NCBI GenBank assembly: GCA_963843795.1 | Contig: CAWJLW010000006.1 | Coordinates: 1,550,001-1,614,000 of the forward strand | Direction: 5' to 3' | DNA from: an uncultured bacterium | GTDB taxonomy: Bacteria > Armatimonadota > Abditibacteriia > Abditibacteriales > Abditibacteriaceae | Length of the DNA: 64,000 bases | Part shown: piece by piece, positions 1-64,000 of the stretch | How the letters are laid out: each line of letters begins with the position of its first letter | Position numbering within the stretch: the stretch's first letter is position 1 | Position numbers and translations under genes: made by a program | Notes under the pieces: model-generated | What the model was told of the DNA's origin: nothing | The model's input: the letters and a program-made list of their open reading frames with translations, nothing else | Databases searched by the model: none

Positions 1-468
1 ATCCGCCCGCCCAACCGCCACGCCGCCACACTTTCTGCGCGCTTTATCGCAACAATCGCGACGGCACCTTTTCCGATGTCACCAAAGGCAGCGGACTGGA
101 AATCGAAATCTTCGGCTTGGGTGTGTGCGTGGGCGATTACGACAACGACGGACGCGACGATCTGTATCTCACAGGCTACGGACGCAACTTCCTCTTCCAC
201 AACCAAACCACTCAAGTCCACAGCTCACAAGCTCACAGCTCACAAGCTCACAGCTCACAAGCTCACACCGCACAAACACAACCCAAAGACACACAAAGCG
301 CAACCCAAAGACTACATCAAAGCGCAACCCAAGTTCGTGGAAGTGGCACAGGCGGCGGGTGTGGTCGATGGTGGGTTGAGCACGAGTGCAGCGTGGCTGG
401 ATTACGACCGCGATGGAAAGCTCGACCTCTTTGTCGGTCACTACACCGATTGGAATCCACAATCTGAC
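1..468 (+). repeat. Duplicated block A, copy 1 (matches 2185-2642)
   Basis: Identical by eye apart from the repeat-associated indel at about 276-300 (net 10 nt longer). Confidence 0.9.
219..263 (+). repeat. 15-bp tandem repeat x3 (CACAGCTCACAAGCT, encodes HSSQA)
   Basis: Read directly; same repeat at 2403-2447. Confidence 0.9.
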
Positions 469-1221
469 TTGTATTATTCAGTGTTTCAGGACAATCGCAG
501 CAAAAGTTATTCGGGGCCAATTCCCTATCGCGGTCAGGCCAATCGCTTGTATCACAATAAAGGCGCAGGACAGTTTGTTGATGTTTCGGTCAAAGCAGGT
601 ATTCTGGTTCATTCATTGAAAGAAAAAGCAGGGGCAAAGAAAATCGCCACCGGTGAAGTACCCGCACTAGATGCAAATCAGGGCAAAACTTTGGGTTTAG
701 CGATTTGCGACTATGATAACGATGGCTGGCCCGATATCGCCGTCGCCAACGATGAAGTTCCCAACTACTTGTTTCACAATCGGCGCAATGGCACTTTTGA
801 GGAAGTTGGAAAGCGCATCGGTATAGCCTATAGTGCAACAGGTAAAGCGCGCGGCGGAATGGGAATCGACACTGCCGATATCGATCATTCAGGACAGGAA
901 AGCGTGCTTATTGGAAACTACTCTGACGAAATGATGGCGCTTTTTCAACAAAAAAACGGCTTGTTTTCCGATACTGCGGCTTACGCAGAAATCGCTGGCC
1001 CCAGTGAAAAGTTCGTCGTCTTTGGAGCCGTTTTCATCGATGTCAACAACGATAGCTGGCCCGACATTATGACCGCCAACGGTCACGTTCTCGACGATGT
1101 CAAAAACATGCGCCGCGACCTCAGCTATGCTCAGCGTCCGCTTCTCTTCCTGAACCTGCAGAGTCGTCAGGTAACCAAATTTGCAGAAATTGGCAAGACG
1201 AGCGGACTTGATAAAGCCGTA

Positions 1222-1742
1222 GTAGGACGTGGATTAGCTTGTGGTGATATCGATTTGGATGGGGATGTGGATGTCGTGGTGTGCAACAATGGCGGTGCTC
1301 CTCTGCTGTTGCGCAACGACAGCCGCAACCCAAGCCACGCCATTCGACTCACTCTTCAAGGCACAACCAGCAATCGTAGCGCCCTCGATGCTCAAGTGCA
1401 AATCATCCTCGATACGAACTCGCAAAACCCGCAGAGCCCGCAAAACCAGCAGAGCCCGCAAAACCAGCAGAGCCCGCAAACCAAACCAACGGCAATCGGT
1501 TCAGCTCAGGCAGGCTCCAGCCCAACCAACTCACAGGAACTCTTGTATCGACGGGTGCGCAGCGGCTCGAGCTATCTCTCGCAAAGCGAACGCGCGCTCA
1601 CCGTGGGTGTGGGACAGGCCAAAAGCGTGCGCCAACTCAGCGTGCACTGGCCTTCAGGAAAGCTCACCATACTCAAAAATCTCCCCGCCGATCACTCCTT
1701 CATCGTAAAAGAAAATAACGGAATTGTTAACACAGAACCGCT
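1222..1742 (+). repeat. Duplicated block B, copy 1 (matches 3426-3946)
   Basis: About 521 bp at offset 2204; only one substitution seen (cgc/cgt at about 1593/3797). Confidence 0.9.
1423..1480 (+). repeat. 18-bp tandem repeat x3 (CAAAACCMGCAGAGCCCG, encodes QNQQSP/QNPQSP)
   Basis: Read directly; same repeat at 3627-3684. Confidence 0.9.
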
Positions 1743-1793
1743 TGCTAAAAGAACACAATAATTCAGAAAACTTCAGTTTCACCTTTCTTTGTC

Positions 1794-3965
1794 ATGCAAT
1801 CCTCCGCCATTCGCACTTTTTTCCAACTGACTGGCTTAGCTGCTATGGTGGCAGCTGTCATCGGCATTGCTCTGACGTGGCAGGATTCTGCACGCAAAGA
1901 AAAACCTTTCGATTATCAACCATCGAAACCTAGGGCAACTACAGTAGGGCCAGTTCAATTCACCGATATCACGCGCAGCGCGGGCATAGATTTTCGCTAT
2001 AACAACGGAGCTTTTGGCGCGAAATTCTTTCCCGAAAACATGGGCGGTGGCGCAGCGTTTTTCGATTACGACGGGGATGGGTGGCCGGACTTGCTTTTGG
2101 TCAATGGGCGCGACTGGACGGCAGGGGAAGTCGCTGCTTACCGGCAAGGCAGCGGACGCGAGCACAAAAAGCAGCACGGATTCGATCCGCCCGCCCAACC
2201 GCCACGCCGCCACACTTTCTGCGCGCTTTATCGCAACAATCGCGACGGCACCTTTTCCGATGTCACCAAAGGCAGCGGACTGGAAATCGAAATCTTCGGC
2301 TTGGGTGTGTGCGTGGGCGATTACGACAACGACGGACGCGACGATCTGTATCTCACAGGCTACGGACGCAACTTCCTCTTCCACAACCAAACCACTCAAG
2401 TCCACAGCTCACAAGCTCACAGCTCACAAGCTCACAGCTCACAAGCTCACACCGCACAAACACAACCCAAAACACAACCCAAAGACTACATCAAAGCGCA
2501 ACCCAAGTTCGTGGAAGTGGCACAGGCGGCGGGTGTGGTCGATGGTGGGTTGAGCACGAGTGCAGCGTGGCTGGATTACGACCGCGATGGAAAGCTCGAC
2601 CTCTTTGTCGGTCACTACACCGATTGGAATCCACAATCTGACGCATGGCATTCACTAGACGATAAGAACAAGAGTTACGCACCGCCTACCGCTTATAAAG
2701 GCGATGTGTGCCGCTTATACCACAATCTGGGCGCGGGGAAGTTCGCCGATGTTTCGGTTGCAGCGAGCATTCAAGCGCAACCGACAACCAACGCAAAATC
2801 GGGGCAGTTACGCAGTAAAACGCTCGGCGTGGCCGTTTTAGATTACGATAACGATGGATGGCCCGATATCGCAGTCGCCAATGATAACGAGCCAAATTAC
2901 CTGTTTCACAATCGCCATAACGGGACATTTGCTGAAGTTGCCCATCGCGCGGGCGTGGTATTTGGCGCTTCAGGCATCGCTCGTTCGGGCATGGGAATCG
3001 ATGCCGCTGATATCGACCATTCGGGACGCGAAAGTCTGCTCATTGGTAACTTTGCTGGACAGATGCTCAGTTTATTTTTCAATCAGGGAAATGGCACTTT
3101 CAATGATCTGGCTTCATTAGCGGGTGTTGCCAGTCCCAGCCACAGCTTTCTCACTTTTGGTTGTATGTTTTTGGATGTCAACAACGATGGCTGGCCCGAC
3201 ATTATGACGGCTAACGGACACGTTCTCGACGATATCCGTAAATCGCGCCACGATCAAAGTTACGCGCAACGTCCGCAGCTTTTTTTGAGCCAAGGGCGCA
3301 ATCCGAATAGCTTCAAGCAGCAACATTCGGCATCCACTACAACAGCAAGTACTTCGGAACTACAAGCGCCAGTTCGTTATGCAGAAATTGGCTTGAGTAC
3401 GGGAACAGCAATGACTCAGCTCATTGTAGGACGTGGATTAGCTTGTGGTGATATCGATTTGGATGGGGATGTGGATGTCGTGGTGTGCAACAATGGCGGT
3501 GCTCCTCTGCTGTTGCGCAACGACAGCCGCAACCCAAGCCACGCCATTCGACTCACTCTTCAAGGCACAACCAGCAATCGTAGCGCCCTCGATGCTCAAG
3601 TGCAAATCATCCTCGATACGAACTCGCAAAACCCGCAGAGCCCGCAAAACCAGCAGAGCCCGCAAAACCAGCAGAGCCCGCAAACCAAACCAACGGCAAT
3701 CGGTTCAGCTCAGGCAGGCTCCAGCCCAACCAACTCACAGGAACTCTTGTATCGACGGGTGCGCAGCGGCTCGAGCTATCTCTCGCAAAGCGAACGTGCG
3801 CTCACCGTGGGTGTGGGACAGGCCAAAAGCGTGCGCCAACTCAGCGTGCACTGGCCTTCAGGAAAGCTCACCATACTCAAAAATCTCCCCGCCGATCACT
3901 CCTTCATCGTAAAAGAAAATAACGGAATTGTTAACACAGAACCGCTGCGCAGAAATATGCAATGA
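1794..3965 (+). CDS. CRTAC1/ASPIC-UnbV family FG-GAP repeat protein, copy 2 (intact, N-terminal membrane anchor)
   Basis: 723-aa ORF with an N-terminal hydrophobic helix, ENMGGGAAFFDYDGDGWPDL, several FG-GAP repeats and an ASPIC/UnbV C-terminal domain. Confidence 0.9.
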   Translation: MQSSAIRTFFQLTGLAAMVAAVIGIALTWQDSARKEKPFDYQPSKPRATTVGPVQFTDITRSAGIDFRYNNGAFGAKFFPENMGGGAAFFDYDGDGWPDLLLVNGRDWTAGEVAAYRQGSGREHKKQHGFDPPAQPPRRHTFCALYRNNRDGTFSDVTKGSGLEIEIFGLGVCVGDYDNDGRDDLYLTGYGRNFLFHNQTTQVHSSQAHSSQAHSSQAHTAQTQPKTQPKDYIKAQPKFVEVAQAAGVVDGGLSTSAAWLDYDRDGKLDLFVGHYTDWNPQSDAWHSLDDKNKSYAPPTAYKGDVCRLYHNLGAGKFADVSVAASIQAQPTTNAKSGQLRSKTLGVAVLDYDNDGWPDIAVANDNEPNYLFHNRHNGTFAEVAHRAGVVFGASGIARSGMGIDAADIDHSGRESLLIGNFAGQMLSLFFNQGNGTFNDLASLAGVASPSHSFLTFGCMFLDVNNDGWPDIMTANGHVLDDIRKSRHDQSYAQRPQLFLSQGRNPNSFKQQHSASTTTASTSELQAPVRYAEIGLSTGTAMTQLIVGRGLACGDIDLDGDVDVVVCNNGGAPLLLRNDSRNPSHAIRLTLQGTTSNRSALDAQVQIILDTNSQNPQSPQNQQSPQNQQSPQTKPTAIGSAQAGSSPTNSQELLYRRVRSGSSYLSQSERALTVGVGQAKSVRQLSVHWPSGKLTILKNLPADHSFIVKENNGIVNTEPLRRNMQ
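2185..2642 (+). repeat. Duplicated block A, copy 2 (matches 1-468)
   Basis: Direct comparison of the two segments. Confidence 0.9.
2403..2447 (+). repeat. 15-bp tandem repeat x3 (HSSQA)
   Basis: Read directly. Confidence 0.9.
3426..3946 (+). repeat. Duplicated block B, copy 2 (matches 1222-1742)
   Basis: Direct comparison of the two segments. Confidence 0.9.
3627..3684 (+). repeat. 18-bp tandem repeat x3 (QNQQSP)
   Basis: Read directly. Confidence 0.9.
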
Positions 3966-4060
3966 TTTTCGTCATGCGCTTATCGAATCGAATATAATTT
4001 CTTATATCCCAATTTGCTGTCAAGAGCCGTGAAAGAATTGCGTTTTCAAAGGAGATCGAG

Positions 4061-4309
4061 ATGAATAATTTGCATTGGAAGAATCTCGTTGCATTGAGTA
4101 TTGGTTTTGGCCTATTGGCCAGCGTAGCAGGTTGTGGTGGCAGTAATTCCAGCGGTGATTCCAGCGGACAAGCGTTTCAAAGCGGTGAAGCTGCTTCTGA
4201 GGCTTACCGAAACGCACCGCCAATTCCCAAAAGTCAAAATGGAGACGACGGAGGTCGAGCAGCAGCATATCGAAATCGTATGAACAATACTCAATCGTCA
4301 GGTCAGTAA
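4061..4309 (+). CDS. Small predicted lipoprotein, unknown function
   Basis: AAGGAG RBS, signal peptide ending in lipobox VAGC, terminator downstream. Confidence 0.75.
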   Translation: MNNLHWKNLVALSIGFGLLASVAGCGGSNSSGDSSGQAFQSGEAASEAYRNAPPIPKSQNGDDGGRAAAYRNRMNNTQSSGQ

Positions 4310-4332
4310 CAAATAGAATTTCCACGAAACAC

Positions 4333-4368
4333 AAAAGCGCCGCGACTTAATTAAGTCGCGGCGCTTTT
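4333..4368. terminator. Bidirectional intrinsic terminator, 36-bp perfect palindrome centred on TTAATTAA (no core motif)
   Basis: AAAAGCGCCGCGACTTAA|TTAAGTCGCGGCGCTTTT between convergent genes. Confidence 0.85.
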
Positions 4369-4392
4369 CATTGTTGCATTTGGCGGAATGCT

Positions 4393-5169
4393 TTACTGGT
4401 ACTTCTTGGTCAACAAAGCGATTTGAGATTTCGCTGCGTCGGAAGGCACATCACAGTTCACGGCTTGTGCGCTCCAAACATTGCCACAATCGCCGCCCAA
4501 ACTATTCTGGTCATTGAACGCGCCATACATATTCAGCGGCACCATGGTTTGCATCGGACGCATCGATTTGACATGACCGTCAGCAAACAAGCAGTTCATG
4601 GTGCTCAAGTGACCGGCAAAGGTCATGTTTTCCCATTTCCATGAATCGTTGGGGTCGCCCGGCACCCAGCTCGGAGCGCCAAAAGTGAAATCTTCATATC
4701 CGGGAGTGATTTCGCCGACTTCAATTTTCTGCGCCACGTTCTGAACCGCCGACAACGAATAGGCTTCGTTGTCTTTCAAAATGCGCAAGTTACCACCGTA
4801 GTTGGCAGGAACTGAGGGGTAACCCAATCGAGCGGGATCACTGCCAGTCGCCGAGTTGGATGGGCATTTGAACAACTGCGTGCTTTTCACATAAGGCTGG
4901 ACCAATTGACGCCAGCTTAGCTGATTGCCCGTCCACGTATTCGAGCCACCCATAGGCTGCTTTTCATCATAATCCTGCGAATACTGCATCAAACCCAAAC
5001 CAATCTGCTTCAAGTTGCTGGAACAGCTTGCACGACGCGCATTTTCACGAGCACGGGCGAAAACAGGAAACAAAATCGCCGCCAAAATGGCGATGATAGC
5101 AATAACAACTAACAACTCGATCAGCGTGAAACCGCGCTTGCCGCCTCGGCGGCCAAACATGTGATACAT
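4393..5169 (-). CDS. DUF1559 prepilin-type N-terminal cleavage/methylation protein with H-X9-DG motif
   Basis: [71 protein letters not shown]. Confidence 0.93.
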
Positions 5170-5543
5170 TCGAATCTCCTTTGAATAAACGCCCTATTTC
5201 GAATATTTGTAAATCGTATTACTGAATTCACAAATCCCTACTTGTTGCGTGTTAGTCTTGTACCCAAATGTGAAGTTTTCCTAACCTTTTTTCCGAAAAT
5301 ATTTCGATAGGCTTACGAATGTGCACTCTTCAACCTTACTTTGTGAACGTTCTCTCACTCGCCTAACAGTACTTGCAAGGCTCTAATTGCGCAAAAGCAG
5401 GTAAAAGCTGACGAAACGCCGGCAAAAATTTTGTCGAAATAAATTTGGCCGATGCGCAATCCACAAGAGATTTATACCAAGACACTCAGTCAATTGTCTT
5501 TGTGAACTTATTCGTTATGAAGGTATTATTGTATAATATCCTC

Positions 5544-6572
5544 ATGATTAAACTTTCTGCCACACAACTCTTCGGCGGACTTTTCAGGCGTGCATTATCG
5601 GCGCGTCGTCTGCGCGGAGCACGGCGTCTTTATCGTGGGCAGAAAACGGTCAAGCGAGCGCGCGACGACGATCAGCTCAAATTGTATGGCGAATTATTAC
5701 CGGGTGGCTTTTTGCATTATGGTTTTTTCGATGACACTAGCACTTCGCCGCGCGAAATTTCTCTCAATGACATCTCGCGTGCTCAACAGCGCTACGCCGA
5801 TATTGTAATGGAGCGCATCGAAAATGGTGGCGGGCCGGTTCTGGATGTGGGCTGTGGATTGGGCGGCATGGTGCGCCTGCTGCTCGAACGCGATTTGCAA
5901 CCAGTCGCGCTATCGCCCGACAAACATCAAATCGCGCGTATCAAAAATCATTTTCCAAATGTGGAAACTTTGGAAACTCGCTTTGAGGATTTGGCGACTG
6001 CAGCGCATAGTGCGCGTTATGGCACAGTGTTGACTGCCGAATCTTTGCAGTATCTCGATATGGAAAAAGCGCTGCCGATTATGGCGACGATTTTAAAGTC
6101 GAGCGGGCGCTGGGTCGCGTGCGATTATTTTCGCAAGGGCGAGCGCGATAATAGCAGTCGCAGCAAGTCGGAGACATGGGAAAGTTTTGTGGCATTGCTG
6201 GAACAGCACGGCATGAAAGTTTCGTCTCAGCGCGACATTACCGCCCACGTTTTGCCGACGCTGGCTTATCTGCATTTGTGGGGCAACGAAATTGGACGGC
6301 CTGTCATCAACTTTTCCATTGGCAAAATACGGCGCAAAGCGCCCGCGCTGCATCACCTCTTGGAAGAAACTTTGACTTTGATGCAAAACGGCGTCAATCG
6401 CAATTTGGATTTGGTCGATCCCAAAAAATTCGCGGCGAATTATCGTTATTTGTTGCTGGAAATTTCAGTGATTCCAGAGCTTAAAACCGACTTCACCAAA
6501 GCGCAGCGTGAAAGTTCATCTCCTGAAGTGGTGGTGTCCGCAAACGGAAATTTGCAAAAAATCGGTCGATAG
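5544..6572 (+). CDS. Class I SAM-dependent methyltransferase (sterol/tocopherol/CFA-like)
   Basis: LHYGFF and VLDVGCGLGG motifs; start placed at ATG 5544. Confidence 0.8.
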   Translation: MIKLSATQLFGGLFRRALSARRLRGARRLYRGQKTVKRARDDDQLKLYGELLPGGFLHYGFFDDTSTSPREISLNDISRAQQRYADIVMERIENGGGPVLDVGCGLGGMVRLLLERDLQPVALSPDKHQIARIKNHFPNVETLETRFEDLATAAHSARYGTVLTAESLQYLDMEKALPIMATILKSSGRWVACDYFRKGERDNSSRSKSETWESFVALLEQHGMKVSSQRDITAHVLPTLAYLHLWGNEIGRPVINFSIGKIRRKAPALHHLLEETLTLMQNGVNRNLDLVDPKKFAANYRYLLLEISVIPELKTDFTKAQRESSSPEVVVSANGNLQKIGR

Positions 6573-6581
6573 CCGACAATC

Positions 6582-6615
6582 AAAAGCGCGCTGCAAGTAC
6601 TTGCAGCGCGCTTTT
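6582..6615. terminator. 34-bp perfect palindrome/terminator centred on GCAAGTACTTGC
   Basis: AAAAGCGCGCTGCAAGT|ACTTGCAGCGCGCTTTT between convergent genes. Confidence 0.85.
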
Positions 6616-6626
6616 CTCATTAAGTT

Positions 6627-7895
6627 TCACACTGATTCGACGGCTTCTGCAGCTTCGACTCGTGGTGCGCTTTCCAATTCATCCAAACGCGATAATTCGG
6701 GCCAAATTTTGTGTATGGCACCCACACTGAGCAGCGTGCCCGCACCGCCCAAAATAACCGCCAGCGCGGGGCCGAAAAACTTTGCCATCACGCCGCTTTC
6801 AAAATCGCCCATTTCGTTCGACGTGCCAATAAAAACGCTGTTGATGGCCGAAACGCGCCCGCGCATTGCATCGGGCGTGAGAACTTGCACCAAGGTGTGA
6901 CGAATCACGACCGAAATGCAATCGAGCGCGCCGCCGAACAACAGCATCGCGAACGAGAGCACAAAGATATTGGAAAGGCCGAAAACAATTGTCGTCACGC
7001 CAAAACCCGAAACTGCCCACAGCAGTAATCTGCCACTGTTACGAAGCGGCGGCATTGCGGCTAAAGCCAAACTCATTAAAAGCGCGCCGACGGCAGGCGC
7101 AGCGCGCAACCAGCCCAAACCCGACGGCCCAGCGTGCAAAATATCGCGTGCAAAAATCGGTAACAACGAGACTGCACCGCCCAGAAAAACCGCTACCATG
7201 TCGAGCGTAATAGTCGCGGAAAGTAGCGGGTGCGAACGCACAAAACTCCAGCCGGCCAACAGTGAACCCAGCGAGGTTTTCTCTTTGGTTATCTGCTGCG
7301 CGCGCCCACGAATAAACACAATCAAGAGCGCGTTGAATAGCAGCGCGCCCGCTTCCATCCAGTAAACAGGGGCGGCGCGGTGCCAATAAGCCAGTAGCAA
7401 ACCACCCAATGCGGGGCCGCTCATCGAAGCGAGTTGCCAGCGGCTGGTGTTCCACGTCACCGCCGAAGCGAGTTCATTTTCTGGCACCAGTTGAAACATC
7501 CACGCCGAACGCGCCGGTCCTTCGAATGCGCGCGCCGTGCCGCTCAACAAAAGCCACAAATAAAACCAGTGCAGCGCGCCGTTGTTGGCGGAATTAAAAC
7601 CCAGACCAACCATTGCCAGTGCATTACACAACGTGGCAGCCAAAATGATGTGTTTGCGCGAAACACGGTCGGCGACCTGCCCCGCAGGCAAGGCAAGCAA
7701 AATGACCGGCAGCGCTTGCACCAATCCAACCAAGCCCAAAGCGAGCGCGGAATTCGTGCGGTTGTAAAGCTCCCAACCCACCGCGACACCCGCCATGTGC
7801 GAAGTGAGCGCGGAAAAAAAGCCGCCCAGCGAGTACAATTGGAAATCGCGATGGCGCATCGCCGCCAGCGTGTCGCGTCGTTGTGGAGTGGACAT
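6627..7895 (-). CDS. MFS transporter (MFS_3/EntS-like)
   Basis: About 12 hydrophobic segments, AGQVADRVSRK motif A, TPDAMRGRV; start at MSTPQ. Confidence 0.9.
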   Translation of the reverse strand: MSTPQRRDTLAAMRHRDFQLYSLGGFFSALTSHMAGVAVGWELYNRTNSALALGLVGLVQALPVILLALPAGQVADRVSRKHIILAATLCNALAMVGLGFNSANNGALHWFYLWLLLSGTARAFEGPARSAWMFQLVPENELASAVTWNTSRWQLASMSGPALGGLLLAYWHRAAPVYWMEAGALLFNALLIVFIRGRAQQITKEKTSLGSLLAGWSFVRSHPLLSATITLDMVAVFLGGAVSLLPIFARDILHAGPSGLGWLRAAPAVGALLMSLALAAMPPLRNSGRLLLWAVSGFGVTTIVFGLSNIFVLSFAMLLFGGALDCISVVIRHTLVQVLTPDAMRGRVSAINSVFIGTSNEMGDFESGVMAKFFGPALAVILGGAGTLLSVGAIHKIWPELSRLDELESAPRVEAAEAVESV

Positions 7896-7921
7896 GAAAA
7901 AAGAAATTAGTGAGAGAAAAG

Positions 7922-7957
7922 AAATTTGGCCCTGCAAGTACTTGCAGGGCCAAATTT
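7922..7957. terminator. 36-bp perfect palindrome centred on GCAAGTACTTGC, downstream of metF
   Basis: AAATTTGGCCCTGCAAGT|ACTTGCAGGGCCAAATTT. Confidence 0.75.
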
Positions 7958-7978
7958 GGGATTAAAAATCAATCGAGA

Positions 7979-8878
7979 TCAATTTTTTTGTTGCAGCGCT
8001 TGCGTAATTAAGTTGGTGGCCTTAGATTTATTCAGGGTGTAAAAATGCAAACCATCGACGCCCTCGGCCATTAATTCTTCGCACTGCGAAATTGCGTGTT
8101 CGACGCCTGCCGCGTGCACCGACATCGGATCGGATTCCAAACTTTCCATGCGCTGCAACAGCGGATGTGGAATTTTCGCGCCGCACATCGTGACAAAACG
8201 CTTGATTTGCGCCACATTCAAAATCGGCATCAGGCCAGCGACAATCGGCGCCGTAATTCCCATGCCGCGCACTTTGTCGCGCCAGTGCAGAAAATCTTTG
8301 TTATCGAAAAACAATTGCGTGATAACGAACTGCGCGCCTGCATCGAGCTTACGCTGAAGCATTTCAATATCGCGCATCAAATTCAAACACTGCGGATGGC
8401 CTTCGGGGTAACCAGCGACTCCAATACAAAAATCGTGACGCGCCCGCGTGAAACGCACCAAATCGTCGGCGTAATCGAAAGCCTCGGGGCCAGTCGGGCG
8501 CACACCATCGGGCGCATCGCCGCGCAATGCCAGCACGTTGCGAATGCCGCTTTGCCACAGCGTGTCCAGAGCATCGCCCATTTCCTGTCGGGTGTGATGT
8601 GCACAAGTCAGGTGCGACATAGCGCGAAAACCCAGCTCGTTTTGAATTTGCGCGGTCAATTGCAGAGTTTGTGCGGTGCCCGCTCCCGTACGCGTGACCG
8701 AAATAAAATCGGGGCCGAGTGGCTTCAAGTCGTCGATGGCAGCGAAAAGAACATCGCGGGCCGCGTCGTCTTTAGGCGGGAAAAACTCAAAGGAAAGCAG
8801 CGGGCGACCGGCCTGAAAACAAGCGTCGATGCGCGGTTGTTCGGAAGGGGAAATTCGAGAATCGGAATGCAGCTTCAT
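7979..8878 (-). CDS. metF: Methylenetetrahydrofolate reductase
   Basis: SFEFFPPK, HLTC, LALRGD, GYPEGHP, ITQLFFD, HFYTLN. Confidence 0.96.
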   Translation of the reverse strand: MKLHSDSRISPSEQPRIDACFQAGRPLLSFEFFPPKDDAARDVLFAAIDDLKPLGPDFISVTRTGAGTAQTLQLTAQIQNELGFRAMSHLTCAHHTRQEMGDALDTLWQSGIRNVLALRGDAPDGVRPTGPEAFDYADDLVRFTRARHDFCIGVAGYPEGHPQCLNLMRDIEMLQRKLDAGAQFVITQLFFDNKDFLHWRDKVRGMGITAPIVAGLMPILNVAQIKRFVTMCGAKIPHPLLQRMESLESDPMSVHAAGVEHAISQCEELMAEGVDGLHFYTLNKSKATNLITQALQQKN

Positions 8879-9170
8879 AGCTCGCCAGTGTAATGCAAAA
8901 TCCCAGAGCAGGTCTATGCCAAGCGCTTTTTACTGCCTTCACTGTTGCCACTAATGTCTCAGATCGCCATGTTGTCATTGCACAGAGTGCAATCCGCGAT
9001 GAATTCAAGGCAATCAATCACTTTGATTTATTGCACTATGGGTAAAATGTTTCCCAAAATGTTACGAAACGAGATGTTACGGGTATAAGAGATCCCCCTC
9101 GCCCTTGATGTCATTGCGTCAAAAAATAAGGCGACGGCAATCCAATTTAAGTCACAAACTGCGCACACTC

Positions 9171-9926
9171 ATGAAGAATCGTAATTTCAGAAGCCGCTTT
9201 CACGGTTTCACACTCATCGAACTCTTGGTCGTTATTGCCATCATTGCCATTTTAGCGGCGATTTTGTTTCCAGTTTTTGCCCGTGCGCGCGAAAATGCGC
9301 GGCGCGCGAGTTGTTCGAGCAACTTGAAACAGATTGGCTTGGGCTGGCTGCAATATGCGCAAGACTATGACGAAACTGTCGTACCTTATACAAACACTGG
9401 CGGTTCTGGCGGCTATGCTCATGCCTGGACAACGGCGCTGCAGCCGTATTTAAAGAGCACACAAATTATGGTCTGTTCCAGCAAAAGCGATAGAACCGTT
9501 GGATATACCTACAACGCCGAAATTGCGCGTGTTCTGGGTGGCGGCGGGCCGCGTTCGCTGGCTGGCTTTCCTTCGGTCGCACTCACGCCCATCATGATCG
9601 ACGCCGAAGGTGTTTCCTATACGCCCCCTGCTGGTGTTTCGCTTTCCAACGTGAATCAAGCGCTGGGCTTTTTCATCGACAGTGCCTCCGCTGAAGGTAC
9701 GACGGGTCGCCGTTTGAATGACCCCACGAATCTGGCCGGGGGATACGCTACCGACAATGTGGGCCGCATCGCTGCCAACCGCCATCTCGAACAGGCCAAC
9801 TATCTGTTCGCCGATGGTCACGTCAAATCGTTGAAGGGTAACGGAAATAACAGCGTGCGCGCTGCTACCAATGGACTCGATTACAATGGTGACGATGTGT
9901 TAGGCGATACCGTCACGATGCGTTAA
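9171..9926 (+). CDS. DUF1559 prepilin-type N-terminal cleavage/methylation protein with H-X9-DG motif
   Basis: [47 protein letters not shown]. Confidence 0.92.
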
Positions 9927-9951
9927 AAATCAGTCAGATATCTCCGAAAGT

Positions 9952-10005
9952 CAAAGCACAGCGCGCCGCAAGTACTTGTAAGTACTTGCGGCGCGCTGTG
10001 CTTTG
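9952..10005. terminator. 54-bp hairpin containing a tandem doubled core (GCAAGTACTT-GT-AAGTACTTGC)
   Basis: 26-bp perfect arms around a 2-nt spacer, after the prepilin gene. Confidence 0.8.
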
Positions 10006-10145
10006 GTCGTGCGTGATAAAGAAAGGCTTGGGACGACTAAGCTGAGTTGCTTGAGGAATAAATACTTACAAAACCTTTTCCTGAAAATGAATTGATTTGC
10101 TGCAAGATTTCTGCGCTATAATGGGTCTTGGAAAAGGGAGCGAAA

Positions 10146-10550
10146 ATGCTGGACGACAATGAATTTGAGCCGCAATGGTTGAAAGTGGGCGTCGCCGCCG
10201 AACTGGCCAAACGCTACGGAGAAGAAGGTCACGATTTCATGAACGGCCTGGCCCTGATGCTCGAAGGCGCATTGCCCGAGGCCACGCAAATCGAGCGTAG
10301 CGGCAATTGGTTTGGCCCCAAGAAATTGCAGCGCATCATTATTACTTTGAATGATATTCGCTATGTTTTAGCGACTGGCGAACACGGGGCGTTGCAAGCG
10401 ACCTGCACACACATCGTGCGCGGCATCGCTTTGAAAACTGAAACATTTTCGGTTCCCGAGTGGTTGGAACTGCTGGGTGCGGCCTTGCAGGAACGCGCAC
10501 AAACTCACCGCGTCACACGCGAAGCTCTGGCCAACTGGGTCGAAATTTAA
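10146..10550 (+). CDS. Hypothetical protein, first gene of the YbjQ module
   Basis: AAGGGAG RBS; TATAAT at about 10117; 13 nt from the next gene. Confidence 0.75.
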   Translation: MLDDNEFEPQWLKVGVAAELAKRYGEEGHDFMNGLALMLEGALPEATQIERSGNWFGPKKLQRIIITLNDIRYVLATGEHGALQATCTHIVRGIALKTETFSVPEWLELLGAALQERAQTHRVTREALANWVEI

Positions 10551-10563
10551 TTTCTCAACTCTT

Positions 10564-11616
10564 ATGGGACTCTTCGATTTTTTGGGTGCCGCAGACGATG
10601 AACAGTCGCGCCAGATGCAGGAACGGCAGGAGGCCAGCGCGCGCCAAATCGAAGCGGGCGGTTTGCCTTTAAATGCCGTCGAGCGCTTGCAGGAAAACGC
10701 CGCGCGCCAGAATACGCCCGAACATTTATGGACGAGCGATCTCAGTGTCAGCGAACTACTTTTGGTCGAGCAAGCGGGCTTTCAACCATTAGGGCAGGTG
10801 ATGGGCAGCAGCGTTTATCACGTTGGTATTCAGTGGCGCAGTGCGACGTGGAGCAACTCTTACTGGCGCACTGGCGGCGTTTCCCAAGAACTCGAAACTT
10901 TGACGCAAGCGTTTTATAACGCGCGCCATTTGGCCTTGAATCGTTTGGCGCAGGAAGCCGCTTTGTTGGGCGCAACTGCGGTGACCGGCGTGCGTTTGAA
11001 GCATGAGAAAACCGGTTGGGGCGGCGGAATGCTGGAATTTTCGGCCATCGGCACCGCGATTCGTGAAGATGATATAAAAGTGAATAATGACTCGCACGCT
11101 CCGCCGTTGCTGCGTCCCGGCAGCACAGCGCAAAGCAGTTCGAGCACCACGCCGAGCTTATGTCTGAGCGATTTATCGGCGCAGGATTTTTGGAAATTGC
11201 GCGCAGCGGGCTTTCGACCGGTTGGCATCGCGGTCGGCAACTGCACCTATTACACAATTCCCAGTTGGAATACGCAAAACATTACCAACGGCGGATTTTT
11301 TAACAGCGGCTCGTGGCAAAATGTCGAACTGCCCGATTACACGCAGGCTTTGTATGCGGCGCGCGAGCTGGCGATGGGACGCATGGAGAATGAAGCACGA
11401 ACGGTCGGTGCGCGTGGCGTGGTCGGTGTTACGGTCGATATGGATGCCGAAGTTCAGGAAACTGAAGTCAATAATCGCACGCGCGTCGATATGCTGTTTC
11501 ATTTCACAGCTATCGGAACCTCCATCGCACCCTTTACGAGAGCCACGCCACTGGCTATCAATTTGAATCTGTCGTTGCGACGTGGCGTTTCAAGCGACGC
11601 ACTCGATTTGAAATAA
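10564..11616 (+). CDS. Tandem YbjQ/UPF0145 (putative heavy-metal-binding) domain protein
   Basis: Two repeats of SDLS...G..P.G...G / AR.LA..R...EA...GA..V.GV / F.AIGT.I. Confidence 0.85.
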   Translation: MGLFDFLGAADDEQSRQMQERQEASARQIEAGGLPLNAVERLQENAARQNTPEHLWTSDLSVSELLLVEQAGFQPLGQVMGSSVYHVGIQWRSATWSNSYWRTGGVSQELETLTQAFYNARHLALNRLAQEAALLGATAVTGVRLKHEKTGWGGGMLEFSAIGTAIREDDIKVNNDSHAPPLLRPGSTAQSSSSTTPSLCLSDLSAQDFWKLRAAGFRPVGIAVGNCTYYTIPSWNTQNITNGGFFNSGSWQNVELPDYTQALYAARELAMGRMENEARTVGARGVVGVTVDMDAEVQETEVNNRTRVDMLFHFTAIGTSIAPFTRATPLAINLNLSLRRGVSSDALDLK

Positions 11617-11636
11617 CGTATTTCCCAAGAGAATTT

Positions 11637-12455
11637 ATGACTTATACACCCGGTTCTAGCGAAGGTTTGCCCCAATCGGCGCAACAGCGTTTGCAAGCAA
11701 TGCGCGGCAGTTCAACGCAGCGCGGTTTATTTACTTCAGACTTATCGGTGAATGAATTTTTGTTGGTGCGCGAGGCCGGTTTCGATCCTCTGGGTTTAGT
11801 AATGGGCAGCTCGATTTATCATATCGGCTTTCAATTTTCCAACTTCTTCAAAAATCAGGAAATGGAAGTATTGACACAGGCGATGTATCACGCCCGTGAA
11901 CTCGCGATGACGCGCATGGAAGAAGAAGCGGATTTGCTGGGCGCCGATGGCGTCGTTGGTGTGCGCCTGACTGTAAATCGTTATGCGTGGGGCGAGCATC
12001 TGGCCGAATTTATGGCGATTGGCACCGCGATCAAACATCGCACCGGCGAGCCGTATCGCACTGTCGATAACCGGCCATTCACTTCCGATTTGAATGGGCA
12101 AGATTTCTGGACGTTGCTGCGCGCCGGCTATCGTCCAGTTTCCATGGTAATGGGAACTTGCGTATATCACGTCGCGCATCAGGGCATGATGCAATCGCTG
12201 GGTCAAATGGGTCGTAACGTCGAAATGCCTAATTATACGCAAGCGCTTTATGACGCGCGCGAACTTTCGTTATCGCGTATGCAGGCCGAAGCGGAAAGCG
12301 CGCAGGCCGAAGGCATCGTGGGCGCGCAAGTAAAGGAATCGAGTCACGGCTGGGGCAGTCACGTCGTCGAATATTTCGCCATCGGCACAGCGATTTCAGC
12401 GATTTCCGACGATCATTCGATTCCCACGCCCACGCTCACATTGCCGCTGGGTTAA
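11637..12455 (+). CDS. Tandem YbjQ/UPF0145 domain protein, paralog of the upstream gene
   Basis: FTSDLSVNEFLLV, ARELAMTRMEEEADLLGADGVVGV, FMAIGTAI, repeated twice. Confidence 0.88.
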   Translation: MTYTPGSSEGLPQSAQQRLQAMRGSSTQRGLFTSDLSVNEFLLVREAGFDPLGLVMGSSIYHIGFQFSNFFKNQEMEVLTQAMYHARELAMTRMEEEADLLGADGVVGVRLTVNRYAWGEHLAEFMAIGTAIKHRTGEPYRTVDNRPFTSDLNGQDFWTLLRAGYRPVSMVMGTCVYHVAHQGMMQSLGQMGRNVEMPNYTQALYDARELSLSRMQAEAESAQAEGIVGAQVKESSHGWGSHVVEYFAIGTAISAISDDHSIPTPTLTLPLG

Positions 12456-12533
12456 CGCAAGTTTTCACAGGAAATTCTCAGCCTAAAATTTTTCATTGAG
12501 GCAAGCAGCGAATAATTTGAATCGCAAAGAACT

Positions 12534-12563
12534 AAATGCCCCGCAAGTACTTGCGGGGCATTT
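12534..12563. terminator. 30-bp perfect palindrome centred on GCAAGTACTTGC
   Basis: AAATGCCCCGCAAGT|ACTTGCGGGGCATTT followed by T. Confidence 0.75.
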
Positions 12564-12625
12564 TCTGTCGCTTGTTACACTGCGAAGTTCTTAAAATTCT
12601 CATACAAGTACTTGGAGTGTGTGTT

Positions 12626-13984
12626 GTGGCTTTGAAAATGGAAGATATTGTCTCGCTGTGCAAGCGGCGTGGTTTCGTATTTCAGTCGAGCGAAATTTAT
12701 GGTGGCTTCGCCAGTTGTTGGGATTATGGCCCGCTGGGTGTTGAACTCAAACGCAACGTGAAAGACGCGTGGTGGCAAAGCGTTGTCCACGAGCGCGACG
12801 ATATGGTCGGTCTGGATTCGAGCATTTTGATGCACCCCAAAATCTGGGAAGCCAGCGGCCACATCGCCACTTTTAACGATCCATTGGTTGATTGCAAAAC
12901 CTGTAAAGGCCGTTTTCGCGCCGATCATCTGGGCACCACGCAGTGTCCGCTCAAGCCTTCGAAATTGGCGGGCGAAGCCGAGCAATGTGAGCTAACCGAA
13001 GCGCGTTTGTTCAACTTGATGTTCAAAACTCACGTCGGGCCGGTCGAGCGCGACGACGATTCCAACGTCGCGTATTTGCGGCCCGAAACTGCGCAGGGCA
13101 TCTTCGTCAACTTTCCCAACGTGGTGAATTCTTCGCGCAAAAAGCTGCCCTTTGGCATTGCCCAAATTGGCAAAGCGTTTCGCAACGAAATCACGCCCGG
13201 CAATTTCACGTTTCGCACGCGCGAATTCGAGCAGATGGAAATCGAGTATTTCTGCCGCCCTGAAGACGCCCCGCGCTTGCATGAAGAGTGGATTCAGGCG
13301 CGCTACAACTGGTATTTGAATCTGGGTATGACGCAGGCGAACTTGAGCTTGCGTCCGCACGACAAAGACGAATTGGCGCACTACGCTCAAAGCGCGGAAT
13401 CGACGGGCACGACCGACATTGAATATCAGTTTCCGTTTATGGAAGAGCCGGCGGAGCTGGAAGGCATCGCCAATCGCGCCGACTTCGATTTATCGCAGCA
13501 CGCCAAATTTTCGGGCCAGAAAACGACTTGGTTCGATCAAGAGCGCAACGAACACATCACGCCTTATGTGATCGAACCTTCGGCGGGCGCCGACCGCGCG
13601 ACTTTGGCGTTTCTGGTCGATGCCTATCACGAGGAAGAAGTCAAACCCGGCGACACGCGCGTGGTTTTGAAGCTGCATCCCAAACTTGCGCCGACCAAAG
13701 TCGCGATTTTGCCCTTGTTGAAAAAGCGCGACGACATTGTTCAAATCGGGCGCGAACTGACCGCTGATTTGCGTCGCAAGACTGTCGCGGTTTACGACGA
13801 TACGGCGGGCATCGGCAAATTGTATCGCCGTCAGGATGAAGTTGGCACGCCCTATTGCATCACGGTTGACGTCGATACGATTACCGACCGCGCAGTCACA
13901 ATTCGTGACCGCGACACGATGGCTCAAGAGCGTGTGAGTTTGGATCAAATTAAGAACTACGTGTTAGATAAATTGGACGTTTGA
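12626..13984 (+). CDS. glyQS: Glycine--tRNA ligase, alpha2 dimeric type
   Basis: LCKRRGFVFQSSEIYGG, YLRPETAQGIF, FRNEITPGNFTFRTREFEQME, IGKLYRRQDEVGTP; GTG start after GGAG. Confidence 0.96.
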   Translation: MALKMEDIVSLCKRRGFVFQSSEIYGGFASCWDYGPLGVELKRNVKDAWWQSVVHERDDMVGLDSSILMHPKIWEASGHIATFNDPLVDCKTCKGRFRADHLGTTQCPLKPSKLAGEAEQCELTEARLFNLMFKTHVGPVERDDDSNVAYLRPETAQGIFVNFPNVVNSSRKKLPFGIAQIGKAFRNEITPGNFTFRTREFEQMEIEYFCRPEDAPRLHEEWIQARYNWYLNLGMTQANLSLRPHDKDELAHYAQSAESTGTTDIEYQFPFMEEPAELEGIANRADFDLSQHAKFSGQKTTWFDQERNEHITPYVIEPSAGADRATLAFLVDAYHEEEVKPGDTRVVLKLHPKLAPTKVAILPLLKKRDDIVQIGRELTADLRRKTVAVYDDTAGIGKLYRRQDEVGTPYCITVDVDTITDRAVTIRDRDTMAQERVSLDQIKNYVLDKLDV

Positions 13985-13994
13985 AAAAGTTGTC

Positions 13995-14032
13995 CACACA
14001 AGGCTCTGCAAGTACTTGCAGAGCCTTGTGTG
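13995..14032. terminator. 38-bp perfect palindrome centred on GCAAGTACTTGC
   Basis: CACACAAGGCTCTGCAAGT|ACTTGCAGAGCCTTGTGTG right after the glyQS stop. Confidence 0.7.
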
Positions 14033-14081
14033 TGGATTTGAAGTGTGGTGAAGGTTCTCAATTTGCTGTAAGTGACGGTTT

Positions 14082-15080
14082 GTGAATAATTCCAATCCAG
14101 CACCGAAAATTCCTATCATTCCTTTGCGCGATCAATCTCCCGCCGCCGCTTCCAACGATGAAGCCAATGTGCCACAGTTACCGCAGCCGATTTCGCTTTT
14201 GATTAACGCGAATTCGCGCCGTGGCAAAGAAGCTTTCGACGATGCGATCGCGGCCTTAAAAAAAGCGCGTATACCCTTGAAGCGCGCAGTCGCTGTTAGC
14301 GATAAGGATGAAACCGCGCAACTATTGCGCGAAGAAGTCGAGGACGGCGCCCGATTGGTAATTGTTGGCGGCGGCGATGGCACGCTTTCCTACTGCGCCG
14401 AACTGCTGGCCGGAACCCAAACCGCGATGGCCGTATTGCCACTGGGCACTGGCAATACCTGGGCGCGCTCACTGGGTTTGCCGATTGATCTGGCAAAGGC
14501 TGCCGAAGTCATCGCCAAGGGCCACATCGAAAACAGCGATGTCGGACGCGTGAATGGACACGTTTTTCTCAATTCTGTCGCGCTGGGTTTGTCGTGCGAA
14601 ATCGCGCAATCGCTGGATAAAAAAACTAAAAGCAAGTTGGGTTTAATGGCGTGGCCCGTTGTTGGAGCCCGCGTTTTATGGAAGCACAAACCACTGCAAA
14701 TTGAAGTCATTTCCAGCGAACGCACTTATCGCGTGCGCACGCACCAAATTCTGATCGTGAATGGACGATATGTCGCTGGCCCAATTACCGCCGCGCCCGA
14801 TGCGTCGATTCAAGACGCCACGCTGGATGTTTTTACGCTGGGTGGCGCAAAATTTCGCAGTTTGATTAAAACTTCGTGGAAATGGATGCGCGGCCAGCAC
14901 TTGCAAGATGCGCAAACCAAATTTTTCAGCACACAGCGCGTCCAAATTCGTTCGATGCGCAAGCCGATTGATGTCGCAGTCGATGGCGAAATCGAGTTTC
15001 AAACTCCGCTCGATATCGACGTATGGCCCGGTGCGCTCAAAGTCGTTGTGCCACGTGGCTTTGAAGCCCAAAAAGCGTGA
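14082..15080 (+). CDS. Diacylglycerol/lipid kinase family protein (YegS/DAGK)
   Basis: GGGDGT, LPLGTGN, NGRYVAG, VDGE. Confidence 0.92.
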   Translation: MNNSNPAPKIPIIPLRDQSPAAASNDEANVPQLPQPISLLINANSRRGKEAFDDAIAALKKARIPLKRAVAVSDKDETAQLLREEVEDGARLVIVGGGDGTLSYCAELLAGTQTAMAVLPLGTGNTWARSLGLPIDLAKAAEVIAKGHIENSDVGRVNGHVFLNSVALGLSCEIAQSLDKKTKSKLGLMAWPVVGARVLWKHKPLQIEVISSERTYRVRTHQILIVNGRYVAGPITAAPDASIQDATLDVFTLGGAKFRSLIKTSWKWMRGQHLQDAQTKFFSTQRVQIRSMRKPIDVAVDGEIEFQTPLDIDVWPGALKVVVPRGFEAQKA

Positions 15081-15087
15081 ATATCAA

Positions 15088-15133
15088 AAATCAAAAGCGC
15101 GCGTGCAAGTACTTGCACGCGCGCTTTTGATTT
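15088..15133. terminator. 46-bp perfect palindrome centred on GCAAGTACTTGC
   Basis: AAATCAAAAGCGCGCGTGCAAGT|ACTTGCACGCGCGCTTTTGATTT between convergent genes. Confidence 0.85.
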
Positions 15134-15144
15134 CAAAGCAATTT

Positions 15145-16698
15145 TCATTGCACAATTTCCACACGATTGCGACCGTTTTGCTTGGCGAGATACAGCGCCC
15201 TATCGGCGTGGTCGAGCAAAGTTCCAGCATCTTGCGTTTGCGGCGTGCGCGTGGCGACGCCGATGCTTACCGTGAGATCGCGACGCGGCCAAGCGGCATT
15301 TTCGATAACTTGGCGAAAACGTTCAGCAAATATGCGCGCGCCCGCTGCATCGGCATCGGGCAAGATTACCGAAAATTCTTCGCCGCCGTATCGCGATACA
15401 ATATCAACAGTTCGCGCCGTCTGGCGCAACAACTGCGCTAATTGCTGCAAAGCCTGATCGCCGGCGGGATGGCCAAATGAATCGTTGTAGGCTTTGAAAT
15501 GATCGACATCAATCATCAGCAACGAAAGCGGCGCTTTTAATCGCGCGGAACGTTCCCATTCAATGCGTAAACATGCGACAAACGACCGGCGATTATGAGC
15601 ACCGGTTAATTCATCAGTCGTGGAAAGCTCATGCAGGATTGCGTTACGGGCTTCCAATTGACCGCGTATTTCTTCGAGTTTTTGTTCGTAATGTTTGCTT
15701 TCGCTGACATCGACAGCAATGCTGCCTATTGAGCGTTGGGTGTTCCACAGCAGAGAAAATTTATAAACCTGCCAGTAAACTTGACTACCATCAAGCGCCT
15801 GTGTGGTTTCCAAAGTAACACTACTGCGACCAGTCGCCATCACCTTTTGCTCGGAGGCACGAATGCGCTCAACGACCTCGGGCGACCATAGTTCGGTGTC
15901 GTAATGACCAACGACCTGTTCAGAAGTCAAGTTAAAGCGCTTTAGAAAAGGCACATTGGCGAACTCGTAGCAGCCATCCTCACTTTTTATGTAAGCCAGC
16001 ATCGGCGTGTTATCGGCAAAAACGCGGAACAACTGTTGAGTTTCGTCCATCTCGCGCATTCGCACCCGCAATTCGAGCTGTGTCATGACCTGACGCGATA
16101 ACGCTTGTAAAGCCTTCAACTGCTGTGCGCTGAGCTCGCGCGGCTCGCGGTCGATCACACACACGGTGCCTAACGCCTGACCTTCCGGGGTCACAAGGGG
16201 CGCGCCGGCGTAGAAACGAATATTGGGATCGCCCACCACCAGCGGATTACGGACAAACCGCTCGTCCTGAGTTGCATCGGGCACCACAAAAGTGTCGGGC
16301 ATGGCAATCGCGTGTGCACAAAACGCGTGTTCGCGTTTGGTCTCGCTCAGGGGCATACCCTTGCGCGCTTTGAACCACTGGCGATCATTGTCGATGAATG
16401 TCACCATCGCAATCGGCACCTGACAAATCTGCGATGCCAGAAATACGACATCCTCGTAAGCCTGTTCCGGCAGGGTGTCCAAAATCGCGTAGCGCTTTAA
16501 GGCGCGCAATCGTTGGGCTTCGTTGCTCAAAATCGGCACACCCGCAGCTTCGGTGTTCTGCGAAAACTCGCCGGATGAAACTTTAGTATCAGAGTCCGTT
16601 CGCAACTGATTTTCGGGACGCGCATGGCCATTTTGCCGACGGCTGTTAACATCCTGATCGGAATCTTCTTGATCGAAACGAGTAGGAAATATATTCAT
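15145..16698 (-). CDS. GAF-PAS-GGDEF diguanylate cyclase
   Basis: GAF (RFYAGAPL), PAS, DVDHFKAYNDSFGHPAGD, RYGGEEF. Confidence 0.93.
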   Translation of the reverse strand: MNIFPTRFDQEDSDQDVNSRRQNGHARPENQLRTDSDTKVSSGEFSQNTEAAGVPILSNEAQRLRALKRYAILDTLPEQAYEDVVFLASQICQVPIAMVTFIDNDRQWFKARKGMPLSETKREHAFCAHAIAMPDTFVVPDATQDERFVRNPLVVGDPNIRFYAGAPLVTPEGQALGTVCVIDREPRELSAQQLKALQALSRQVMTQLELRVRMREMDETQQLFRVFADNTPMLAYIKSEDGCYEFANVPFLKRFNLTSEQVVGHYDTELWSPEVVERIRASEQKVMATGRSSVTLETTQALDGSQVYWQVYKFSLLWNTQRSIGSIAVDVSESKHYEQKLEEIRGQLEARNAILHELSTTDELTGAHNRRSFVACLRIEWERSARLKAPLSLLMIDVDHFKAYNDSFGHPAGDQALQQLAQLLRQTARTVDIVSRYGGEEFSVILPDADAAGARIFAERFRQVIENAAWPRRDLTVSIGVATRTPQTQDAGTLLDHADRALYLAKQNGRNRVEIVQ

Positions 16699-17026
16699 AA
16701 AGTTCTGCGCCGGTAATATTGCAAGTACTTGCGTGCCATTGTAATGAATTGAGCGAATACGGAAACAACCGAAGCCCAAAATCCTAACCGGCACAAACAA
16801 TATCGGCGACTATAGTTGATCGCGCAGCCAGAGCGAACATCTTCTGCGTTAGAATAAATGGACTTGTCGAGATAAGCCACAGAATTTTTTGCAAGAACAA
16901 AATTCTTTCTGCGCGAATCTGTACGCTAAGACAACGATTTTACCATTTAGCGACGCGTCGTAAAGAAATGCAAGTTTAGTCGCCATTTCGCTTTAATTTT
17001 TGACATAACTTTTGATGTAAATTTTT

Positions 17027-17827
17027 ATGGATGCTTTAGTTTTGGCCGGTGGAGAAACGCCACCGGAATTATCGGAAGGTTTGAGTGCCGAGCAAAATTC
17101 GCCCGACCGCGCTCTAGTCGCGCTCAACGGTCAACCGTTGCTCGCCTATACCCTGAACGCACTGCAAAATTGCGCGCGCGTCGAGCGCATCGCAGTCGCC
17201 GGCACGCCCGCAGTTTTGCAATATCTGACCGAACATTACCCGCAAGTACTTGCTGTGGAAAGCGGCGATTCGATGGTTGAAAATGCGGTGCGTGGCTGGG
17301 AGCGTCTGCAGGAACAAAGCGGCGCTTCGCACGTAACTTTAATCACCACCAGCGATGTGCCCCTGGTGAGCGGCGCGACTTACGAGGAATTTTTGCGCGG
17401 CTTCGAGGAACAAAACGTCGATGCATCGTATGCGATTGTGACCAAAGAAAGCTGCGAAGCGCAGTTTCCCGGCGGCAGGCGCACTTATGCCAAGTTGAAA
17501 GATGGCACTTACACCGCGGGCAACGCGGTAATTGTGGCGGGCGCTACGGTGAAGAAATTGCAGGGACTTTTCGAGAAGTTTTATCGGGTGCGCAAAAATC
17601 CTCTCGCTATTGCCCGCATTTTGGGCCTGCGTTTCGTGTGGCGTGCGCTGCGCAAACAATTGACGGTGGCCGAACTCGAAGCCTATTTATCGAAATTACT
17701 TAACGGACGTTTTGGCTCTGTTGTGATGAAAGATGCTTCCATCGCCTTCGATGTTGATAAAATCGAAGATTATCGCGTCGCCGCGACAAGAATCCAAAAT
17801 TTGCCAACCCAGCAGGGAGAAAACTAA
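17027..17827 (+). CDS. MobA-like NTP transferase family protein
   Basis: DALVLAGG N-terminus, TSDVPL, FDVDK. Confidence 0.85.
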   Translation: MDALVLAGGETPPELSEGLSAEQNSPDRALVALNGQPLLAYTLNALQNCARVERIAVAGTPAVLQYLTEHYPQVLAVESGDSMVENAVRGWERLQEQSGASHVTLITTSDVPLVSGATYEEFLRGFEEQNVDASYAIVTKESCEAQFPGGRRTYAKLKDGTYTAGNAVIVAGATVKKLQGLFEKFYRVRKNPLAIARILGLRFVWRALRKQLTVAELEAYLSKLLNGRFGSVVMKDASIAFDVDKIEDYRVAATRIQNLPTQQGEN

Positions 17828-18258
17828 TGAAACAAGTCATCGCCACTGTCGAAGCACCGCCCGCTATCGGGCCTTACGCACAGGGAATTCGCGCCGGAGA
17901 AACCATTTACGTTTCGGGCCAACTGCCCATGGATCCCAAGACCCGCAAAATTATTGACGGCGATATCGCTGCCCAGACCGAACAAGTTCTGATTAATATT
18001 CGCGCCATCGTGGAAGAAGGCGGCGGTACCATGGACGACATCGTGCGCATCGGAATTTATCTGACCAATCTTGACGATTTCGAGGAAGTCAACCGCGTGT
18101 ATACGATGTTTTTCCCCACTATCGACAACGCACTGACCGAAACTTTGCCGCCCGCGCGCTCGACTGTCGAAGTCTCGCGCCTGCCGCGCGATGCGCAAAT
18201 CGAAATGGACGCCATCGCCGTCATTACACCCGGCTATTCCGGCTTCGATGTTTATTAA
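17827..18258 (+). CDS. RidA/YjgF/UK114 family enamine deaminase
   Basis: APPAIGPYAQG, VSGQLP, PARSTVEVSRLP; TAATG overlap with the previous gene. Confidence 0.92.
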   Translation: MKQVIATVEAPPAIGPYAQGIRAGETIYVSGQLPMDPKTRKIIDGDIAAQTEQVLINIRAIVEEGGGTMDDIVRIGIYLTNLDDFEEVNRVYTMFFPTIDNALTETLPPARSTVEVSRLPRDAQIEMDAIAVITPGYSGFDVY

Positions 18259-18261
18259 AGA

Positions 18262-18323
18262 CCCTAAAAAGAGAAAAGCCGTCCCTGCAAGTACTTGCAG
18301 GGACGGCTTTTCTCTTTTTAGGG
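18262..18323. terminator. 62-bp perfect loop-less palindrome centred on GCAAGTACTTGC
   Basis: CCCTAAAAAGAGAAAAGCCGTCCCTGCAAGT|ACTTGCAGGGACGGCTTTTCTCTTTTTAGGG fills almost the whole convergent intergenic gap. Confidence 0.88.
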
Positions 18324-18330
18324 AGCGCTT

Positions 18331-18777
18331 TCAATCCGGTTGCACCCAACTGCCTACAATGGGATAGCGAAAATCTTCGCCATTGAAAGTTTTGATGCCA
18401 CCGACAATTCCCAAAATCGCTGCCACAACATGCAGCAAACCTACAATCGGCACGATAATGAGCCAGCCAACTCCTAAAGTCGCAAAGCCCAAAATAAAGC
18501 CCAGCGCAACCGCCAGCCATTCGGCGACGGTGATCGCCAGATGATAAATGAACGCTTGCTTGCCTTGAAACGCGGCGAATGGAGTTTTGCCATTGCGACT
18601 AATCAGCCAGATAATCAGCGGCACAACCCAGCCGAACTGAGGCAATAAAATCGATAGATGCGATAAGCCCGCCATGACTTTTTCATCGCTACCCGGCCCG
18701 AATTGCGGCCCGCCATCGGGCGAGCCACTTTGCGTTGGCAACGATGAGGGAGAATACGGAGAACGTGGTGGTTGCAT
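18331..18777 (-). CDS. DUF4870 (Tic20-like) membrane protein
   Basis: LSHLS...VPLIIWL...FQGKQA...GEDFRYP pattern. Confidence 0.85.
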   Translation of the reverse strand: MQPPRSPYSPSSLPTQSGSPDGGPQFGPGSDEKVMAGLSHLSILLPQFGWVVPLIIWLISRNGKTPFAAFQGKQAFIYHLAITVAEWLAVALGFILGFATLGVGWLIIVPIVGLLHVVAAILGIVGGIKTFNGEDFRYPIVGSWVQPD

Positions 18778-18854
18778 GAAAATTCCTTGAAATCACTTTC
18801 AACAATTGTAAGTCTGGATGCAAGTACTTGCAGGACAATATTTTACGAACCATT

Positions 18855-19436
18855 TTAGCTTGCTGGCTGCGGCGCATTTTGCGGCACCTGCAAAACTGAT
18901 TGACCAGTTTCATCGGGCGGCACGCCAGGCAGCGCGCTGGGGTCAAACGAATTGAACGCGGGACGCACCAGCAAATACAACAACAGATAGCTTAGCAAGA
19001 GCGAAATTCCAAATGCTGCGCCGGCCAGCATCACGCGGCGCGGCCACTCGCGCGCCAGAAGCATCAGCAACGTACAACCCAACACAATTGCCAGCGCGCC
19101 CGGCCCAACGATGGTCAGGCCCGCGCGCTCGAAAGCCAGCAAAACAAAACCCAGCACAACATTGCCCACACACCCACCCACAGCGCCGCCCAGTATGTCC
19201 CTTCTCTCGTCGGGAGCGGCTGTGGGATCAGGAGCGGCTGGCTCGGAAAGCAGTGTTGCCGAAGCAAACTTTTGTCTACCGATACGAGGCTTATCGTCGA
19301 AATCGGGTAACAGCGCGCGCTCTTCGGGCGTCAATTCACGGCGCTTTGGCGGAGAAACGGGTTGAGAAAGCGGCGCGTCCGAATCGGGCTGCGATATATT
19401 TTCGGGCTGCAATGAATTTTCAGGTATCGAATTCAT
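18855..19436 (-). CDS. Hypothetical membrane protein (3 TM)
   Basis: Fits the operon spacing; Pro-rich N-terminus followed by hydrophobic segments. Confidence 0.65.
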   Translation of the reverse strand: MNSIPENSLQPENISQPDSDAPLSQPVSPPKRRELTPEERALLPDFDDKPRIGRQKFASATLLSEPAAPDPTAAPDERRDILGGAVGGCVGNVVLGFVLLAFERAGLTIVGPGALAIVLGCTLLMLLAREWPRRVMLAGAAFGISLLLSYLLLYLLVRPAFNSFDPSALPGVPPDETGQSVLQVPQNAPQPAS

Positions 19437-19445
19437 AGATGAGAT

Positions 19446-20558
19446 TTATTTCTGGGTCGCGCAAAACGCGTCGGCTAAAATCTGCACATTGGCTTCAATC
19501 GAAAATAATTCCGCGACCCGTGCGCGCGCCAGTTCGCAGCGAGCGATTAAAGTCGCACGATCAGTGTTCCAATCATGCCACAATTCACGCACGCTTTGGC
19601 CAAGAGCCACATCCTCATTCTCGCACAAATAAGCGATGCTGTGGTCGCAAAAATCGCTCACGCCTCCGACATGGGTCGCTACAATTGGCAACCCGCACGC
19701 CGCCGCTTCCAGCAAAACATTCGGTAAACCATCGCGGTCGCCATCATCCGCAATTTGCGAAGGTAAAACCAGCGCGTCCGCTTCGTGCATCGCATCAATA
19801 ACCTGAGTCGATTCCAGCGCACCGGCCAAAAAAACGCGCTCTTGCAAAGTTAATTGCGCGACTTGCTTTTCCAATGCATCACGTTCTGGCCCATCACCGA
19901 TAATTACGGCCTGCCAAGCAGCGTCTTGCCACGCTGCAAGTACTTGCAGCCAACGAGACATACCTTTTTTCGGCACCAAGCGCCCGACGCTTAACAAACG
20001 CAGCGGCCCATCAGGTTTGGTCAAATTCGGGGGTTGAAAGCTGAAATCGTGCAAGGGAATTCCGTGCGGAATATAATGAATTTTCGCAGCGCAATCGGGC
20101 ACTAGCTGCGCCAAAAAACGCGCACCTTGCCGCGTGCAGACGGCAGCAAAAGTTGCTGAACGCAGTTTGGTTTCCCAATCGCGCCCGTCAACCCACAAAT
20201 CGCGGGCGTGTCCACTGAAACTCCAAGTCAAATCCAATTCCTGCGCCGCGCCTTGCGCGATTTCAGCGGGAAACGAAGCCCAGCCCGCGTGCAAATGAGT
20301 CACGTCTTTTAATAAACCATCGCGTTCACGCAACGCCCAATCGCGGCCAAGATTATGAAAATAAGTCGTCGGGTTCATTTTGCGTTTGACCGCTTCCCAA
20401 GCCCCACCGCTTGCGCCCAAATCGTACGCGCCTTGTCCGGCTTCGAGCGCGAAAATCACAATTTCAAAGCCCGCGTTGCGCAGTGCTTCGATTTCACGCG
20501 CGATGAAAGTTTCAGTTTGATGCGGAAAGCGATGCAGCAGATAGGCGATTTTCATCAT
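19446..20558 (-). CDS. Glycosyltransferase family 4
   Basis: ETFIAREI, SVGRLVPKKG, DGLPNVLLEAAACGLP. Confidence 0.92.
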   Translation of the reverse strand: MMKIAYLLHRFPHQTETFIAREIEALRNAGFEIVIFALEAGQGAYDLGASGGAWEAVKRKMNPTTYFHNLGRDWALRERDGLLKDVTHLHAGWASFPAEIAQGAAQELDLTWSFSGHARDLWVDGRDWETKLRSATFAAVCTRQGARFLAQLVPDCAAKIHYIPHGIPLHDFSFQPPNLTKPDGPLRLLSVGRLVPKKGMSRWLQVLAAWQDAAWQAVIIGDGPERDALEKQVAQLTLQERVFLAGALESTQVIDAMHEADALVLPSQIADDGDRDGLPNVLLEAAACGLPIVATHVGGVSDFCDHSIAYLCENEDVALGQSVRELWHDWNTDRATLIARCELARARVAELFSIEANVQILADAFCATQK

Positions 20559-21209
20559 TCAATTTCCGTGTTTGATAACAACCGGCAAATCGTCCAACGC
20601 AGTCAAAATTTCGCGCACGTTTTTCTCGACATCTTCTTCCCAAACCGCGCTAATGGTCGCGACGCCATGCGCGCCCGCATCCAAACACGCTTGAGCGTTT
20701 TGTGCGTTCACGCCTCCGATTGCGTAAACCGGCACGCGCGATTGCGCGCACACCTCGCGCAACTTTCCGATGCCTTGCGGCGCGCTTTCAGGATGCGATT
20801 TCGTCGGGAAAACAGAACCGAAAATCAGGTAATCCGCGCCTTCTTCGATGGCGCGTTTTGCAGTTTCGGGCGAGTGAACCGAAACGCCGATGCGCGCGTG
20901 ATTATCGAGCGATAAGCGCGCTTGTCGTGGCGCGATTTCGTTTTCGGGCAAGTGCAAACCTTGCGCGTAAATCGTGCGCGCGATGTCGGCGCGCGCGTTG
21001 ATCGAAATTTGTGCGCCAAATTTTTCGCACAATTTCTGGGCTTTGAAAGCCAGCGCTAAAAGTTCGCGCGGCGCGAGTTCGCGTTCGCGCAGTTGAATCC
21101 AGCGCGCACCGCCGCGCAGGGCGTTTAAAATCGCTAAATCGAAGGACGGGCGCATCAGTGCGCGTTGGGTGATGACAATTAATCGGGGCCAATTCGGGCT
21201 TGCATTCAT
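20559..21209 (-). CDS. thiE: Thiamine phosphate synthase / TenI family protein
   Basis: IQLRE, GVSVHS, FGSVFPTKSH, YAIGGV; could be a TenI-like paralog. Confidence 0.8.
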   Translation of the reverse strand: MNASPNWPRLIVITQRALMRPSFDLAILNALRGGARWIQLRERELAPRELLALAFKAQKLCEKFGAQISINARADIARTIYAQGLHLPENEIAPRQARLSLDNHARIGVSVHSPETAKRAIEEGADYLIFGSVFPTKSHPESAPQGIGKLREVCAQSRVPVYAIGGVNAQNAQACLDAGAHGVATISAVWEEDVEKNVREILTALDDLPVVIKHGN

Positions 21210-21280
21210 CTTCTTGGTTTATCTGCTTTACGAAATTCGTGGTTGCCGCATGGGGCGCGATTGGCAAGTACTTGCAAGGT

Positions 21281-22282
21281 ATGAACGGATTTAGCGCGGC
21301 GTTTGGCGTGGCTTTGGTTGGCACGTTGAAAGTGTTTTCGATGGGATTTTGTGGTTGGTGGTTCGTGCGGCGCGGCTGGCTGCCCGCGTCCACGTTGCAA
21401 CCTTTAGGGCAACTCATCGCCTTTCTCACTCTGCCCTGCCTCATTTTCTACCGTTTTGCCACGCACTTCGACCCGCAGGAATTTCCCGACTGGCCCAAAT
21501 ACGCGCTCATCGGCGGCGCGATTACCGCTGTCGGTTTACTATTGGGCCGCTTGCTTTCGATTCGTCACCGCGACAACAACGAAGCCACGATGATGATCGG
21601 CTTTCAAAACGCCGGCTTTTTCGTACTGCCGATGCTGCAAGCGATTTTACCCGCCGACCAGTTCCCGCGCGCCTCGCTTTTATTGTTCGTTTTAATTATT
21701 CCATTTAATGCCTTGTTATGGCTGTTCGGTTCGCAATTATTGTTGGGCCGCAGAGGTTTGTCGGCGCGCGCAGTTTTTACGCCGCCATTTTGCGCGACCA
21801 TCGGCAGCGTTTTGTTGTTTTCGCTCGCCCACGATTGGCTGCATCAGTTCGACACGTCTCTGGTATGGCATGTGATGTTTGGCGACGACAAATCGGTCGG
21901 TGCAATGCAACTCATCGGCGATTTGACGGTACCATTGGCGACGCTTGTTCTGGGCGCATCAATTGGCGCCGATGTGCAAGGCAAGCTCAGCGCTTTACCT
22001 TGGAAACGTGCGACAATGGAAGTAATGCTGGTCAAAATGCTGATTTATCCGTTTCTCGGCTGGCTCGCGCTACGCGCGTTTTTGCCACCGATTTCGCAGG
22101 GGGGCGATGTGGTGATCTGGGTTTTATTGATGTTGGAATTCGCTTCCCCGCCCGCCATTAATGTTCCGGTTTTCGCACGCCAACACGATTATCCGATGCG
22201 TTACATTCCCGCAGCGTGTTTGATCAGTTACGCCGTTGGCATGCTGACAATTCCATTCTGGATCGCTCTGATTTCACGTTGA
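21281..22282 (+). CDS. AEC (auxin efflux carrier) family transporter
   Basis: TLPCLIF, FQNAGF, VPLATLVLGA, ASPPA. Confidence 0.85.
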   Translation: MNGFSAAFGVALVGTLKVFSMGFCGWWFVRRGWLPASTLQPLGQLIAFLTLPCLIFYRFATHFDPQEFPDWPKYALIGGAITAVGLLLGRLLSIRHRDNNEATMMIGFQNAGFFVLPMLQAILPADQFPRASLLLFVLIIPFNALLWLFGSQLLLGRRGLSARAVFTPPFCATIGSVLLFSLAHDWLHQFDTSLVWHVMFGDDKSVGAMQLIGDLTVPLATLVLGASIGADVQGKLSALPWKRATMEVMLVKMLIYPFLGWLALRAFLPPISQGGDVVIWVLLMLEFASPPAINVPVFARQHDYPMRYIPAACLISYAVGMLTIPFWIALISR

Positions 22283-22385
22283 ATTGAAATCGGCAAATTG
22301 TATTCTTTAAAATTCGGGACTTGCGCGCCGCTTTTGCTGTCGATTAAAATGAGGCCGTAATCAAATACAGTTTTAAAAGAACGCT

Positions 22386-22706
22386 ATGAATATGTTTGGA
22401 TTGGCTATTGCCACAATGGGAGCGCTGGCGGTGATATTGCCGGCACGCAGCGAAGCAAAAAAGCTGCGCAATGCAATTCCGCAATCGACGGTGAATCTGA
22501 AAATGCCTGCTGATTCCAATGCGTTGCAGTTTGAAAAAGGAACGATTCGCGTCCGAAACGGCCTTATTCTCGATGGCAAACCATTAAAAATCAAACGTAG
22601 TAAAGAAACTTTGATTTTGCCCGTTGACGGCAAACTGCGCACTCAAAAATTTAAGCTCCAAAAGCTCAAAGCGCCGAAGAAAATCCAGATTGTGCCCGTC
22701 AAATAG
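22386..22706 (+). CDS. Small basic secreted hypothetical protein
   Basis: Signal peptide ending SEA, Lys-rich mature region. Confidence 0.6.
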   Translation: MNMFGLAIATMGALAVILPARSEAKKLRNAIPQSTVNLKMPADSNALQFEKGTIRVRNGLILDGKPLKIKRSKETLILPVDGKLRTQKFKLQKLKAPKKIQIVPVK

Positions 22707-22768
22707 TCCGAATCTCCTGCAAGTACTTGCAGAGCAACTTAGCGCGCAACATCTCGTCGTTTTTCGTC

Positions 22769-23614
22769 ATGCCTGAACTTCCTGAAGCTGAAACCGTGCG
22801 CGCTCAACTCGAGCCGCAATTAGTCGGACAAACTATCGTTCAAACGTGGGCGCGACTGCCGCGCATCACGCTTCCCGACATTGAAACCTTCCAAACCCAA
22901 ACCGAAAATGCGCGCGTCGTGGGCGCCAAACGGCGCGGCAAGCAGATTTATTTTCCGCTCGATAACGGTTGGAATTTGCTCATTCATCTCGGCATGACCG
23001 GACGCGTTCACGTCGAAGCCGATGACGATAATTTCAGCGTCGAAAACTTGCCCAAACACGTTCACGGAGTTTTGCGTTTGGACAACCAAACGCGGATGAT
23101 TTTCACCGACCCGCGCACATTCGGTAAGCTCGGCGTTGCCCAAGAATTGCCGTTTTTGACGCAAATGGGGCCGGAACCTTTGGATTTAGATTTCGATATC
23201 GCCGCTTTTGTCGCGCTCTTGCACACGCGCAAAACCAAAATTAAAGCCGCCCTGCTCGACCAAAAACTAGTCGCGGGACTGGGCAATATATACGCGGACG
23301 AAGTGTGCTTTCTCGCGCGCGTTCATCCCGCCACACGCGCCTGCGATATTCCATTGGATACTCTGAAAGTACTTGCGGGCCACATGAAACCGGTTTTGGA
23401 ACGCGCAATTCAAGCGCGCGGCGCTACGCTCAAAGATGGCGGTTATCAGGACACTTTCGGCCAAGAAGGCGCGTTTTATCCGCAAGCCTACGGACGCACC
23501 GGAGATCCGTGCGATAATTGCGGCACGCTCATCGAACGCGGTGTTCTGGGCGCGAGCAAAACTGCGCGCTCGTATCATTTCTGCCCGAATTGCCAGCCAT
23601 TGAAAGGCGAATAA
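22769..23614 (+). CDS. mutM: Formamidopyrimidine-DNA glycosylase
   Basis: MPELPE start, HLGMTG, GLGNIYADE, C4 zinc finger CDNC...CPNC. Confidence 0.96.
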   Translation: MPELPEAETVRAQLEPQLVGQTIVQTWARLPRITLPDIETFQTQTENARVVGAKRRGKQIYFPLDNGWNLLIHLGMTGRVHVEADDDNFSVENLPKHVHGVLRLDNQTRMIFTDPRTFGKLGVAQELPFLTQMGPEPLDLDFDIAAFVALLHTRKTKIKAALLDQKLVAGLGNIYADEVCFLARVHPATRACDIPLDTLKVLAGHMKPVLERAIQARGATLKDGGYQDTFGQEGAFYPQAYGRTGDPCDNCGTLIERGVLGASKTARSYHFCPNCQPLKGE

Positions 23615-24195
23615 TGAACCACCTCAATGAAGATTTGTTTCATGCGGTCACAACCAATAACAAAGCCGAAGTTAAGAAGCTTTTGAAGCGGAAAGCGAAT
23701 CCGAATTACATTCAAAGTGATGGCTACACGCTGCTTCATTGGGCGGCGCAGGAAGGTTTCGTCAAAGTCGCCAAACTGCTTGTCCAATACGGAGCAGACG
23801 TGAACGCTAGCGACGACAATCAAATGACACCACTTTACAACTCTGCAGGGCGCGACTTTAAAATGGTCAAAACGCTGATTGAATTGGGTGCCGATGTCAA
23901 CAAACACCAGCCAAATGGTGTGGCGTTGCATAACGCCGTTTCGTGGGAAAGTACCGAAATTGTAGAATTTCTTTTGGCGCATGGCGCCAAGCCGAATATC
24001 GCTGACGACGAAGGTCAAACGCCGCTATTCTTTGCCGCCTCAGCCGAAAATCTTGAAATCGCTAAGTTGCTAATCGCTCACGGCGCGAATAAAACCGTGA
24101 AAGACAACAACGGCAAAACGCCGTTAGATACCATCGCCGATAAAAAAGCCGAAGCCATCGCGCGATTTGAAAAGATGTCGAAAGTTTTGAAATAG
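23614..24195 (+). CDS. Ankyrin repeat protein
   Basis: About 5 ankyrin repeats (GYTLLHWAA, TPLY, GQTPLFFAA, GKTPLD); TAATG overlap with mutM. Confidence 0.9.
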   Translation: MNHLNEDLFHAVTTNNKAEVKKLLKRKANPNYIQSDGYTLLHWAAQEGFVKVAKLLVQYGADVNASDDNQMTPLYNSAGRDFKMVKTLIELGADVNKHQPNGVALHNAVSWESTEIVEFLLAHGAKPNIADDEGQTPLFFAASAENLEIAKLLIAHGANKTVKDNNGKTPLDTIADKKAEAIARFEKMSKVLK

Positions 24196-24364
24196 ATTTG
24201 TCGCTACAAAAATACAAAATCAGCGTGGGAGATGTTCTCCCACGCTTTTTCCAATTTTGACTTCTCATCGAAACCTGCCAAGCGCAAAAATGGGAATTTC
24301 ATTAGACTTTCTGCAACAAAATTCACCGCAAGTACTTGCAGCACACATCGAACTTATTTTCTTT

Positions 24365-25234
24365 ATGAACGCCAACCATTTTCACGCACCCGCTACGTTT
24401 TTACTGCGACCTTACGTGCAAAACGCACTGAGCGAAGATATTCGTTCCGGCGACATCACGACGCAAGCGATGGTGCCAGCCGAAATTCGCGGCGATGCGC
24501 GACTGAATGCGCGCGAAAATGGCGTGGTTTGCGGCGTCGAACTAGCGCGGCTGGCGTTTTCGATGTTGGACGAAGACATGCAGATCGACATCGAAAAAGC
24601 CGATGGCGCGAGTGTGGAAAAGGGCGACACGATCCTGCGCGTGCGCGCCAATGGTCGCGCGATTTTGACCGGCGAGCGCGTAGCTTTGAATTTCATGCAG
24701 CGTCTGTGCGGCATCGCGACTTTGACGCAGCAGTTCGTGCGCGAAACCGAAGGCACGAGCGCGCGCATTGTCGATACGCGCAAAACCACGCCGGGCTTGC
24801 GTCTGCTGGAAAAATACGCGGTGCGCTGCGGCGGCGGCGACAATCACCGTTTCGCGCTGGACGATTTGATTTTGATCAAAGATAATCACATCGTGCTGTG
24901 CGGCGGCATCGCGCCCGCCATTGAACGCGCGCGTGAAAATGTCGGCCACGCAGTGAAAATCGAAGTCGAATGCGATACGTTGAAACAAGTCGAAATCGCC
25001 GCGCAAAACAAAGCCGATATTATTCTCTTGGATAACATGAACGCTGAAACTTTGCGCATAGCCGTCGAAAAAGCCAAAAATCTGCACCCGACGGTTTTGT
25101 GCGAAGCCAGCGGCGGTATTAATTTGCAAACCGTGCGCGCGGCGGCGCAATCGGGCGTCGATTTAATTTCGGTCGGCGCGCTAACGCATTCAGCGCGCTC
25201 AATGGATATCGGGCTGGATATTGAGTTGGATTGA
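24365..25234 (+). CDS. nadC: Nicotinate-nucleotide pyrophosphorylase (carboxylating)
   Basis: DTRKTTPGLR, LIKDNH, LLDNM, EASGGI, SVGALTHSA. Confidence 0.96.
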   Translation: MNANHFHAPATFLLRPYVQNALSEDIRSGDITTQAMVPAEIRGDARLNARENGVVCGVELARLAFSMLDEDMQIDIEKADGASVEKGDTILRVRANGRAILTGERVALNFMQRLCGIATLTQQFVRETEGTSARIVDTRKTTPGLRLLEKYAVRCGGGDNHRFALDDLILIKDNHIVLCGGIAPAIERARENVGHAVKIEVECDTLKQVEIAAQNKADIILLDNMNAETLRIAVEKAKNLHPTVLCEASGGINLQTVRAAAQSGVDLISVGALTHSARSMDIGLDIELD

Positions 25235-25243
25235 ATATGTAGT

Positions 25244-26095
25244 TCAAAACCATTTCAGCCACGCCACGCGCCAAAACAGGCAGAAGCCGGCGAACGTGTT
25301 TAAAAGTGGAAACCAGCGATACAAACACATCACACCCGCTTCACTGCCCGCTTGCAATGAACGCCACATCATCAGCGCGTATAAAATTCCCAAAACAACC
25401 GAAAGCCACGTCAGCGCGCTGAAAGATAGGAATGCGGCGCCGAGATAGAGAAACAAGCAAAACCATAACGTGCCGCGCAAGCCGAGCCACGTAGCGATTG
25501 TGGGCACGCGCGCTTGTTTATCGGCGCTGATATCGGGCACGGCGGAATATGCGTGCATCGCCATCACCCAGCACCATGCGGCGATGATGTAAGGCCACGA
25601 GAAATTTTCACCGCCCAAAAGCGCATACGCGAAAAATGCGGGGCAGACATAGAGCAGGTTGAAAATCGAGTCGATTAATGGGCGCGCTTTGGCGCGAATT
25701 GGCGGCGCGGAATATTGATGCGACAAAAACGCGAAAAACAGCAAGGTCAGAATGCAGCGCGCGTTGGTGAATAAAAGCGCGATGACGAGAAAGGGCGCAA
25801 CATATTTCCATAAAGCGCGCTGCAAGTACTTGCGACGCTCGGGCGGCAGCGAATTTTCATAGCCGCTTTTCTTTTCGTTAATTTGGTCGGTTTCCCAATC
25901 GTGAATATCGTTGACGCCGTAAATAAACAAATTCGCGGGAAAGAGAAACCCTGCGGCGAACAGCAGAACGCGCCAATCGAGCAGGTCGCGCGGCTGATTG
26001 GCTCCGATGATAAGTCCGACGATATACGGCCCGAAAGTGTAAATCCAGAAACGCGGGCGGCTGAGATGAAGTAAATTAGTTGGCGGCAAAGACAT
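25244..26095 (-). CDS. UbiA-family prenyltransferase, lycopene elongase/hydratase (LyeJ/CrtEb-like)
   Basis: LSRPRFW, YGVNDIHDWETD..N.KK, YSAPPIRAK, MAMHAYSAVPDISAD. Confidence 0.8.
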   Translation of the reverse strand: MSLPPTNLLHLSRPRFWIYTFGPYIVGLIIGANQPRDLLDWRVLLFAAGFLFPANLFIYGVNDIHDWETDQINEKKSGYENSLPPERRKYLQRALWKYVAPFLVIALLFTNARCILTLLFFAFLSHQYSAPPIRAKARPLIDSIFNLLYVCPAFFAYALLGGENFSWPYIIAAWCWVMAMHAYSAVPDISADKQARVPTIATWLGLRGTLWFCLFLYLGAAFLSFSALTWLSVVLGILYALMMWRSLQAGSEAGVMCLYRWFPLLNTFAGFCLFWRVAWLKWF

Positions 26096-26116
26096 ACCCA
26101 GAAAGGATAATCGTTC

Positions 26117-26905
26117 GTGTCGAAATTCGGTATCTCAGTGGCGATTTTAATGGCAGTTTCCGGCTTTTTTGTGGCGCGCGTGCCCCAAGCGACGCGGCCC
26201 GAACTGGCGGGAGTTTCTTCCATTTTCGTCATTTTGTTCGCCATTCCCTCCTATTACGCGCTGTGGCGCTGGCTGGGAAGAACGCGCGCGCTTCAAGTAC
26301 TGGCAGCGCTCGGCGCGTTTGCCGTCGGTATCGAAGCGTTCGCGATTGCAACTGGCTTTCCTTATGGCGGTTTTGATTACGGCGATAAAATTGGCGCGAA
26401 AGTTTTGGGACTTGTGCCGTGGACAGTTCCGTTCGCGTGGACTCCGCAAGTGTTGGGCGCTTTCGCGCTCAATGCGCACTGGCCATTTGAGCGCTCGCGT
26501 ACTTTCGATTTGAAGCGGGCAATTATTGGCGGAACATTGGTGCTTTTGAGCTTCGACTTAGTGCTCGATCCGGGCGCGGTGCAGCAGAAGTTTTGGTCGT
26601 ACACGCATCCGGGAATTTATTACGGCGTGCCGTTTTCCAATTTCGCGGGCTGGCTGCTTTCGGGCGCCATCGGCATGGCGATTTTATGGAGCTTGTCGCG
26701 CGAGAAATTGCGCGAAACCATGCCGCCACGCGCCTTGATGATTAGCGTGACATGGATCCTTTGCTTCTGGACAAGCGTTTGTGGATGGTCGGCATTGTGG
26801 TTGCCGTGCGTTATCGGAGCGATTTTGCTGGGAATTTTATTTCGCGCTTTGAACTCAAAGCAGAAGCCCATTCAGAACGCGACCGAAACCACAGCCTCAG
26901 CATAA
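26117..26905 (+). CDS. cruF: Carotenoid 1,2-hydratase, CruF family
   Basis: E..AIATGFPYG.F.Y, VPWTVPFAW, DLVLDPGAV, YYGVPFSNFAGW. Confidence 0.8.
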   Translation: MSKFGISVAILMAVSGFFVARVPQATRPELAGVSSIFVILFAIPSYYALWRWLGRTRALQVLAALGAFAVGIEAFAIATGFPYGGFDYGDKIGAKVLGLVPWTVPFAWTPQVLGAFALNAHWPFERSRTFDLKRAIIGGTLVLLSFDLVLDPGAVQQKFWSYTHPGIYYGVPFSNFAGWLLSGAIGMAILWSLSREKLRETMPPRALMISVTWILCFWTSVCGWSALWLPCVIGAILLGILFRALNSKQKPIQNATETTASA

Positions 26906-26918
26906 TTTCCAATCTTAT

Positions 26919-26950
26919 AAATCGCCCTGCAAGTACTTGCAGGGCGATTT
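26919..26950. terminator. 32-bp perfect palindrome centred on GCAAGTACTTGC
   Basis: AAATCGCCCTGCAAGT|ACTTGCAGGGCGATTT followed by T. Confidence 0.8.
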
Positions 26951-27044
26951 TGCACGACGCTTGGCAGCGATAAGCAGTTTCGGCTTGGTCACACGCGCGC
27001 TGTGTCGTATCTTTTGTGTTTGAACTGTTAATAATTGTTTTCTT

Positions 27045-29936
27045 ATGTCTCGTTTCTCGCATTTGCGCTGGCTGTTTGGTCTGCTTTTCATCGCCACCTT
27101 TGTTTCCGCCGCACCCCAAAAACCCGCGCCCAAACGCGGCACGCCATTGACATCACGCGGACAAGTTGTGCCGCCGGTTGTGATGCCACCCAAACCGACG
27201 CCGCGCCCAACGCGCGTGCCCACACCGCGTCCAGTTCCAACGCCGACGGCGGTTCCGCTGCGCACTTTCCCCTTCGCGCTACCCGCGTTCGATAGCAGCC
27301 GTACCGCGACCGATGTGTCGAGTTTGAACGATATGCCAGCGGGCAAATTAGGCTTTGTGACGACACGCGGCGAACATTTCGTCGATGGCGGCGGGCGCAC
27401 TTTGCGATTCTGGGGAGTGAATTTGAACTTCGCGGGCGTCTTTCCGCCCAAAAGCGAAGCGCCCAAAATCGCCGCGCGACTGGCCAAATTCGGCTTCAAC
27501 AGCGCGCGCATTCATCACTTTGAAGGCTACGCCGCGCCCAGCGGAATCTGGAAAGCCTACGCCGTCGGCAGTTCGCGCATCGCAATTCCGCGCGAGTTCG
27601 ATCCCGAACAGGTGGATCGAATGGACTTTTTCATGTCCGAACTCATCAAGCACGGCATTTATCTCGATTTTAATTTACACGTCGGGCGCAAAGTGATGGA
27701 GGGCGAAGGCGTGAAATCGCCGTCGCGTTTGCCGGAAAAAGACAAGGGCATCAACTTTTTCGATCCCGATTTACAAAAATTATCCAACGACTTTGCCCGC
27801 CAACTTTTGACCCACGTCAATCCCTACACCAAGCGCGCTTACAAAGACGAGCCGGGCGTATGCGCAGTTGAAGTAAGCAACGAAAATTCGCTTCTGGGAA
27901 TGTGGCTCAACAACGAATTCAAGGCCGGGCCAGAAGCCTCGCAAATGTTGCAGGAAAAATGGAATGCGTGGCTCAACAAGCGTTATTCCGAAGTGACGCT
28001 GCGCCGCGCATGGACAGAAATCGACGAGCCAATTAAAACCACCAACATCTTGGCGGGCGAACTGCCTTTCGATGTTATTAATCCCGACGCGCCCGATGCG
28101 AAAATTTCTATCGCTTCCAAAACTCTGGACGGTCCATTTTCGCTCGCGACCGTGACCGGCGCGCAGGGCACGCTGGTTTTTGACCGCGTCAGCGGCCCGA
28201 CTGTTGACGGTTTTGTGCGGCCCGGTCTGACCGCTAATTTGCAAAAAACCGGCACCGTGACGTGGGCGTTTCAGATGAACCGCGACGGCTTGGATTTGCA
28301 GGACGGACACCCTTACACGCTTTCTTTTTGGGCGCGCTCGGATTTGCGGCGCACGATTTCGGTGAACCTGTGGCAAGACCAGATGCCGCGCCGTTTCGGC
28401 GGCTTTACTGGCTACGCGAACCTCACGCCCGACTGGCAAAAATTTACTTTCACTTTTCGCCCCACCAATCCGGATCCGAACCATTCGCGCCTGAGCTGGA
28501 ATTTCGGCAATGTGGCCGGACAAGTTCAACTGGGCGAAATCGAATTATTCGAAGGCGGGCGCATCGCCGCGCCCAGCGAGTGGACATTGAGTAGCGGCAT
28601 TCCGCTGCTCGATTTTAAAAACACCCAAGTCATGGTGGCACGCCGCGACTACGCCGAATTTCTGGGCGAAATCGAGCGCGATTGGGTGCGCGGCTCGCGC
28701 AAGTACTTGCGCGATTTAGGCGTGCGTGTGCCGATCTGGCACACGCAAGCGCAGTTCGGCGGTTGGGGTGGCGTGTCGCGGGAAATGCTTTCTGATGTGA
28801 TTGATGCGCACGCTTACTGGAAGCATCCCAATCTTGGCGGCGATGGTTGGAGCGGTGCAAGTTGGACTGTCGAAAATAAATCGATGACCGGCGCAGGTGG
28901 TATCGACCCGCTGAGCGCTTTTTCGCTTCTGCGCGTGCCCGGCAAGCCTTTTGTAATGACCGAATGGAACGCCGGACAACCGAGCGATTTCGGCGCGGAA
29001 TCGTTGGTAATGGCGGCGGCCTTTGCGGCGTGGCAAGACTGGGCAGGCATCTGGGTTTTCGACTACCACTCGGCAGGGCCATACGACCGTGACCATTTTG
29101 AAGGCTTTTTTTCCATCGACTCGCATCCGGTCAAAATGGCGACCGCGCCCACTGCCGCACTTTTATTTCGTCGTCCTGATAAAGATGATCGCACTGGAGA
29201 ATTTTTGCCCGGTGATGTCAAAGTCGCTGCTGATAGCGCGACGACCACGCTCAACGTGCCCCTCGATACGCTGTGGCTGGAAGTCGCTAATGCGCCCGGC
29301 CCACCGACCGCCGCGCCGATTGTGAAAACGTGGAATCAGGCAGGCGGTGCGCGAACTGCGCCACTGACCGGTAAGGTTTACGCGCAAATAGGGAGCGGAG
29401 TGTTTGCAACGGCCTCGCGTTCGATGCTGGACGATGGTAGCACAAAGTGGAGTTCGGATTCAGGTCAGATAAAATGGAACAACACCGATTCCCTGTGGAG
29501 TTTAAACACGCCGCGCACCAAAATCCTTGCCGGCTCTCTGGGCGGACGTCGTATGGAACTGGACGAATGGAGCGTTGATATGCCGCCCAGCAAGGGCAAT
29601 TACGCGACATGGGCCTTAACCTCGTTGGACAATCGTGAAATTCCCGCATCGCGCCGTCTGCTTCTGACGGTCGCGGGTCGCGCCGAGAATTTGGATATGG
29701 GCTGGAACGCGCAACGCACATCGGTCGGCGCGCAATGGGGCAATGGGCCGACGCGCGTCGAAGGCATCACCGGACGCGTCGAGATCCTGGGCGATAATCG
29801 TGACTGGCAAGTATGGGCTTTGGACACAACCGGCGCACGGATGCGCCGCTTGCCCTCCCTATGGCGCAATGGCGCACTGAGCTTCGCTGCACTACCCGAT
29901 TACCAAACCCTGTGGTACGAAATCGCAACGCCTTGA
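27045..29936 (+). CDS. Secreted GH-A clan (GH5-like) glycoside hydrolase with inserted CBM4/9-like module
   Basis: Signal peptide, Pro/Thr linker, RFWGVN, VNPYT, EVSNENS (acid/base), DAHAYW, FVMTEWN (nucleophile), YTLSFWARS. Confidence 0.8.
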   Translation: MSRFSHLRWLFGLLFIATFVSAAPQKPAPKRGTPLTSRGQVVPPVVMPPKPTPRPTRVPTPRPVPTPTAVPLRTFPFALPAFDSSRTATDVSSLNDMPAGKLGFVTTRGEHFVDGGGRTLRFWGVNLNFAGVFPPKSEAPKIAARLAKFGFNSARIHHFEGYAAPSGIWKAYAVGSSRIAIPREFDPEQVDRMDFFMSELIKHGIYLDFNLHVGRKVMEGEGVKSPSRLPEKDKGINFFDPDLQKLSNDFARQLLTHVNPYTKRAYKDEPGVCAVEVSNENSLLGMWLNNEFKAGPEASQMLQEKWNAWLNKRYSEVTLRRAWTEIDEPIKTTNILAGELPFDVINPDAPDAKISIASKTLDGPFSLATVTGAQGTLVFDRVSGPTVDGFVRPGLTANLQKTGTVTWAFQMNRDGLDLQDGHPYTLSFWARSDLRRTISVNLWQDQMPRRFGGFTGYANLTPDWQKFTFTFRPTNPDPNHSRLSWNFGNVAGQVQLGEIELFEGGRIAAPSEWTLSSGIPLLDFKNTQVMVARRDYAEFLGEIERDWVRGSRKYLRDLGVRVPIWHTQAQFGGWGGVSREMLSDVIDAHAYWKHPNLGGDGWSGASWTVENKSMTGAGGIDPLSAFSLLRVPGKPFVMTEWNAGQPSDFGAESLVMAAAFAAWQDWAGIWVFDYHSAGPYDRDHFEGFFSIDSHPVKMATAPTAALLFRRPDKDDRTGEFLPGDVKVAADSATTTLNVPLDTLWLEVANAPGPPTAAPIVKTWNQAGGARTAPLTGKVYAQIGSGVFATASRSMLDDGSTKWSSDSGQIKWNNTDSLWSLNTPRTKILAGSLGGRRMELDEWSVDMPPSKGNYATWALTSLDNREIPASRRLLLTVAGRAENLDMGWNAQRTSVGAQWGNGPTRVEGITGRVEILGDNRDWQVWALDTTGARMRRLPSLWRNGALSFAALPDYQTLWYEIATP

Positions 29937-29985
29937 TAACTTAGTTTAGGTTCTACATTCTTTGCACGAAATTGCAAATTTCTCG

Positions 29986-30014
29986 TTGACAAGTCGCGCA
30001 GGAATCGCTATAAT
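29986..30014 (+). promoter_or_regulatory. Perfect consensus sigma70 promoter
   Basis: TTGACA-17 nt-TATAAT. Confidence 0.85.
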
Positions 30015-30091
30015 CAATTGGCTTTTCCGATAGATGCACGAAGTGTGCGGACCGCTTTCCGCACTTGTTTAAAATAAAAAGGTTTGTTTTC

Positions 30092-30274
30092 ATGCCAGCA
30101 ATTGATCTCCCCCGTTTGGAAGGCTACGACCAAGGCCCCCTACAACAACTCGACGGTCAGATGAACGACGCCGTGCGCCACGATCAGTCCGAGCGACGTC
30201 GCAAAATCGAAGACCGCAAACAGCGCAAACAAAAGAAAAAGAAGCGCAAGCGTCGTCAGGCTCAAGACGATTAA
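30092..30274 (+). CDS. 60-aa basic protein, possibly a divergent ribosomal protein bS21
   Basis: Lies between a consensus promoter and a hairpin; MPAI start; K/R-rich C-terminus. Confidence 0.6.
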   Translation: MPAIDLPRLEGYDQGPLQQLDGQMNDAVRHDQSERRRKIEDRKQRKQKKKKRKRRQAQDD

Positions 30275-30285
30275 AAACACTAACC

Positions 30286-30325
30286 GGCTTCAATGTGCTG
30301 CAAGTACTTGCAGCACATTGAAGCC
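30286..30325. terminator. 40-bp perfect palindrome centred on GCAAGTACTTGC (no U tract), just before tRNA-Met
   Basis: GGCTTCAATGTGCTGCAAGT|ACTTGCAGCACATTGAAGCC. Confidence 0.55.
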
Positions 30326-30334
30326 ACTCGGTCT

Positions 30335-30408
30335 GGCGGAGTAGCTCAGTTGGTTAGAGCAACGGAATCATAATCCGTGGGTCGGGGGTTCGAATCCCTC
30401 CTCCGCTA
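30335..30408 (+). tRNA. tRNA-Met (CAT), elongator type; CCA not encoded
   Basis: GGCGGAG/CTCCGCT acceptor stem, AGCTCAGTTGGTTAGAGC D-arm, ACGGA-ATCATAA-TCCGT anticodon arm, GTTCGAATC. Confidence 0.93.
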
Positions 30409-30432
30409 TTTTATCTTTTTCAATTCTTTTTT

Positions 30433-30467
30433 AAAGCCGCAGCGAAATTTAATTTCGCTGCGGCTTT
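30433..30467 (+). terminator. Intrinsic terminator after tRNA-Met
   Basis: AAAGCCGCAGCGAAATT-T-AATTTCGCTGCGGCTTT followed by T. Confidence 0.8.
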
Positions 30468-30613
30468 TCTAATTCTCTTGCTGTCATTTTGCTTTCATTG
30501 AATTAAATGAAATCGGAGCCAGCGCGATTTCCAAGCGTCGTTTTGCTCTTACTAATCGACGGTTGATTCGATTCTTGAAACGCCTGCGAGTACTTGCAGG
30601 AAGTGGGAGGAAG

Positions 30614-33542
30614 CATGGCGGAAGCGAAACTGGAAATCGGCGTAGCCGAGCAGCGCGCGACGATGCTGGCGCGCGGTTTAAGCGATGACATCACGGCGTG
30701 GCAGTCGTTGAGCGCAGCAGCTTTTGAAATTTTAGCAGCGCACGAATTCACCGCAAAACGCACTCTGGAAAGCTGGTATCAGACCCGAAACGCGCACGAT
30801 GCTCTTTCTGCGGCACGCGTGTTAGATAATGCAGCCCAGTTTGCGCCCGGTTTGGGGGGCGAGCGCGCGCGGAAGTTAGGTTTGCAAGCGGCGCTCGCAT
30901 TTGCGATGCAAGGCAATTTTCCGACTGCTGGAGCCATTGTTCAGCGAACTTTTCCTAATTTGCGCCCGCAGTCGGAAGATGAAGCGTGGCTTATGCTGTG
31001 CGCGGCACCGTCTTTATTGCCGAGGTTACAATTTGATGCTTCATTCACGAGCAGCAAGTACTTGCAGGCGTTGCAGGTGTTTTTAACAGATGGCAAAGAT
31101 GCGAGCCTGGAAAATTTGCGCGCAGCCTGGCACGCGCGTGCGGCGCGTTGCGATTGGAAAGCGTGGCCGATTGGCGAGGGTGCCGCGCGCTGGGCGTTGG
31201 AGCACGCGATTTTTCTTTCGACAGCGCGCGTGTTGAATCGAGCACAGATTGGTTCGGTTGCATGGCGTGAAAAATTGCTCGACGATGGCTTGCAGCTGCT
31301 GCTACCTCCGCAGCGCGAAGCTGTCGCAAGCGGTCTGGTGAGCTCGAGCGAAAACGCTATCGTGTCGCTGCCGCCGGGTACTGGCAAAACTCTTCTGGGC
31401 GAACTGTGTTTAACGGCGGCGTTGCAAAAATCGGAAAATGGTTGGGCGTGTTTTGTCGTTCCGTATGTCGCGCTGGGACGCCAGGTGGCGAACGCATTGG
31501 AAGGCCACGTCGGCGATGAGCGGGTGCATTGTTGGCTGGGCGGTCATGAACGCGGCGAATTTGCGCCTTTACAGCGGCGCGAAATCGTCATCGCGACACC
31601 GGAAAGTCTGGATAGCGCCCTAAGGCGCAAACCGGAACTACTGCAACAATTGCGAGTTGTCATTTGTGACGAGGCTCACAGCATCGGCGCAGATGCGCGC
31701 GGCGTGCGATTGGAAGGCTTGCTCACGCGCCTGAAAGCGGGTCGGCAGGCTCCGCGTATTGTTTTGTTGTCGGCAGCAATTCGACGCACGCAAGCGCTTC
31801 AACACTGGATAGGTGCTCCTCAGACCAATGTATTGCGCTCAGATTGGTGCGCGACAGCGCGCTATCTGGCGCTTTGGACGCGCGATGGCGCTCTGACTTG
31901 GTTCAAGGATGCGCAATCGCAAGCAGAAAAGGTACGACACGCACCGATTGATGGCGAAGCCGTTGCTGAAAGCGCATGGGTTTTGGGACGCGCACATTTA
32001 AAGTGGCCTGCGCGCGAACTGTCATCGACCGACGATTGGGTCGCCATGCAGCGTGGCAGTGATGCTGTGCGCACTAATATCGCTCATCTGGTGCGCCATC
32101 TCGATGACCGCTTCGGCGGGCCGATTCTGGCAGTCTGCGCCACCCGACGCAACGCGCGCGACCTGGCTTTGTCCCTCGTTGACTTGCCACTGCGCATCCG
32201 CGGCGAAAATCTCGCTCGCGCTCAGGACTTGATTCGCACGCGTTTCAATTTTTTGTCTCCCCTGCTACCGCTTTTGGAGCGCGGCGTGTGCTGGCATCAC
32301 GCTGGTTTGCCGCACGAGTTGCGTGAAGCTTTGGAAGCGGCCATCAAGAGCGGCGAAATCATCGCGGTGGCTTCCACCACAACGCTGGCCGAAGGCGTCG
32401 ATTTTCCGTTTCGTTGGACGATTCTGGTCGATTGGCTGCAATGGCACGACGGAGGTCAGCGTCCGATGTCGCCCTATGTGTTTCGCAACATTGTCGGTCG
32501 CTGTGGGCGGGCTGGTCAATGGACGCAAGGCGATACCATCGTTTTCGATAATCCTCTGGGTGATGCACGCTTCACCGGCGACGATCAGCGCGCGCACTGG
32601 CTGCGCCATCTGTGCTTGCAACCCGCTCCCGCTCAACCATTGGGCGCAATGGAACGCTGGCAGAACGCACAGCGCAACGAGGAAAAAATGCATTCGCAAA
32701 GACGTTCATACGAAGCCGAACGCGCCGCATTGAGCAATCAATGGTTCGCTTTTGTAGTTGAACAATTGCAAGAAAATTCTAAGCACAACCTCGATGCAGC
32801 TCAACTCAGTGAGCAGTTCCTTGAGGCTTCCTATCACGCCAAATCTCTCGCGCCCAAGTTGCAAAAAGAATTGCAGCTTGAATGGCAAAGCTGGCTTGCT
32901 GGTGATGATGCGTTGTTGACTCAAACTTCACAAGGCATCGAAGTCAGCGCGCTGGGATTAGCCATTTACCAGGGTGATTGGTCGCCGTCGAGCGCCTTGC
33001 GGGCGCTGCGAATTTTGCGCGTTATCAATCCGCTACAACTTGCCGTGTGGCAAGGCGCTGAAATCGCGGCGCACTTGAGTTTGGAATTGGGCGACATTGC
33101 CGAGCAGGAGAACTTGCTCTGGCGGCGCATAGCACGCCGCGAACGTCACCGCTTCGCGCTTAAACGGCGTGATGTCACGCGGGTGTTTGCGGGCTGTCTT
33201 AATGGCCATGCTCCAGAAACCTTGTTCGCCGCACTCCCCTCGGTGCGAGATTCCACGCGTGTGCCGAGTTTTGTCGATTGGCTGCACGACGTGCGCTTCC
33301 CTGGCGCTGCGGATGAAAGCTGGAACGACTGGCACAGCGATCTGGATAAGTGGTCGGAATGGTTGCGCGCGATTCCCCAGACTTTCGCGCCGCAACTGCT
33401 GCGCGCCTGCGCTTTGCTCTGCCCCTTCGCAGGCTTGTCGAGCCAAAGCGCGCGCTGGCTGCGTTGGGCCGCACAATTTGAACTCGCAACAACAAATGCT
33501 ACGGTAGGGGAAACCAGTACTCCGCAATTACTCGCGGCTTAA
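30614..33542 (+). CDS. SF2 Ski2/Hel308-like DEAH-box helicase
   Basis: PPGTGKT, ATPE, DEAH, LLSA, HHAGL, TTTLAEGVDFP, VGRCGRAG; GGAGG RBS. Confidence 0.88.
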
Positions 33543-33549
33543 TCCAACG

Positions 33550-33604
33550 AAGCAACTACACGAAGCGTCTGCAAGTAACTTGCAGGCGCTTCGTGTAGTT
33601 GCTT
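33550..33604. terminator. 55-bp hairpin with core variant GCAAGT-A-ACTTGC
   Basis: 27-bp arms (one G-U pair), single inserted base at the axis. Confidence 0.78.
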
Positions 33605-33694
33605 TGACACTCTTCTTCTTACGCGCTCCTTGCATGCAACTTGGTATTCAGCGAAAATAACGACATTATTTGCAGTGCGAGGAGTCGCTCCGTC

Positions 33695-34096
33695 ATGTTG
33701 AGAAATCAGATGAAATGTTACGTCGTCGCTGGCTTGTCAGTTGCGCTCGGAATTTTGGTCAGCGGTTGTACCCAATCGTCAGAAGAAACCGCATCCGCGC
33801 CGCCGCCAAATCAAAATGGTTCTGGCGAACGTATGGGCAGGCCGGGCGGCGGAATGCAGCCCGTAGCCGCCAACGCCACTGGAGCCGAAATTTTTCAGCA
33901 AAAATGTCAGCGTTGTCACGGCGAAAAGGGCGAAGGTAAAGTTGGTCCCAATCTGACCAAATTAGATGATACCGACGTCCAGTTGCACACCATCATTCAC
34001 GATGGCCATGAGAAAATGCCCGCCTTTGCTCAACAACTCAGCGATGCGCAAATCGATCTCGTTATCGCTCATCTGCGAACTTTGGCTGTCAAATAA
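33695..34096 (+). CDS. c-type cytochrome lipoprotein
   Basis: GAGGAG RBS, lipobox VSGC, CQRCH, MPAF. Confidence 0.88.
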   Translation: MLRNQMKCYVVAGLSVALGILVSGCTQSSEETASAPPPNQNGSGERMGRPGGGMQPVAANATGAEIFQQKCQRCHGEKGEGKVGPNLTKLDDTDVQLHTIIHDGHEKMPAFAQQLSDAQIDLVIAHLRTLAVK

Positions 34097-34155
34097 CTCG
34101 TTGAATTGGGCTTCAATTTCGGGTGAAATTGAAGCCCAATCAGTGCCCAAAACTC

Positions 34156-34184
34156 TTGACTTTTTCACCCATTTTTAGTATGAT
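34156..34184 (+). promoter_or_regulatory. Sigma70 promoter
   Basis: TTGACT-17 nt-TATGAT. Confidence 0.7.
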
Positions 34185-34241
34185 TTCATTGTATTCAGTG
34201 AATTAGAAAATAAGAAGTGATTTCGATTTCCGTGGAGGTAA

Positions 34242-35066
34242 ATGATGGCACGAAAGACGATGGCATTAGTGGATGATATGGCGCGAGACGCCAAAAATTC
34301 CGAAGCGGCGGGGGAAGAAATGGAGCCGGTAAGCGATGTGTTTCCCGATTTTGCAATTAGCCTGAAAGAGGCCAATCGGCGGGTCGAGATGTTGAAAGAG
34401 TTTGTGCGCGAGCACATGGTCGAGGGCGAAGATTATGGCGTAATCCCCGGCGCTTCCAACAAGCCAACTTTGTTCAAACCAGGCGCGGAAAAATTGAACG
34501 CGATTTTTGGCCTGGCACCACTTTTAGAAATCACCAGTCGCGTTGAAGATTGGGACGCTGGTTTCGCCGCCTACGAAGTGAAAATCACGCTGTTGAACAA
34601 GCGGACTGGGAATATCGAGGCCGAAGGTATCGGCAGTTGCAACTCACGCGAGCGGCGCTACAAAAATCAGGACGCTGCTAATGTTGCCAACACTTTGCTA
34701 AAAATGGCGAAAAAACGCGCTTTGATCGATGCCACACTATCGGCCACGCGTGCTTCGGGCACTTTCACACAAGACTTGGAAGACATCGAAATCGGCGGCA
34801 ATCAAAACAGCAATCGCGATGATAATCGTGGCAGCGAGCGCGGAAACAACCGTTTCGTTCCGGCGGCTTCAGTCCAGCGTAATGATGATGGCGGAGAGAA
34901 TCTCTTGACGGAAGCGCAGTATGGGGCCATACTCGCTATCGCAAACAAGGTTTACGGGCGGTCAGCGCGCGATGACGTGGCGAAATTGGCGCGCAAGCCA
35001 ATTGACGAACTCAGTAAACCCGAAGCCTCGGCGCTGATTGATAAGTTGAAAGCAATGGGCGGTTGA
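34242..35066 (+). CDS. Phage-type hypothetical protein, possible single-strand annealing protein
   Basis: GGAGGT RBS; DYGVIPG..KPTLFKPGAEKL, EGIGSC, NTLLKMAKKRALIDA, FTQDLED; C-terminal LSKPEASALIDKL. Confidence 0.65.
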   Translation: MMARKTMALVDDMARDAKNSEAAGEEMEPVSDVFPDFAISLKEANRRVEMLKEFVREHMVEGEDYGVIPGASNKPTLFKPGAEKLNAIFGLAPLLEITSRVEDWDAGFAAYEVKITLLNKRTGNIEAEGIGSCNSRERRYKNQDAANVANTLLKMAKKRALIDATLSATRASGTFTQDLEDIEIGGNQNSNRDDNRGSERGNNRFVPAASVQRNDDGGENLLTEAQYGAILAIANKVYGRSARDDVAKLARKPIDELSKPEASALIDKLKAMGG

Positions 35067-35116
35067 GAGCAAATCTGGTTTGCACAGAACATGGTGGCGG
35101 GATGAGCCGCGTGTTG

Positions 35117-35149
35117 AAAAAGGGCCGCGCCTTTGCGCGGTTCTTTTTT
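35117..35149 (+). terminator. Intrinsic terminator
   Basis: GGGCCGCGC-CTTT-GCGCGGTTC followed by a T run. Confidence 0.7.
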
Positions 35150-35236
35150 GTTTGTGTGGCATCTGTTTGACGCAGCAAGTACCTGCCGACCAATCTCACA
35201 ATTCAAATCGCGCCGCGCTTGATGTATGATTGGAGT

Positions 35237-36256
35237 ATGCAAGCACACGCCATCGTTTTTCCCCTTCCCAATCACGTCGAAATTCAAAGTTTTGCGCTGC
35301 CCACTTTGCGCGCGGATGAAATTTTAATTGAAACCGAATTTTCCGGTGTCAGTCAGGGCACCGAAATCTGGGCACTGAATGGTCAGCGTCCGGAACTGCA
35401 ATTTCCGACTGTGCCCGGTTATCAAAGCGTCGGCATTGTCCGCGAAATTGGCGCGGTAGTGAAATCAACCAATCGTTACCAGATCGGCCAGCGAGTTGAG
35501 TTCCGAACCTCGCGTTTACCAGAAAATTTTCCTCCAACATGGATGGGTGCACACATCTCACACGCCATCGTGAGTGGTCTGCCCAAACTGGGCGAACATG
35601 GCGATGGCTTGCCTCTAATCGTGCCCGAACCTGTGGACTCTGCTACGGCATCACTCATCGCGCTGCCCGCCGTATCTTCACGCGGCATCAAGATGGTGAA
35701 GATCGCGCCTGGTGATCTGGTGGTCGTGACCGGACAAGGTTTGATTGGGCAAAGCAGCGCTCAACTGGCGCGCTTGCGCGGTGCAATTGTGGTTAGCAGC
35801 GATATCGGCGACAAACGCTTGCAATTGAGCCGTGAGCACAGCGCAGACGTGGCCGTCGATGTGCGCAGCGAAAACTTGATGAACGCTGTGCGCGCAATCA
35901 AGCCCGAAGGCGCCGATGTCGTCATCGAAACGACGGGGCGTGCAGCAGCGTTCGATGAGTGCATTGAGTTGTTGCGTTGGGAAGGTCAGCTTTTATTGCA
36001 AGCGTGGTATCCCGACCGCATCACGTTTGATTTCAACCGCACGCACGGCAAAAAGCCGACGATTGCCATCACCTGTGGTCACGATGAAAGCGAAAATGCG
36101 GCTATGCTGGAATTGTTGCGTTGGAAGAAGTTACAACTTCAACCGTTGATTACACACCGTGTTCCCTTTCAGCAAGCGCCAGAATTGTATGCGCGTATGC
36201 AACGCAACGATGCCGAAATTTTGGGCGTGGTTTTCGATTGGACGGGCGCGAATTGA
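35237..36256 (+). CDS. MDR superfamily (alcohol/sugar dehydrogenase-like) oxidoreductase
   Basis: SGVSQGTE, PGYQSVG, GQGLIG, DVVIETTG, LITHR. Confidence 0.85.
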   Translation: MQAHAIVFPLPNHVEIQSFALPTLRADEILIETEFSGVSQGTEIWALNGQRPELQFPTVPGYQSVGIVREIGAVVKSTNRYQIGQRVEFRTSRLPENFPPTWMGAHISHAIVSGLPKLGEHGDGLPLIVPEPVDSATASLIALPAVSSRGIKMVKIAPGDLVVVTGQGLIGQSSAQLARLRGAIVVSSDIGDKRLQLSREHSADVAVDVRSENLMNAVRAIKPEGADVVIETTGRAAAFDECIELLRWEGQLLLQAWYPDRITFDFNRTHGKKPTIAITCGHDESENAAMLELLRWKKLQLQPLITHRVPFQQAPELYARMQRNDAEILGVVFDWTGAN

Positions 36257-36292
36257 ATTATTTGGCCTCTGCAAGTACTTGCAGCATCATTT

Positions 36293-37243
36293 TCACTCCG
36301 CAAAGGCTTCTACTTCGTCGCGCGTTGGCAGCGCGGGAATTGCGCCAGCTTTGCGTACCGCCAGCGCACCACATTTGTTGGCAAATTCCAGCGCGCGCGA
36401 CCAATCTACAACTTTTGTCAGTCCATCGCGAGTTGCATTGCTCTGGCCAATTTGTGCCAGCAAACCGGCCATAAAGGCATCGCCCGCTCCCAAAGTATCG
36501 ACGACATTTGAATTCCGCGCCGCGCTCCAGCCACTTGTATCGCCAGCATCGAAATAGGCACCACGTTCACCGGCGGTGATGACGGCGATTTGCGCGCCTT
36601 GCGCGTGCAACCAGCGCGCGGCGTCTTCAACCTTCGCATGGCCAGTGACAAATTCCATTTCTTCTTCGGCCAATTTCACCACATCGCACAACGGCAGCAC
36701 GCTGCGCACCACGTCAAGCGCAGCAGCTTCATCGGGCCACAGCGATGGACGCCAATTGGGATCGTAGGAAATGATCAAACCGCGACTCCGTGCTAACTTC
36801 ATAGCTTCGATTTGCGTTTCGCGACACGGCGACAGGGATAAGGAGACGCTGCCACAATGAAAAATCGTTGCGCCAGTCAAAGCGCGCTCATCGAAATTAT
36901 CCAATTGTGCATCGGCTCCGGGATGGCGATAAAAGCTGATTTCTTTGCGTCCATCCAGGCGCGTGGCAATGAATGCCAAAGTGGTGCGCGCGCTTTCGCT
37001 GCGGCCCAGATATTCCACACCGACGTTTTCCTGCTGCATAATTTGTCGTAGCCATTCGCCAAATGGATCGGCACCAACTTGACCGACGAAATCTGCAGCC
37101 ATGCCCAAACGTACCAAACCAACCGCAACGTTCGCCGGTGCGCCACCGGGCACTTTGAGAAAACTTGGCGTATCTTGCAAACCAAACCCGCTCTGCCCGA
37201 CCATATCAACCAGCAACTCTCCAAAACTAATCACCTTAGCCAT
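36293..37243 (-). CDS. PfkB family carbohydrate kinase (fructokinase-like)
   Basis: GGAPANVA, YDPNWRPSLW, DTLGAGDAF; AAGGAG RBS. Confidence 0.93.
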   Translation of the reverse strand: MAKVISFGELLVDMVGQSGFGLQDTPSFLKVPGGAPANVAVGLVRLGMAADFVGQVGADPFGEWLRQIMQQENVGVEYLGRSESARTTLAFIATRLDGRKEISFYRHPGADAQLDNFDERALTGATIFHCGSVSLSLSPCRETQIEAMKLARSRGLIISYDPNWRPSLWPDEAAALDVVRSVLPLCDVVKLAEEEMEFVTGHAKVEDAARWLHAQGAQIAVITAGERGAYFDAGDTSGWSAARNSNVVDTLGAGDAFMAGLLAQIGQSNATRDGLTKVVDWSRALEFANKCGALAVRKAGAIPALPTRDEVEAFAE

Positions 37244-37498
37244 AATATTCTCCTTTATTTTCGCCCTTACTATCTCATCATAATCCGGCAAGTACTTGCA
37301 GCGTTTTTTAGTGAATTACAACGATAGAACAGTTATCAGAGGTTGAAGGTAGATGTAACTGAACGATTAGGTTAAATTTCCAATCGCGCAAGATACAACA
37401 ATTGCCACATCATTACAGCCGCGCGTTTTGAAACAGTTCATATCCAATGAGCCGTTTTGCTTTCATCATTACGATGAAAGCCAAATCAAAGGAGAAAC

Positions 37499-37933
37499 AT
37501 GTCGAAACGATTCGGATGGGCCGCGTTCTTGTGCGGCGCCGCAATTTTGAGCTTCAACAGCAACGCCGATGCCCGCAGCGGCCGCGCATCCTATCATTTG
37601 CACACCAACGAAATGGTAACTGCAGCCCGCCACGAACCGCGCGGCACCATGCTGCGAGTAACCAATCCAGAAACCGGCAAAGCGGTTGTGGTGCGCGTAA
37701 ATGATCGCGGCCCCTTTTCTCCGGCCAATCGCGTTCTCGATTTATCGACCGGTGCCTTCCGCGAATTGTATGGCGGATTAGGACGCGGTCACGGCCCGGT
37801 TACTTATGAAGTTATCGGTGGCAGCGAACTCAGTTCGCGTGGCGGCAGCCCCCGCACAACAGCCAAACGCAGTGTGAACCAATCATCGAAATCACGCCGC
37901 ACAACGAAATCCTATAAACGCAAGAAGCGCTAA
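37499..37933 (+). CDS. rlpA: RlpA-like double-psi beta-barrel protein
   Basis: GRASY, TAA, VVVRVNDRGPF, LDLS..AF; signal peptide; AAGGAG RBS. Confidence 0.85.
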   Translation: MSKRFGWAAFLCGAAILSFNSNADARSGRASYHLHTNEMVTAARHEPRGTMLRVTNPETGKAVVVRVNDRGPFSPANRVLDLSTGAFRELYGGLGRGHGPVTYEVIGGSELSSRGGSPRTTAKRSVNQSSKSRRTTKSYKRKKR

Positions 37934-37956
37934 CAGCTTACCGTTAAACAAATTAC

Positions 37957-37990
37957 AAAACCGCTCTGCAGGTACTTGCAGGGCGGTTTT
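37957..37990 (+). terminator. Terminator with core variant GCAGGTACTTGC
   Basis: AAAACCGCTCTGCAGGTACTTGCAGGGCGGTTTT. Confidence 0.78.
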
Positions 37991-38214
37991 ATTTTTGTTG
38001 TGTTTTATCTTATTCTCTCCAACACGCCTTCGGTTTTTCTCACAGCCCGAAACCAATTAAAAGGAAGTTAGAAGCAAAAATAGTAGCCACCAGCAATTTT
38101 GTCGGCAATGGTACAAGCACGTTATCCGCGTTGAGAAATTTTAGTTTTAAGTGGAGTGTGGAGTCAGAATAAGCTTTCAACGACAACACTCCATAACTAT
38201 GTTAATTAAAACGA

Positions 38215-38250
38215 AAAAACCGCTCTGCAAGTACTTGCAGAGCGGTTTTT
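38215..38250 (-). terminator. 36-bp perfect palindrome centred on GCAAGTACTTGC, terminator of rplL
   Basis: AAAAACCGCTCTGCAAGT|ACTTGCAGAGCGGTTTTT. Confidence 0.85.
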
Positions 38251-38273
38251 GAGATTGCGCCGAAGCGCAATGA

Positions 38274-38663
38274 TTATTTGACTTCGATAGTCGCGCCAGC
38301 GGCTTCGAGCTTTTCTTTCATCTTGGCGGCGTCTTCTTTCGACACGCCTTCCTTGATCGTTGCGGGAGCGCCATCGACCAAATCTTTGGCTTCTTTCAAG
38401 CCCAAACCGTCGACAACTTCGCGGACGGCTTTGATGACCTGAATCTTCTGCGCACCGGCTTCTTTCAAAACAACAGTGAATTCGTCCTGCTCGGCTGCGG
38501 GAGCTGCGGCTTCAGCGCCACCGCCACCACCGGCGGCCGGGGCCGCCGCAATCGCTGCTGTCACGCCGAACTCTTCTTTGAAGGTTTCTTTGAGTTCGTT
38601 GAATTCCAACAGCGTCATGCCGTTGAGGATGTCCATCACTTGAGTAACTTTTTCGCTTGCCAT
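38274..38663 (-). CDS. rplL: 50S ribosomal protein bL12 (L7/L12)
   Basis: [29 protein letters not shown]. Confidence 0.97.
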
Positions 38664-38884
38664 GAGTATTTTTCTCCGCGCCGGACGGTCGTATAAATTT
38701 TGAGTTCGCAGTTCCGCTCCACAAACACTCAACAAGTACTTGCAGCGCGTTTCGCACCTTTGAACTCAACAACCGGCCCTGATTAAGCGCCCTACTAAAC
38801 CTTCACAATCGCATCCGAAAATGCAATGAGAATTTAAATAATTGATTGCACACTTGCCTTGAGGCAACTGCGCATTTACGACAA

Positions 38885-39418
38885 CTACGCTGCCGCGCCG
38901 TCTTTTTCAACTTTGGCTTCGGCCAAACCGACGAATTCGCTCAACACCGCATTGATGACCATCGCAAATTCAGCCACGGTGCCTTCCAGTAAACCAGCGA
39001 ACTGCGCGTGCATTTCGGCTTTACCGGGCAGCTTGGCGACCATTGCGATGCCGCTGGCATCGAGAACAGAATTCTCGATGATACCACTTTGCAAATTGAA
39101 GGGAGCGAAATCGCTTTCGCCTTTAGCCAACAACTTGGCCGCCTCGCTGGCATCGCCGTAAGCGACTGCAACTGCCGTGGGCCCAGCCAAATCGCCGACC
39201 AAACTTTCACAGTTGGTGCCTTGTGCGGCACGACGCAACAGCGAATTTTTCACAACCAAAACTTCGACCTGCGCACCGCGCAATTCGCGGCGCAATTTCA
39301 CCAGATCCCCAGCTTTGAGGCCGCGATATTCGGTGATGACAATCGCGGTTGCGGCGTCCAACTTCGAGTGCAACGAGCCGACTAAGGCTTCTTTATCTTT
39401 GTATTTTTTGGCGACCAT
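38885..39418 (-). CDS. rplJ: 50S ribosomal protein uL10
   Basis: EYRGL, LRRELR, VVKNSL, LAGPTAVA. Confidence 0.95.
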   Translation of the reverse strand: MVAKKYKDKEALVGSLHSKLDAATAIVITEYRGLKAGDLVKLRRELRGAQVEVLVVKNSLLRRAAQGTNCESLVGDLAGPTAVAVAYGDASEAAKLLAKGESDFAPFNLQSGIIENSVLDASGIAMVAKLPGKAEMHAQFAGLLEGTVAEFAMVINAVLSEFVGLAEAKVEKDGAAA

Positions 39419-40119
39419 TAAGCGCCTCCTTTAATCGTACTCGGATCGACGCGCACTCCCGGTCCCATCGTCGAGGAAACCGTGATGCCACGCAGATAAG
39501 TGCCCTTGGCCGCCGAAGGTTTCGCGCGACGCAATGCGCCAATCAGCGCTTCGCAGTTTTCCTGCAGTTGCGTGCCTTCAAAGCTCGCCTTGCCGATAAT
39601 CGAATGCACAACCGCCGCTTTGGGTTCGTTGCGATATTCAATTTGGCCCTGCTTGCGCTCGGCCACAATACGGCCCAGATCCGGTCCGACTGTGCCCGAT
39701 TTCGCGTTTGGCATACGCGGGCCAAGCTTCTTGCCCAAGCGCGCCAACAAACGCATCATGTCCGGCGTTGCCACTAACACATCGAACTGCACTTCATCCG
39801 CTTCGAGTTGCGCGATGAGGTCTTCAGCGCCCACTGCATCGGCACCGGCGGCTTCAGCGGCGCTGGCCGCTTCGCCTTTGGCGACCGCGACCACGCGCGG
39901 TGTTTTGCCTGTGCCATGCGGCAGGCTCAAAGTTCCACGCACTTGCTGATCGCCTTTTTTAGGATCGATGCCCAAAACCACGGTCACATCAATGGTTTCA
40001 TCGAATTTTGCAGTCGCGGTTTCTTTGACCAGCTCGAGGGCTTCGGACAGGGAATAATTACGCGTGCCATCAACTTTTTCGTCTAAAGCGCGAAAGCGCT
40101 TACCATGCTTGCTTGCCAT
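39418..40119 (-). CDS. rplA: 50S ribosomal protein uL1
   Basis: KFDETID, LPHGTGK, MPNAKSGTV, SSTMGPG. Confidence 0.97.
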   Translation of the reverse strand: MASKHGKRFRALDEKVDGTRNYSLSEALELVKETATAKFDETIDVTVVLGIDPKKGDQQVRGTLSLPHGTGKTPRVVAVAKGEAASAAEAAGADAVGAEDLIAQLEADEVQFDVLVATPDMMRLLARLGKKLGPRMPNAKSGTVGPDLGRIVAERKQGQIEYRNEPKAAVVHSIIGKASFEGTQLQENCEALIGALRRAKPSAAKGTYLRGITVSSTMGPGVRVDPSTIKGGA

Positions 40120-40131
40120 ATCGTTCCCTCC

Positions 40132-40554
40132 TTATTTAATTTCGATGCCCATCGAACGGGCCGTACCCGCCAAAATCTGCATCGCGCCTTCAATATCGTT
40201 GGCGTTCAAGTCCGGCATTTTCAGTTCGGCCAATTCGCGTAACTGGTCTTTGGAAACCGAACCTTTCTTTTCTTTCAACGGATTGCCGCTGCCCTTGTCG
40301 ATGCCCGCTGCTTTCTTCAACAGCGCCGCGGCTGGCGGCGTTTTGGTGATAAAGGTGAACGAGCGATCCTGATAAACCGTGATTTCGACCGGAATAATCG
40401 TTCCGGCTTGAGCGGCGGTTTGTTCATTGTAGGCTTTGACGAACTGCATGATATTGACACCATGCTGACCCAAAGCCGGGCCGACCGGCGGAGCCGGTGT
40501 TGCGCCGCCCGCGGGCAACTGCAACTTGATAAATCCTACTGCTTTTTTTGCCAT
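40132..40554 (-). CDS. rplK: 50S ribosomal protein uL11
   Basis: [27 protein letters not shown]. Confidence 0.97.
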
Positions 40555-40769
40555 TTTCTTTCCTTTTTCGCGTCGTGTTCGCCGCACAAATGCGTGGCAA
40601 GTACTTGCACCGCTCCGACACGAGAATATTACAAATGTTGAAATTCACCTTGAAGAACGCAAAACGATAAAAGAATATTGAGTTAGTGACGTTCAAACTC
40701 TCTGCAAACACACCTGCAGACGAATTTTCTCAAGATACTTTGTGTGCTGTGCGTCCTTTCCGACTAATT

Positions 40770-41312
40770 TCAACTAATGCGTTCAATATGCGAAAAATCC
40801 AAATCCACACGGGTTTCGCGCCCGAAAATCGGGATCATCACTGTCAATTTCTCGCCCTTAACGTTAATTTCTTCAATACGACCTTCGTTACCGGCAAAAG
40901 GGCCACCGATGACATTGACGCGCTCACCTTTGTGATACAGCGTTGGCTGCTTGGTCAGCGGGACGCCATCGATTTCGCCAACAAACGCTTGCACTTCGGC
41001 GGGCTGTAAGGGCGGTGGTTTAGTCGTCGAACCGTGCGTCGAACCCAAAAATCCGGTCACGCCGACGGTTTCAGAAACGAAATGCCAGGTTTCGTCATCC
41101 ATTTCCATTTCGACCAAAACATAGCCGGGGAAAATTTTGCGGTTGACGATGACCTTTTTGTTGTTGCGAATTTTGGTTTCTTCTTCGGTCGGAACCACGA
41201 CGCGCCCCACACGATCACCTAGACCGCGCGCCTCAACGCGCCGCTCGATGTTCTGCTTGATCTTGTCTTCCTGACCGGCATAGGTATGCACCGCATACCA
41301 ACTCATCGCCAT
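40770..41312 (-). CDS. nusG: Transcription termination/antitermination factor NusG
   Basis: WYAVHTYAGQE, FPGYVLVEM, KOW GGPF, IFGRET. Confidence 0.96.
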   Translation of the reverse strand: MAMSWYAVHTYAGQEDKIKQNIERRVEARGLGDRVGRVVVPTEEETKIRNNKKVIVNRKIFPGYVLVEMEMDDETWHFVSETVGVTGFLGSTHGSTTKPPPLQPAEVQAFVGEIDGVPLTKQPTLYHKGERVNVIGGPFAGNEGRIEEINVKGEKLTVMIPIFGRETRVDLDFSHIERIS

Positions 41313-41411
41313 AATTCACACCTCTTTAATAACCCGACTTGCACACGCCAAAACTTCCCTGCAAGTGCTTGCAGGGCGATTGGATGTGGCGAGCCAGATT
41401 GGACGGTCGTT

Positions 41412-41765
41412 TTATTGGGAGTAGAAACCCAGTCGTTGAAAAAACCAGGCGAACATCGAGTCCAAACCAAAGATATAAGTGCCAAACGCCAGCAAAAGTA
41501 ACACGGTGACGATAGTGCCATTGCGCACTTCATCCCACGTCGGCCACACGACTTTACGCAGCTCGGTGCCCATTTCGCTGAAAAACGCGCCGGTTGGCTT
41601 CGGCGCGGTCTGCACGCCACCGGGCCGATTGACGACAGGGCGCACCGAACGCGGCGCAGTGCGCGCACCCGGCCCTTTGGCGACGGCTTTTTCGGTATTG
41701 ACCGGCTGCTTGCCATTGGGCGCAGTGTTGCCGGTTTCTTTGGGTGTGGTTTTAACGATGGCCAT
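41412..41765 (-). CDS. secE: Preprotein translocase subunit SecE
   Basis: ELRKVVWPT followed by one TM helix; position before nusG. Confidence 0.92.
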   Translation of the reverse strand: MAIVKTTPKETGNTAPNGKQPVNTEKAVAKGPGARTAPRSVRPVVNRPGGVQTAPKPTGAFFSEMGTELRKVVWPTWDEVRNGTIVTVLLLLAFGTYIFGLDSMFAWFFQRLGFYSQ

Positions 41766-41978
41766 AAATACGACTGCCTCTCCCACAACTTAGAACATTT
41801 CGACTGAAATCAAAACGTTGTAAATTGAAACGGTTCTTAATAAATGTATTTGAGGGAAAAGAGAAAAGATGACATCAGATCTTCTTTTTCATTCTCCTCA
41901 ATTATTTGCTTGTCACAACTAATTGCTTGTCACAACGAAATTCAATCGCTGTATAAAACAGCATAACAAATTCCGTGA

Positions 41979-42051
41979 CAGGCGAGACAGGACTCGAACC
42001 TGCAACAACCGGTTTTGGAGACCGGGACTCTGCCAATTGAGCTACTCGCCT
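41979..42051 (-). tRNA. tRNA-Trp (CCA)
   Basis: AGGCGAG acceptor, CCGGT-CTCCAAA-ACCGG anticodon arm, GTTCGAGTC. Confidence 0.95.
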
Positions 42052-42074
42052 AACTTTGTCCTGCAAACAACAAA

Positions 42075-42146
<72 letters not shown>

Positions 42147-42174
42147 GCACTTACTGCAAAACTCGCAGTAAAAA

Positions 42175-42256
<82 letters not shown>

Positions 42257-42320
42257 GAATTTTCAAAAAATCAATGTAATTACTGCTCTACAAGTACTTG
42301 CAGGCAAGTTTACCTGAAAA

Positions 42321-42393
<73 letters not shown>

Positions 42394-42451
42394 CAGAATC
42401 CCGTTTTAGGCCATGCAACAGCAAGGACAACTCCGTATGGCGCGAAAGGGA

Positions 42452-42480
42452 ATTATAAATCAAGCGACCCCACTCGTCAA
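42452..42480 (-). promoter_or_regulatory. Sigma70 promoter of the tRNA-secE operon
   Basis: TTGACG-17 nt-TATAAT on the minus strand. Confidence 0.8.
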
Positions 42481-42502
42481 CTCCCAAACGTATAAATTTT
42501 GC

Positions 42503-42542
42503 AAAAGTTTCGAGATGCAAGTACTTGCATCTCGAAACTTTT
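42503..42542 (-). terminator. 40-bp perfect palindrome centred on GCAAGTACTTGC, after cysS
   Basis: AAAAGTTTCGAGATGCAAGT|ACTTGCATCTCGAAACTTTT. Confidence 0.82.
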
Positions 42543-42544
42543 TC

Positions 42545-43957
42545 TCATTTCTCGATTTTCCATCGCGTTCCGTCGGCTGTATCTTCCAGCGCAATCGACA
42601 ATTCTGCCAACTGTTCGCGAATCGCATCCGCACCTGCAAAGTCGCGCCGTTCGCGCGCTTGTGTGCGCACTTCGATCAGCATTTCGATTAAGCGCGGCGC
42701 CAATTCGCCCACGTCGTCGCCTTCGAGCGGCTCGAAAGTAAAGCCTAACATTTCCAACTGAGCGCGCACTGCGCGCGCCAAATTTTCATCTTCATCACGA
42801 TTGGCCGCGCTTATCGCATCAAACGCCGTCGCCAGCGCGGTCGGCGTCGATAAATCGTCGGCCAAGGCCGCAATGAATTTAAGCTCAAACGCAGCTCCGC
42901 TTTGGCTCCATTCGCCATTGGGTTCCAATGGCGATAAGGCGCTGTGCAAACGCTGCCACGCGCTGCGCGCCTGTTCCAAACGTTGCGGCGTGTAATCTAG
43001 GGGTGAACGCGGATGCGTCATCAAAAAAAACAAACGCCAGATATTTTTATCGGCGATTTCAAGTGCTTGAGCAACTGACAAAAAGTTACCCAGCGATTTA
43101 CTCATTTTCTTGCCATCGACTTGCACCACACCGCAATGCCACCACATCCGCGCGAAAGTCCGGTCGTTGGCGTCAGCATCGCCGGAAAGAAAACATTCAC
43201 TTTGCGCGCGTTCGTTTTCGTGGTGAGGGAACATCAATTCGCGCGCGCCACCATGAATATCGAAGCCCGGACCGAGCAACTCCAGCGACATCGCCGAACA
43301 TTCGATGTGCCAGCCCGGACGGCCTGCACCCCACGGCGATTCCCAGCTCGGCTCGCCCGGTTTAGCCGCTTTCCACAAGGCGAAATCCAACGGATCATCT
43401 TTATGTTCGCCGGGTTCGATGCGCGCGCCAATTTCCAATTCTTCGGGTTTTTGGCCACTTAAAATGCCGTAGCGGGTGTCTTTAGAAACATCGAAATACA
43501 CATCGCCGCCGCGCGCATAAGCGAAACCATCGGCTTCGAGTTTCTTGACCATTTCAATAATCGGCGCAATATGTGTCGTGACGCGCGGATAATCGTGCGC
43601 GGGCAAAACGCCCAGCAACAGCAATTCTTCGCCCGCTTCAGACGAATAATGATCGGCCAATTCTTGCGCGGTTTGTCCCAGTTCGCGTGCGCGATTGATG
43701 ATTTTATCATCGACATCGGTAACGTTTTGAACATGGTGCACTTCCAATCCGCAACTGGCGATGAAGCGGCGCAGGGCGTCGTAAACCACGAAGGCGCGCG
43801 CGTGACCGATATGCAGAACATCGTAAGGCGTGACGCCGCAGACATAAAGCGAAAGCTGGCCCGGTGTGCGCGGTTGCAAAGGTTCTTTCTGGCGCGTGAG
43901 CGTGTTGTAAAGCAGAATTTCCGTTGAAGGCGATGAAGAGATTTGATTAGGTTGCAC
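42545..43957 (-). CDS. cysS: Cysteine--tRNA ligase (start uncertain)
   Basis: YVCGVT, HIGH, PGWHIECSAM, KMSKS. Confidence 0.96.
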   Translation of the reverse strand: MQPNQISSSPSTEILLYNTLTRQKEPLQPRTPGQLSLYVCGVTPYDVLHIGHARAFVVYDALRRFIASCGLEVHHVQNVTDVDDKIINRARELGQTAQELADHYSSEAGEELLLLGVLPAHDYPRVTTHIAPIIEMVKKLEADGFAYARGGDVYFDVSKDTRYGILSGQKPEELEIGARIEPGEHKDDPLDFALWKAAKPGEPSWESPWGAGRPGWHIECSAMSLELLGPGFDIHGGARELMFPHHENERAQSECFLSGDADANDRTFARMWWHCGVVQVDGKKMSKSLGNFLSVAQALEIADKNIWRLFFLMTHPRSPLDYTPQRLEQARSAWQRLHSALSPLEPNGEWSQSGAAFELKFIAALADDLSTPTALATAFDAISAANRDEDENLARAVRAQLEMLGFTFEPLEGDDVGELAPRLIEMLIEVRTQARERRDFAGADAIREQLAELSIALEDTADGTRWKIEK

Positions 43958-44101
43958 GCTCGCAGTGTAGAAGTCGCGGCGCGGCTTGTAAATGGCGCGC
44001 ACAACTACTCGGGGCGCAATTTGGGCCTCTTCAAGCAAAACCATTGCGGCTCAAAGGAATCGAAAAGCGCACCGCAAGTACTTGCAGAGGAGATATTAGC
44101 G

Positions 44102-44860
44102 ATGGAAACCACGAAATTAGTTTCGGAAGGGCGCCTGGAGGCCGACGACATCACACGCTATCGGCGGCGCGGCTTTTTGCGCGTCGAGAATATGTTCTCG
44201 CGTCGGGAAGCCCTCGAATTTCGCCAGCAAGCCCTTGATTACGCAGGACAGCACCAAAGCCTGCATCAAGGTGGCATTTTCACGCAACTGGTCAATACAT
44301 GGCGCGACAATGAAACCATGCGCGAACTCACTTTGCATCCGCGCATCGCGGCCTGCGCACGTTTATTGGCGGGCGTAGATTTGAGATTGTGGCACGACCA
44401 GATTCTCATCAAGGAAGCGCACAACGGCAAAGCCACCGAATTTCACCAAGATCAACCCTATTGGCCACACGACAATTCGCACCAGCCAATTACCTGCTGG
44501 CTCGCGCTGGGAAATGTGACAGTCGAACACGGCTGCATGACATTTTTGTCCGGCACACACCAACGCGATGATTTGCCGATGCAAATGCTGCACGACAAAG
44601 AAAGCTTATTTTCGATTGCGCCCGATTTACGCTGGCAAGAGCGCGTCACCGTGCCGCTAAAAGCTGGCGATTGCACTTTTCACCACGGACGCTGCGCGCA
44701 TATGGCGACGCCGAATTTAACGGATGAAGCTCGCGTGGCACACGCAATTATTTTCATTGACCGCGACACGATTTATAATGGCCAAAACCACGTTGTGACT
44801 GATCCGCTGGAATTGGAAAAGGGGCAACGGCTAGAAGGCGAATTTTTTCCTGAAGTTTGA
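44102..44860 (+). CDS. Phytanoyl-CoA dioxygenase (PhyH) family 2OG-Fe(II) oxygenase
   Basis: HQD motif, GCMTF..G.H, FHHG..AH; GAGGAG RBS. Confidence 0.9.
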   Translation: METTKLVSEGRLEADDITRYRRRGFLRVENMFSRREALEFRQQALDYAGQHQSLHQGGIFTQLVNTWRDNETMRELTLHPRIAACARLLAGVDLRLWHDQILIKEAHNGKATEFHQDQPYWPHDNSHQPITCWLALGNVTVEHGCMTFLSGTHQRDDLPMQMLHDKESLFSIAPDLRWQERVTVPLKAGDCTFHHGRCAHMATPNLTDEARVAHAIIFIDRDTIYNGQNHVVTDPLELEKGQRLEGEFFPEV

Positions 44861-44873
44861 TGCACAGTGCAGC

Positions 44874-45602
44874 TTACCTGACAGTTTTTGAATGACTCGC
44901 ATAAAACTCACATTCATCGCCCACCACACAACGTGCGCACGCCGGGTTGTGAAAAAAGCAACATTTCTGGCCATGTAACATCAGCACTTCGTGATGATCG
45001 TAAACCTGTTGCGCATCCCAAGCCGCGGGCAACAAACTTTCTAAAATCGCGTGTGATGGCCCGACAGCGACATTTACCGCTATCAAACCTAAACGGCTGG
45101 CGACGCGATGATGGTGAGAATCGACTGGCAAAGCGCGCCCGCGCAAACGAGAAAATGCCAAAACCGCCGCCGAAGTTTTCGGGCCGACGCCAGGCAATTT
45201 CTCCAGCCATGCACGCGCTTCGGTCACGGAAATTTCGCCCAAGAAATCCAGCGCATTTTCGTTTAGCTCACCGCGTTCGCCTTCTATCGTAGCAAGTACT
45301 TGCTGCACACGCGGCGCTTTCTGTTCGGGCCAAGTGCAGGGCGAGATCGCGCTTTCAATTTGTTCAACGGGCGCGTCAAGAACTTGGCGCCAGTCGGGAA
45401 ACTGTGCGCGCAAATTTTGAAAAGCCCGACTCGAATCGGCATTTTTGGTGCGATGCGAAAGCAGCGAAGAAATCAGTTCGGAAAGCGGATCGAGCGTGTG
45501 GAAATAAGCGATGGGACAATGGTATTCCGCGCACAATTTTTCATGCACGCGCAAAGTTTTGGCGCACAGTTCTGGCGAGGCATTGGGCAGGTGAGCTTTC
45601 AT
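44874..45602 (-). CDS. Endonuclease III-like HhH-GPD DNA glycosylase
   Basis: LPGVGPKT HhH, PVDSH, C-X6-C-X2-C-X5-C FeS motif. Confidence 0.9.
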   Translation of the reverse strand: MKAHLPNASPELCAKTLRVHEKLCAEYHCPIAYFHTLDPLSELISSLLSHRTKNADSSRAFQNLRAQFPDWRQVLDAPVEQIESAISPCTWPEQKAPRVQQVLATIEGERGELNENALDFLGEISVTEARAWLEKLPGVGPKTSAAVLAFSRLRGRALPVDSHHHRVASRLGLIAVNVAVGPSHAILESLLPAAWDAQQVYDHHEVLMLHGQKCCFFHNPACARCVVGDECEFYASHSKTVR

Positions 45603-45720
45603 GCAAATTGACAGAGCAAACTGCCGTCCGATTTTCGAATAGGAGGCGCGTCGCAAGTACTTGCCGAGTAATTGCAACGCATTTTTTCGATAAAGATGCG
45701 TTCTCATTGGTATAATTGAA

Positions 45721-48393
45721 ATGATGCCATCGCCCGTGATCGACCTTCGCCAATCGCTGCAGGATATTTTCGGCTTCACCGACTTCCGTTTTTTACAGGA
45801 AGAAGCCATGAATGCCACGCTCAATGGTCACGATGCTCTGGTCGTGATGCCAACCGGCGCGGGCAAATCGCTTTGTTTCCAACTGCCCGCTGCAGTTTCT
45901 TCAGGCGTCACTCTCGTCATTTCTCCGCTTGTCGCTTTGATGCGCGACCAAGTTATTGGATTGCGCGCGCGCTCAACTTTCGATGAAATCGGCTGTGCTT
46001 ACCTGAATTCGCTGCAATCGATGGAAGAACAGCGCGACACTCTGGAACAGTTGCGCATGGGAATGTTGAAACTGGTTTATGTCGCTCCAGAAAGGTTCCG
46101 TTCGGCAGGTTTTCGAGCGGCGCTGTTGCAGGCAAAGGTGTCGCGCTTTGTGGTCGATGAGGCGCACTGCATTTCCGAATGGGGTCACGATTTTCGGCCC
46201 GATTATCTGGCGTTGCGTCCGGCCATCGAAGAGTTGGGCCGTCCGCCAATTCTGGCGGTCACCGCGACCGCGACCCGGCGCGTTCAGGAATCTATCACGC
46301 GCAATCTGGGCATGGACGATCCGCAAGTGCTGGTCGGCGGTTTCGACCGTCCCAATCTGCATTTTTCGGTCGTGCGCTGCACCAACGACCAAGAACGCAA
46401 CGACAAATTGGCGCGCGCTCTGCCCAAATTGTGTGCGGGCGGAGGCAGCGGGCTAATTTATGTTTCGACGCGCAAGCAGTGCGAAGAAATTGGCGCTCTG
46501 GCCGCGCGGGCGTTGGAGCCGTTGGGCAAGCGCGCGGCAGGCTATCATGCGGGTATGAGCGCGGACACGCGCAACGAACTGCAAAACGGCTGGCTCAACA
46601 ACGAGTTGCAAATTTTGGTCGCGACAAACGCGTTTGGCATGGGCATCGATAAGCCGGACGTGCGTTTCGTGATTCATTACGGTATTCCCGACAGCCTGGA
46701 AAACTATTATCAGGAAGCGGGCCGCGCTGGACGCGATGGACGCAAGAGTCGCTGTGTTGTGATGTATCGCGCGGCAGACAAGCGCGTGCGTGAATTTTTC
46801 ATTGAACGCGACAATTTAGAAGCCGATGACGTGCAAAAAGCCTTCGCGCGCTTGAAAAAATTGTCTGATGAAAATGGCTTTGCAATTGTGCCGCGCGCAT
46901 GGTGGCGCTCGCAGTTCGACTGGGACGATACGCGCGTACGTTTGGTGCTGCGCGAACTAGAAAAAGAAGGTTGCGTAGAGCGCGAAATGGAAACCCCTGA
47001 CGAAAGCCATCTGCACGTGACCAAAGATAAATTTCCGGCCAGCGCGCTGCGACGGATTCGGCAAGATTTCGAGGTGCAGCGCAGCGAACGTTTACGGCGC
47101 TTAAACGAGATGGTCGATTATTGTCGCACTGTCAATTGTCGTCGCCAGACGGTTTTAGATTATTTCGGTGACGAAGAAACTTTGCCCGACCGCAAGTTTT
47201 GCTGCGACAACTGCGACAATCCGCCTCAGGCCAAAAGTGCAGGTTCGGGAGCCGCACCGCGAGAATGGATTAAGCCGCCGAATGCAATTGATGGCGGCGA
47301 TATTTACGCGATTTTGCAGGGAATAGACGCCTTGAAACCCCAAGTTGGCAAGGCACGATTGAACAAAGTTCTGCGCGGAGCCGCGTCGAAAGATGTGCAA
47401 ATTTTTCGCGAGCAAAACCAGCCACTTCTGGGTGCGTGCAAAGGTTGCAGCACGGACAAAGTCGATCATTTTATTGAGCAGTTGATTGCTCACGGCCTGC
47501 TGCATCAAGGCGAGGAAGATGAGTATTTCGTGTGCAGTCTGACTCGCGCAGGGCGTGAAGCGTGGCAATTGAAATCGCCGGTTCCGGTTGAAGCGCCGCG
47601 CGCTTTTTCGCGTGGTTCGGCTGGCCGCTCAACAACAGCTAAAGCGGGTTATTCGGGATCCAATTCGAGTTCGTTCGCGGGCGATTTCGAGAATCCTGAA
47701 GATGAAAATTTGTTTGAAAGCTTGCGCGATTGGCGCAAAGCCGAAGCGAGCGCCAGCAAGGTTCCGGCTTACTGCGTTTTGCCCGACCGCACGCTCGGCG
47801 AAATCGCCGCGTGCCGGCCAACCAGTATCGAACAGTTGGAGCAGATTAACGGCATCGGACCGACTAAAATCGAAAAATATGGTGCATCACTTCTGCAAGT
47901 ACTTGCGGGCGAGAATTCGCCATCGAATAATGCGCCGCAATTACTTGCAAAGTCCAAAACTCAATCCAAACCTGAAAAAATCGTTCCGCAAGTACTTGCA
48001 ACACCAAAAATTCAAGCGGCGCCCAAGCTTGCACCAAGCACCGCGCCCGTAAAAGCTTTGATTAAAGATTCGCCAAGCATCGAAGAAACACGAGTGATGA
48101 TTCGTCAAAATTTGGAAGTAGCGCAAATTGCCACACAGCGCGGCTTGACGACGAGCACCATCTGGTCGCATTTACACGCTTCGGTCGAATTAAATTTGCT
48201 GAGTGAGGAAGATTTGGCGCGAGTTTTGAACGAGGAGATGCGAGCCGTCATCAACGCAGCGCTGCAAGAGTTGGGCGCCGATACGACCTTGTCGCCTTTA
48301 TATGATCAATTGAACGGCGCGTACGAATACGGATTGTTGCGATGTGCAGTCGCATTGTATAAGCGCCAAAACAACGTTGAAGCAGGCGCGTAA
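45721..48393 (+). CDS. recQ: RecQ family ATP-dependent DNA helicase with HRDC and C-terminal HTH
   Basis: MPTGAGKSLCFQLP, VDEAHCISEWGHDFRPDY, QEAGRAGRDG, CCDNC, HRDC. Confidence 0.94.
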   Translation: MMPSPVIDLRQSLQDIFGFTDFRFLQEEAMNATLNGHDALVVMPTGAGKSLCFQLPAAVSSGVTLVISPLVALMRDQVIGLRARSTFDEIGCAYLNSLQSMEEQRDTLEQLRMGMLKLVYVAPERFRSAGFRAALLQAKVSRFVVDEAHCISEWGHDFRPDYLALRPAIEELGRPPILAVTATATRRVQESITRNLGMDDPQVLVGGFDRPNLHFSVVRCTNDQERNDKLARALPKLCAGGGSGLIYVSTRKQCEEIGALAARALEPLGKRAAGYHAGMSADTRNELQNGWLNNELQILVATNAFGMGIDKPDVRFVIHYGIPDSLENYYQEAGRAGRDGRKSRCVVMYRAADKRVREFFIERDNLEADDVQKAFARLKKLSDENGFAIVPRAWWRSQFDWDDTRVRLVLRELEKEGCVEREMETPDESHLHVTKDKFPASALRRIRQDFEVQRSERLRRLNEMVDYCRTVNCRRQTVLDYFGDEETLPDRKFCCDNCDNPPQAKSAGSGAAPREWIKPPNAIDGGDIYAILQGIDALKPQVGKARLNKVLRGAASKDVQIFREQNQPLLGACKGCSTDKVDHFIEQLIAHGLLHQGEEDEYFVCSLTRAGREAWQLKSPVPVEAPRAFSRGSAGRSTTAKAGYSGSNSSSFAGDFENPEDENLFESLRDWRKAEASASKVPAYCVLPDRTLGEIAACRPTSIEQLEQINGIGPTKIEKYGASLLQVLAGENSPSNNAPQLLAKSKTQSKPEKIVPQVLATPKIQAAPKLAPSTAPVKALIKDSPSIEETRVMIRQNLEVAQIATQRGLTTSTIWSHLHASVELNLLSEEDLARVLNEEMRAVINAALQELGADTTLSPLYDQLNGAYEYGLLRCAVALYKRQNNVEAGA

Positions 48394-48465
48394 AAAACCG
48401 ATTTCGGAAAGCAACCTCAGCGCGGTTATGGCGTTAAAGCACAGCGAAACATAAAGGGGATTTTC

Positions 48466-49770
48466 ATGTCAAACACCAACGGAACTCACAACGGAACACA
48501 GCCAAATACTAAAATTCATAACGTCATCATTATCGGCAGTGGGCCTGCCGGTTACACCGCTGCGCTTTATACCGCGCGCGCCAATTTACAGCCGCTCTTG
48601 ATCGCGGGCAGCACGGACAAAAAAACCGCGCGCATCAAAGGCGGACAATTGATGTACACATCCGACATCGAAAACTTTCCGGCTGCGGTAACAGTTGATG
48701 GAGATGTTTCAGGTTTCGATTATCTCGAAGCCGACGCGCAGAACGCGATGATCGAAAGTTTGACCGGCGTTTCCGGGCCGGATTTGATGAAGCGCATGGA
48801 AATGCAGGCGCGCCATTTCGGAGCAACAATGGTCGAGGAATTTGTCACCAAAGTCGAAATCGACGCCGGTGGTGTTCACACCTTGCACACCGAAAGCGGA
48901 CAGGAATATCGCACACGCGCTTTGATTATCGCGACCGGCGCGGCGGCTAAAACGCTAGGCATTGAAGCCGAAGAAAAATTCTTCGGACAGGGCGGCGGCG
49001 TTTCGACCTGCGCCACTTGCGACGGCCACTCTTACCGCGGTAAGGCGGTTGCGGTCGTTGGTGGCGGCGATAGCGCGATGGAAGAAGCATCCTACTTGGC
49101 GCGTCTGGTCGAAAAGGTGTACTTAATTCATCGCCGCGAGGAATTTCGCGCGTCTAAAATTATGCTCAAGCGCGCGCAGGAAAATCCGAAAATCGAGTTC
49201 GTTTTGAATGCGGCGGTCGAAGATTTGACTGGAAAGCAACATCCCGCCGCTGCAACTTCGGACTTTTTTAAGGACAAGCAAGTACTTGCGGGCGCAGTTT
49301 TGCGCGATACACGCGACAACAGCACGCGCGAATTGCCAATCGATGGCTTGTTCGTGGCGATTGGCCATACACCGAATTCGGCTTTGTTTCAAAACGTGAT
49401 TCAAAGCGACACTGCAGGTTATTTGCAGCACGACGGACGCACGCGTGCACTGGACAACGAAGGTGACGTATTGGAAGGCGTGTTTTTGGCGGGCGACATT
49501 TCCGATCATATGTATCGTCAAGCGATCACTGCAGCGGGCATGGGATGTCAGGCGGCAATTGAGGCCGAGCGCTATCTCGCTGAGATGATGGCCGATGAAG
49601 CCGGTGTCGATAGCAGCGAAGTCAGCCTAAGTAGCGATGCGATTGCACAAAGTCATTGGAGCAGCGAGCGCGACGCGATGGGTGAGGCGACGATTGTCGA
49701 GCGCGTGAAAGAAGCCGCTCACGATGAGGGCAAAGATTCACCGCTGTTGCACGAAGTCGGAGCCAACTAA
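48466..49770 (+). CDS. trxB: Thioredoxin-disulfide reductase
   Basis: IIGSGPAGYTAA, CATCDG, GGGDSAMEEA, YRQAITAAG. Confidence 0.95.
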   Translation: MSNTNGTHNGTQPNTKIHNVIIIGSGPAGYTAALYTARANLQPLLIAGSTDKKTARIKGGQLMYTSDIENFPAAVTVDGDVSGFDYLEADAQNAMIESLTGVSGPDLMKRMEMQARHFGATMVEEFVTKVEIDAGGVHTLHTESGQEYRTRALIIATGAAAKTLGIEAEEKFFGQGGGVSTCATCDGHSYRGKAVAVVGGGDSAMEEASYLARLVEKVYLIHRREEFRASKIMLKRAQENPKIEFVLNAAVEDLTGKQHPAAATSDFFKDKQVLAGAVLRDTRDNSTRELPIDGLFVAIGHTPNSALFQNVIQSDTAGYLQHDGRTRALDNEGDVLEGVFLAGDISDHMYRQAITAAGMGCQAAIEAERYLAEMMADEAGVDSSEVSLSSDAIAQSHWSSERDAMGEATIVERVKEAAHDEGKDSPLLHEVGAN

Positions 49771-49779
49771 ATAAAAAAC

Positions 49780-49801
49780 GCCCTGCAAGTACTTGCAGGG
49801 C
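49780..49801. repeat. 22-bp palindrome centred on GCAAGTACTTGC; A tract on the left with no matching T tract on the right
   Basis: GCCCTGCAAGT|ACTTGCAGGGC. Confidence 0.75.
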
Positions 49802-49891
49802 ACAATCAAGGAAGAACCACGCGTATACGCCAGTGGAGAAGGTGTTTTCACTTGCTGATGCGCGTGGTTCTTTGCGTATCAAAGGAAGATT

Positions 49892-50324
49892 ATGTCATGG
49901 ATTTTCTGGGCGCTTCTCAGCGCCATCGGCACTGCGGTGACTGCGATTTTGACTAAAGTCGGTGTCAAAAATGGCATCGATTCAACGCTGGTTTTGGCAT
50001 TGGAAACCATCGTAGATACTTATCACGACGTGGTGCATTGTCGGCTTTGGCGGCAAGGCTTCGGATATAACGCAAATTCCGCTCAAGACATGGCCTTACA
50101 TCCTCGGCGCGGGTCTGGTGACGAGCGCCGCCTATGTCTGTTATTTTCGTGCCTTATCGCTCGCCGATGCTTCACGTGTCGCACCCATTGATCGCTTGTC
50201 CTTAGTTTTCACTGTGATATTAGGCGCCTATTTGCTGCGCGAAAAAGCTACGCCACTGGCGATTGCGGGCGTAACGTTAATGGCGGCTGGTGCGCTTTTG
50301 GTGGCCGTCGCGCCACAGAAATAG
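49892..50324 (+). pseudogene. EamA family transporter with a frameshift near 50014
   Basis: MSWIFWALLSA...KVG in one frame; ILITTWCIV...YFRAL..ADASRVAPIDRLS..LREK continues in the +1 frame. Confidence 0.8.
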
Positions 50325-50470
50325 CACAATTCACTGCAACCAATCACAGTTATGCCGCTTGTCACGTTGATAAACGCGCGAAAATTCGCTATTCTCGTTA
50401 CGCAAACGTTTTTGCCGACATTGGAAAATTTTCAGCGCGCGCCGTATTGCGCCTGTGGAGACAAACATTT

Positions 50471-51706
50471 ATGAGCGAACAAGAACAAAATCCCGAACTC
50501 ACCGACATCGCCAAACAGCCCGAAGCCATTGAAAACGCGGCGCAAAACGATGATCGCGTTGAAATGTGGGACGCAGAAATCGAGATTACTGATGACATCG
50601 ACGCGGGCGAACCCACGCAAAGCGAAGAACACATCGAAGAAATCGACCCGCACTACGTGCCCAAAGACGCCAATGATCCGCACGCCGAAAGTATCGACGA
50701 ACTTTACGACTGCACCATTATTGGCGGCGGCCCGACCGGTTTGTACGGCGCTTTTTACGCTGGAATGCGCGAAATGAAAACCAAAATCATCGATTCGCTG
50801 GGCGAATTGGGCGGTCAGGTTTCGGCACTCTATCCCGAAAAGCTTATCTACGATGTCGCCGGTTTTCCAGCCGTTAAAGGCAAAGAACTCATCGCCGGTT
50901 GTATCGAACAGGGCTTGCAATTTGGCCCCGCCGTTTGCTTAGGCGAAAAAGTCGAGCACTTGGAAAAACACGAAGACGGCACATTCACACTCACGACCGA
51001 AGCTGCGCACGGCGTGCAACACAAGCATCGCACCAAAACGCTGATGGTTGCAGCGGGCGTGGGTGCATTTGCGCCGCGCAAACTTCCGGGCGTGCAGCCC
51101 GACTTGGAAGCCTTAGAAGGCACCGAAATGTTCTATTTTGTCAAGGAATTGGACGTGTTCCAAGATCAGGACATTTTGATCGTCGGCGGCGGCGATAGCG
51201 CGATGGACTGGGCCTTAATGCTGGAGCCAATTGCCAAATCGATCACCCTCATTCACCGCCGCGACAAATGGCGCGCCCACGAAGATTCTGTCAATAAAGT
51301 GATGGCTTCGACTGTCGATGTGCAAACCTTCCACGAAGTGAAAGAAGTGACGGTTGAAGGCAAAAAGATTCAGCAGGTGACGATTTTCAACAACAAGACC
51401 AAAGAAGAAAAGGTTTTGAATATCGACAAAATCGTGATGTGCTTAGGCTTTATCGCCAACATTGGGCCGATTAAAGAATGGGATTTGGAAATCGAAAGCG
51501 GCGGCATTAAAGTCGATCCCGGCTCGATGCAATCCAACATTCCCGGCATCTATGCGGCGGGCGACATCGCGCGCTATGAAGGCAAACTCGGCCTGATTGC
51601 CACCGGTTTTGGCGAAGCGGCGACCGCAGCCAACTACGCCAAACACCACATCGATCCCGAAAGCCGCGTCTTTCCCGGCCATTCTTCGGAACGCGACGGA
51701 CATTGA
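50471..51706 (+). CDS. TrxR-type ferredoxin--NADP reductase (YumC-like) with acidic N-terminal extension
   Basis: IIGGGPTGL, LGGQVSALYPEKLIYDVAGFP, GGGDSAMDWA, LIATGFGEA, PGHSS; no CxxC. Confidence 0.9.
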   Translation: MSEQEQNPELTDIAKQPEAIENAAQNDDRVEMWDAEIEITDDIDAGEPTQSEEHIEEIDPHYVPKDANDPHAESIDELYDCTIIGGGPTGLYGAFYAGMREMKTKIIDSLGELGGQVSALYPEKLIYDVAGFPAVKGKELIAGCIEQGLQFGPAVCLGEKVEHLEKHEDGTFTLTTEAAHGVQHKHRTKTLMVAAGVGAFAPRKLPGVQPDLEALEGTEMFYFVKELDVFQDQDILIVGGGDSAMDWALMLEPIAKSITLIHRRDKWRAHEDSVNKVMASTVDVQTFHEVKEVTVEGKKIQQVTIFNNKTKEEKVLNIDKIVMCLGFIANIGPIKEWDLEIESGGIKVDPGSMQSNIPGIYAAGDIARYEGKLGLIATGFGEAATAANYAKHHIDPESRVFPGHSSERDGH

Positions 51707-51718
51707 CCATGTCGACTT

Positions 51719-51756
51719 AAAAACGCCCGCTGCAAGTACTTGCAGCGGGCGTTTTT
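51719..51756 (+). terminator. 38-bp perfect palindrome centred on GCAAGTACTTGC
   Basis: AAAAACGCCCGCTGCAAGT|ACTTGCAGCGGGCGTTTTT. Confidence 0.85.
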
Positions 51757-51792
51757 GGTTTATGAGTGGCTCAATCGGGCAAACTGTGAGGT

Positions 51793-53823
51793 GTGAAAAA
51801 ATCAAAAGCGCGCACTTGGAAAATCCGCCGCGACATCGCTCTTCCGCGCCACGCAGTGTGGCATTTGATGTCGCACACCGATCATCTCAATCGCGCCATC
51901 GGCTTTCCCGAAGTGGTTTTTGAATCGCTACCCGAAGATCGTAATGTGCTTTATCGTGACGCGCGCATGACGACCAACGGATTGACGATGAATTATCACG
52001 AATATCCGTTCAACTGGCAAAACGACCGGCATTACGATATTCGTCGCGTCTTTTTAGGCGGACCATTTCAGGAAATCAGCGGCGGCATCAAGCTCGACGA
52101 TTCCAAATCTTTTCCAGGTGGAACACAAGTCGAAATTTACGTGACGATTGCGCACGCCAATGTCGCGGGCTTCATCATCGCGCCCAAATTCGCCAACGAT
52201 TCACTGCAAAAAACCTGGAATTATATCGAAAATCAGCTTCATCGCCATGAACAGGAGAACGCGCGCGCTGCAGTTCTGCAACAAGAAGCTGTCGCGGAAC
52301 AGGCCAGCGCCGAGCACACGTCCAACGCCGAAATCGACTATGATTTAGAGTTTGCGCTTCCCTTACCGATCCGCAAGCCGAAGGTGGATGAAATCGCGCT
52401 CGAAGTGGCGCAACGACGTTTGCTGGCGCAGTCGCGCGATGAAGTAATGGAGCGCGGACATCGCGCCTTAGACCGCGATATTATTAATCGTGTGGCAGCG
52501 TTCGTGCGGAAGCGCGGGGATGACGAAGTGCGGTCGATGCGACCTTTTCATCTAGCGCGCACTTGGGAATGCGACCCCGATCAAACATTGCGCGTATTTT
52601 TGTATGCCACGCGTGCCGGCTTATTAGATTTGTCGTGGCAGCTCATGTGCCCCAACTGCCGCGTTTCCAAAGTTGAAGATGCGCAGATGAGCGAGTTGAA
52701 CGTCGATTTTCACTGCGATGCCTGCGGCGTAATGTATCGCGCTGACTTCGACCGTTACATCGAACTGCGCTTTCGTCCCCACGCCGCGATTCGCGACGTG
52801 ACAACGGGCGAATATTGCATTGGTGGCCCCTTCATGACGCCGCACATTTTGTTACAGCAGATGGTCGCGCCCGGCGAAAAAATGTCCTTACCGGTTCCTA
52901 CTAATGATCTGGCTACTAACGCGCCGATTGGACCGCTGCGCCTGCGCACTCTGCGCCACAATCACAGTCTCGATTTGGAAATTGATGCTTCAAATCTCAC
53001 CACTGTGGATTCACGTGTGTTGGTTTACGAAGACGAGGGCTGGACGCGGCTGCAATCTTCGGTTCGTGGCGGTGAAATTAAAATTCATAATAACACGCAA
53101 AACACAATTCTGCTGGCCATAGAAAAACGTCAGTGGGACGATTTGGCGGTGACAGCGGCATATGTAACCACAATGAACGAGTTCCGCGAACTGTTTGGTT
53201 CGCAAGTACTTGCACCGGGCCAAAGCGTTGGCGTGCAAAACTTGACGATCTTCTTTTCCGATCTCAAAGATTCAACTGCGATGTATGAAATGCACGGCGA
53301 CGCACCCGCTTTTGGCCGCGTGCGTTCCATGTTCGATTACTTGTTCAATCATCTGGAAACCAACGATGGCGCGATTGTGAAAACTATTGGCGATGCGGTG
53401 ATGGCGGTTTTTCGCACTCCTGAACATGCGGTGCGCGCCGCCATCGCAATGCAAAACGACATCGCCAAATTCAATGACACGCTGAGCGAAAAAATGGAAA
53501 ACGAGACTCCCTTGATTTTAAAAATCGGCCTACACACTGGCCCGTCCATCGTAGTCAATTCCAACGACCGTCTGGATTATTTCGGGCGCACTGTAAACCT
53601 GGCAGCACGCATTCAAGGCGCCAGTACGGGCAACGATCTAGTGTTGTCGCGCGAAGTTTTAGACAGCCCCGGCGTGCGCGAAATCCTTAGAAATTCTCCA
53701 CCGTTGCGCCCCTTTCTCGCCCGTTTGAAAGGTATCAACGATATGGTCGAACTGTATCGCGTGCCATTAGACAATCTCGATTTGAACACTGTAGAAGAAA
53801 CCTCTGCAGTCGCCAGCGCCTAA
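51793..53823 (+). CDS. Class III adenylate/guanylate cyclase with SRPBCC-like N-terminus and DUF5939 (CxxC...CxxC) domain
   Basis: FSDLKDST, VKTIGDAVMA, DYFGRTVNLAAR; CPNC and CDAC. Confidence 0.88.
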   Translation: MKKSKARTWKIRRDIALPRHAVWHLMSHTDHLNRAIGFPEVVFESLPEDRNVLYRDARMTTNGLTMNYHEYPFNWQNDRHYDIRRVFLGGPFQEISGGIKLDDSKSFPGGTQVEIYVTIAHANVAGFIIAPKFANDSLQKTWNYIENQLHRHEQENARAAVLQQEAVAEQASAEHTSNAEIDYDLEFALPLPIRKPKVDEIALEVAQRRLLAQSRDEVMERGHRALDRDIINRVAAFVRKRGDDEVRSMRPFHLARTWECDPDQTLRVFLYATRAGLLDLSWQLMCPNCRVSKVEDAQMSELNVDFHCDACGVMYRADFDRYIELRFRPHAAIRDVTTGEYCIGGPFMTPHILLQQMVAPGEKMSLPVPTNDLATNAPIGPLRLRTLRHNHSLDLEIDASNLTTVDSRVLVYEDEGWTRLQSSVRGGEIKIHNNTQNTILLAIEKRQWDDLAVTAAYVTTMNEFRELFGSQVLAPGQSVGVQNLTIFFSDLKDSTAMYEMHGDAPAFGRVRSMFDYLFNHLETNDGAIVKTIGDAVMAVFRTPEHAVRAAIAMQNDIAKFNDTLSEKMENETPLILKIGLHTGPSIVVNSNDRLDYFGRTVNLAARIQGASTGNDLVLSREVLDSPGVREILRNSPPLRPFLARLKGINDMVELYRVPLDNLDLNTVEETSAVASA

Positions 53824-53840
53824 CAAAGCTTTCGTAGTGC

Positions 53841-53866
53841 GCTGCAAGTACTTGCAGCACGTTTTT
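53841..53866 (+). terminator. Short core-centred hairpin followed by a T tract
   Basis: GCTGCAAGTACTTGCAGC-ACGTTTTT. Confidence 0.55.
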
Positions 53867-53883
53867 GTCTATAATTCCATCGT

Positions 53884-54921
53884 ATGAACACAAACATCAA
53901 TTTTACAATCGCAAAGGATGCCGTCGATCCCGCTCAAGTGCCGACGCGCACGTTATCCAGTGGCGCGAAAATTCCCGCCATCGGTTTGGGCACCTTTGGC
54001 TCGGATTTGTATCAGGGCGAAGAAATCGCCAGCGCCGTCATCGAAGCCGCCAGCGTCGGTTATCGCCATTTCGACTGCGCGGCGGTTTACGGCAATGAAC
54101 ATCTTATCGGGCAGTCGCTACAAACGATTATGAATGGCGGCATTGCGCGTGAAGAATTGTGGATTACATCCAAACTTTGGAACGATAAGCATGATGAAAA
54201 CGATGTAATTGCGGCCTGTCAAAAATCGTTGCGCGATTTGGGATTGGAAACGTTAGATTTATATCTGGTACATTGGCCGTTTCCCAATTATCACGCGCCC
54301 GGATGCGATGTTAACGCGCGCAATCCTGATGCAAAACCTTATATCCACGAAAATTTCATGAAGACGTGGCGGCAAATGGAAAAGCTGGTTGAAATGGGTT
54401 TGGTGCGCCACATCGGAAGCTCGAATATGACAATTCCCAAGCTCGAACTTCTGCTGCGCGATGCCAAAATTGCACCCAGTTGCAACGAATTGGAATTGCA
54501 TCCCCATTTCCAACAGCCTGAACTATTCGCTTGGCTGCGCGATCACGACATTGTGCCGATTGGTTATTCACCCATTGGCTCGCCCAAACGTCCCGCCCGC
54601 GACACCACGCCCGATGATACAGTTGACATTGAAGACCCAGTTATTGTCGAAATCGCTGCGCGTTTAGATTTGCATCCCGCATCTTTGTGTGTGAAATGGG
54701 CACAGCAACGCGGCCAGATTCCGATTCCATTTTCGACCACGCGCCGCAATTATTTGAGCAATTTGCAAAGCGTAGTAGGGCCGCCACTTTCGGATGACGA
54801 TATGAAAGCGATTGCACAAATTGATAAAGATTGTCGTTTGATTAAAGGTCAGGTTTTCCTGTGGCGCGACAATCAGGATTGGCGTGATTTGTGGGACGAA
54901 GATGGCACAATTGCGCAGTAA
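53884..54921 (+). CDS. Aldo/keto reductase
   Basis: IPAIGLGT, GYRHFDCAAVYGNE, DLYLVHWP. Confidence 0.94.
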   Translation: MNTNINFTIAKDAVDPAQVPTRTLSSGAKIPAIGLGTFGSDLYQGEEIASAVIEAASVGYRHFDCAAVYGNEHLIGQSLQTIMNGGIAREELWITSKLWNDKHDENDVIAACQKSLRDLGLETLDLYLVHWPFPNYHAPGCDVNARNPDAKPYIHENFMKTWRQMEKLVEMGLVRHIGSSNMTIPKLELLLRDAKIAPSCNELELHPHFQQPELFAWLRDHDIVPIGYSPIGSPKRPARDTTPDDTVDIEDPVIVEIAARLDLHPASLCVKWAQQRGQIPIPFSTTRRNYLSNLQSVVGPPLSDDDMKAIAQIDKDCRLIKGQVFLWRDNQDWRDLWDEDGTIAQ

Positions 54922-54925
54922 AATA

Positions 54926-54975
54926 TAGAAATGAAAAGCGCGCTGCAAGTACTTGCAGCGCGCTTTTCATTTCTA
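54926..54975. terminator. 50-bp perfect palindrome centred on GCAAGTACTTGC
   Basis: TAGAAATGAAAAGCGCGCTGCAAGT|ACTTGCAGCGCGCTTTTCATTTCTA between convergent genes. Confidence 0.87.
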
Positions 54976-54984
54976 ATCCACCGA

Positions 54985-57018
54985 TTATTTCATCGTGGGA
55001 ATGTAAGCATCGAGCTTTTTCGGCTGGCCGATTTTTACCAGAATCGCGCCATGTGGCGGCACTTCGGTGGTGAACGCTTCGCGCGCTTTGGCGAGATCTT
55101 TCTGCTGCCACAGATCGCGCACCGGCTGCGCGCCTTGCAATTTCAAATCGCTCCATTTCGCCGTCACTTTTTGGTTTTCGGTGCTGCGATTAAAAAGGCC
55201 AACAGCGATGGTGCCATCCCATAGCGGGCGCATCCAGACTTCGGTTTCATCGCCTTTCCACACGCGATGACCCTGAATTCCCAGCGGGTCTTGATCGACA
55301 TCAATTACTTCATCGTTGCTGAGGGCGTTAATGGTAAACGGTGTCACTTTTGACAAATCGCTGCCAATGAGAAGCGGTGCGGCGAGAATGCTCCACAATG
55401 AAAGATGAGTAATCTGTTCGGTCGGCTGCAGCGCGTGCATGAACAGCATATCGGGATCGTTCCAGTTGCCGGGTTTGGCATAGGGGAACTGCCAGGTTTG
55501 ACCGAAACCGATGCCCGCCATGCTGCCATACGACGGCCCGATGTCGCCGGTCGTGCGCCACAAATTACCATGAACTTGGTCGCCCCATTTGGGCACTTCG
55601 GCCATGCCATACTGGCACAAGCTGTAAACGATATCGCGTGGCGCGTTGCTGAGTAAGTCGCCCATCACACGATAGGGCTTTTGTTGTTTTTCCAGTTCTG
55701 GCATGGTCTGCTTGGCCGCGATGCCGCCATAGGAACACCAATCATATTTCAAGTAATCGACGCCCCATTTCGCATATGTCGCCACATCTTGAGCTTCATG
55801 TTCCCATGAGCCATCGTAACCGGCACAGGTTTTCGGCCCGGGCGAAGAATAAATGCCAAATTTGAATCCCATCGCGTGCAAGCGCTCGCCCAGCACTTTC
55901 ATGTCGCCAAACTTTTGGTTGACGCCAATTTCTCCGTTCGCCAAGCGCGGGGCTTGCCAGCAATCGTCGATATTAACGTATTGATAACCGTGATTAATCA
56001 AACCGGTTTTCACCAACCAATCGGCGGCTTCTCGCACTTTTTTCTCATCAACGTTGCAATAATAAATGTTCCACGAGTTCCAGCCCATCGGCGGGGTAAG
56101 CGCCAGTTTGTCTTTGCCTCCGACAATCGTGAGTTTGCGCGAGGTAGTTCCACGTTCGCCTTTTACGCTCAAAGTCGTAACCGTAACGCCGTTTTTTTGT
56201 AGGCTGCCAGAGATAATGCCGGTTTGGGCGTCGATAGTTAAACCAGCGGGCAAATTTTTGGCGCTATATTGCAATGTCCCAAGACCAGTGGCGGGCACTT
56301 TAAATAAAAACGGGCGGCCCGGCGTGGCGCCGGTGATGCGCGCTCCGTGAATTCGCGGTGCAGCGGGCAAGGTCATCGCAATGGGCGGAGGCGGCGTATC
56401 GATAACCGATGATTTCAGCAGTTGAGGTTTTTGGGCGGAGTTAGGTAGCAGTTTCAGTAACGCCCCGGCCCAGTCGGCGTGGTCGGAGTCGATACCATCG
56501 TTGCCATCGGTGACGCGGAGTGTGAGCTTTTTAGCTCCGGTGAGATCGACCGAGAACAAATGCGGCGCTTGCTTGCCTTTGAGAATGCCGCTGCGAGCGA
56601 CGGTTTTGCCATCGACCCTCACCAGAAATTCGACCGAACCATTACCATTTTTCTCATCATCGACACCGGCCATCGCTATGAAGCGCGTAGCAACACCTTT
56701 CAGGTCGATACTGATTTCGCTGCGCGCGTGAGTTCCGATGCCGTGTGGATAAGTTTTGCCGGAAAGCATCAGCGGATTAGCATCGACCGACAACTTCGAT
56801 TGGGCCTTGCCGTATTCCTGATCGATAAGGCTCAGATTCAGCGTATCGAGCCAGAGCGCATTATCGGGCGTGGTGTTGGCTTGTGCCAGCGCCTCATCGG
56901 TTTCCATGTTTTGCGCAACGCAGTTCACAGTCAACGGCGCGCTCGCCAACATTAGAGCACAGGCCGTCCAGTGCTTCGCAACCTTTTTTCGTCCACCAAA
57001 TTCCAACGCATTTGCCAT
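54985..57018 (-). CDS. GH27 alpha-galactosidase with NPCBM/NEW2 and Ig-like domains
   Basis: TPPMGWNSWN, NIDDCWQ, DYLKYDWC, WRTTGDI, WNDPDML; GIGTHA...DHADW. Confidence 0.93.
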   Translation of the reverse strand: MANALEFGGRKKVAKHWTACALMLASAPLTVNCVAQNMETDEALAQANTTPDNALWLDTLNLSLIDQEYGKAQSKLSVDANPLMLSGKTYPHGIGTHARSEISIDLKGVATRFIAMAGVDDEKNGNGSVEFLVRVDGKTVARSGILKGKQAPHLFSVDLTGAKKLTLRVTDGNDGIDSDHADWAGALLKLLPNSAQKPQLLKSSVIDTPPPPIAMTLPAAPRIHGARITGATPGRPFLFKVPATGLGTLQYSAKNLPAGLTIDAQTGIISGSLQKNGVTVTTLSVKGERGTTSRKLTIVGGKDKLALTPPMGWNSWNIYYCNVDEKKVREAADWLVKTGLINHGYQYVNIDDCWQAPRLANGEIGVNQKFGDMKVLGERLHAMGFKFGIYSSPGPKTCAGYDGSWEHEAQDVATYAKWGVDYLKYDWCSYGGIAAKQTMPELEKQQKPYRVMGDLLSNAPRDIVYSLCQYGMAEVPKWGDQVHGNLWRTTGDIGPSYGSMAGIGFGQTWQFPYAKPGNWNDPDMLFMHALQPTEQITHLSLWSILAAPLLIGSDLSKVTPFTINALSNDEVIDVDQDPLGIQGHRVWKGDETEVWMRPLWDGTIAVGLFNRSTENQKVTAKWSDLKLQGAQPVRDLWQQKDLAKAREAFTTEVPPHGAILVKIGQPKKLDAYIPTMK

Positions 57019-57100
57019 ATTCGGTTTCTCCTTGAGCGCCGCTACAATACGGTCGCGCGGCTTAGTTTAATGACGAAAATAGGCTGCGACAGATTTATTT

Positions 57101-58876
57101 TCAGGACACGAAATCAGGCGCAATGTCTTCCGACACAAGATTTTCGGGAGTGATTTTTTCAGACGCGTCGCTTGTCCTATCATCCTGAATTCCGGCGACC
57201 GGCAAATTATGCAGTCCGGTAAAAATATGCTGATGCGGCAATCCGAGCAGCAAAAGCGTTTCTTCCAGCAGCATCAGCGCCCCTGCGACTTCGGGGATTA
57301 CGACCGCCGTCGCACCGGCGCGACGCAATTTGACATCGTTTTCGGTGCGCTGAGCGCGCGCCACAATTAAAATTTCGGGGTTGGACTGCCGAACATTATG
57401 AACCACAGCGCGCGTTGAACCAAAATCGGGCAGCGCCACAACGACCAGGCGCGCGCGTTCGGGATGTGCGGCTTCGAGGACATTCCGATACGAGGCATCG
57501 CCATAAATCGCGGGCAAACCTTCGGCAATAATTTCGCGCACTAAATTCAATTCTTGTTCGATGATGAGAACCGGCAAACCGGCCTGTCGCATTCCGCGCG
57601 CCATACGTTCGCCGACGCGTCCGTAGCCCACGATGATGGCATGGTTCTCCAATGCGGGAATGGGCGGTATTAAGGGCGCGCGCGCGCTCATCAAACGATT
57701 GAGAAAAGTCATTTTAGCAAGCGCGCGTCCGACACGTGGTGCGACCCAGAAAGCCAAAGGCGCACACAAAATCGTCACCAATGCCGCCGATAAAATCAGG
57801 TTATACAATCCCCTGGGAATCGCGCCCGCTTCCAAACCAGCGCGCGCTAATACGAAGTTAAATTCGCCAATCGAAATCATGCCCAGAGAAGCAAACGCGG
57901 TTGTTTTTTGCCCTAGACGAAACGGCAAAAGCGCCAGACCGGTCAAAAGTGCTTTGGCCACCATAATGAACAACGCCATTCCAAGAACGGCAGGCAAATG
58001 GGCGATAATAAAGCGCACATCAATCAGCATTCCCACCGAAACGAAAAACAGCGTGGCGAACAAATCGCGCATCGGCACCATCTCGGCCATGATGCGATGA
58101 TCGAATTCCGTTTCGGTCAACATCAGACCCGCCATAAACGCACCCAAGGCGGGCGATAATCCCAACAACGCGCTGGCCGAAGCCGTACCCAATGCCAAAA
58201 CCACCGCAGTCAACAAGAACAGTTCAGCAGATTGCAATTGTTCGACGCGCGCCATCAGCGCGGGCACGACGCGCGCCCCTAAAAATAGCGTGACAGCGAT
58301 AAACGCTACCGCTTTGAAAGCAACCCACAAAAAATCCTGAGCGCTGCCTCCGCCCTGACCGGACAATTTTGGCAGCAATAAAATCAACAAAACAACGACC
58401 AAATCTTGCACGATAAGCATTCCCAACAATAAGCGCCCATGATTGGAAGCGATTTCGCCGCGATTCATCAAGTTCTTCAAAATTACCATCGTGCTGCTGA
58501 TGCTGATGATGCCGCCGAAAAATACGCTGCGCGCAAGCGGCCAGCCCAAAACATGACCCAGCGCGGTTCCCGCCAGCAAAATCGAAAACACTTGAACGGT
58601 GGTGCCGATAACTGCTGGCCCTTTAATGCGCGCCAATTCTTTGAGCGAAAACTCGATGCCCAACGCGAACATCAAAAAGAGCACGCCGATTTCGGCCAAA
58701 ACCGCGATTTGTTCTCGGTCGGCCACAAAGCCAGGCGTGAACGGCCCAATCGCCATGCCCGCAACCAGATAACCGATAATAGGCGACTGACGCAACCAGT
58801 GAGCGACCAGGCCGCCGGAAAGCGCTACCATGATGGCCACAGTGAGCGAAACGATCAGTTCAAGTTCGTGATTCAT
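57101..58876 (-). CDS. CPA2 cation:proton antiporter with TrkA-N domain (YbaL/KefB-like)
   Basis: EIGVLFLMFALGIEFS, LIVQD, LGAFMAG, IIVGYGRVG. Confidence 0.92.
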   Translation of the reverse strand: MNHELELIVSLTVAIMVALSGGLVAHWLRQSPIIGYLVAGMAIGPFTPGFVADREQIAVLAEIGVLFLMFALGIEFSLKELARIKGPAVIGTTVQVFSILLAGTALGHVLGWPLARSVFFGGIISISSTMVILKNLMNRGEIASNHGRLLLGMLIVQDLVVVLLILLLPKLSGQGGGSAQDFLWVAFKAVAFIAVTLFLGARVVPALMARVEQLQSAELFLLTAVVLALGTASASALLGLSPALGAFMAGLMLTETEFDHRIMAEMVPMRDLFATLFFVSVGMLIDVRFIIAHLPAVLGMALFIMVAKALLTGLALLPFRLGQKTTAFASLGMISIGEFNFVLARAGLEAGAIPRGLYNLILSAALVTILCAPLAFWVAPRVGRALAKMTFLNRLMSARAPLIPPIPALENHAIIVGYGRVGERMARGMRQAGLPVLIIEQELNLVREIIAEGLPAIYGDASYRNVLEAAHPERARLVVVALPDFGSTRAVVHNVRQSNPEILIVARAQRTENDVKLRRAGATAVVIPEVAGALMLLEETLLLLGLPHQHIFTGLHNLPVAGIQDDRTSDASEKITPENLVSEDIAPDFVS

Positions 58877-59096
58877 AAAATCAATAGAAATTAATGCTAT
58901 TTACAATGAATGAGGATACAACAAGCGCAAAATCGACTTGCAAATGCCTGAGCAGGTTACTTGCCTTTTCAATTTTGCCAGAAAAACAGTGATTTCTTAT
59001 ACTGGAATTCCAAGCAACGCCGTGACAATTTGGACGTTGTTGATGGCAAAGCAAATCGTTGTGCAATTTGTCCGGTGCAGTGCTGTGGAGAGAAAA

Positions 59097-59675
59097 ATGA
59101 CAATTAGAAACCAACTTTTGGGGACATTTCTAGCCAGCTCGGTGGCGGCCATTGCGCTGGGCGTTTATATCAGCGATCCGACTGCACAGGCCAGCAATTT
59201 CAACGCAAATCGCGACACAACTTCGCAAACAGCCCAACCATCGATCGAAAAAGCTCAATCTGCGAACAACCAAACCGAAGCCAAGCCCACCAAAACAGAA
59301 GCGGCGATAATAACGAAAATTGCTTGGCAGCCGGATTTTGTCACTGCGCAACGCGTTTCCAAAACGAGCGACAAACCCCTGATGATCGTTTTCGGCGCTG
59401 AGTGGTGTGGCGCTTGTAAAATGCTGGAAAAGAATACTCTGTCTAATGTGAGCGTAGTTGAAGCCGCTCAAAACTGGGTTGCGGTCGAAATCGACGTGGA
59501 CAAAGAACCTGAACTCGCCGCGCGATATGGAATCAAAAGCCTCCCGACAACGGTGTTCTTCAAAGGCGATAGCAAGAAATTTGGCTTTGTCGGAGCCGCA
59601 GGGCCAGAAGATATGCTCAACGTGATGCAAACGGCGCGCGCCAAGTTACAGGGCGCACCGGCCTCGCAAAGCTGA
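59097..59675 (+). CDS. Exported thioredoxin family protein
   Basis: Signal/anchor sequence, WCGAC, cis-Pro SLPT. Confidence 0.85.
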   Translation: MTIRNQLLGTFLASSVAAIALGVYISDPTAQASNFNANRDTTSQTAQPSIEKAQSANNQTEAKPTKTEAAIITKIAWQPDFVTAQRVSKTSDKPLMIVFGAEWCGACKMLEKNTLSNVSVVEAAQNWVAVEIDVDKEPELAARYGIKSLPTTVFFKGDSKKFGFVGAAGPEDMLNVMQTARAKLQGAPASQS

Positions 59676-59761
59676 TAGCAGACCAACACACCTATTTCCA
59701 AACCTATTCCATCGTGATTTGAGCCAGAAGCTCGAGCCGATTCATTTTAAAGGAGACACAC

Positions 59762-60073
59762 ATGAAGAAGACATTGTTTTTTGCAGGTGCTGCGTTGCTG
59801 ATGGCGTCTTGCACACTGCCCGTTCAAGCGGCTCCGGCCAAAACCAAAGCCCCCGCCAAAACATCCAAGACCAAAATCACCGAAGTCAAAGTCTGTCCGA
59901 TAACGATGGAGCCGGTGGTTGGCAAAGGTGCAGGTTCGCAGGTCATGGGCGACAAGCGCGTCTATTTCTGCTGTGAAGGTTGTCAGCCCGCTTTTAACAA
60001 ACTGCCCAAAGGCGAGCAAGCCAAAAAGCTCAAAGCGGCAACGGAAAAGCAGAACGCAAAGAAAAAAGGCTGA
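59762..60073 (+). CDS. Secreted YHS/TRASH-like small protein
   Basis: AAGGAG RBS, signal peptide, CPIT...YFCCEGC. Confidence 0.8.
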   Translation: MKKTLFFAGAALLMASCTLPVQAAPAKTKAPAKTSKTKITEVKVCPITMEPVVGKGAGSQVMGDKRVYFCCEGCQPAFNKLPKGEQAKKLKAATEKQNAKKKG

Positions 60074-60086
60074 GCAACAACAAAAT

Positions 60087-60126
60087 CAAAACAACGCCCT
60101 GCAAGTACTTGCAGGGCGTTGTTTTG
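60087..60126. terminator. 40-bp perfect palindrome centred on GCAAGTACTTGC
   Basis: CAAAACAACGCCCTGCAAGT|ACTTGCAGGGCGTTGTTTTG between convergent genes. Confidence 0.85.
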
Positions 60127-60129
60127 GCT

Positions 60130-61833
60130 TTAATCGGCTTTGCTTGCACTTGTAGATTTTAGAAGTGGCAGCGAAAAACGAAAAGTGGTTCCGCTGCCAT
60201 GGCCTTCGCTATACGCCTCGACATTGCCATGATGCAGTTCTGCGATGTAGCGCACAATAGTCAAACCCAGTCCCAATCCGCCGATGGGGCGCACCGCTGT
60301 GCTATCGGCCTGCCGAAAGATCCCAAATAATTGCGGCAAAAATTCCGGTTCGATGCCTTGTCCCGTATCCTGAACTTCGATGTGCGCCATCTCTTCATCG
60401 CAATGCAAGCGTACCGCGATATTACCGCCGCCGGGCGTAAATTTATAAGCATTGGACAGCAAGTTTTCCATGCCCTGAAAGAGACGGATTTGATCGCCCA
60501 GCACCCTTAAGGGTTCGGTCGGAACGTGCAGGGATAAGCGCAACGCTTTCTCCCGACAAAGGGGCCGCATTTTTTCGACCGCTCGTTCGAGTAGTGGGGC
60601 CAGCTCCAAAGGCTGATATTCGATATTCAATTTACCGGCTACCATGCGCGACACGTCGATCAAATTTTCTACCAAACGCTCCTGCGCACGCGTGTTGTCT
60701 TCGATGGTTTGCAGCGCGCGTTCGTGAGTTTCGCGGTCGTGCATCGGCTGGCGCAGCAGGTAAACCCAGCCCAGAATCGAAGTTAGGGGCGTGCGCAATT
60801 CGTGAGACAGCACAGCTAGAAAATCATCGCGCGCGCGATTGGCGGCTTCCGATTGAGAAAATAGGCGCGCGTTATCGACCGACAACGCGGCCAAACGCGC
60901 CAAATCCTGCGCCAGTTGCAAATCGTCACGTGTATACGCGCGCCCCAACTTTTTGCTTGCCACCAAAGCCAGCGTGCCCAGCGTGCGCCCCCGCGTGCGC
61001 AAAGGCACGATAATGCTTGAACGCACATCGAGCGCTGCCACCGCGCGACGATGCTGCTCATCGTGCGTCATGGGCCGCAGCAAATCTTCATCGAGATAAG
61101 GATAGAATTGAGCTTCGCCGCTGTTGATAACTTTCGACACACCGTTTTCGGCATCGGGAAGCAAAGGAAATACACGCTTCATCGAGTGCGCCAATTCTGT
61201 TTCACTTGGATCGGAATGCGCAATCGCAACGCGGCGATAAAACTGGCCCTCGAGCAAATCGACAAAACACCAATCGGCCAAATACGGCACTGCCGACTGC
61301 GCCACTTGCATCAAAGTGCGCTCGAAATCCAGTGATCCGGCCAAAAGTTCGCCCGCCTGTGCCAAAAACTCTTGTTTTTGAGCGCGCTCATTGGCTGCGC
61401 GCTCGCGACTGGCAATAGCTTCAATGCGCGGCGTGATGTCGCGGCACAGCATAATTAAACGCGCGGATTCCAATTCTTCGGGCAATGCTTCGTTTTCCAA
61501 ACGCGACAGACGCACTTCATACCACACATTGCATTCGCCCTGCTGCCAGAAAAATTCGCGTTCGAACAGTTTGCGCTCGCCTTCGATGATCTGAGTGGCG
61601 ATGGACTCGAAAGACAATCCGGCGAGCCAGAGCGCGTGATCGTGCAAGGCTTCCCCACATTGTGCGCTCTGCACTTTCCATTCGGAATTGGTGGCGAGAA
61701 CTTCACCACTTTGGCTGAGAATCGCCACGCCACAATCTATGGCGTCCAACGCTACACGCCAGAAGGCGCGCGACGCTGGACCGACGCATTTGTCCTGACC
61801 AGAATTTTTTTCGTCGCCAACAAATAAGTTCAT
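60130..61833 (-). CDS. PAS-GAF sensor histidine kinase
   Basis: SHELRTPL, NLLSNAYKFT, DTGQGI, GLGLGL. Confidence 0.93.
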   Translation of the reverse strand: MNLFVGDEKNSGQDKCVGPASRAFWRVALDAIDCGVAILSQSGEVLATNSEWKVQSAQCGEALHDHALWLAGLSFESIATQIIEGERKLFEREFFWQQGECNVWYEVRLSRLENEALPEELESARLIMLCRDITPRIEAIASRERAANERAQKQEFLAQAGELLAGSLDFERTLMQVAQSAVPYLADWCFVDLLEGQFYRRVAIAHSDPSETELAHSMKRVFPLLPDAENGVSKVINSGEAQFYPYLDEDLLRPMTHDEQHRRAVAALDVRSSIIVPLRTRGRTLGTLALVASKKLGRAYTRDDLQLAQDLARLAALSVDNARLFSQSEAANRARDDFLAVLSHELRTPLTSILGWVYLLRQPMHDRETHERALQTIEDNTRAQERLVENLIDVSRMVAGKLNIEYQPLELAPLLERAVEKMRPLCREKALRLSLHVPTEPLRVLGDQIRLFQGMENLLSNAYKFTPGGGNIAVRLHCDEEMAHIEVQDTGQGIEPEFLPQLFGIFRQADSTAVRPIGGLGLGLTIVRYIAELHHGNVEAYSEGHGSGTTFRFSLPLLKSTSASKAD

Positions 61834-61896
61834 AACAAGACAATGAGTGCCGCAAGTACTTGCAGTTGGTACTTGCGACGATTTCGGGGACAAAAT

Positions 61897-63030
61897 TCAC
61901 TTCAGCAGTTCTCGCGCAGCCTCGACGCGTTGCACGGCTTCGCCAGCGGTTGAAGCTAGCGCAGTCAGATGGCCCATTTTGCGACCCGCACGCGGTTGAG
62001 TTTTGCCATACAAATGCAATTTTAAATCTGCACATCCCAGAAGCGCGGCCCAATCGGGCGTGCCGTTTTCCCAACAATCGCCCAGCAAATTCGCCATCGC
62101 CGCGGGGCGCAGCATTGTGGTTTGTCCCAAAGGCAGGCCACACACTGCGCGCAGCTGCTGCTCGAACTGGCTGGTCGAACACGCATCAATTGTCCAATGT
62201 CCCGAATTGTGCGGACGCGGGGCCAATTCATTGATCACCAATTCGCCATTTCCCAACAAGAAAAATTCCACGCACAGCACACCAACGACTTGCAAAGTTT
62301 CCAACACGGCACGCGCGATCTCAACCGCGCGCGCAAGTACTTGCCATGGGATTTGGGCAGGCGCAATCGTGACATCTAAAATCTGATTAACGTGACGATT
62401 TTCGACTGCACCGTAGTGCACGAAATTCCCTTGCTCATCGCGCGCCGCCACGACGGAAATTTCGCGTTCAAAGCTCATCCATTTTTCCAGCACACCTTCG
62501 TCGTCGCCCAAACCTCGCGCAGCCGCTTCCACATCATCAGGCGTTTTAATGACGAACTGGCCTTTGCCATCGTAACCGAAACCGGCAGTTTTCAAAACGC
62601 AGGGCGCGCCAAGCTCCTGCACGCCGGCAAGTACTTGCGCGTGCCCGCGCACATGACGAAATGGCGCAATGGGAAAACCGTGCTGCGCCAGCCAATCTTT
62701 TTCACGCTTGCGATGCTGCGTGATGTGTAGCACTTCGCCGCGTGGATGAACCGGCACTTGCGCCGCGCACGCTTCGACCGCACTCAATGGCACGTTTTCA
62801 AATTCAAAAGTGACAACCGAAACTTCGCGCGCAAATTCGCTGATGCGCTCAATGTCGTGGTAGGAAGCTTGAATTTCGCGGTCGGCCACCTGTCCGGTCG
62901 GCGTATCTTCGTCAGGCGAGTAAGTGTGCACGCGATAGCCCATTTGCCGCGCAGCAATTGCAAACATTCGTCCTAACTGGCCCGAACCCAACACGCCAAT
63001 TGTCGCGCCCGGCAATATCGTTTTGCTCAT
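61897..63030 (-). CDS. purK: N5-carboxyaminoimidazole ribonucleotide synthase
   Basis: GSGQLGRM, TFEFENV, GYDGKGQ, NELAPRPHNSGH, RKMGH. Confidence 0.96.
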   Translation of the reverse strand: MSKTILPGATIGVLGSGQLGRMFAIAARQMGYRVHTYSPDEDTPTGQVADREIQASYHDIERISEFAREVSVVTFEFENVPLSAVEACAAQVPVHPRGEVLHITQHRKREKDWLAQHGFPIAPFRHVRGHAQVLAGVQELGAPCVLKTAGFGYDGKGQFVIKTPDDVEAAARGLGDDEGVLEKWMSFEREISVVAARDEQGNFVHYGAVENRHVNQILDVTIAPAQIPWQVLARAVEIARAVLETLQVVGVLCVEFFLLGNGELVINELAPRPHNSGHWTIDACSTSQFEQQLRAVCGLPLGQTTMLRPAAMANLLGDCWENGTPDWAALLGCADLKLHLYGKTQPRAGRKMGHLTALASTAGEAVQRVEAARELLK

Positions 63031-63114
63031 AATTTTTGAGAGAAAATGAAAAAGATTTTACAGACTTTTTCACCGCAACTCCTGCAGCAGAGCGCAGCTG
63101 TCTGCATTGTTTCG

Positions 63115-63618
63115 TTATTCGCCCGGAATGGGATTATCCAGCACGCGCTGAGTTTGAGCAGCGCGATATTCGTCTAATCGCACGCGCAAATCTTCATCGT
63201 GATTGGCTAAAATCGCTGCGGCAAAGAGCGCGGCATTGGTTGCGCCCGCGTTGCCGATAGCCAGAGTACCGACAGGAATACCGGCGGGCATTTGCGCAAT
63301 CGAAAGCAGAGAATCCATGCCACTAAGCGCGCGACTTTGAACGGGCACACCCAGAACCGGCACGCTGGTTTGTGCGGCGATCATGCCGGGCAGATGCGCC
63401 GCGCCACCGGCTCCGGCGATGATGACTTGCAAACCTTGTTCACGCGCGCTTTGCGCAAATTCCGCCATCAATTGCGGCGTGCGATGCGCCGAAACCACGC
63501 GCGCGAGATAAGGAATTTCAAGTTGTACAAGTACTTGCACCGCATTTTTCATCGTTTCCCAATCGGATTGACTGCCCATAACGACCGCGACTTTTGCCGC
63601 CACTTTTGCGTTTTCCAT
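63115..63618 (-). CDS. purE: N5-CAIR mutase
   Basis: [33 protein letters not shown]. Confidence 0.96.
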
Positions 63619-63750
63619 TTTTTTCACCCCGCTCAATTTTGCCCCGCCGCGTGTTTGGACACAAGCACCGATTTGCAAATACAGTCGTATCAAATGCTTT
63701 TCACACACTTTGAACAAGGAATTTACCGCTCGCGACAGTAAACTATTCGG

Positions 63751-64000
63751 GTGAACGATTCGCTGGATTTTGTGCGTGCCATCGCGCGCTGGTGGCAACG
63801 TCCGCGTGTGCGACGTGGGGTCATGGCGCTGTTTGGATTGTGGTTTTTGAACGCCATCATCGGCACCATTACGGAAAAATGGTGGTGCGATGCGTTAGGC
63901 GTCGGTGCGTTGTGGGCCGCGCGCACGTTCGCGCAATGGCAACTTTTTTTCGCTTCCGCCCTGCTCAACTGCGCGCTTCTGCTGGCTCTAATTCATTTTC
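63751..64000 (+). CDS. Partial membrane protein, possibly UPF0182 family N-terminus (runs off the window)
   Basis: My translation from GTG 63751 is open to the window end: ...[40 protein letters not shown]... Confidence 0.5.

Follow-up and report, generated by a model that had tools for sequence, protein, structure and literature searches.

Predicted intrinsic terminators with a genome-wide palindromic tag at their apex in a genome of the Abditibacteriaceae

The origin of terminators without many coordinated mutations is usually explained by the co-option of paired uptake sequences, as set out in PMC1852404. In the Neisseria DUS and the Pasteurellaceae USS, for which uptake specificity has been demonstrated, the word is non-palindromic, and two inverted copies make a near-invariant stem around a variable loop. 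HIP1 (GCGATCGC) of cyanobacteria is a hyper-abundant palindrome that is kept in place, occurs in all reading frames and has lineage variants (PMC4390886, PMC5861425, bioRxiv 2024.09.10.611283, PMC13756078); the word 'terminator' is absent from the main text of PMC5861425 and PMC4390886. Template switching in replication perfects inverted repeats, and in quasi-palindrome correction it makes or extends them in one step and yields de novo hairpins (PMC5941160, PMC10710096). The sections of both papers used here draw no tie to a dispersed tag or to terminators, a word that occurs 0 times in PMC5941160.

The window analysed here is a stretch of 64,000 nucleotides from one MAG of the Abditibacteriaceae. 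From the sequence, 13 palindromes in it are predicted to act as intrinsic terminators, often in both directions, and each carries a genome-wide DNA tag at its apex. REP/BIME elements, which have a RAYT transposase, are extragenic palindromes past gene ends in hundreds of copies, and chromosome-domain sites of the SlmA, Noc and matS type occur in tens of copies confined by chromosome region.

The palindromes of the window

The initial annotation had described 13 perfect palindromes with the axis AGT|ACT; all 13 were recovered exactly, and their common core (the tag) is the self-complementary 12-mer GCAAGTACTTGC. Terminators were predicted in a scan blind to the tag, with a scoring formula and our own gene calls; random axes gave 1 false call in 800. 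The palindromes predicted as bidirectional terminators are the 34-bp one at 6582–6615, which has the commonest arm and lies between convergent genes with stops 9 and 11 nt away; the 46-bp one at 15088–15133 (stops 7 and 11 nt away), where mirroring extends beyond the T-run; the 62-bp one at 18262–18323, which fills its convergent spacer (stops 3 and 7 nt away); the 50-bp one at 54926–54975 (stops 4 and 9 nt away); and the 40-bp one at 60087–60126 (stops 13 and 3 nt away). Predicted plus-strand terminators are located at 12534–12563 (30 bp, 78 nt past the upstream gene and ahead of glyS), 26919–26950 (32 bp, 13 nt downstream of a cruF-like gene) and 51719–51756 (38 bp, 12 nt downstream of an FAD oxidoreductase gene), and minus-strand ones at 7922–7957 (36 bp, 21 nt downstream of metF, 7979–8878, minus strand) and 38215–38250 (36 bp, 23 nt downstream of rplL). 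The call is marginal for the minus-strand 40-bp palindrome at 42503–42542, 2 nt downstream of cysS and before a tRNA cluster. The exceptions to calls at 11 of the 13 sites are the plus-strand 38-bp palindrome at 13995–14032, 10 nt downstream of glyS, with a weak U-tract, and the 40-bp palindrome at 30286–30325, which has no U-tract and is followed 9 nt on by a tRNA gene (30335). Rfam matches in the window were 5 tRNAs and nothing else.

The window holds 38 exact cores, the 13 long ones (30–62 bp) and 25 short ones (12–22 bp) in spacers and genes between 16721 and 62638 (starts 16721, 17242, 18819, 19933, 21264, 22717, 24328, 25822, 28695, 31054, 36269, 37288, 40597, 44074, 45291, 45653, 47895, 47988, 49278, 49780, 53202, 53841, 61852, 62333 and 62627). 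At 9952–10005 the sequence reads as a hairpin with 26-bp arms, a 2-nt centre and a doubled, partly degenerate core, likely the product of an off-axis mirror copy; the initial annotation had overlooked it. A perfect 36-bp palindrome at 4333–4368, a predicted minus-strand terminator, has no core, which shows that mirroring can do without the tag.

The tag across the genome and its share of predicted terminators

Genome-wide, GCAAGTACTTGC occurs in 2,567 exact copies against about 7 expected (order-5 model, core masked), and 757 of these (30%) are inside coding DNA. Only 3 symmetric double mutants of the core were found. Contig C6 carries 47–83 cores per bin in 35 of 36 full 100-kb bins and 30 in the first; this spread differs from the region-restricted placement of SlmA-, Noc- or matS-type sites. 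Cores are spaced a little more evenly than at random (CV 0.89), and no kb-scale periodicity of core pair distances was visible by eye. Two 26-kb islands lack the tag (the transposases of the first were judged by eye from protein starts), and contigs C3 and C4 carry 74 and 239 copies per Mb against 629, a depletion in recently acquired DNA of the DUS/USS kind. Even within genes the tag is flanked by GC-rich sequence and by A/T tracts at intervals of about 10 bp; A/T peaks near +9, +20 and +30 are present at coding and divergent sites too.

The inverted-repeat search and the count of terminators with the core that the initial annotation had proposed gave large shares: of the 802 perfect palindromes whose arms reach at least 10 bp, 717 are centred on GCAAGTACTTGC, and it forms the apex in 425 of the 797 unique terminators predicted. 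An exact core lies anywhere in 492 of the 797, and a core within one edit in 575. The proposal that most terminators carry the core thus stands narrowly and only in silico; most cores are not in terminators, and the initial annotation had not recognised the core as a genome-wide tag. Arm lengths of core palindromes are bimodal, with modes at 6 and 17 bp. Arms of at least 14 bp surround 499 of the 2,567 cores, while 2,068 form no long palindrome.

The term 'loop-less' is true of the DNA only, since the RNA is folded with a 4-nt GUAC loop and an A-U closing pair. Apex-core terminators have a mean stem of 11.4 bp, the 4-nt loop and about −20 kcal/mol, and the T-run is located at the end of the GC-rich stem; GC-rich stem, short loop and U-tract are the features of intrinsic terminators. 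Their placement just past gene ends, with convergent enrichment, is also that of intrinsic terminators: the share of cores with arms of at least 13 bp is 186 of 295 for convergent spacers, 300 of 1,246 for tandem spacers, 24 of 264 for divergent spacers and 13 of 757 for coding DNA, and the axis is at most 60 nt from a stop at 416 of 467 long sites. In tandem spacers the T-tail is only weakly favoured over the A-tail (3.81 vs 3.61 with p=0.025, and p=0.07 in a 5-nt test). Position and structure support the annotation's reading of a DNA signal that is also a predicted terminator, and one sequence likely serves as both DNA label and gene stop signal.

Mirroring of the arms and conservation in relatives

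Swapping left and right flanks among sites left 7.5 long palindromes in convergent spacers, where 184 of 295 were observed, and 2.8 in tandem spacers, where 283 of 1,246 were observed. A mirror excess was also present in coding DNA (31 vs 5.1 expected) and in divergent spacers (45 vs 5.3). Of 277 hairpins whose arms match without error through the T-run, 112 continue the mirror by at least 2 bases, 71 by at least 4 and 34 by at least 8, where permutation gives 24.6, 2.3 and 0.2; half of these additional bases are G/C. Terminated RNA would lack them, which favours template switching in replication over RNA selection alone. Tandem sites with 0, 1 and 2 arm mismatches number 264, 53 and 40, perfect arms lying far above near-perfect ones. 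Exact doubled cores occur 27 times genome-wide, 19 with mirrored arms; the spacing is 12 bp in 14 of the 19, which would fit a template switch on GCGC microhomology. One mirror copy made in silico turned 404 of 760 short tandem cores into scored terminators, against 195 of 800 random intergenic axes. No leading- or lagging-strand bias of long tags was found (119/520 vs 104/459, p=0.94). Mirroring beyond the T-run was also found without the tag, in this genome (32 vs 1.8) and in relatives (7 vs 1.7; permutation maximum 6), and a pattern scan of GTDB gave at least 36 loci in unrelated taxa, one match each among the matches listed, 7 of the 36 listed chance matches being in palindromes of at least 32 bp. 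The tag is therefore not needed for mirroring.

Congeners share 70–81% identity. In congener K (70% identity), gene ends were paired by protein anchoring; of 111 orthologous ends, 4 were long in both genomes, 12 long here and short in K, and 6 the reverse. K has the tag at 16 of 26 sites that are long here, against 67 of 111, so long status does not predict it. Between K and M we found short/long switches, one doubled core and one paired G>A/C>T change; no one-step mirror event between close strains was seen. The alternation of short and long forms at orthologous tags supports the proposal that the core is a seed of terminators. At 81% identity the tag is conserved at 35 of 45 aligned sites, against 30% for all 8-mers and 43 of 167 for other palindromic 8-mers; it is kept in place as HIP1 is. 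The proposed insertion of the core gained no support: 44 of 52 coding cores align with orthologs without a nearby gap, indicating that they were written into genes by substitution.

The core of the same hairpins in congener G001 is a dialect, CAAAGTACTTTG. The tag is absent from other genera of the family, which already have long mirrored terminators; the outer architecture of these is matched by the hairpins described here. Such stems, in tag-free relatives and in tag-free terminators of this genome, argue against the core as their explanation; the tag probably acts as a seed of new terminators and also writes over the apices of old ones. Among the genomes searched the tag is limited to this genus: no hyper-abundant palindromes were found in samples of 55–120 kb from G002–G005, and the 10-mer CAAGTACTTG has at most 19 copies in any of 250 other genomes of a phylum sample. 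A viral scan gave 6 loci with 1–2 eight-mers each, hence no tag-rich phage among them. Sequencing runs X2 and X3 gave distant matches only; run X1 contains the organism at ≥99% identity, thinly and patchily covered, and is possibly the source sample. No such 12-mer or described tag system was found in the literature searched, the main texts of mostly open-access papers.

Origin, role and relation to known systems

We consider it probable that these predicted terminators, which carry a genome-wide tag at the apex, acquired their site-specific arms through a single mirroring event, a template switch in the course of replication, the palindromes at gene ends then being retained by selection. Because the order of tag and flanks is A-tract, GC-rich stretch and core, one mirror copy would give both strands a GC-rich stem, the GUAC loop and a U-tract. 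By a second route the tag probably also overwrites the apex of long-stem terminators that already existed in the family. Ordinary selection on RNA, in which compensatory point mutations build and maintain the stems, selection favours or permits the tag at the apex and no special DNA copying is required, would explain why long stems cluster in convergent spacers and past stops; 11-bp stems are already favoured in the family, and the mismatch rate is alike in arms and core (about 1% per base). It is nevertheless improbable given the mirroring well beyond the U-tract and in coding and divergent regions, the preponderance of perfect arms and the doubled cores with mirrored arms. G-U mismatches slightly exceed A-C ones, as such selection would predict, but not significantly (43 vs 32, p=0.25; 14 vs 10 in a second count), and G-U pairs occur in 32 of 425 apex-core terminators against 84 of 267 tag-free ones. 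We give equally little credence to another main role, as cruciform or high-affinity DNA sites for a reader or as RNase III or 3'-stabilising hairpins of Rho-terminated transcripts, with termination incidental. The palindromes are perfect, A/T-centred and up to 78 bp long, the tail asymmetry is weak, a usable U-tract is absent at 2 of the 13 window sites, each of 28 genomes of the order has Rho, and RNase III and SbcCD homologs are present in this genome; TRIT and Correia elements have been interpreted as RNase III substrates (PMC13714241). Against it stand the strong convergent-over-divergent bias, the position about 20–60 nt past stops, the T-run at the stem end and the outer architecture shared with the terminators of tag-free relatives.

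A mobile palindrome of the REP/MITE kind, spread by a RAYT or another transposase and then diverged, is highly improbable. One 34-bp form has 39 copies, one 8-nt arm occurs 53 times against 20 expected from the arm profile, and a RAYT-like gene is present. The 39 copies, though, share no flank or target duplication by eye, and the arms are locus-specific, as the initial annotation had claimed, with 264 distinct 8-nt arms among 499 sites and 202 singletons. That annotation had itself raised one or two REP-like arm families with a RAYT as the contrary outcome, which was not what we found: beside the sole RAYT, which has an in-frame stop, lie GTAG REPs of an unrelated kind (15 copies) that carry no core. 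Coding cores arise by substitution, and arms are GC-rich and consensus-like at short sites as well. With no GTAG foot, homologous arms, RAYT-flanking repeat or insertion found, such an origin is largely refuted. An artefact of assembly or polishing that perfected the hairpins has a negligible probability. The genome is a single MAG, X1 is possibly its source, and no listed X1 piece spans a window palindrome with both flanks; against this, G001 shows the same architecture around another core, metagenome contigs show it for at least two more species, and the whole 34-bp palindrome occurs on X1 contigs with other flanks. These independent assemblies refute an artefact.

For the role of the tag, our best guess, held at somewhat less than even confidence and ahead of the other two, is by analogy a label for DNA uptake or recombination of the USS/HIP1 type; ComEC, ComEA and DprA are present, as they are in tag-free genera. 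A nucleoid organiser site is a doubtful candidate, and a methylation-linked ratchet more doubtful still; the family has a conserved beta-class MTase, and GTAC is depleted family-wide. The putative reader would be a protein, probably dimeric. It is conceivable, if rather unlikely, that this is a third independent genome-wide self-tag system, in which a putative protein bound to the tag halts the replication fork and provokes a template switch right there, yielding ready-made bidirectional terminators. If so, one mutational step would be enough to gain or lose a termination site at any place where the tag lies behind a gene. With about 500 long sites and 2,000 short ones in a single genome, together with its congeners and with tag-free sister genera as controls, a template-switch origin of terminators is directly testable.

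Compared with known systems, the tag differs from REP/BIME elements in that a GTAG foot is absent, the arms are not shared between copies and 30% of the cores are coding; the genome's own REPs are a separate family. With HIP1 it shares hyper-abundance, conservation in place, occurrence in all reading frames, lineage variants, a 4-mer basis (here GTAC) and a family with a conserved orphan methyltransferase, which is at most a candidate for the cognate enzyme; it is another sequence, neither GCGATCGC nor a described variant, has 12 bp with an A/T centre, and belongs to one genus, not a phylum. Hyper-abundant palindromic tags now extend beyond cyanobacteria into a little-studied lineage. With DUS and USS, short words of >1,000 copies in genes and spacers (PMC1852404 and PMC13714241), it shares a copy number of about 1,000 or more with few one-off variants, A/T-rich extended flanks in helical phase also outside terminators, enrichment in tail-to-tail spacers, dialects between species and presence in much of the predicted terminator set (55% in Neisseria, 53–72% here). 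Uptake specificity is demonstrated for those words and putative for the tag, which belongs to a different phylum. In the tag's hairpins the loop and the inner part of the stem come from a single palindromic copy, and each site has an outer stem of its own. By analogy, the system would work like the uptake-sequence terminators of Neisseria and Pasteurellaceae, but with one HIP1-like apex palindrome in place of two stem copies: a second geometry for terminator origin, with a single palindromic tag at the apex and arms apparently copied in one step.

The tag and its distribution

All 13 window palindromes, which the initial annotation had read as terminators built on or invaded by a common core, were identical to their own reverse complement, and their shared centre was the 12-mer GCAAGTACTTGC (the core, or tag). 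The window contained 38 exact copies of GCAAGTACTTGC, 25 of them short (12-22 bp). In the genome holding the window (G000; 4.30 Mb, 11 contigs) there were 2,567 copies against about 7 expected, evenly distributed along the main contig (C6), and any single one-mismatch variant reached at most 68. Our self-trained gene calling gave 3,488 genes (86% coding), with RNA genes left out. By these calls, coding sequence held 757 copies and contig edges 5; tandem spacers held 1,246, convergent spacers 295 and divergent spacers 264. Arm length had two peaks, 6 and 17 bp. The core formed the centre of 717 of the 802 perfect palindromes whose arms reached at least 10 bp. Short coding and divergent copies retained a GC-rich flank with A/T peaks near +9, +20 and +30, resembling the extended USS as outlined in PMC1852404. 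The tag was absent from two 26-kb islands. One, G000:C6:56010-82495, appears transposase-rich; the other, G000:C6:517680-543429, is lower in GC and has a gene with an N6-methyltransferase motif. The 288 poly-A/T 12-mers in G000 (unplaced) suggest at least one long homopolymer run in the assembly.

Among the genomes searched the tag is confined to the genus. One named entry in a protein cluster of this family is an 'Abditibacteriota bacterium', and the family is probably Abditibacteriaceae. AAGTACTT occurred 2,965 times in G000, 2,725 times in its congener G001 and 0-59 times in each of 26 other genomes of the order; CAAGTACTTG had at most 19 copies in any of 250 other genomes of a phylum sample not including G001. 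G017 and G012 (genus g6) held 58-59 copies of AAGTACTT against 0-22 in other tag-free genomes, locally clustered in G017 (e.g. C26, C50), and three of four whole genomes of genus g5 had none. G001 used the dialect CAAAGTACTTTG in the equivalent hairpins. At least two further species, K and M, are known from metagenome contigs; about 70% identical to G000, they carried a looser form of CAAGTACTTG with a density near 1.1 per kb. Their loci were picked by a 22-bp palindrome, which biases the arm lengths seen in them. K and M share 81% identity, and of 45 aligned tag sites 35 were conserved between them, compared with 30% of all 8-mers. Five short metagenome contigs (L173, L175, L176, L159, L179) showed no alignment to G000 yet bore its dialect, densely on L173 and L176, the latter with nine eight-mers in 5 kb and encoding tape-measure, primase and DnaB-like proteins. 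Mobile elements belonging to the genus may pick up the tag.

Predicted core-centred terminators

A scan for a hairpin followed by a U-tract, blind to the core, yielded terminator calls for 1,038 of 2,908 gene ends of G000, with the core at the apex in 581. Merging two-way calls gave 797 predicted hairpins: 425 with the core at the apex, 67 with it elsewhere (doubled cores in most of 30 examples listed), 38 near-core and 267 without it. The exact core was present in 492 of the 797 and a core within one edit in 575, against about 0 of 305 in the shuffled control; random axes scored as terminators once in 800 (the false-call rate). The claim that most terminators carry the core thus stands as an in silico count, at 53-72% of predicted hairpins. 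The description "loop-less" does not apply to the RNA, which is predicted to fold into a hairpin whose 4-nt GUAC loop sits on an A-U closing pair. Loops of 4 nt or less were found in 34/52 E. coli terminators and 65/97 of tag-free relatives. Perfect DNA symmetry was found in 348/420 core terminators versus 16/345 tag-free ones of G000, 5/97 in relatives and 2/52 in 400 kb of E. coli. The unusual feature of core terminators is perfect DNA symmetry, not the short loop.

In the direction of transcription, tRNA genes have a long palindrome just upstream at two places in the window (30286-30325 and 42503-42542); these palindromes may serve in processing or in parting the tRNA from the upstream gene.

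Origin of the palindromes

As initially proposed, arms mostly differed between loci: 499 long sites (arms of at least 14 bp) had 264 different 8-nt arms, 202 of them singletons, and random pairing of left and right arms yielded 9 long palindromes. The commonest form was over-represented (39 copies), and by eye no shared flanks or target duplication were seen at these copies. The lone Y1 transposase match in G000 was a RAYT-like gene (L093:1098-1900; G000:C6:~751650-752450) that is interrupted in frame by a stop at codon 18. GTAG-footed REPs lie on either side of it as inverted pairs; their 15 close copies in G000 all lacked the core. A REP/RAYT mobile repeat, the refuting case named at the outset, was rejected outright, since the arms form no homologous families and the RAYT is tied to separate, core-less REPs. 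Insertion of the core, also suggested initially, was not supported by coding cores: 44 of 52 aligned to orthologs without a gap inside 6 nt, which indicates that the tag was written by substitution.

In 277 hairpins the symmetry was perfect through the T-run; of these, 112 mirrored at least 2 further bases, 71 at least 4 and 34 at least 8 (permutation: 24.6, 2.3 and 0.2). A transcript ending in the U-tract would lack these bases in either direction. Zero-mismatch sites far outnumbered one- and two-mismatch sites, arms showed no significant excess of G-U pairs, and the mirror excess was found also in coding and divergent regions. Bacterial inverted repeats are reported to be made perfect by template switching (PMC5941160; PMC4060949), which is also reported to form hairpins in a single step (PMC10710096). 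G000 contained 27 doubled cores, 19 with mirrored arms, 14 of those at 12-bp spacing. Such a product would be expected from a strand switch that used the GCGC microhomology immediately beyond the core; slippage would probably have no microhomology available for it. Evidence that the tag plays no special part in mirroring comes from run-on mirroring in tag-free terminators (32 versus 1.8 by permutation in G000; weaker, 7 versus 1.7, maximum 6, in relatives), from chance core matches in unrelated genomes (7/36 long palindromes, among the matches listed) and from the lack of leading/lagging strand bias of long tags in G000.

Among the matches listed, L009, L013, L021, L023, L025, L026 and L030 were single 32-44 bp perfect palindromes with the same centre, in unrelated genomes including Neisseria, Sinomonas, Lentzea and Hymenobacter; the Neisseria arms resembled DUS (its sequence taken from PMC1852404). 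At G000:C4:10126-10330, four perfect palindromes (28-58 bp) had differing arms and the common centre TATA|TATA. On one side of them is an HTH gene, on the other a module of serine recombinase, ParA and RHH genes, adjoined by a type I restriction gene; the region looks like the origin of a plasmid or prophage, a resolution site or a hairpin-end region.

The core had been proposed as the seed of terminators. A tag beside a gene end could, by mirror copying of its flank, yield a new hairpin; when one mirror copy was made in silico, 404 of 760 short tandem cores scored as terminators (27 did so already), compared with 195 of 800 axes drawn at random from intergenic DNA, which supports seeding. Alternatively, substitutions could place the tag at the apex of an older long-stem terminator. 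Terminators of tag-free genera already show 11-bp stems and short loops together with the same outer arms, so that such overwriting is likely besides seeding. Orthologous gene ends were paired by best tblastn match, a few being paralogs. Between G000 and K (n=111), 4 were long/long, 12 long/short, 10 long/none, 6 short/long, 10 none/long, 22 short/short and 47 other. Long/long ends numbered 3/55 between G000 and M and 0/27 between G000 and G001, indicating that long forms turn over quickly. K and M differed by three short/long switches in intergenic-looking sequence, one doubled core with added mirror and two palindromes in M only; two long arms were in common, one of them showing paired substitutions, G>A/C>T.

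Candidate readers and known systems

ComEC was found in 28/28 and ComEA in 26/28 genomes of the order, and DprA in 4/5 tested, too widespread to discriminate between tag-bearing and tag-free genomes. An orphan beta-class DNA methyltransferase (G000:C6:2517365-2518135) had 58-74% identical matches in all eight relatives' loci picked for it, which come from five genera of the family. Its best structural relatives were M.RsrI and entries labelled only "Methyltransferase", which we take to be M.BceJIV (GTWWAC). GTAC is depleted family-wide. It was absent from 55 kb of G005, another genome of the order (L057-L060), and CTAG was nearly absent too across much of the family. As HIP1 is reported to raise transformation in a way that depends on methylation (bioRxiv 2024.09.10.611283; PMC13756078), a role of the tag in DNA uptake or recombination is our leading guess.

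DUS occurs in 55% of Neisseria terminators (PMC1852404), and DUS/USS terminators have 3'-end support, as reported in PMC13714241. The core terminators predicted here would work like these, and the tag behaves like HIP1 as portrayed in PMC5861425 and PMC4390886. On sequence and geometry, however, the tag belongs neither to DUS/USS nor to HIP1, and the core palindromes fall wholly outside REP/RAYT. In the papers searched (main texts, open access) we found no account of core-tag terminators.

Follow-up and report, generated by a model that had tools for sequence, protein, structure and literature searches.

Two described systems come closest to the palindrome reported here, namely HIP1 (GCGATCGC) of cyanobacteria and the DUS and USS of the Neisseriaceae and Pasteurellaceae. 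To our knowledge, DUS/USS are known from these two families. As far as the accessible text of the sources goes, what HIP1 does has not been settled in 30 years (PMC13756078), and HIP1 raises transformation in a way that depends on methylation (bioRxiv 10.1101/2024.09.10.611283). The same preprint, in its accessible part, tells of Campylobacter jejuni using methylated RAATTY, which is, like the site described below, palindromic and accompanied by an orphan methyltransferase.

The 12-letter palindrome GCAAGTACTTGC, which has a GTAC core, resembles HIP1 in being a perfect palindrome with a 4-base core and a probable tie to an orphan methyltransferase (accessible text of PMC4390886, PMC5861425, and PMC13756078). 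Both spread by substitution, occupy all three reading frames as well as DNA outside genes, have alternative versions in other lineages, and have flank waves of similar phase, the one at HIP1 being weak. With DUS/USS, GCAAGTACTTGC shares thousands of near-perfect copies, a conserved core whose dialects follow lineages, enriched peptides, a bias in reading frame, co-option by terminators, a lack of copies in foreign genes, A/T tracts in phase, and the presence of competence genes (accessible text of PMC3630211, PMC2817400, and PMC3458573). The likeness to DUS/USS and HIP1 put forward in the original prediction holds on most tests. No earlier description of the 12-mer, of a palindrome in Abditibacteria, of an AGTACT motif of this kind, or of a GTAC-methyltransferase HIP was found in the main text of open-access papers, and GTAC does not occur in the main text of PMC4390886 on highly iterated palindromes.

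The genome carrying the 12-mer (G000; 92% complete), likely that of an Abditibacteriaceae species, contained 2,567 perfect, 506 one-mismatch (5 expected), and 371 two-mismatch copies (108 expected). Non-overlapping copies numbered 2,563 vs 20 from an order-4 model, an over-representation of the kind seen for HIPs, while the high perfect to one-mismatch ratio and the conserved core with dialects are traits of DUS/USS. Copies were distributed uniformly along the chromosome at one per about 1.6-1.7 kb (on contig C6, 34 of 36 full 100-kb bins held 47-83 copies each), with no origin/terminus bias and no dip at the GC-skew switch. The two longest motif-free stretches (26 kb each) were islands rich in IS-like genes, one of which also held type I restriction-like genes (all named by eye); this depletion in foreign islands, together with co-option in terminators, is again DUS/USS-like. 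The densest 1.5-kb windows held merely 4-5 copies and indicated no gene. Genome-wide, 753 copies were coding and 1,810 non-coding, 70% being intergenic. The window (the whole 64-kb stretch of DNA analyzed) held 38 copies, and any copy at all appeared in 0 of 100 shuffles. Its copies and variants are given below by position, strand, and content; coding copies were assigned by using our own gene calls and Pfam, and variants by using Pfam and mismatch counts.

17242..17253, +, coding copy, QVLA frame, MobA-like NTP transferase
19936..19947, -, coding copy, QVLA frame, GT4 glycosyltransferase
21264..21275, +, membrane transport gene, copy at its 5' end, read in the KYL frame with a start at 21239 and lying in the leader if not
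23365..23376, +, mutM variant with one mismatch, LKVLA
25822..25833, -, coding copy, KYL frame, UbiA prenyltransferase
26291, LQVLA variant in cruF (CruF-type Pfam), two differences from the 12-mer
28699..28710, +, coding copy, KYL frame, CBM_4_9-containing protein
31054..31065, +, coding copy, KYL frame, DEAD/DEAH helicase
45292..45303, -, coding copy, QVLA frame, HhH-GPD glycosylase
47895..47999, +, recQ, a pair of coding copies in the QVLA frame (47895 and 47988) on either side of a one-mismatch copy (47937)
49278..49289, +, coding copy, QVLA frame, Pyr_redox_2 (trxB-like)
53202..53213, +, coding copy, QVLA frame, adenylate/guanylate cyclase
62333..62344, -, coding copy, QVLA frame, purK, 1 of 80 orthologues gapped close to the site
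62627..62638, -, coding copy, QVLA frame, purK, 0 of 80 orthologues gapped close to the site
63527..63538, -, purE variant with one mismatch, VQVLV
6593..60112, no strand assigned, 14 intergenic copies centring long inverted repeats with A/T tails, terminator-like by flanking sequence (starts 6593, 7934, 12543, 14008, 15105, 18287, 26929, 30300, 38227, 42517, 49785, 51732, 54945, and 60101)
16721..61863, no strand assigned, 11 intergenic copies whose flanking sequence pairs little or not at all beyond the motif (starts 16721, 18820, 22719, 24328, 36271, 37288, 40597, 44074, 45653, 53844, and 61852)

GCAAGTACTTGC begins at all 12 positions for which exact coding copies had been predicted, and our gene calls reproduced the nine QVLA and three KYL readings. 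A 13th copy (21264) is coding only with the gene start at 21239, not with the next ATG. Pfam confirmed the names NTP transferase, GT4, HhH-GPD, RecQ, Pyr_redox_2, cyclase, PurK, UbiA, DEAD helicase, MutM, CruF-type, and PurE; for the gene at 28699, called "GH" originally, CBM_4_9 was the sole Pfam match. Variants in mutM and purE were indeed one-off, but the cruF variant differs from the 12-mer at two positions and therefore is not.

Genome-wide, the three frames held 494, 146, and 113 coding copies (the last being ASTC), and all three frames as well as non-coding DNA were enriched. The statement that no copy reads ASTC is correct for the window but fails as a rule, with 113 of the 753 coding copies in that frame; zero among 12 has a probability of 0.14, and the absence from the window is sampling. 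The proposed purging of the Cys-containing frame was rejected, given that ASTC made up 15% of coding copies vs 10% expected from amino-acid frequencies and 7.5% under a BLOSUM tolerance model, a share above expectation and not below it. The ASTC peptide occurred 131 times vs 1-15 times for its permutations, and a local six-frame check was passed by 67 of 83 interior ASTC sites.

Motif codons were used in 502 of 566 QVLA peptides (0.4% expected), so GCAAGTACTTGC acts at the DNA level; the corresponding figure for KYL peptides was 193 of 315 (4.1% expected). Deep coding copies lacked extended pairing, at least 8 of 10 flank positions being paired in 3 of 601. Both results bear out the suggestion of a DNA-level function and not of an RNA hairpin alone. 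Codon preference was rejected as the cause of the frame bias because the dominant frame contains two rare codons (GTA 0.07, CTT 0.08); codon scores were 0.43 for QVL, 0.71 for KYL, and 0.41 for ASTC. The reading-frame bias is instead a by-product of which amino acids are common. QVLA exceeded the amino-acid-frequency prediction about 15-fold and ASTC about 30-fold, an excess by which the motif has reshaped the proteome.

Sites are written into genes by substitutions that change proteins. Alignment of purK orthologues gave gaps near the two sites in 0/80 and 1/80, pointing to substitution and not insertion, and surroundings were gap-free at 46 of 56 aligned sites, which agrees with the spread by substitution found for HIPs. 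Small gaps lay near the other 10 of 56 (background 7-8%), one of them four residues long. In two DNA sequencing runs that covered the stretch in short pieces, no difference fell inside a motif copy, which has no bearing on polymorphism. Amino-acid identity was 0.28-0.43 at sites vs 0.60-0.66 overall. Sites arose mostly by substitution at tolerant positions, consistent with the expectation that the motif is favoured wherever the protein tolerates it, and their density was lower in the most codon-typical genes (0.105 vs 0.28-0.34 per kb).

Six of 27 genomes of the family (Abditibacteriaceae) were rich in the AGTACT core, and the other 21 were motif-poor. Lineages have dialects in which the GTAC core is constant and the flanks differ at homologous sites: 6 of 60 AGTACT in aligned G001 genes sit at AGTACT positions of G000, as do 2 of 10 in the AAAAGTACTTTT lineage. 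One metagenome contig (L210) carried the nuclease described below together with a GGAGTACTCC dialect, and contig L219 carried one asymmetric dialect. Close relatives range from motif-rich through neutral to strongly core-avoiding, with GTAC figures for relatives taken from samples of 10-180 kb each.

The sole N6/N4 methyltransferase found in G000 is an orphan, and no C5 methyltransferase (PF00145) was matched in G000 or G012. Orthologues were present in 21 of 27 family genomes, including all six motif-rich ones, and in 0 of 274 others. This family enzyme probably targets GTAC, as suggested by avoidance of GTAC around its homologues. Of 49 distant homologue loci, 33 had GTAC as their rarest or second-rarest 4-mer palindrome, vs 15 of 80 controls; about 29 of the distant loci form one clade, and in the remaining 26 other palindromes were rare too. 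In G002 and G016, which are without methyltransferase and nuclease, GTAC is still avoided; in G006, G004, and G007 the methyltransferase is present, the nuclease was not detected, and the motif is absent.

In 14 loci, the methyltransferase adjoins a PD-(D/E)XK-type nuclease in the manner of a type II restriction-modification pair. The nuclease model (pLDDT 91 when alignment-based, 34 from single sequence) was closest in fold to MutH (Z 7.2, rmsd 3.8, 145 aligned), with matches to MutH, NhoI, PvuII, and DpnI at Z 6-7, and matched nothing in Pfam or among plasmids. Among viral folds, A7RBT9 came closest (TM 0.81); it is probably a chlorovirus protein and may be a relative of CviQI, an enzyme specific for GTAC. 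The nuclease was found in 0 of 6 motif-rich genomes, G000 included, vs 13 of 21 motif-poor genomes (Fisher p = 0.016, a contrast resting on about two motif-rich clades). By eye, 10 of 13 nucleases have a signal-peptide-like leader, and one nuclease gene adjoins comEA; apparent export signals on nucleases of a restriction fold are unexpected in their own right.

Copies shun each other within about 1 kb. Coding copies lay a median of 1,111 from the closest intergenic copy, vs 862 +/- 36 with genes matched for length, codon typicality, and relative position (0 of 300 permutations), and within genes, copies were shifted away from the flanking copy (p = 0.0006). Copies per spacer were under-dispersed (variance/mean 0.48-0.78), and the overall gap CV was not below the null (0.89 vs 0.91, p = 0.27). 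Both flanks carry an A/T wave with a period of 10.55 bp and a phase of 4.2, which reaches about 65 bp and peaks about 15, 25, 36, 46, 57, and 68 bp from the dyad. Its relative amplitude was 0.33-0.43 at 18-50 bp vs ≤ 0.10 at ten control anchors. The wave was seen on both arms, in each of the three frames, and also at 193 sites that are fully non-coding, and its strength tracked the consensus match, from 0.047 down to about 0. Synonymous recoding of coding DNA left 0.029 of the 0.047; part of the wave is therefore carried by protein sequence. The flank phase was opposite in the AAAAGTACTTTT lineage (93 sites), and HIP1 flanks had a weak wave of similar phase (0.015 +/- 0.004, 374 sites).

Our leading reading, to which we give a probability of roughly 45%, is that GCAAGTACTTGC is a HIP1/DUS-like, methylation-marked tag built up by transformation bias. 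The GTAC core would be methylated by the family orphan methyltransferase, and a DNA-bending reader protein would recognize the site, most probably while transforming DNA is taken up or recombined. A better site would give a fragment an advantage, such that sites accumulate by substitution. The nuclease presumably cut GTAC, and its loss may have freed GTAC for use as a positive tag; changes in the reader would rewrite the flanks into dialects, and a benefit per fragment that saturates could produce the spacing. Hairpins are a secondary co-option. The competence genes comEC, comEA, and dprA are present in G000, and comEA (25 of 27 genomes), comEC (5 of 5), and the methyltransferase occur in motif-poor relatives as well. 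No reader protein was found, and none of ComEA, DprA, MutS, and HU separates rich from poor genomes. In favour of this reading are the sharp consensus, the origin by substitution, the dialects on shared cores, the motif-free islands, the 1-kb spacing, the distribution of the methyltransferase and nuclease, the competence genes, and the parallels with HIP1 and C. jejuni. Weighing against it are the missing reader, the genes shared with motif-poor relatives, the genomes in which methyltransferase, nuclease, motif, and GTAC avoidance do not go together, contig L210, the 70% intergenic share, the gaps near 10 of 56 sites, the overall gap CV, and the opposite flank phase of the AAAAGTACTTTT lineage.

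Phased flanks also suit the main alternative, one that we consider possible, if on the unlikely side, in which the palindrome is the dyad of a chromosome-wrapping complex and selection on chromosome architecture keeps the sites. A dimeric sequence-specific nucleoid protein on the (methylated) centre would then bend about 130 bp roughly every 1.6 kb, accounting for a 10.55-bp wave on both arms and in all frames that scales with consensus match, for A/T peaks at what we take to be nucleosome A/T positions, and for copies that are uniform along the chromosome and under-dispersed per spacer. However, histone folds were unmatched (PF00808 in 0/27 and PF09123 in 0/5 genomes), HU is present in all 27 genomes and single-copy in all six rich ones, 21 of the 27 genomes in the family do without the motif, and part of the coding wave is carried by protein sequence. 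A 5:1 excess of perfect over one-mismatch copies and fast dialect turnover are also unusual for nucleoid-protein sites. In the accessible text of the sources, an architectural role has been proposed for HIP1 (PMC5861425), and USS T-tracts are shorter than the symmetric 65-bp wave (PMC3458573), which counts against an uptake tag.

Elements of tagging and wrapping are combined in a further reading that is, taken jointly, unlikely. Here, a GTAC restriction-modification system of the Abditibacteriaceae would have become two opposite gates on incoming DNA. Most lineages would export the nuclease so that DNA with unmarked GTAC is degraded at the envelope, and would have cleared GTAC from their own genomes. 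At least two lineages would have lost the nuclease and gained a reader of methylated GTAC, around which about 130 bp is wrapped in nucleosome-like phase, driving dialect-specific palindromes through genome and proteome, and HIP1 would be a wrapped site of the same kind.

In the model that Elhai put forward for HIP1 (accessible text of PMC4390886), a ratchet of methyl-directed repair or gene conversion would rewrite the flanks of methylated GTAC to consensus with no benefit to the cell. Retention of the orphan methyltransferase in 6/6 rich genomes, the MutH-like fold of the partner nuclease, the presence of MutS, and sites that change amino acids and are fewer in the most codon-typical genes are in its favour. 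We hold it to be quite improbable, given that the MutH-like nuclease was not found in rich genomes, that it needs a cytosine methyltransferase and PF00145 was unmatched in G000 and G012, and that a local ratchet alone leaves the 1-kb spacing and 65-bp phased flanks unexplained.

It is highly improbable that the copies are strong DNA gyrase sites, in which GTAC would form the 4-base overhang and the GyrA C-terminal domains would wrap the flanks. Length, symmetry, and period resemble the E. coli gyrase motif (accessible text of PMC6379681), the 12-mer fits the -4G/+8C, -2A/+6T, and +1G/+4C preferences (accessible text of PMC12324340), and no type IIA A subunit other than that of gyrase was found. 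If GTAC is taken as the overhang, however, the flank wave is anti-phase to the published E. coli matrix (r = -0.5 at zero shift; phase 4.2 here vs 8.4), on which ground this candidate was rejected; other dialects break the -4G or -2A preference, and an alignment of 25 genomes contained no motif-linked residue in the GyrA DNA-gate region. A favoured terminator loop or REP/MITE-like remnant with coding copies as by-products, suggested by 579 intergenic copies in long hairpins (71% of those between convergent genes) and one weak Y1 transposase match in G000 (E 4e-7), is scarcely tenable and already largely refuted by the absence of hairpins at 753 coding and 846 intergenic copies, by orthologues that mostly differ by substitution and not insertion, by tested one-mismatch variants without strand bias to G-U pairs downstream of stop codons (26 vs 29), and by Y1 matches that are more numerous in motif-poor relatives.

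Other classes of repeated site were compared. REP/RAYT or MITE elements were rejected because flanks vary freely, coding copies arise by substitution, and the Y1 match is single and weak, and Chi because it is polar and strand-biased whereas GCAAGTACTTGC is palindromic. The SlmA-binding site of E. coli is also a 12-bp palindrome with an AGTACT centre, but SlmA sites number in the tens and avoid the terminus, unlike the thousands of GCAAGTACTTGC copies that are uniform across the GC-skew switch; a SlmA/Noc/MatP-type site was rejected, there being no origin/terminus bias at 47-83 copies per 100 kb. The jumbo phage RaK2 resembles G000 in its AGTACT core (937 copies vs 142 for a control 6-mer), has a dialect of its own (TCAGTACTGA), and differs in having no flank wave (0.002 +/- 0.002). 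Just 13 places in RaK2 match G000 proteins, mostly housekeeping by eye; the two share no candidate reader, and the phage collection held no close methyltransferase homologue. Viral contigs gave six single matches to the 16-mer, with no second copy of the 12-mer within 8-10 kb.

Among the known systems, HIP1 proper was ruled out, as sequence and host differ and G000 has no match to a DmtC-type C5 methyltransferase (PF00145). Unlike HIP1, GCAAGTACTTGC has a GTAC core, a length of 10-12 bp, a host phylum other than cyanobacteria, a 70% intergenic location in which terminator-like hairpins are numerous, a host genome (G000) where no C5 methyltransferase was found, a multitude of dialects within one family with some relatives avoiding the core, and a flank wave about three times stronger. 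Unlike DUS/USS, it is palindromic and not polar, is likely methylation-linked, uses frames according to amino-acid frequency and not codon preference, and has a wave on both sides to about 65 bp; its role in uptake is putative, and no receptor was found. C. jejuni RAATTY is a short degenerate 6-mer found once per 60 bp (accessible text of bioRxiv 10.1101/2024.09.10.611283), and GCAAGTACTTGC is a sharp 12-mer found once per 1.7 kb, with dialects.

New here are a family that keeps an orphan methyltransferase, probably directed at GTAC, with a restriction-fold partner not found in rich genomes; copies that avoid each other within about 1 kb; and a 10.55-bp A/T wave on both flanks, anti-phase to gyrase sites and faint at HIP1. 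Because close relatives are motif-rich, neutral, or core-avoiding, natural controls exist, and the reader should therefore be findable by whole-genome comparison. The phased flanks predict a footprint of about 130 bp, a prediction that extends to HIP1 in laboratory cyanobacteria. GCAAGTACTTGC stands as a third phylum-level case that joins features of HIP1 and DUS/USS, a palindrome likely tied to a methyltransferase and a set of dialects.

The palindrome GCAAGTACTTGC, with its AGTACT core and GTAC centre, was found 38 times within the window and in none of 100 shuffles. The 12 coding copies originally described were all correctly placed and framed (QVLA nine, KYL three, ASTC none); a thirteenth, starting at 21264, is coding or not depending on the start codon chosen. 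Gene names given to these copies were mostly consistent with Pfam, and the one-off variants held for mutM and purE, the cruF site differing at two positions. Two one-mismatch copies at 9968-9989 of the window lie 10 bases apart, with a two-base overlap.

Genes of the source genome (G000, 4.3 Mb) were called using a dicodon model (3,544 genes, 86% coding). GCAAGTACTTGC occurs 2,567 times with overlaps and 2,563 times without (20 expected from an order-4 model); its density is 0.20 per kb for the 753 coding copies and 2.9 per kb for the 1,810 non-coding ones. Genome-wide, use of the motif's codons was far above expectation, contrary to the outcome that would have refuted the reading-frame bias: 502 of 566 QVLA peptides are encoded by CAA-GTA-CTT-GCN (0.4% expected) and 193 of 315 KYL peptides by AAG-TAC-TTG (4.1% expected). 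The accompanying claim that the Cys-containing frame is purged failed: coding copies read QVLA in 494 cases, KYL in 146 and ASTC in 113 (66/19/15%), versus 73/17/10 predicted from amino-acid frequencies and 78/14/8 from a BLOSUM tolerance model. ASTC peptides number 131 and their permutations 1-15 each, and a local six-frame check was passed by 67/83 ASTC, 102/119 KYL and 348/387 QVLA interior sites. Codon preference was ruled out as the driver of frame use, since the frames do not track it. A motif of this kind would be expected to leave the frame bias as its footprint, and the earlier finding is partly wrong.

Alignment of purK favoured substitution over insertion, with a nearby gap in 0/80 and 1/80 orthologues at its two sites. 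Across 56 sites aligned in four overlapping sets of relatives, gaps lay near 10 (background 7-8%), one of them four residues long and most 1-2, and amino-acid identity was 0.28-0.43 at the sites versus 0.60-0.66 overall. The motif is therefore written mainly through substitution, in variable regions, altering the protein. The most codon-typical genes hold fewer copies of the motif (0.105 vs 0.28-0.34 per kb), and one-mismatch sites (506, 5 expected) and two-mismatch sites (371, 108 expected) are both in excess.

Copies are spread evenly along the G000 contig C6, with no dip where GC skew switches. They occupy 284/450 convergent, 1,107/2,141 tandem and 237/474 divergent spacers, typically one per spacer (variance/mean 0.48-0.78), and lie inside long hairpins in 71%, 27% and 11% of cases, respectively; only 3/601 deep coding copies have long hairpins. 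The distance from coding to intergenic copies exceeds chance (1,041 vs 694 ± 32; with matched genes as the null, 1,111 vs 862 ± 36 at 573 coding copies), and coding copies are displaced from the gene end bearing a flanking copy (0.556 vs 0.447, p = 0.0006). Gaps above 4 kb numbered 80 vs 126 ± 6, and the overall CV of inter-copy gaps was not reduced (p = 0.27). Genes that by eye look IS-like, restriction-like or conjugation-like lie in the two 26-kb motif gaps and in the final 38 kb of C6. The contig end (C6:3600000-3623414; 67% GC, VirB-like genes, motif absent) is a foreign element or a mis-join. The mutS C-terminal domain is split across two frames (C6:2528748-2531324; L362, L367), likely by assembly indels, as several other G000 genes are also split.

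Named homologues point to Abditibacteriaceae as the host. Exact GCAAGTACTTGC occurs 0-3 times in each of 60 relatives. The AGTACT core is bimodal within the family (2,813-4,733 copies in six rich genomes, 1-285 in the other 21), and none of 274 genomes elsewhere in the phylum was rich. The following lineage-specific flanks (dialects) were identified:
CAAAGTACTTTG, genome G001
TCGAGTACTCGA, genomes G009, G015 and G019
CGAGTACTCG, genome G012
AAAAGTACTTTT, GGAGTACTCC and ATGAGTACTCAT, metagenome contigs
AAAAGTACGCCY, asymmetric, metagenome contig L219

With GGAGTACTGCC-like sites on locus L223, the L219 dialect suggests that an imperfect palindrome may suffice for a putative reader. Cores were at homologous positions in 6/60 cases for G001, 2/10 for the AAAA lineage and 1/68 for G009. 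In a 24-genome GyrA tree (no match in G001 or G014, truncated in G024), rich genomes fall in two places and the poor G006 is nested among rich ones. Family GyrA loci (L368-L392) show one type IIA A-subunit per genome, with no match to a second, Topo IV-like one; in most, the coiled-coil region contains an insertion of 11-16 residues, absent from G003 and G017. AGTACT occurs 1-5 times in the 4-6 Mb of G005, G008, G011, G022 and G026 (control 6-mer 545-1,172), and comparable avoidance occurs in phylum families f11 and f34, both without the family methyltransferase.

That enzyme, the sole N6/N4 methyltransferase match in G000, is a 256-aa DPPY protein (C6:2517368-2518135); no C5 methyltransferase was found there. 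Orthologues occur in 21/27 family genomes, including 6/6 rich ones, and in 0/274 others. Loci of distant homologues avoid GTAC in 33/49 cases versus 15/80 controls; about 29 of the distant loci form one clade (L228-L280) with the homologue between ilvB and ilvN, no nuclease found nearby and GTAC avoided even so. On the GC-rich contigs L226, L250 and L260, which have a more distant homologue, AGTACT is very densely packed (14-15 in about 3 kb) and its flanks are loose. A 210-240-aa gene adjoins the methyltransferase in 14 loci, and the model of its product (pLDDT 91) resembles MutH, NhoI, PvuII and DpnI at Z 6-7, a middling score. This predicted nuclease was detected in 0/6 rich versus 13/21 poor genomes. 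In sampled DNA, GTAC observed/expected was 0-0.28 in 12 of these 13 genomes and 0.50 in one; across five genomes lacking both genes it was 0.71-0.83 in three and 0.06 and 0.28 in two. GTAC was among the two rarest 4-mer palindromes in 4/5 nuclease-bearing viral loci. From these comparisons, we infer that GTAC would be the target of a family restriction-modification pair. Family nuclease genes are mostly unlinked from the methyltransferase, and 10/13 (L312-L319, L322, L323) encode a signal-peptide-like hydrophobic leader (by eye); the product is possibly an exported restriction enzyme. In G008 the gene directly follows comEA (L320, L329), and contig L210 carries it together with a motif dialect.

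Both flanks of GCAAGTACTTGC carry an A/T wave (period 10.55 bp, phase 4.2). Its relative amplitude at non-hairpin sites was 0.33-0.43 at 18-50 bp, 0.14-0.24 at 40-75 bp and ~0.1 beyond, compared with 0.23 at hairpin sites and 0.10 or less at ten control anchors, some with a forced A-tract. Every frame showed the wave, as did 193 fully non-coding sites and 367 sites without the first A-tract; the arms of the wave are independent. The wave's score, 0.047 at perfect sites, dropped to about 0 where there were ≥4 mismatches; synonymous recoding of genes left 0.029 of the 0.047, so part of the coding wave is carried by protein sequence. The phase is common to G001, G009 and pooled G012/G015/G019 sites and opposite in the AAAAGTACTTTT lineage. 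Nucleosome A/T positions coincide with the G000 phase; profile searches of family genomes found no histone fold. Phage RaK2 (L434-L451) has 937 AGTACT in dialect TCAGTACTGA, no flank wave around them, and sequences matching both subunits of type II topoisomerase; no candidate reader common to RaK2 and G000 was found.

The sites are sharp dyads with an extended, phased footprint; they spread by substitution, are spaced at ~1 kb and show dialects on old cores. A transformation-linked drive, in which a putative reader protein would recognise the methylated core plus flanks, is tentatively favoured (probability roughly 0.45) because the same pattern is seen in DUS dialects (PMC3630211, available portion), because the action of HIP1 and RAATTY in transformation depends on methylation (bioRxiv 10.1101/2024.09.10.611283, available portion), because G000 has competence genes and because envelope-level screening of GTAC appears to take place in relatives. 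Close behind, if somewhat unlikely, is a chromosome-wrapping protein bound at the sites, in keeping with an A/T wave extending to 65 bp. A repair ratchet as the origin of the sites fits worse than either and is doubtful. Gyrase sites, also a poorer fit, are very improbable, the flank wave being in antiphase with the motif of E. coli gyrase when GTAC is taken as the centre of both (A row, Table DS10, PMC6379681); terminator or mobile-repeat origins, again fitting more poorly than drive or wrapping, are the least credible.

A literature search found no published description of this palindrome. On five cyanobacterial plasmid stretches of 46-50 kb (L423-L427), HIP1 sites show a weak flank wave (10.5-bp A/T period, phase 3.4), scoring 0.015 ± 0.004 (n = 374) and 0.015 ± 0.006 in the 213 of these sites added later; one of nine control 6-mers, TTTAAA, scored as high. 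The portions of the HIP1 literature available make no mention of such a wave. Frame use in DUS/USS follows codon preference (PMC2817400, available portion), unlike that of the G000 motif. HIP1 and DUS are similar to it in working, and the motif differs from them by sequence, symmetry or host; the system behind its frame bias offers testable handles on an old question.
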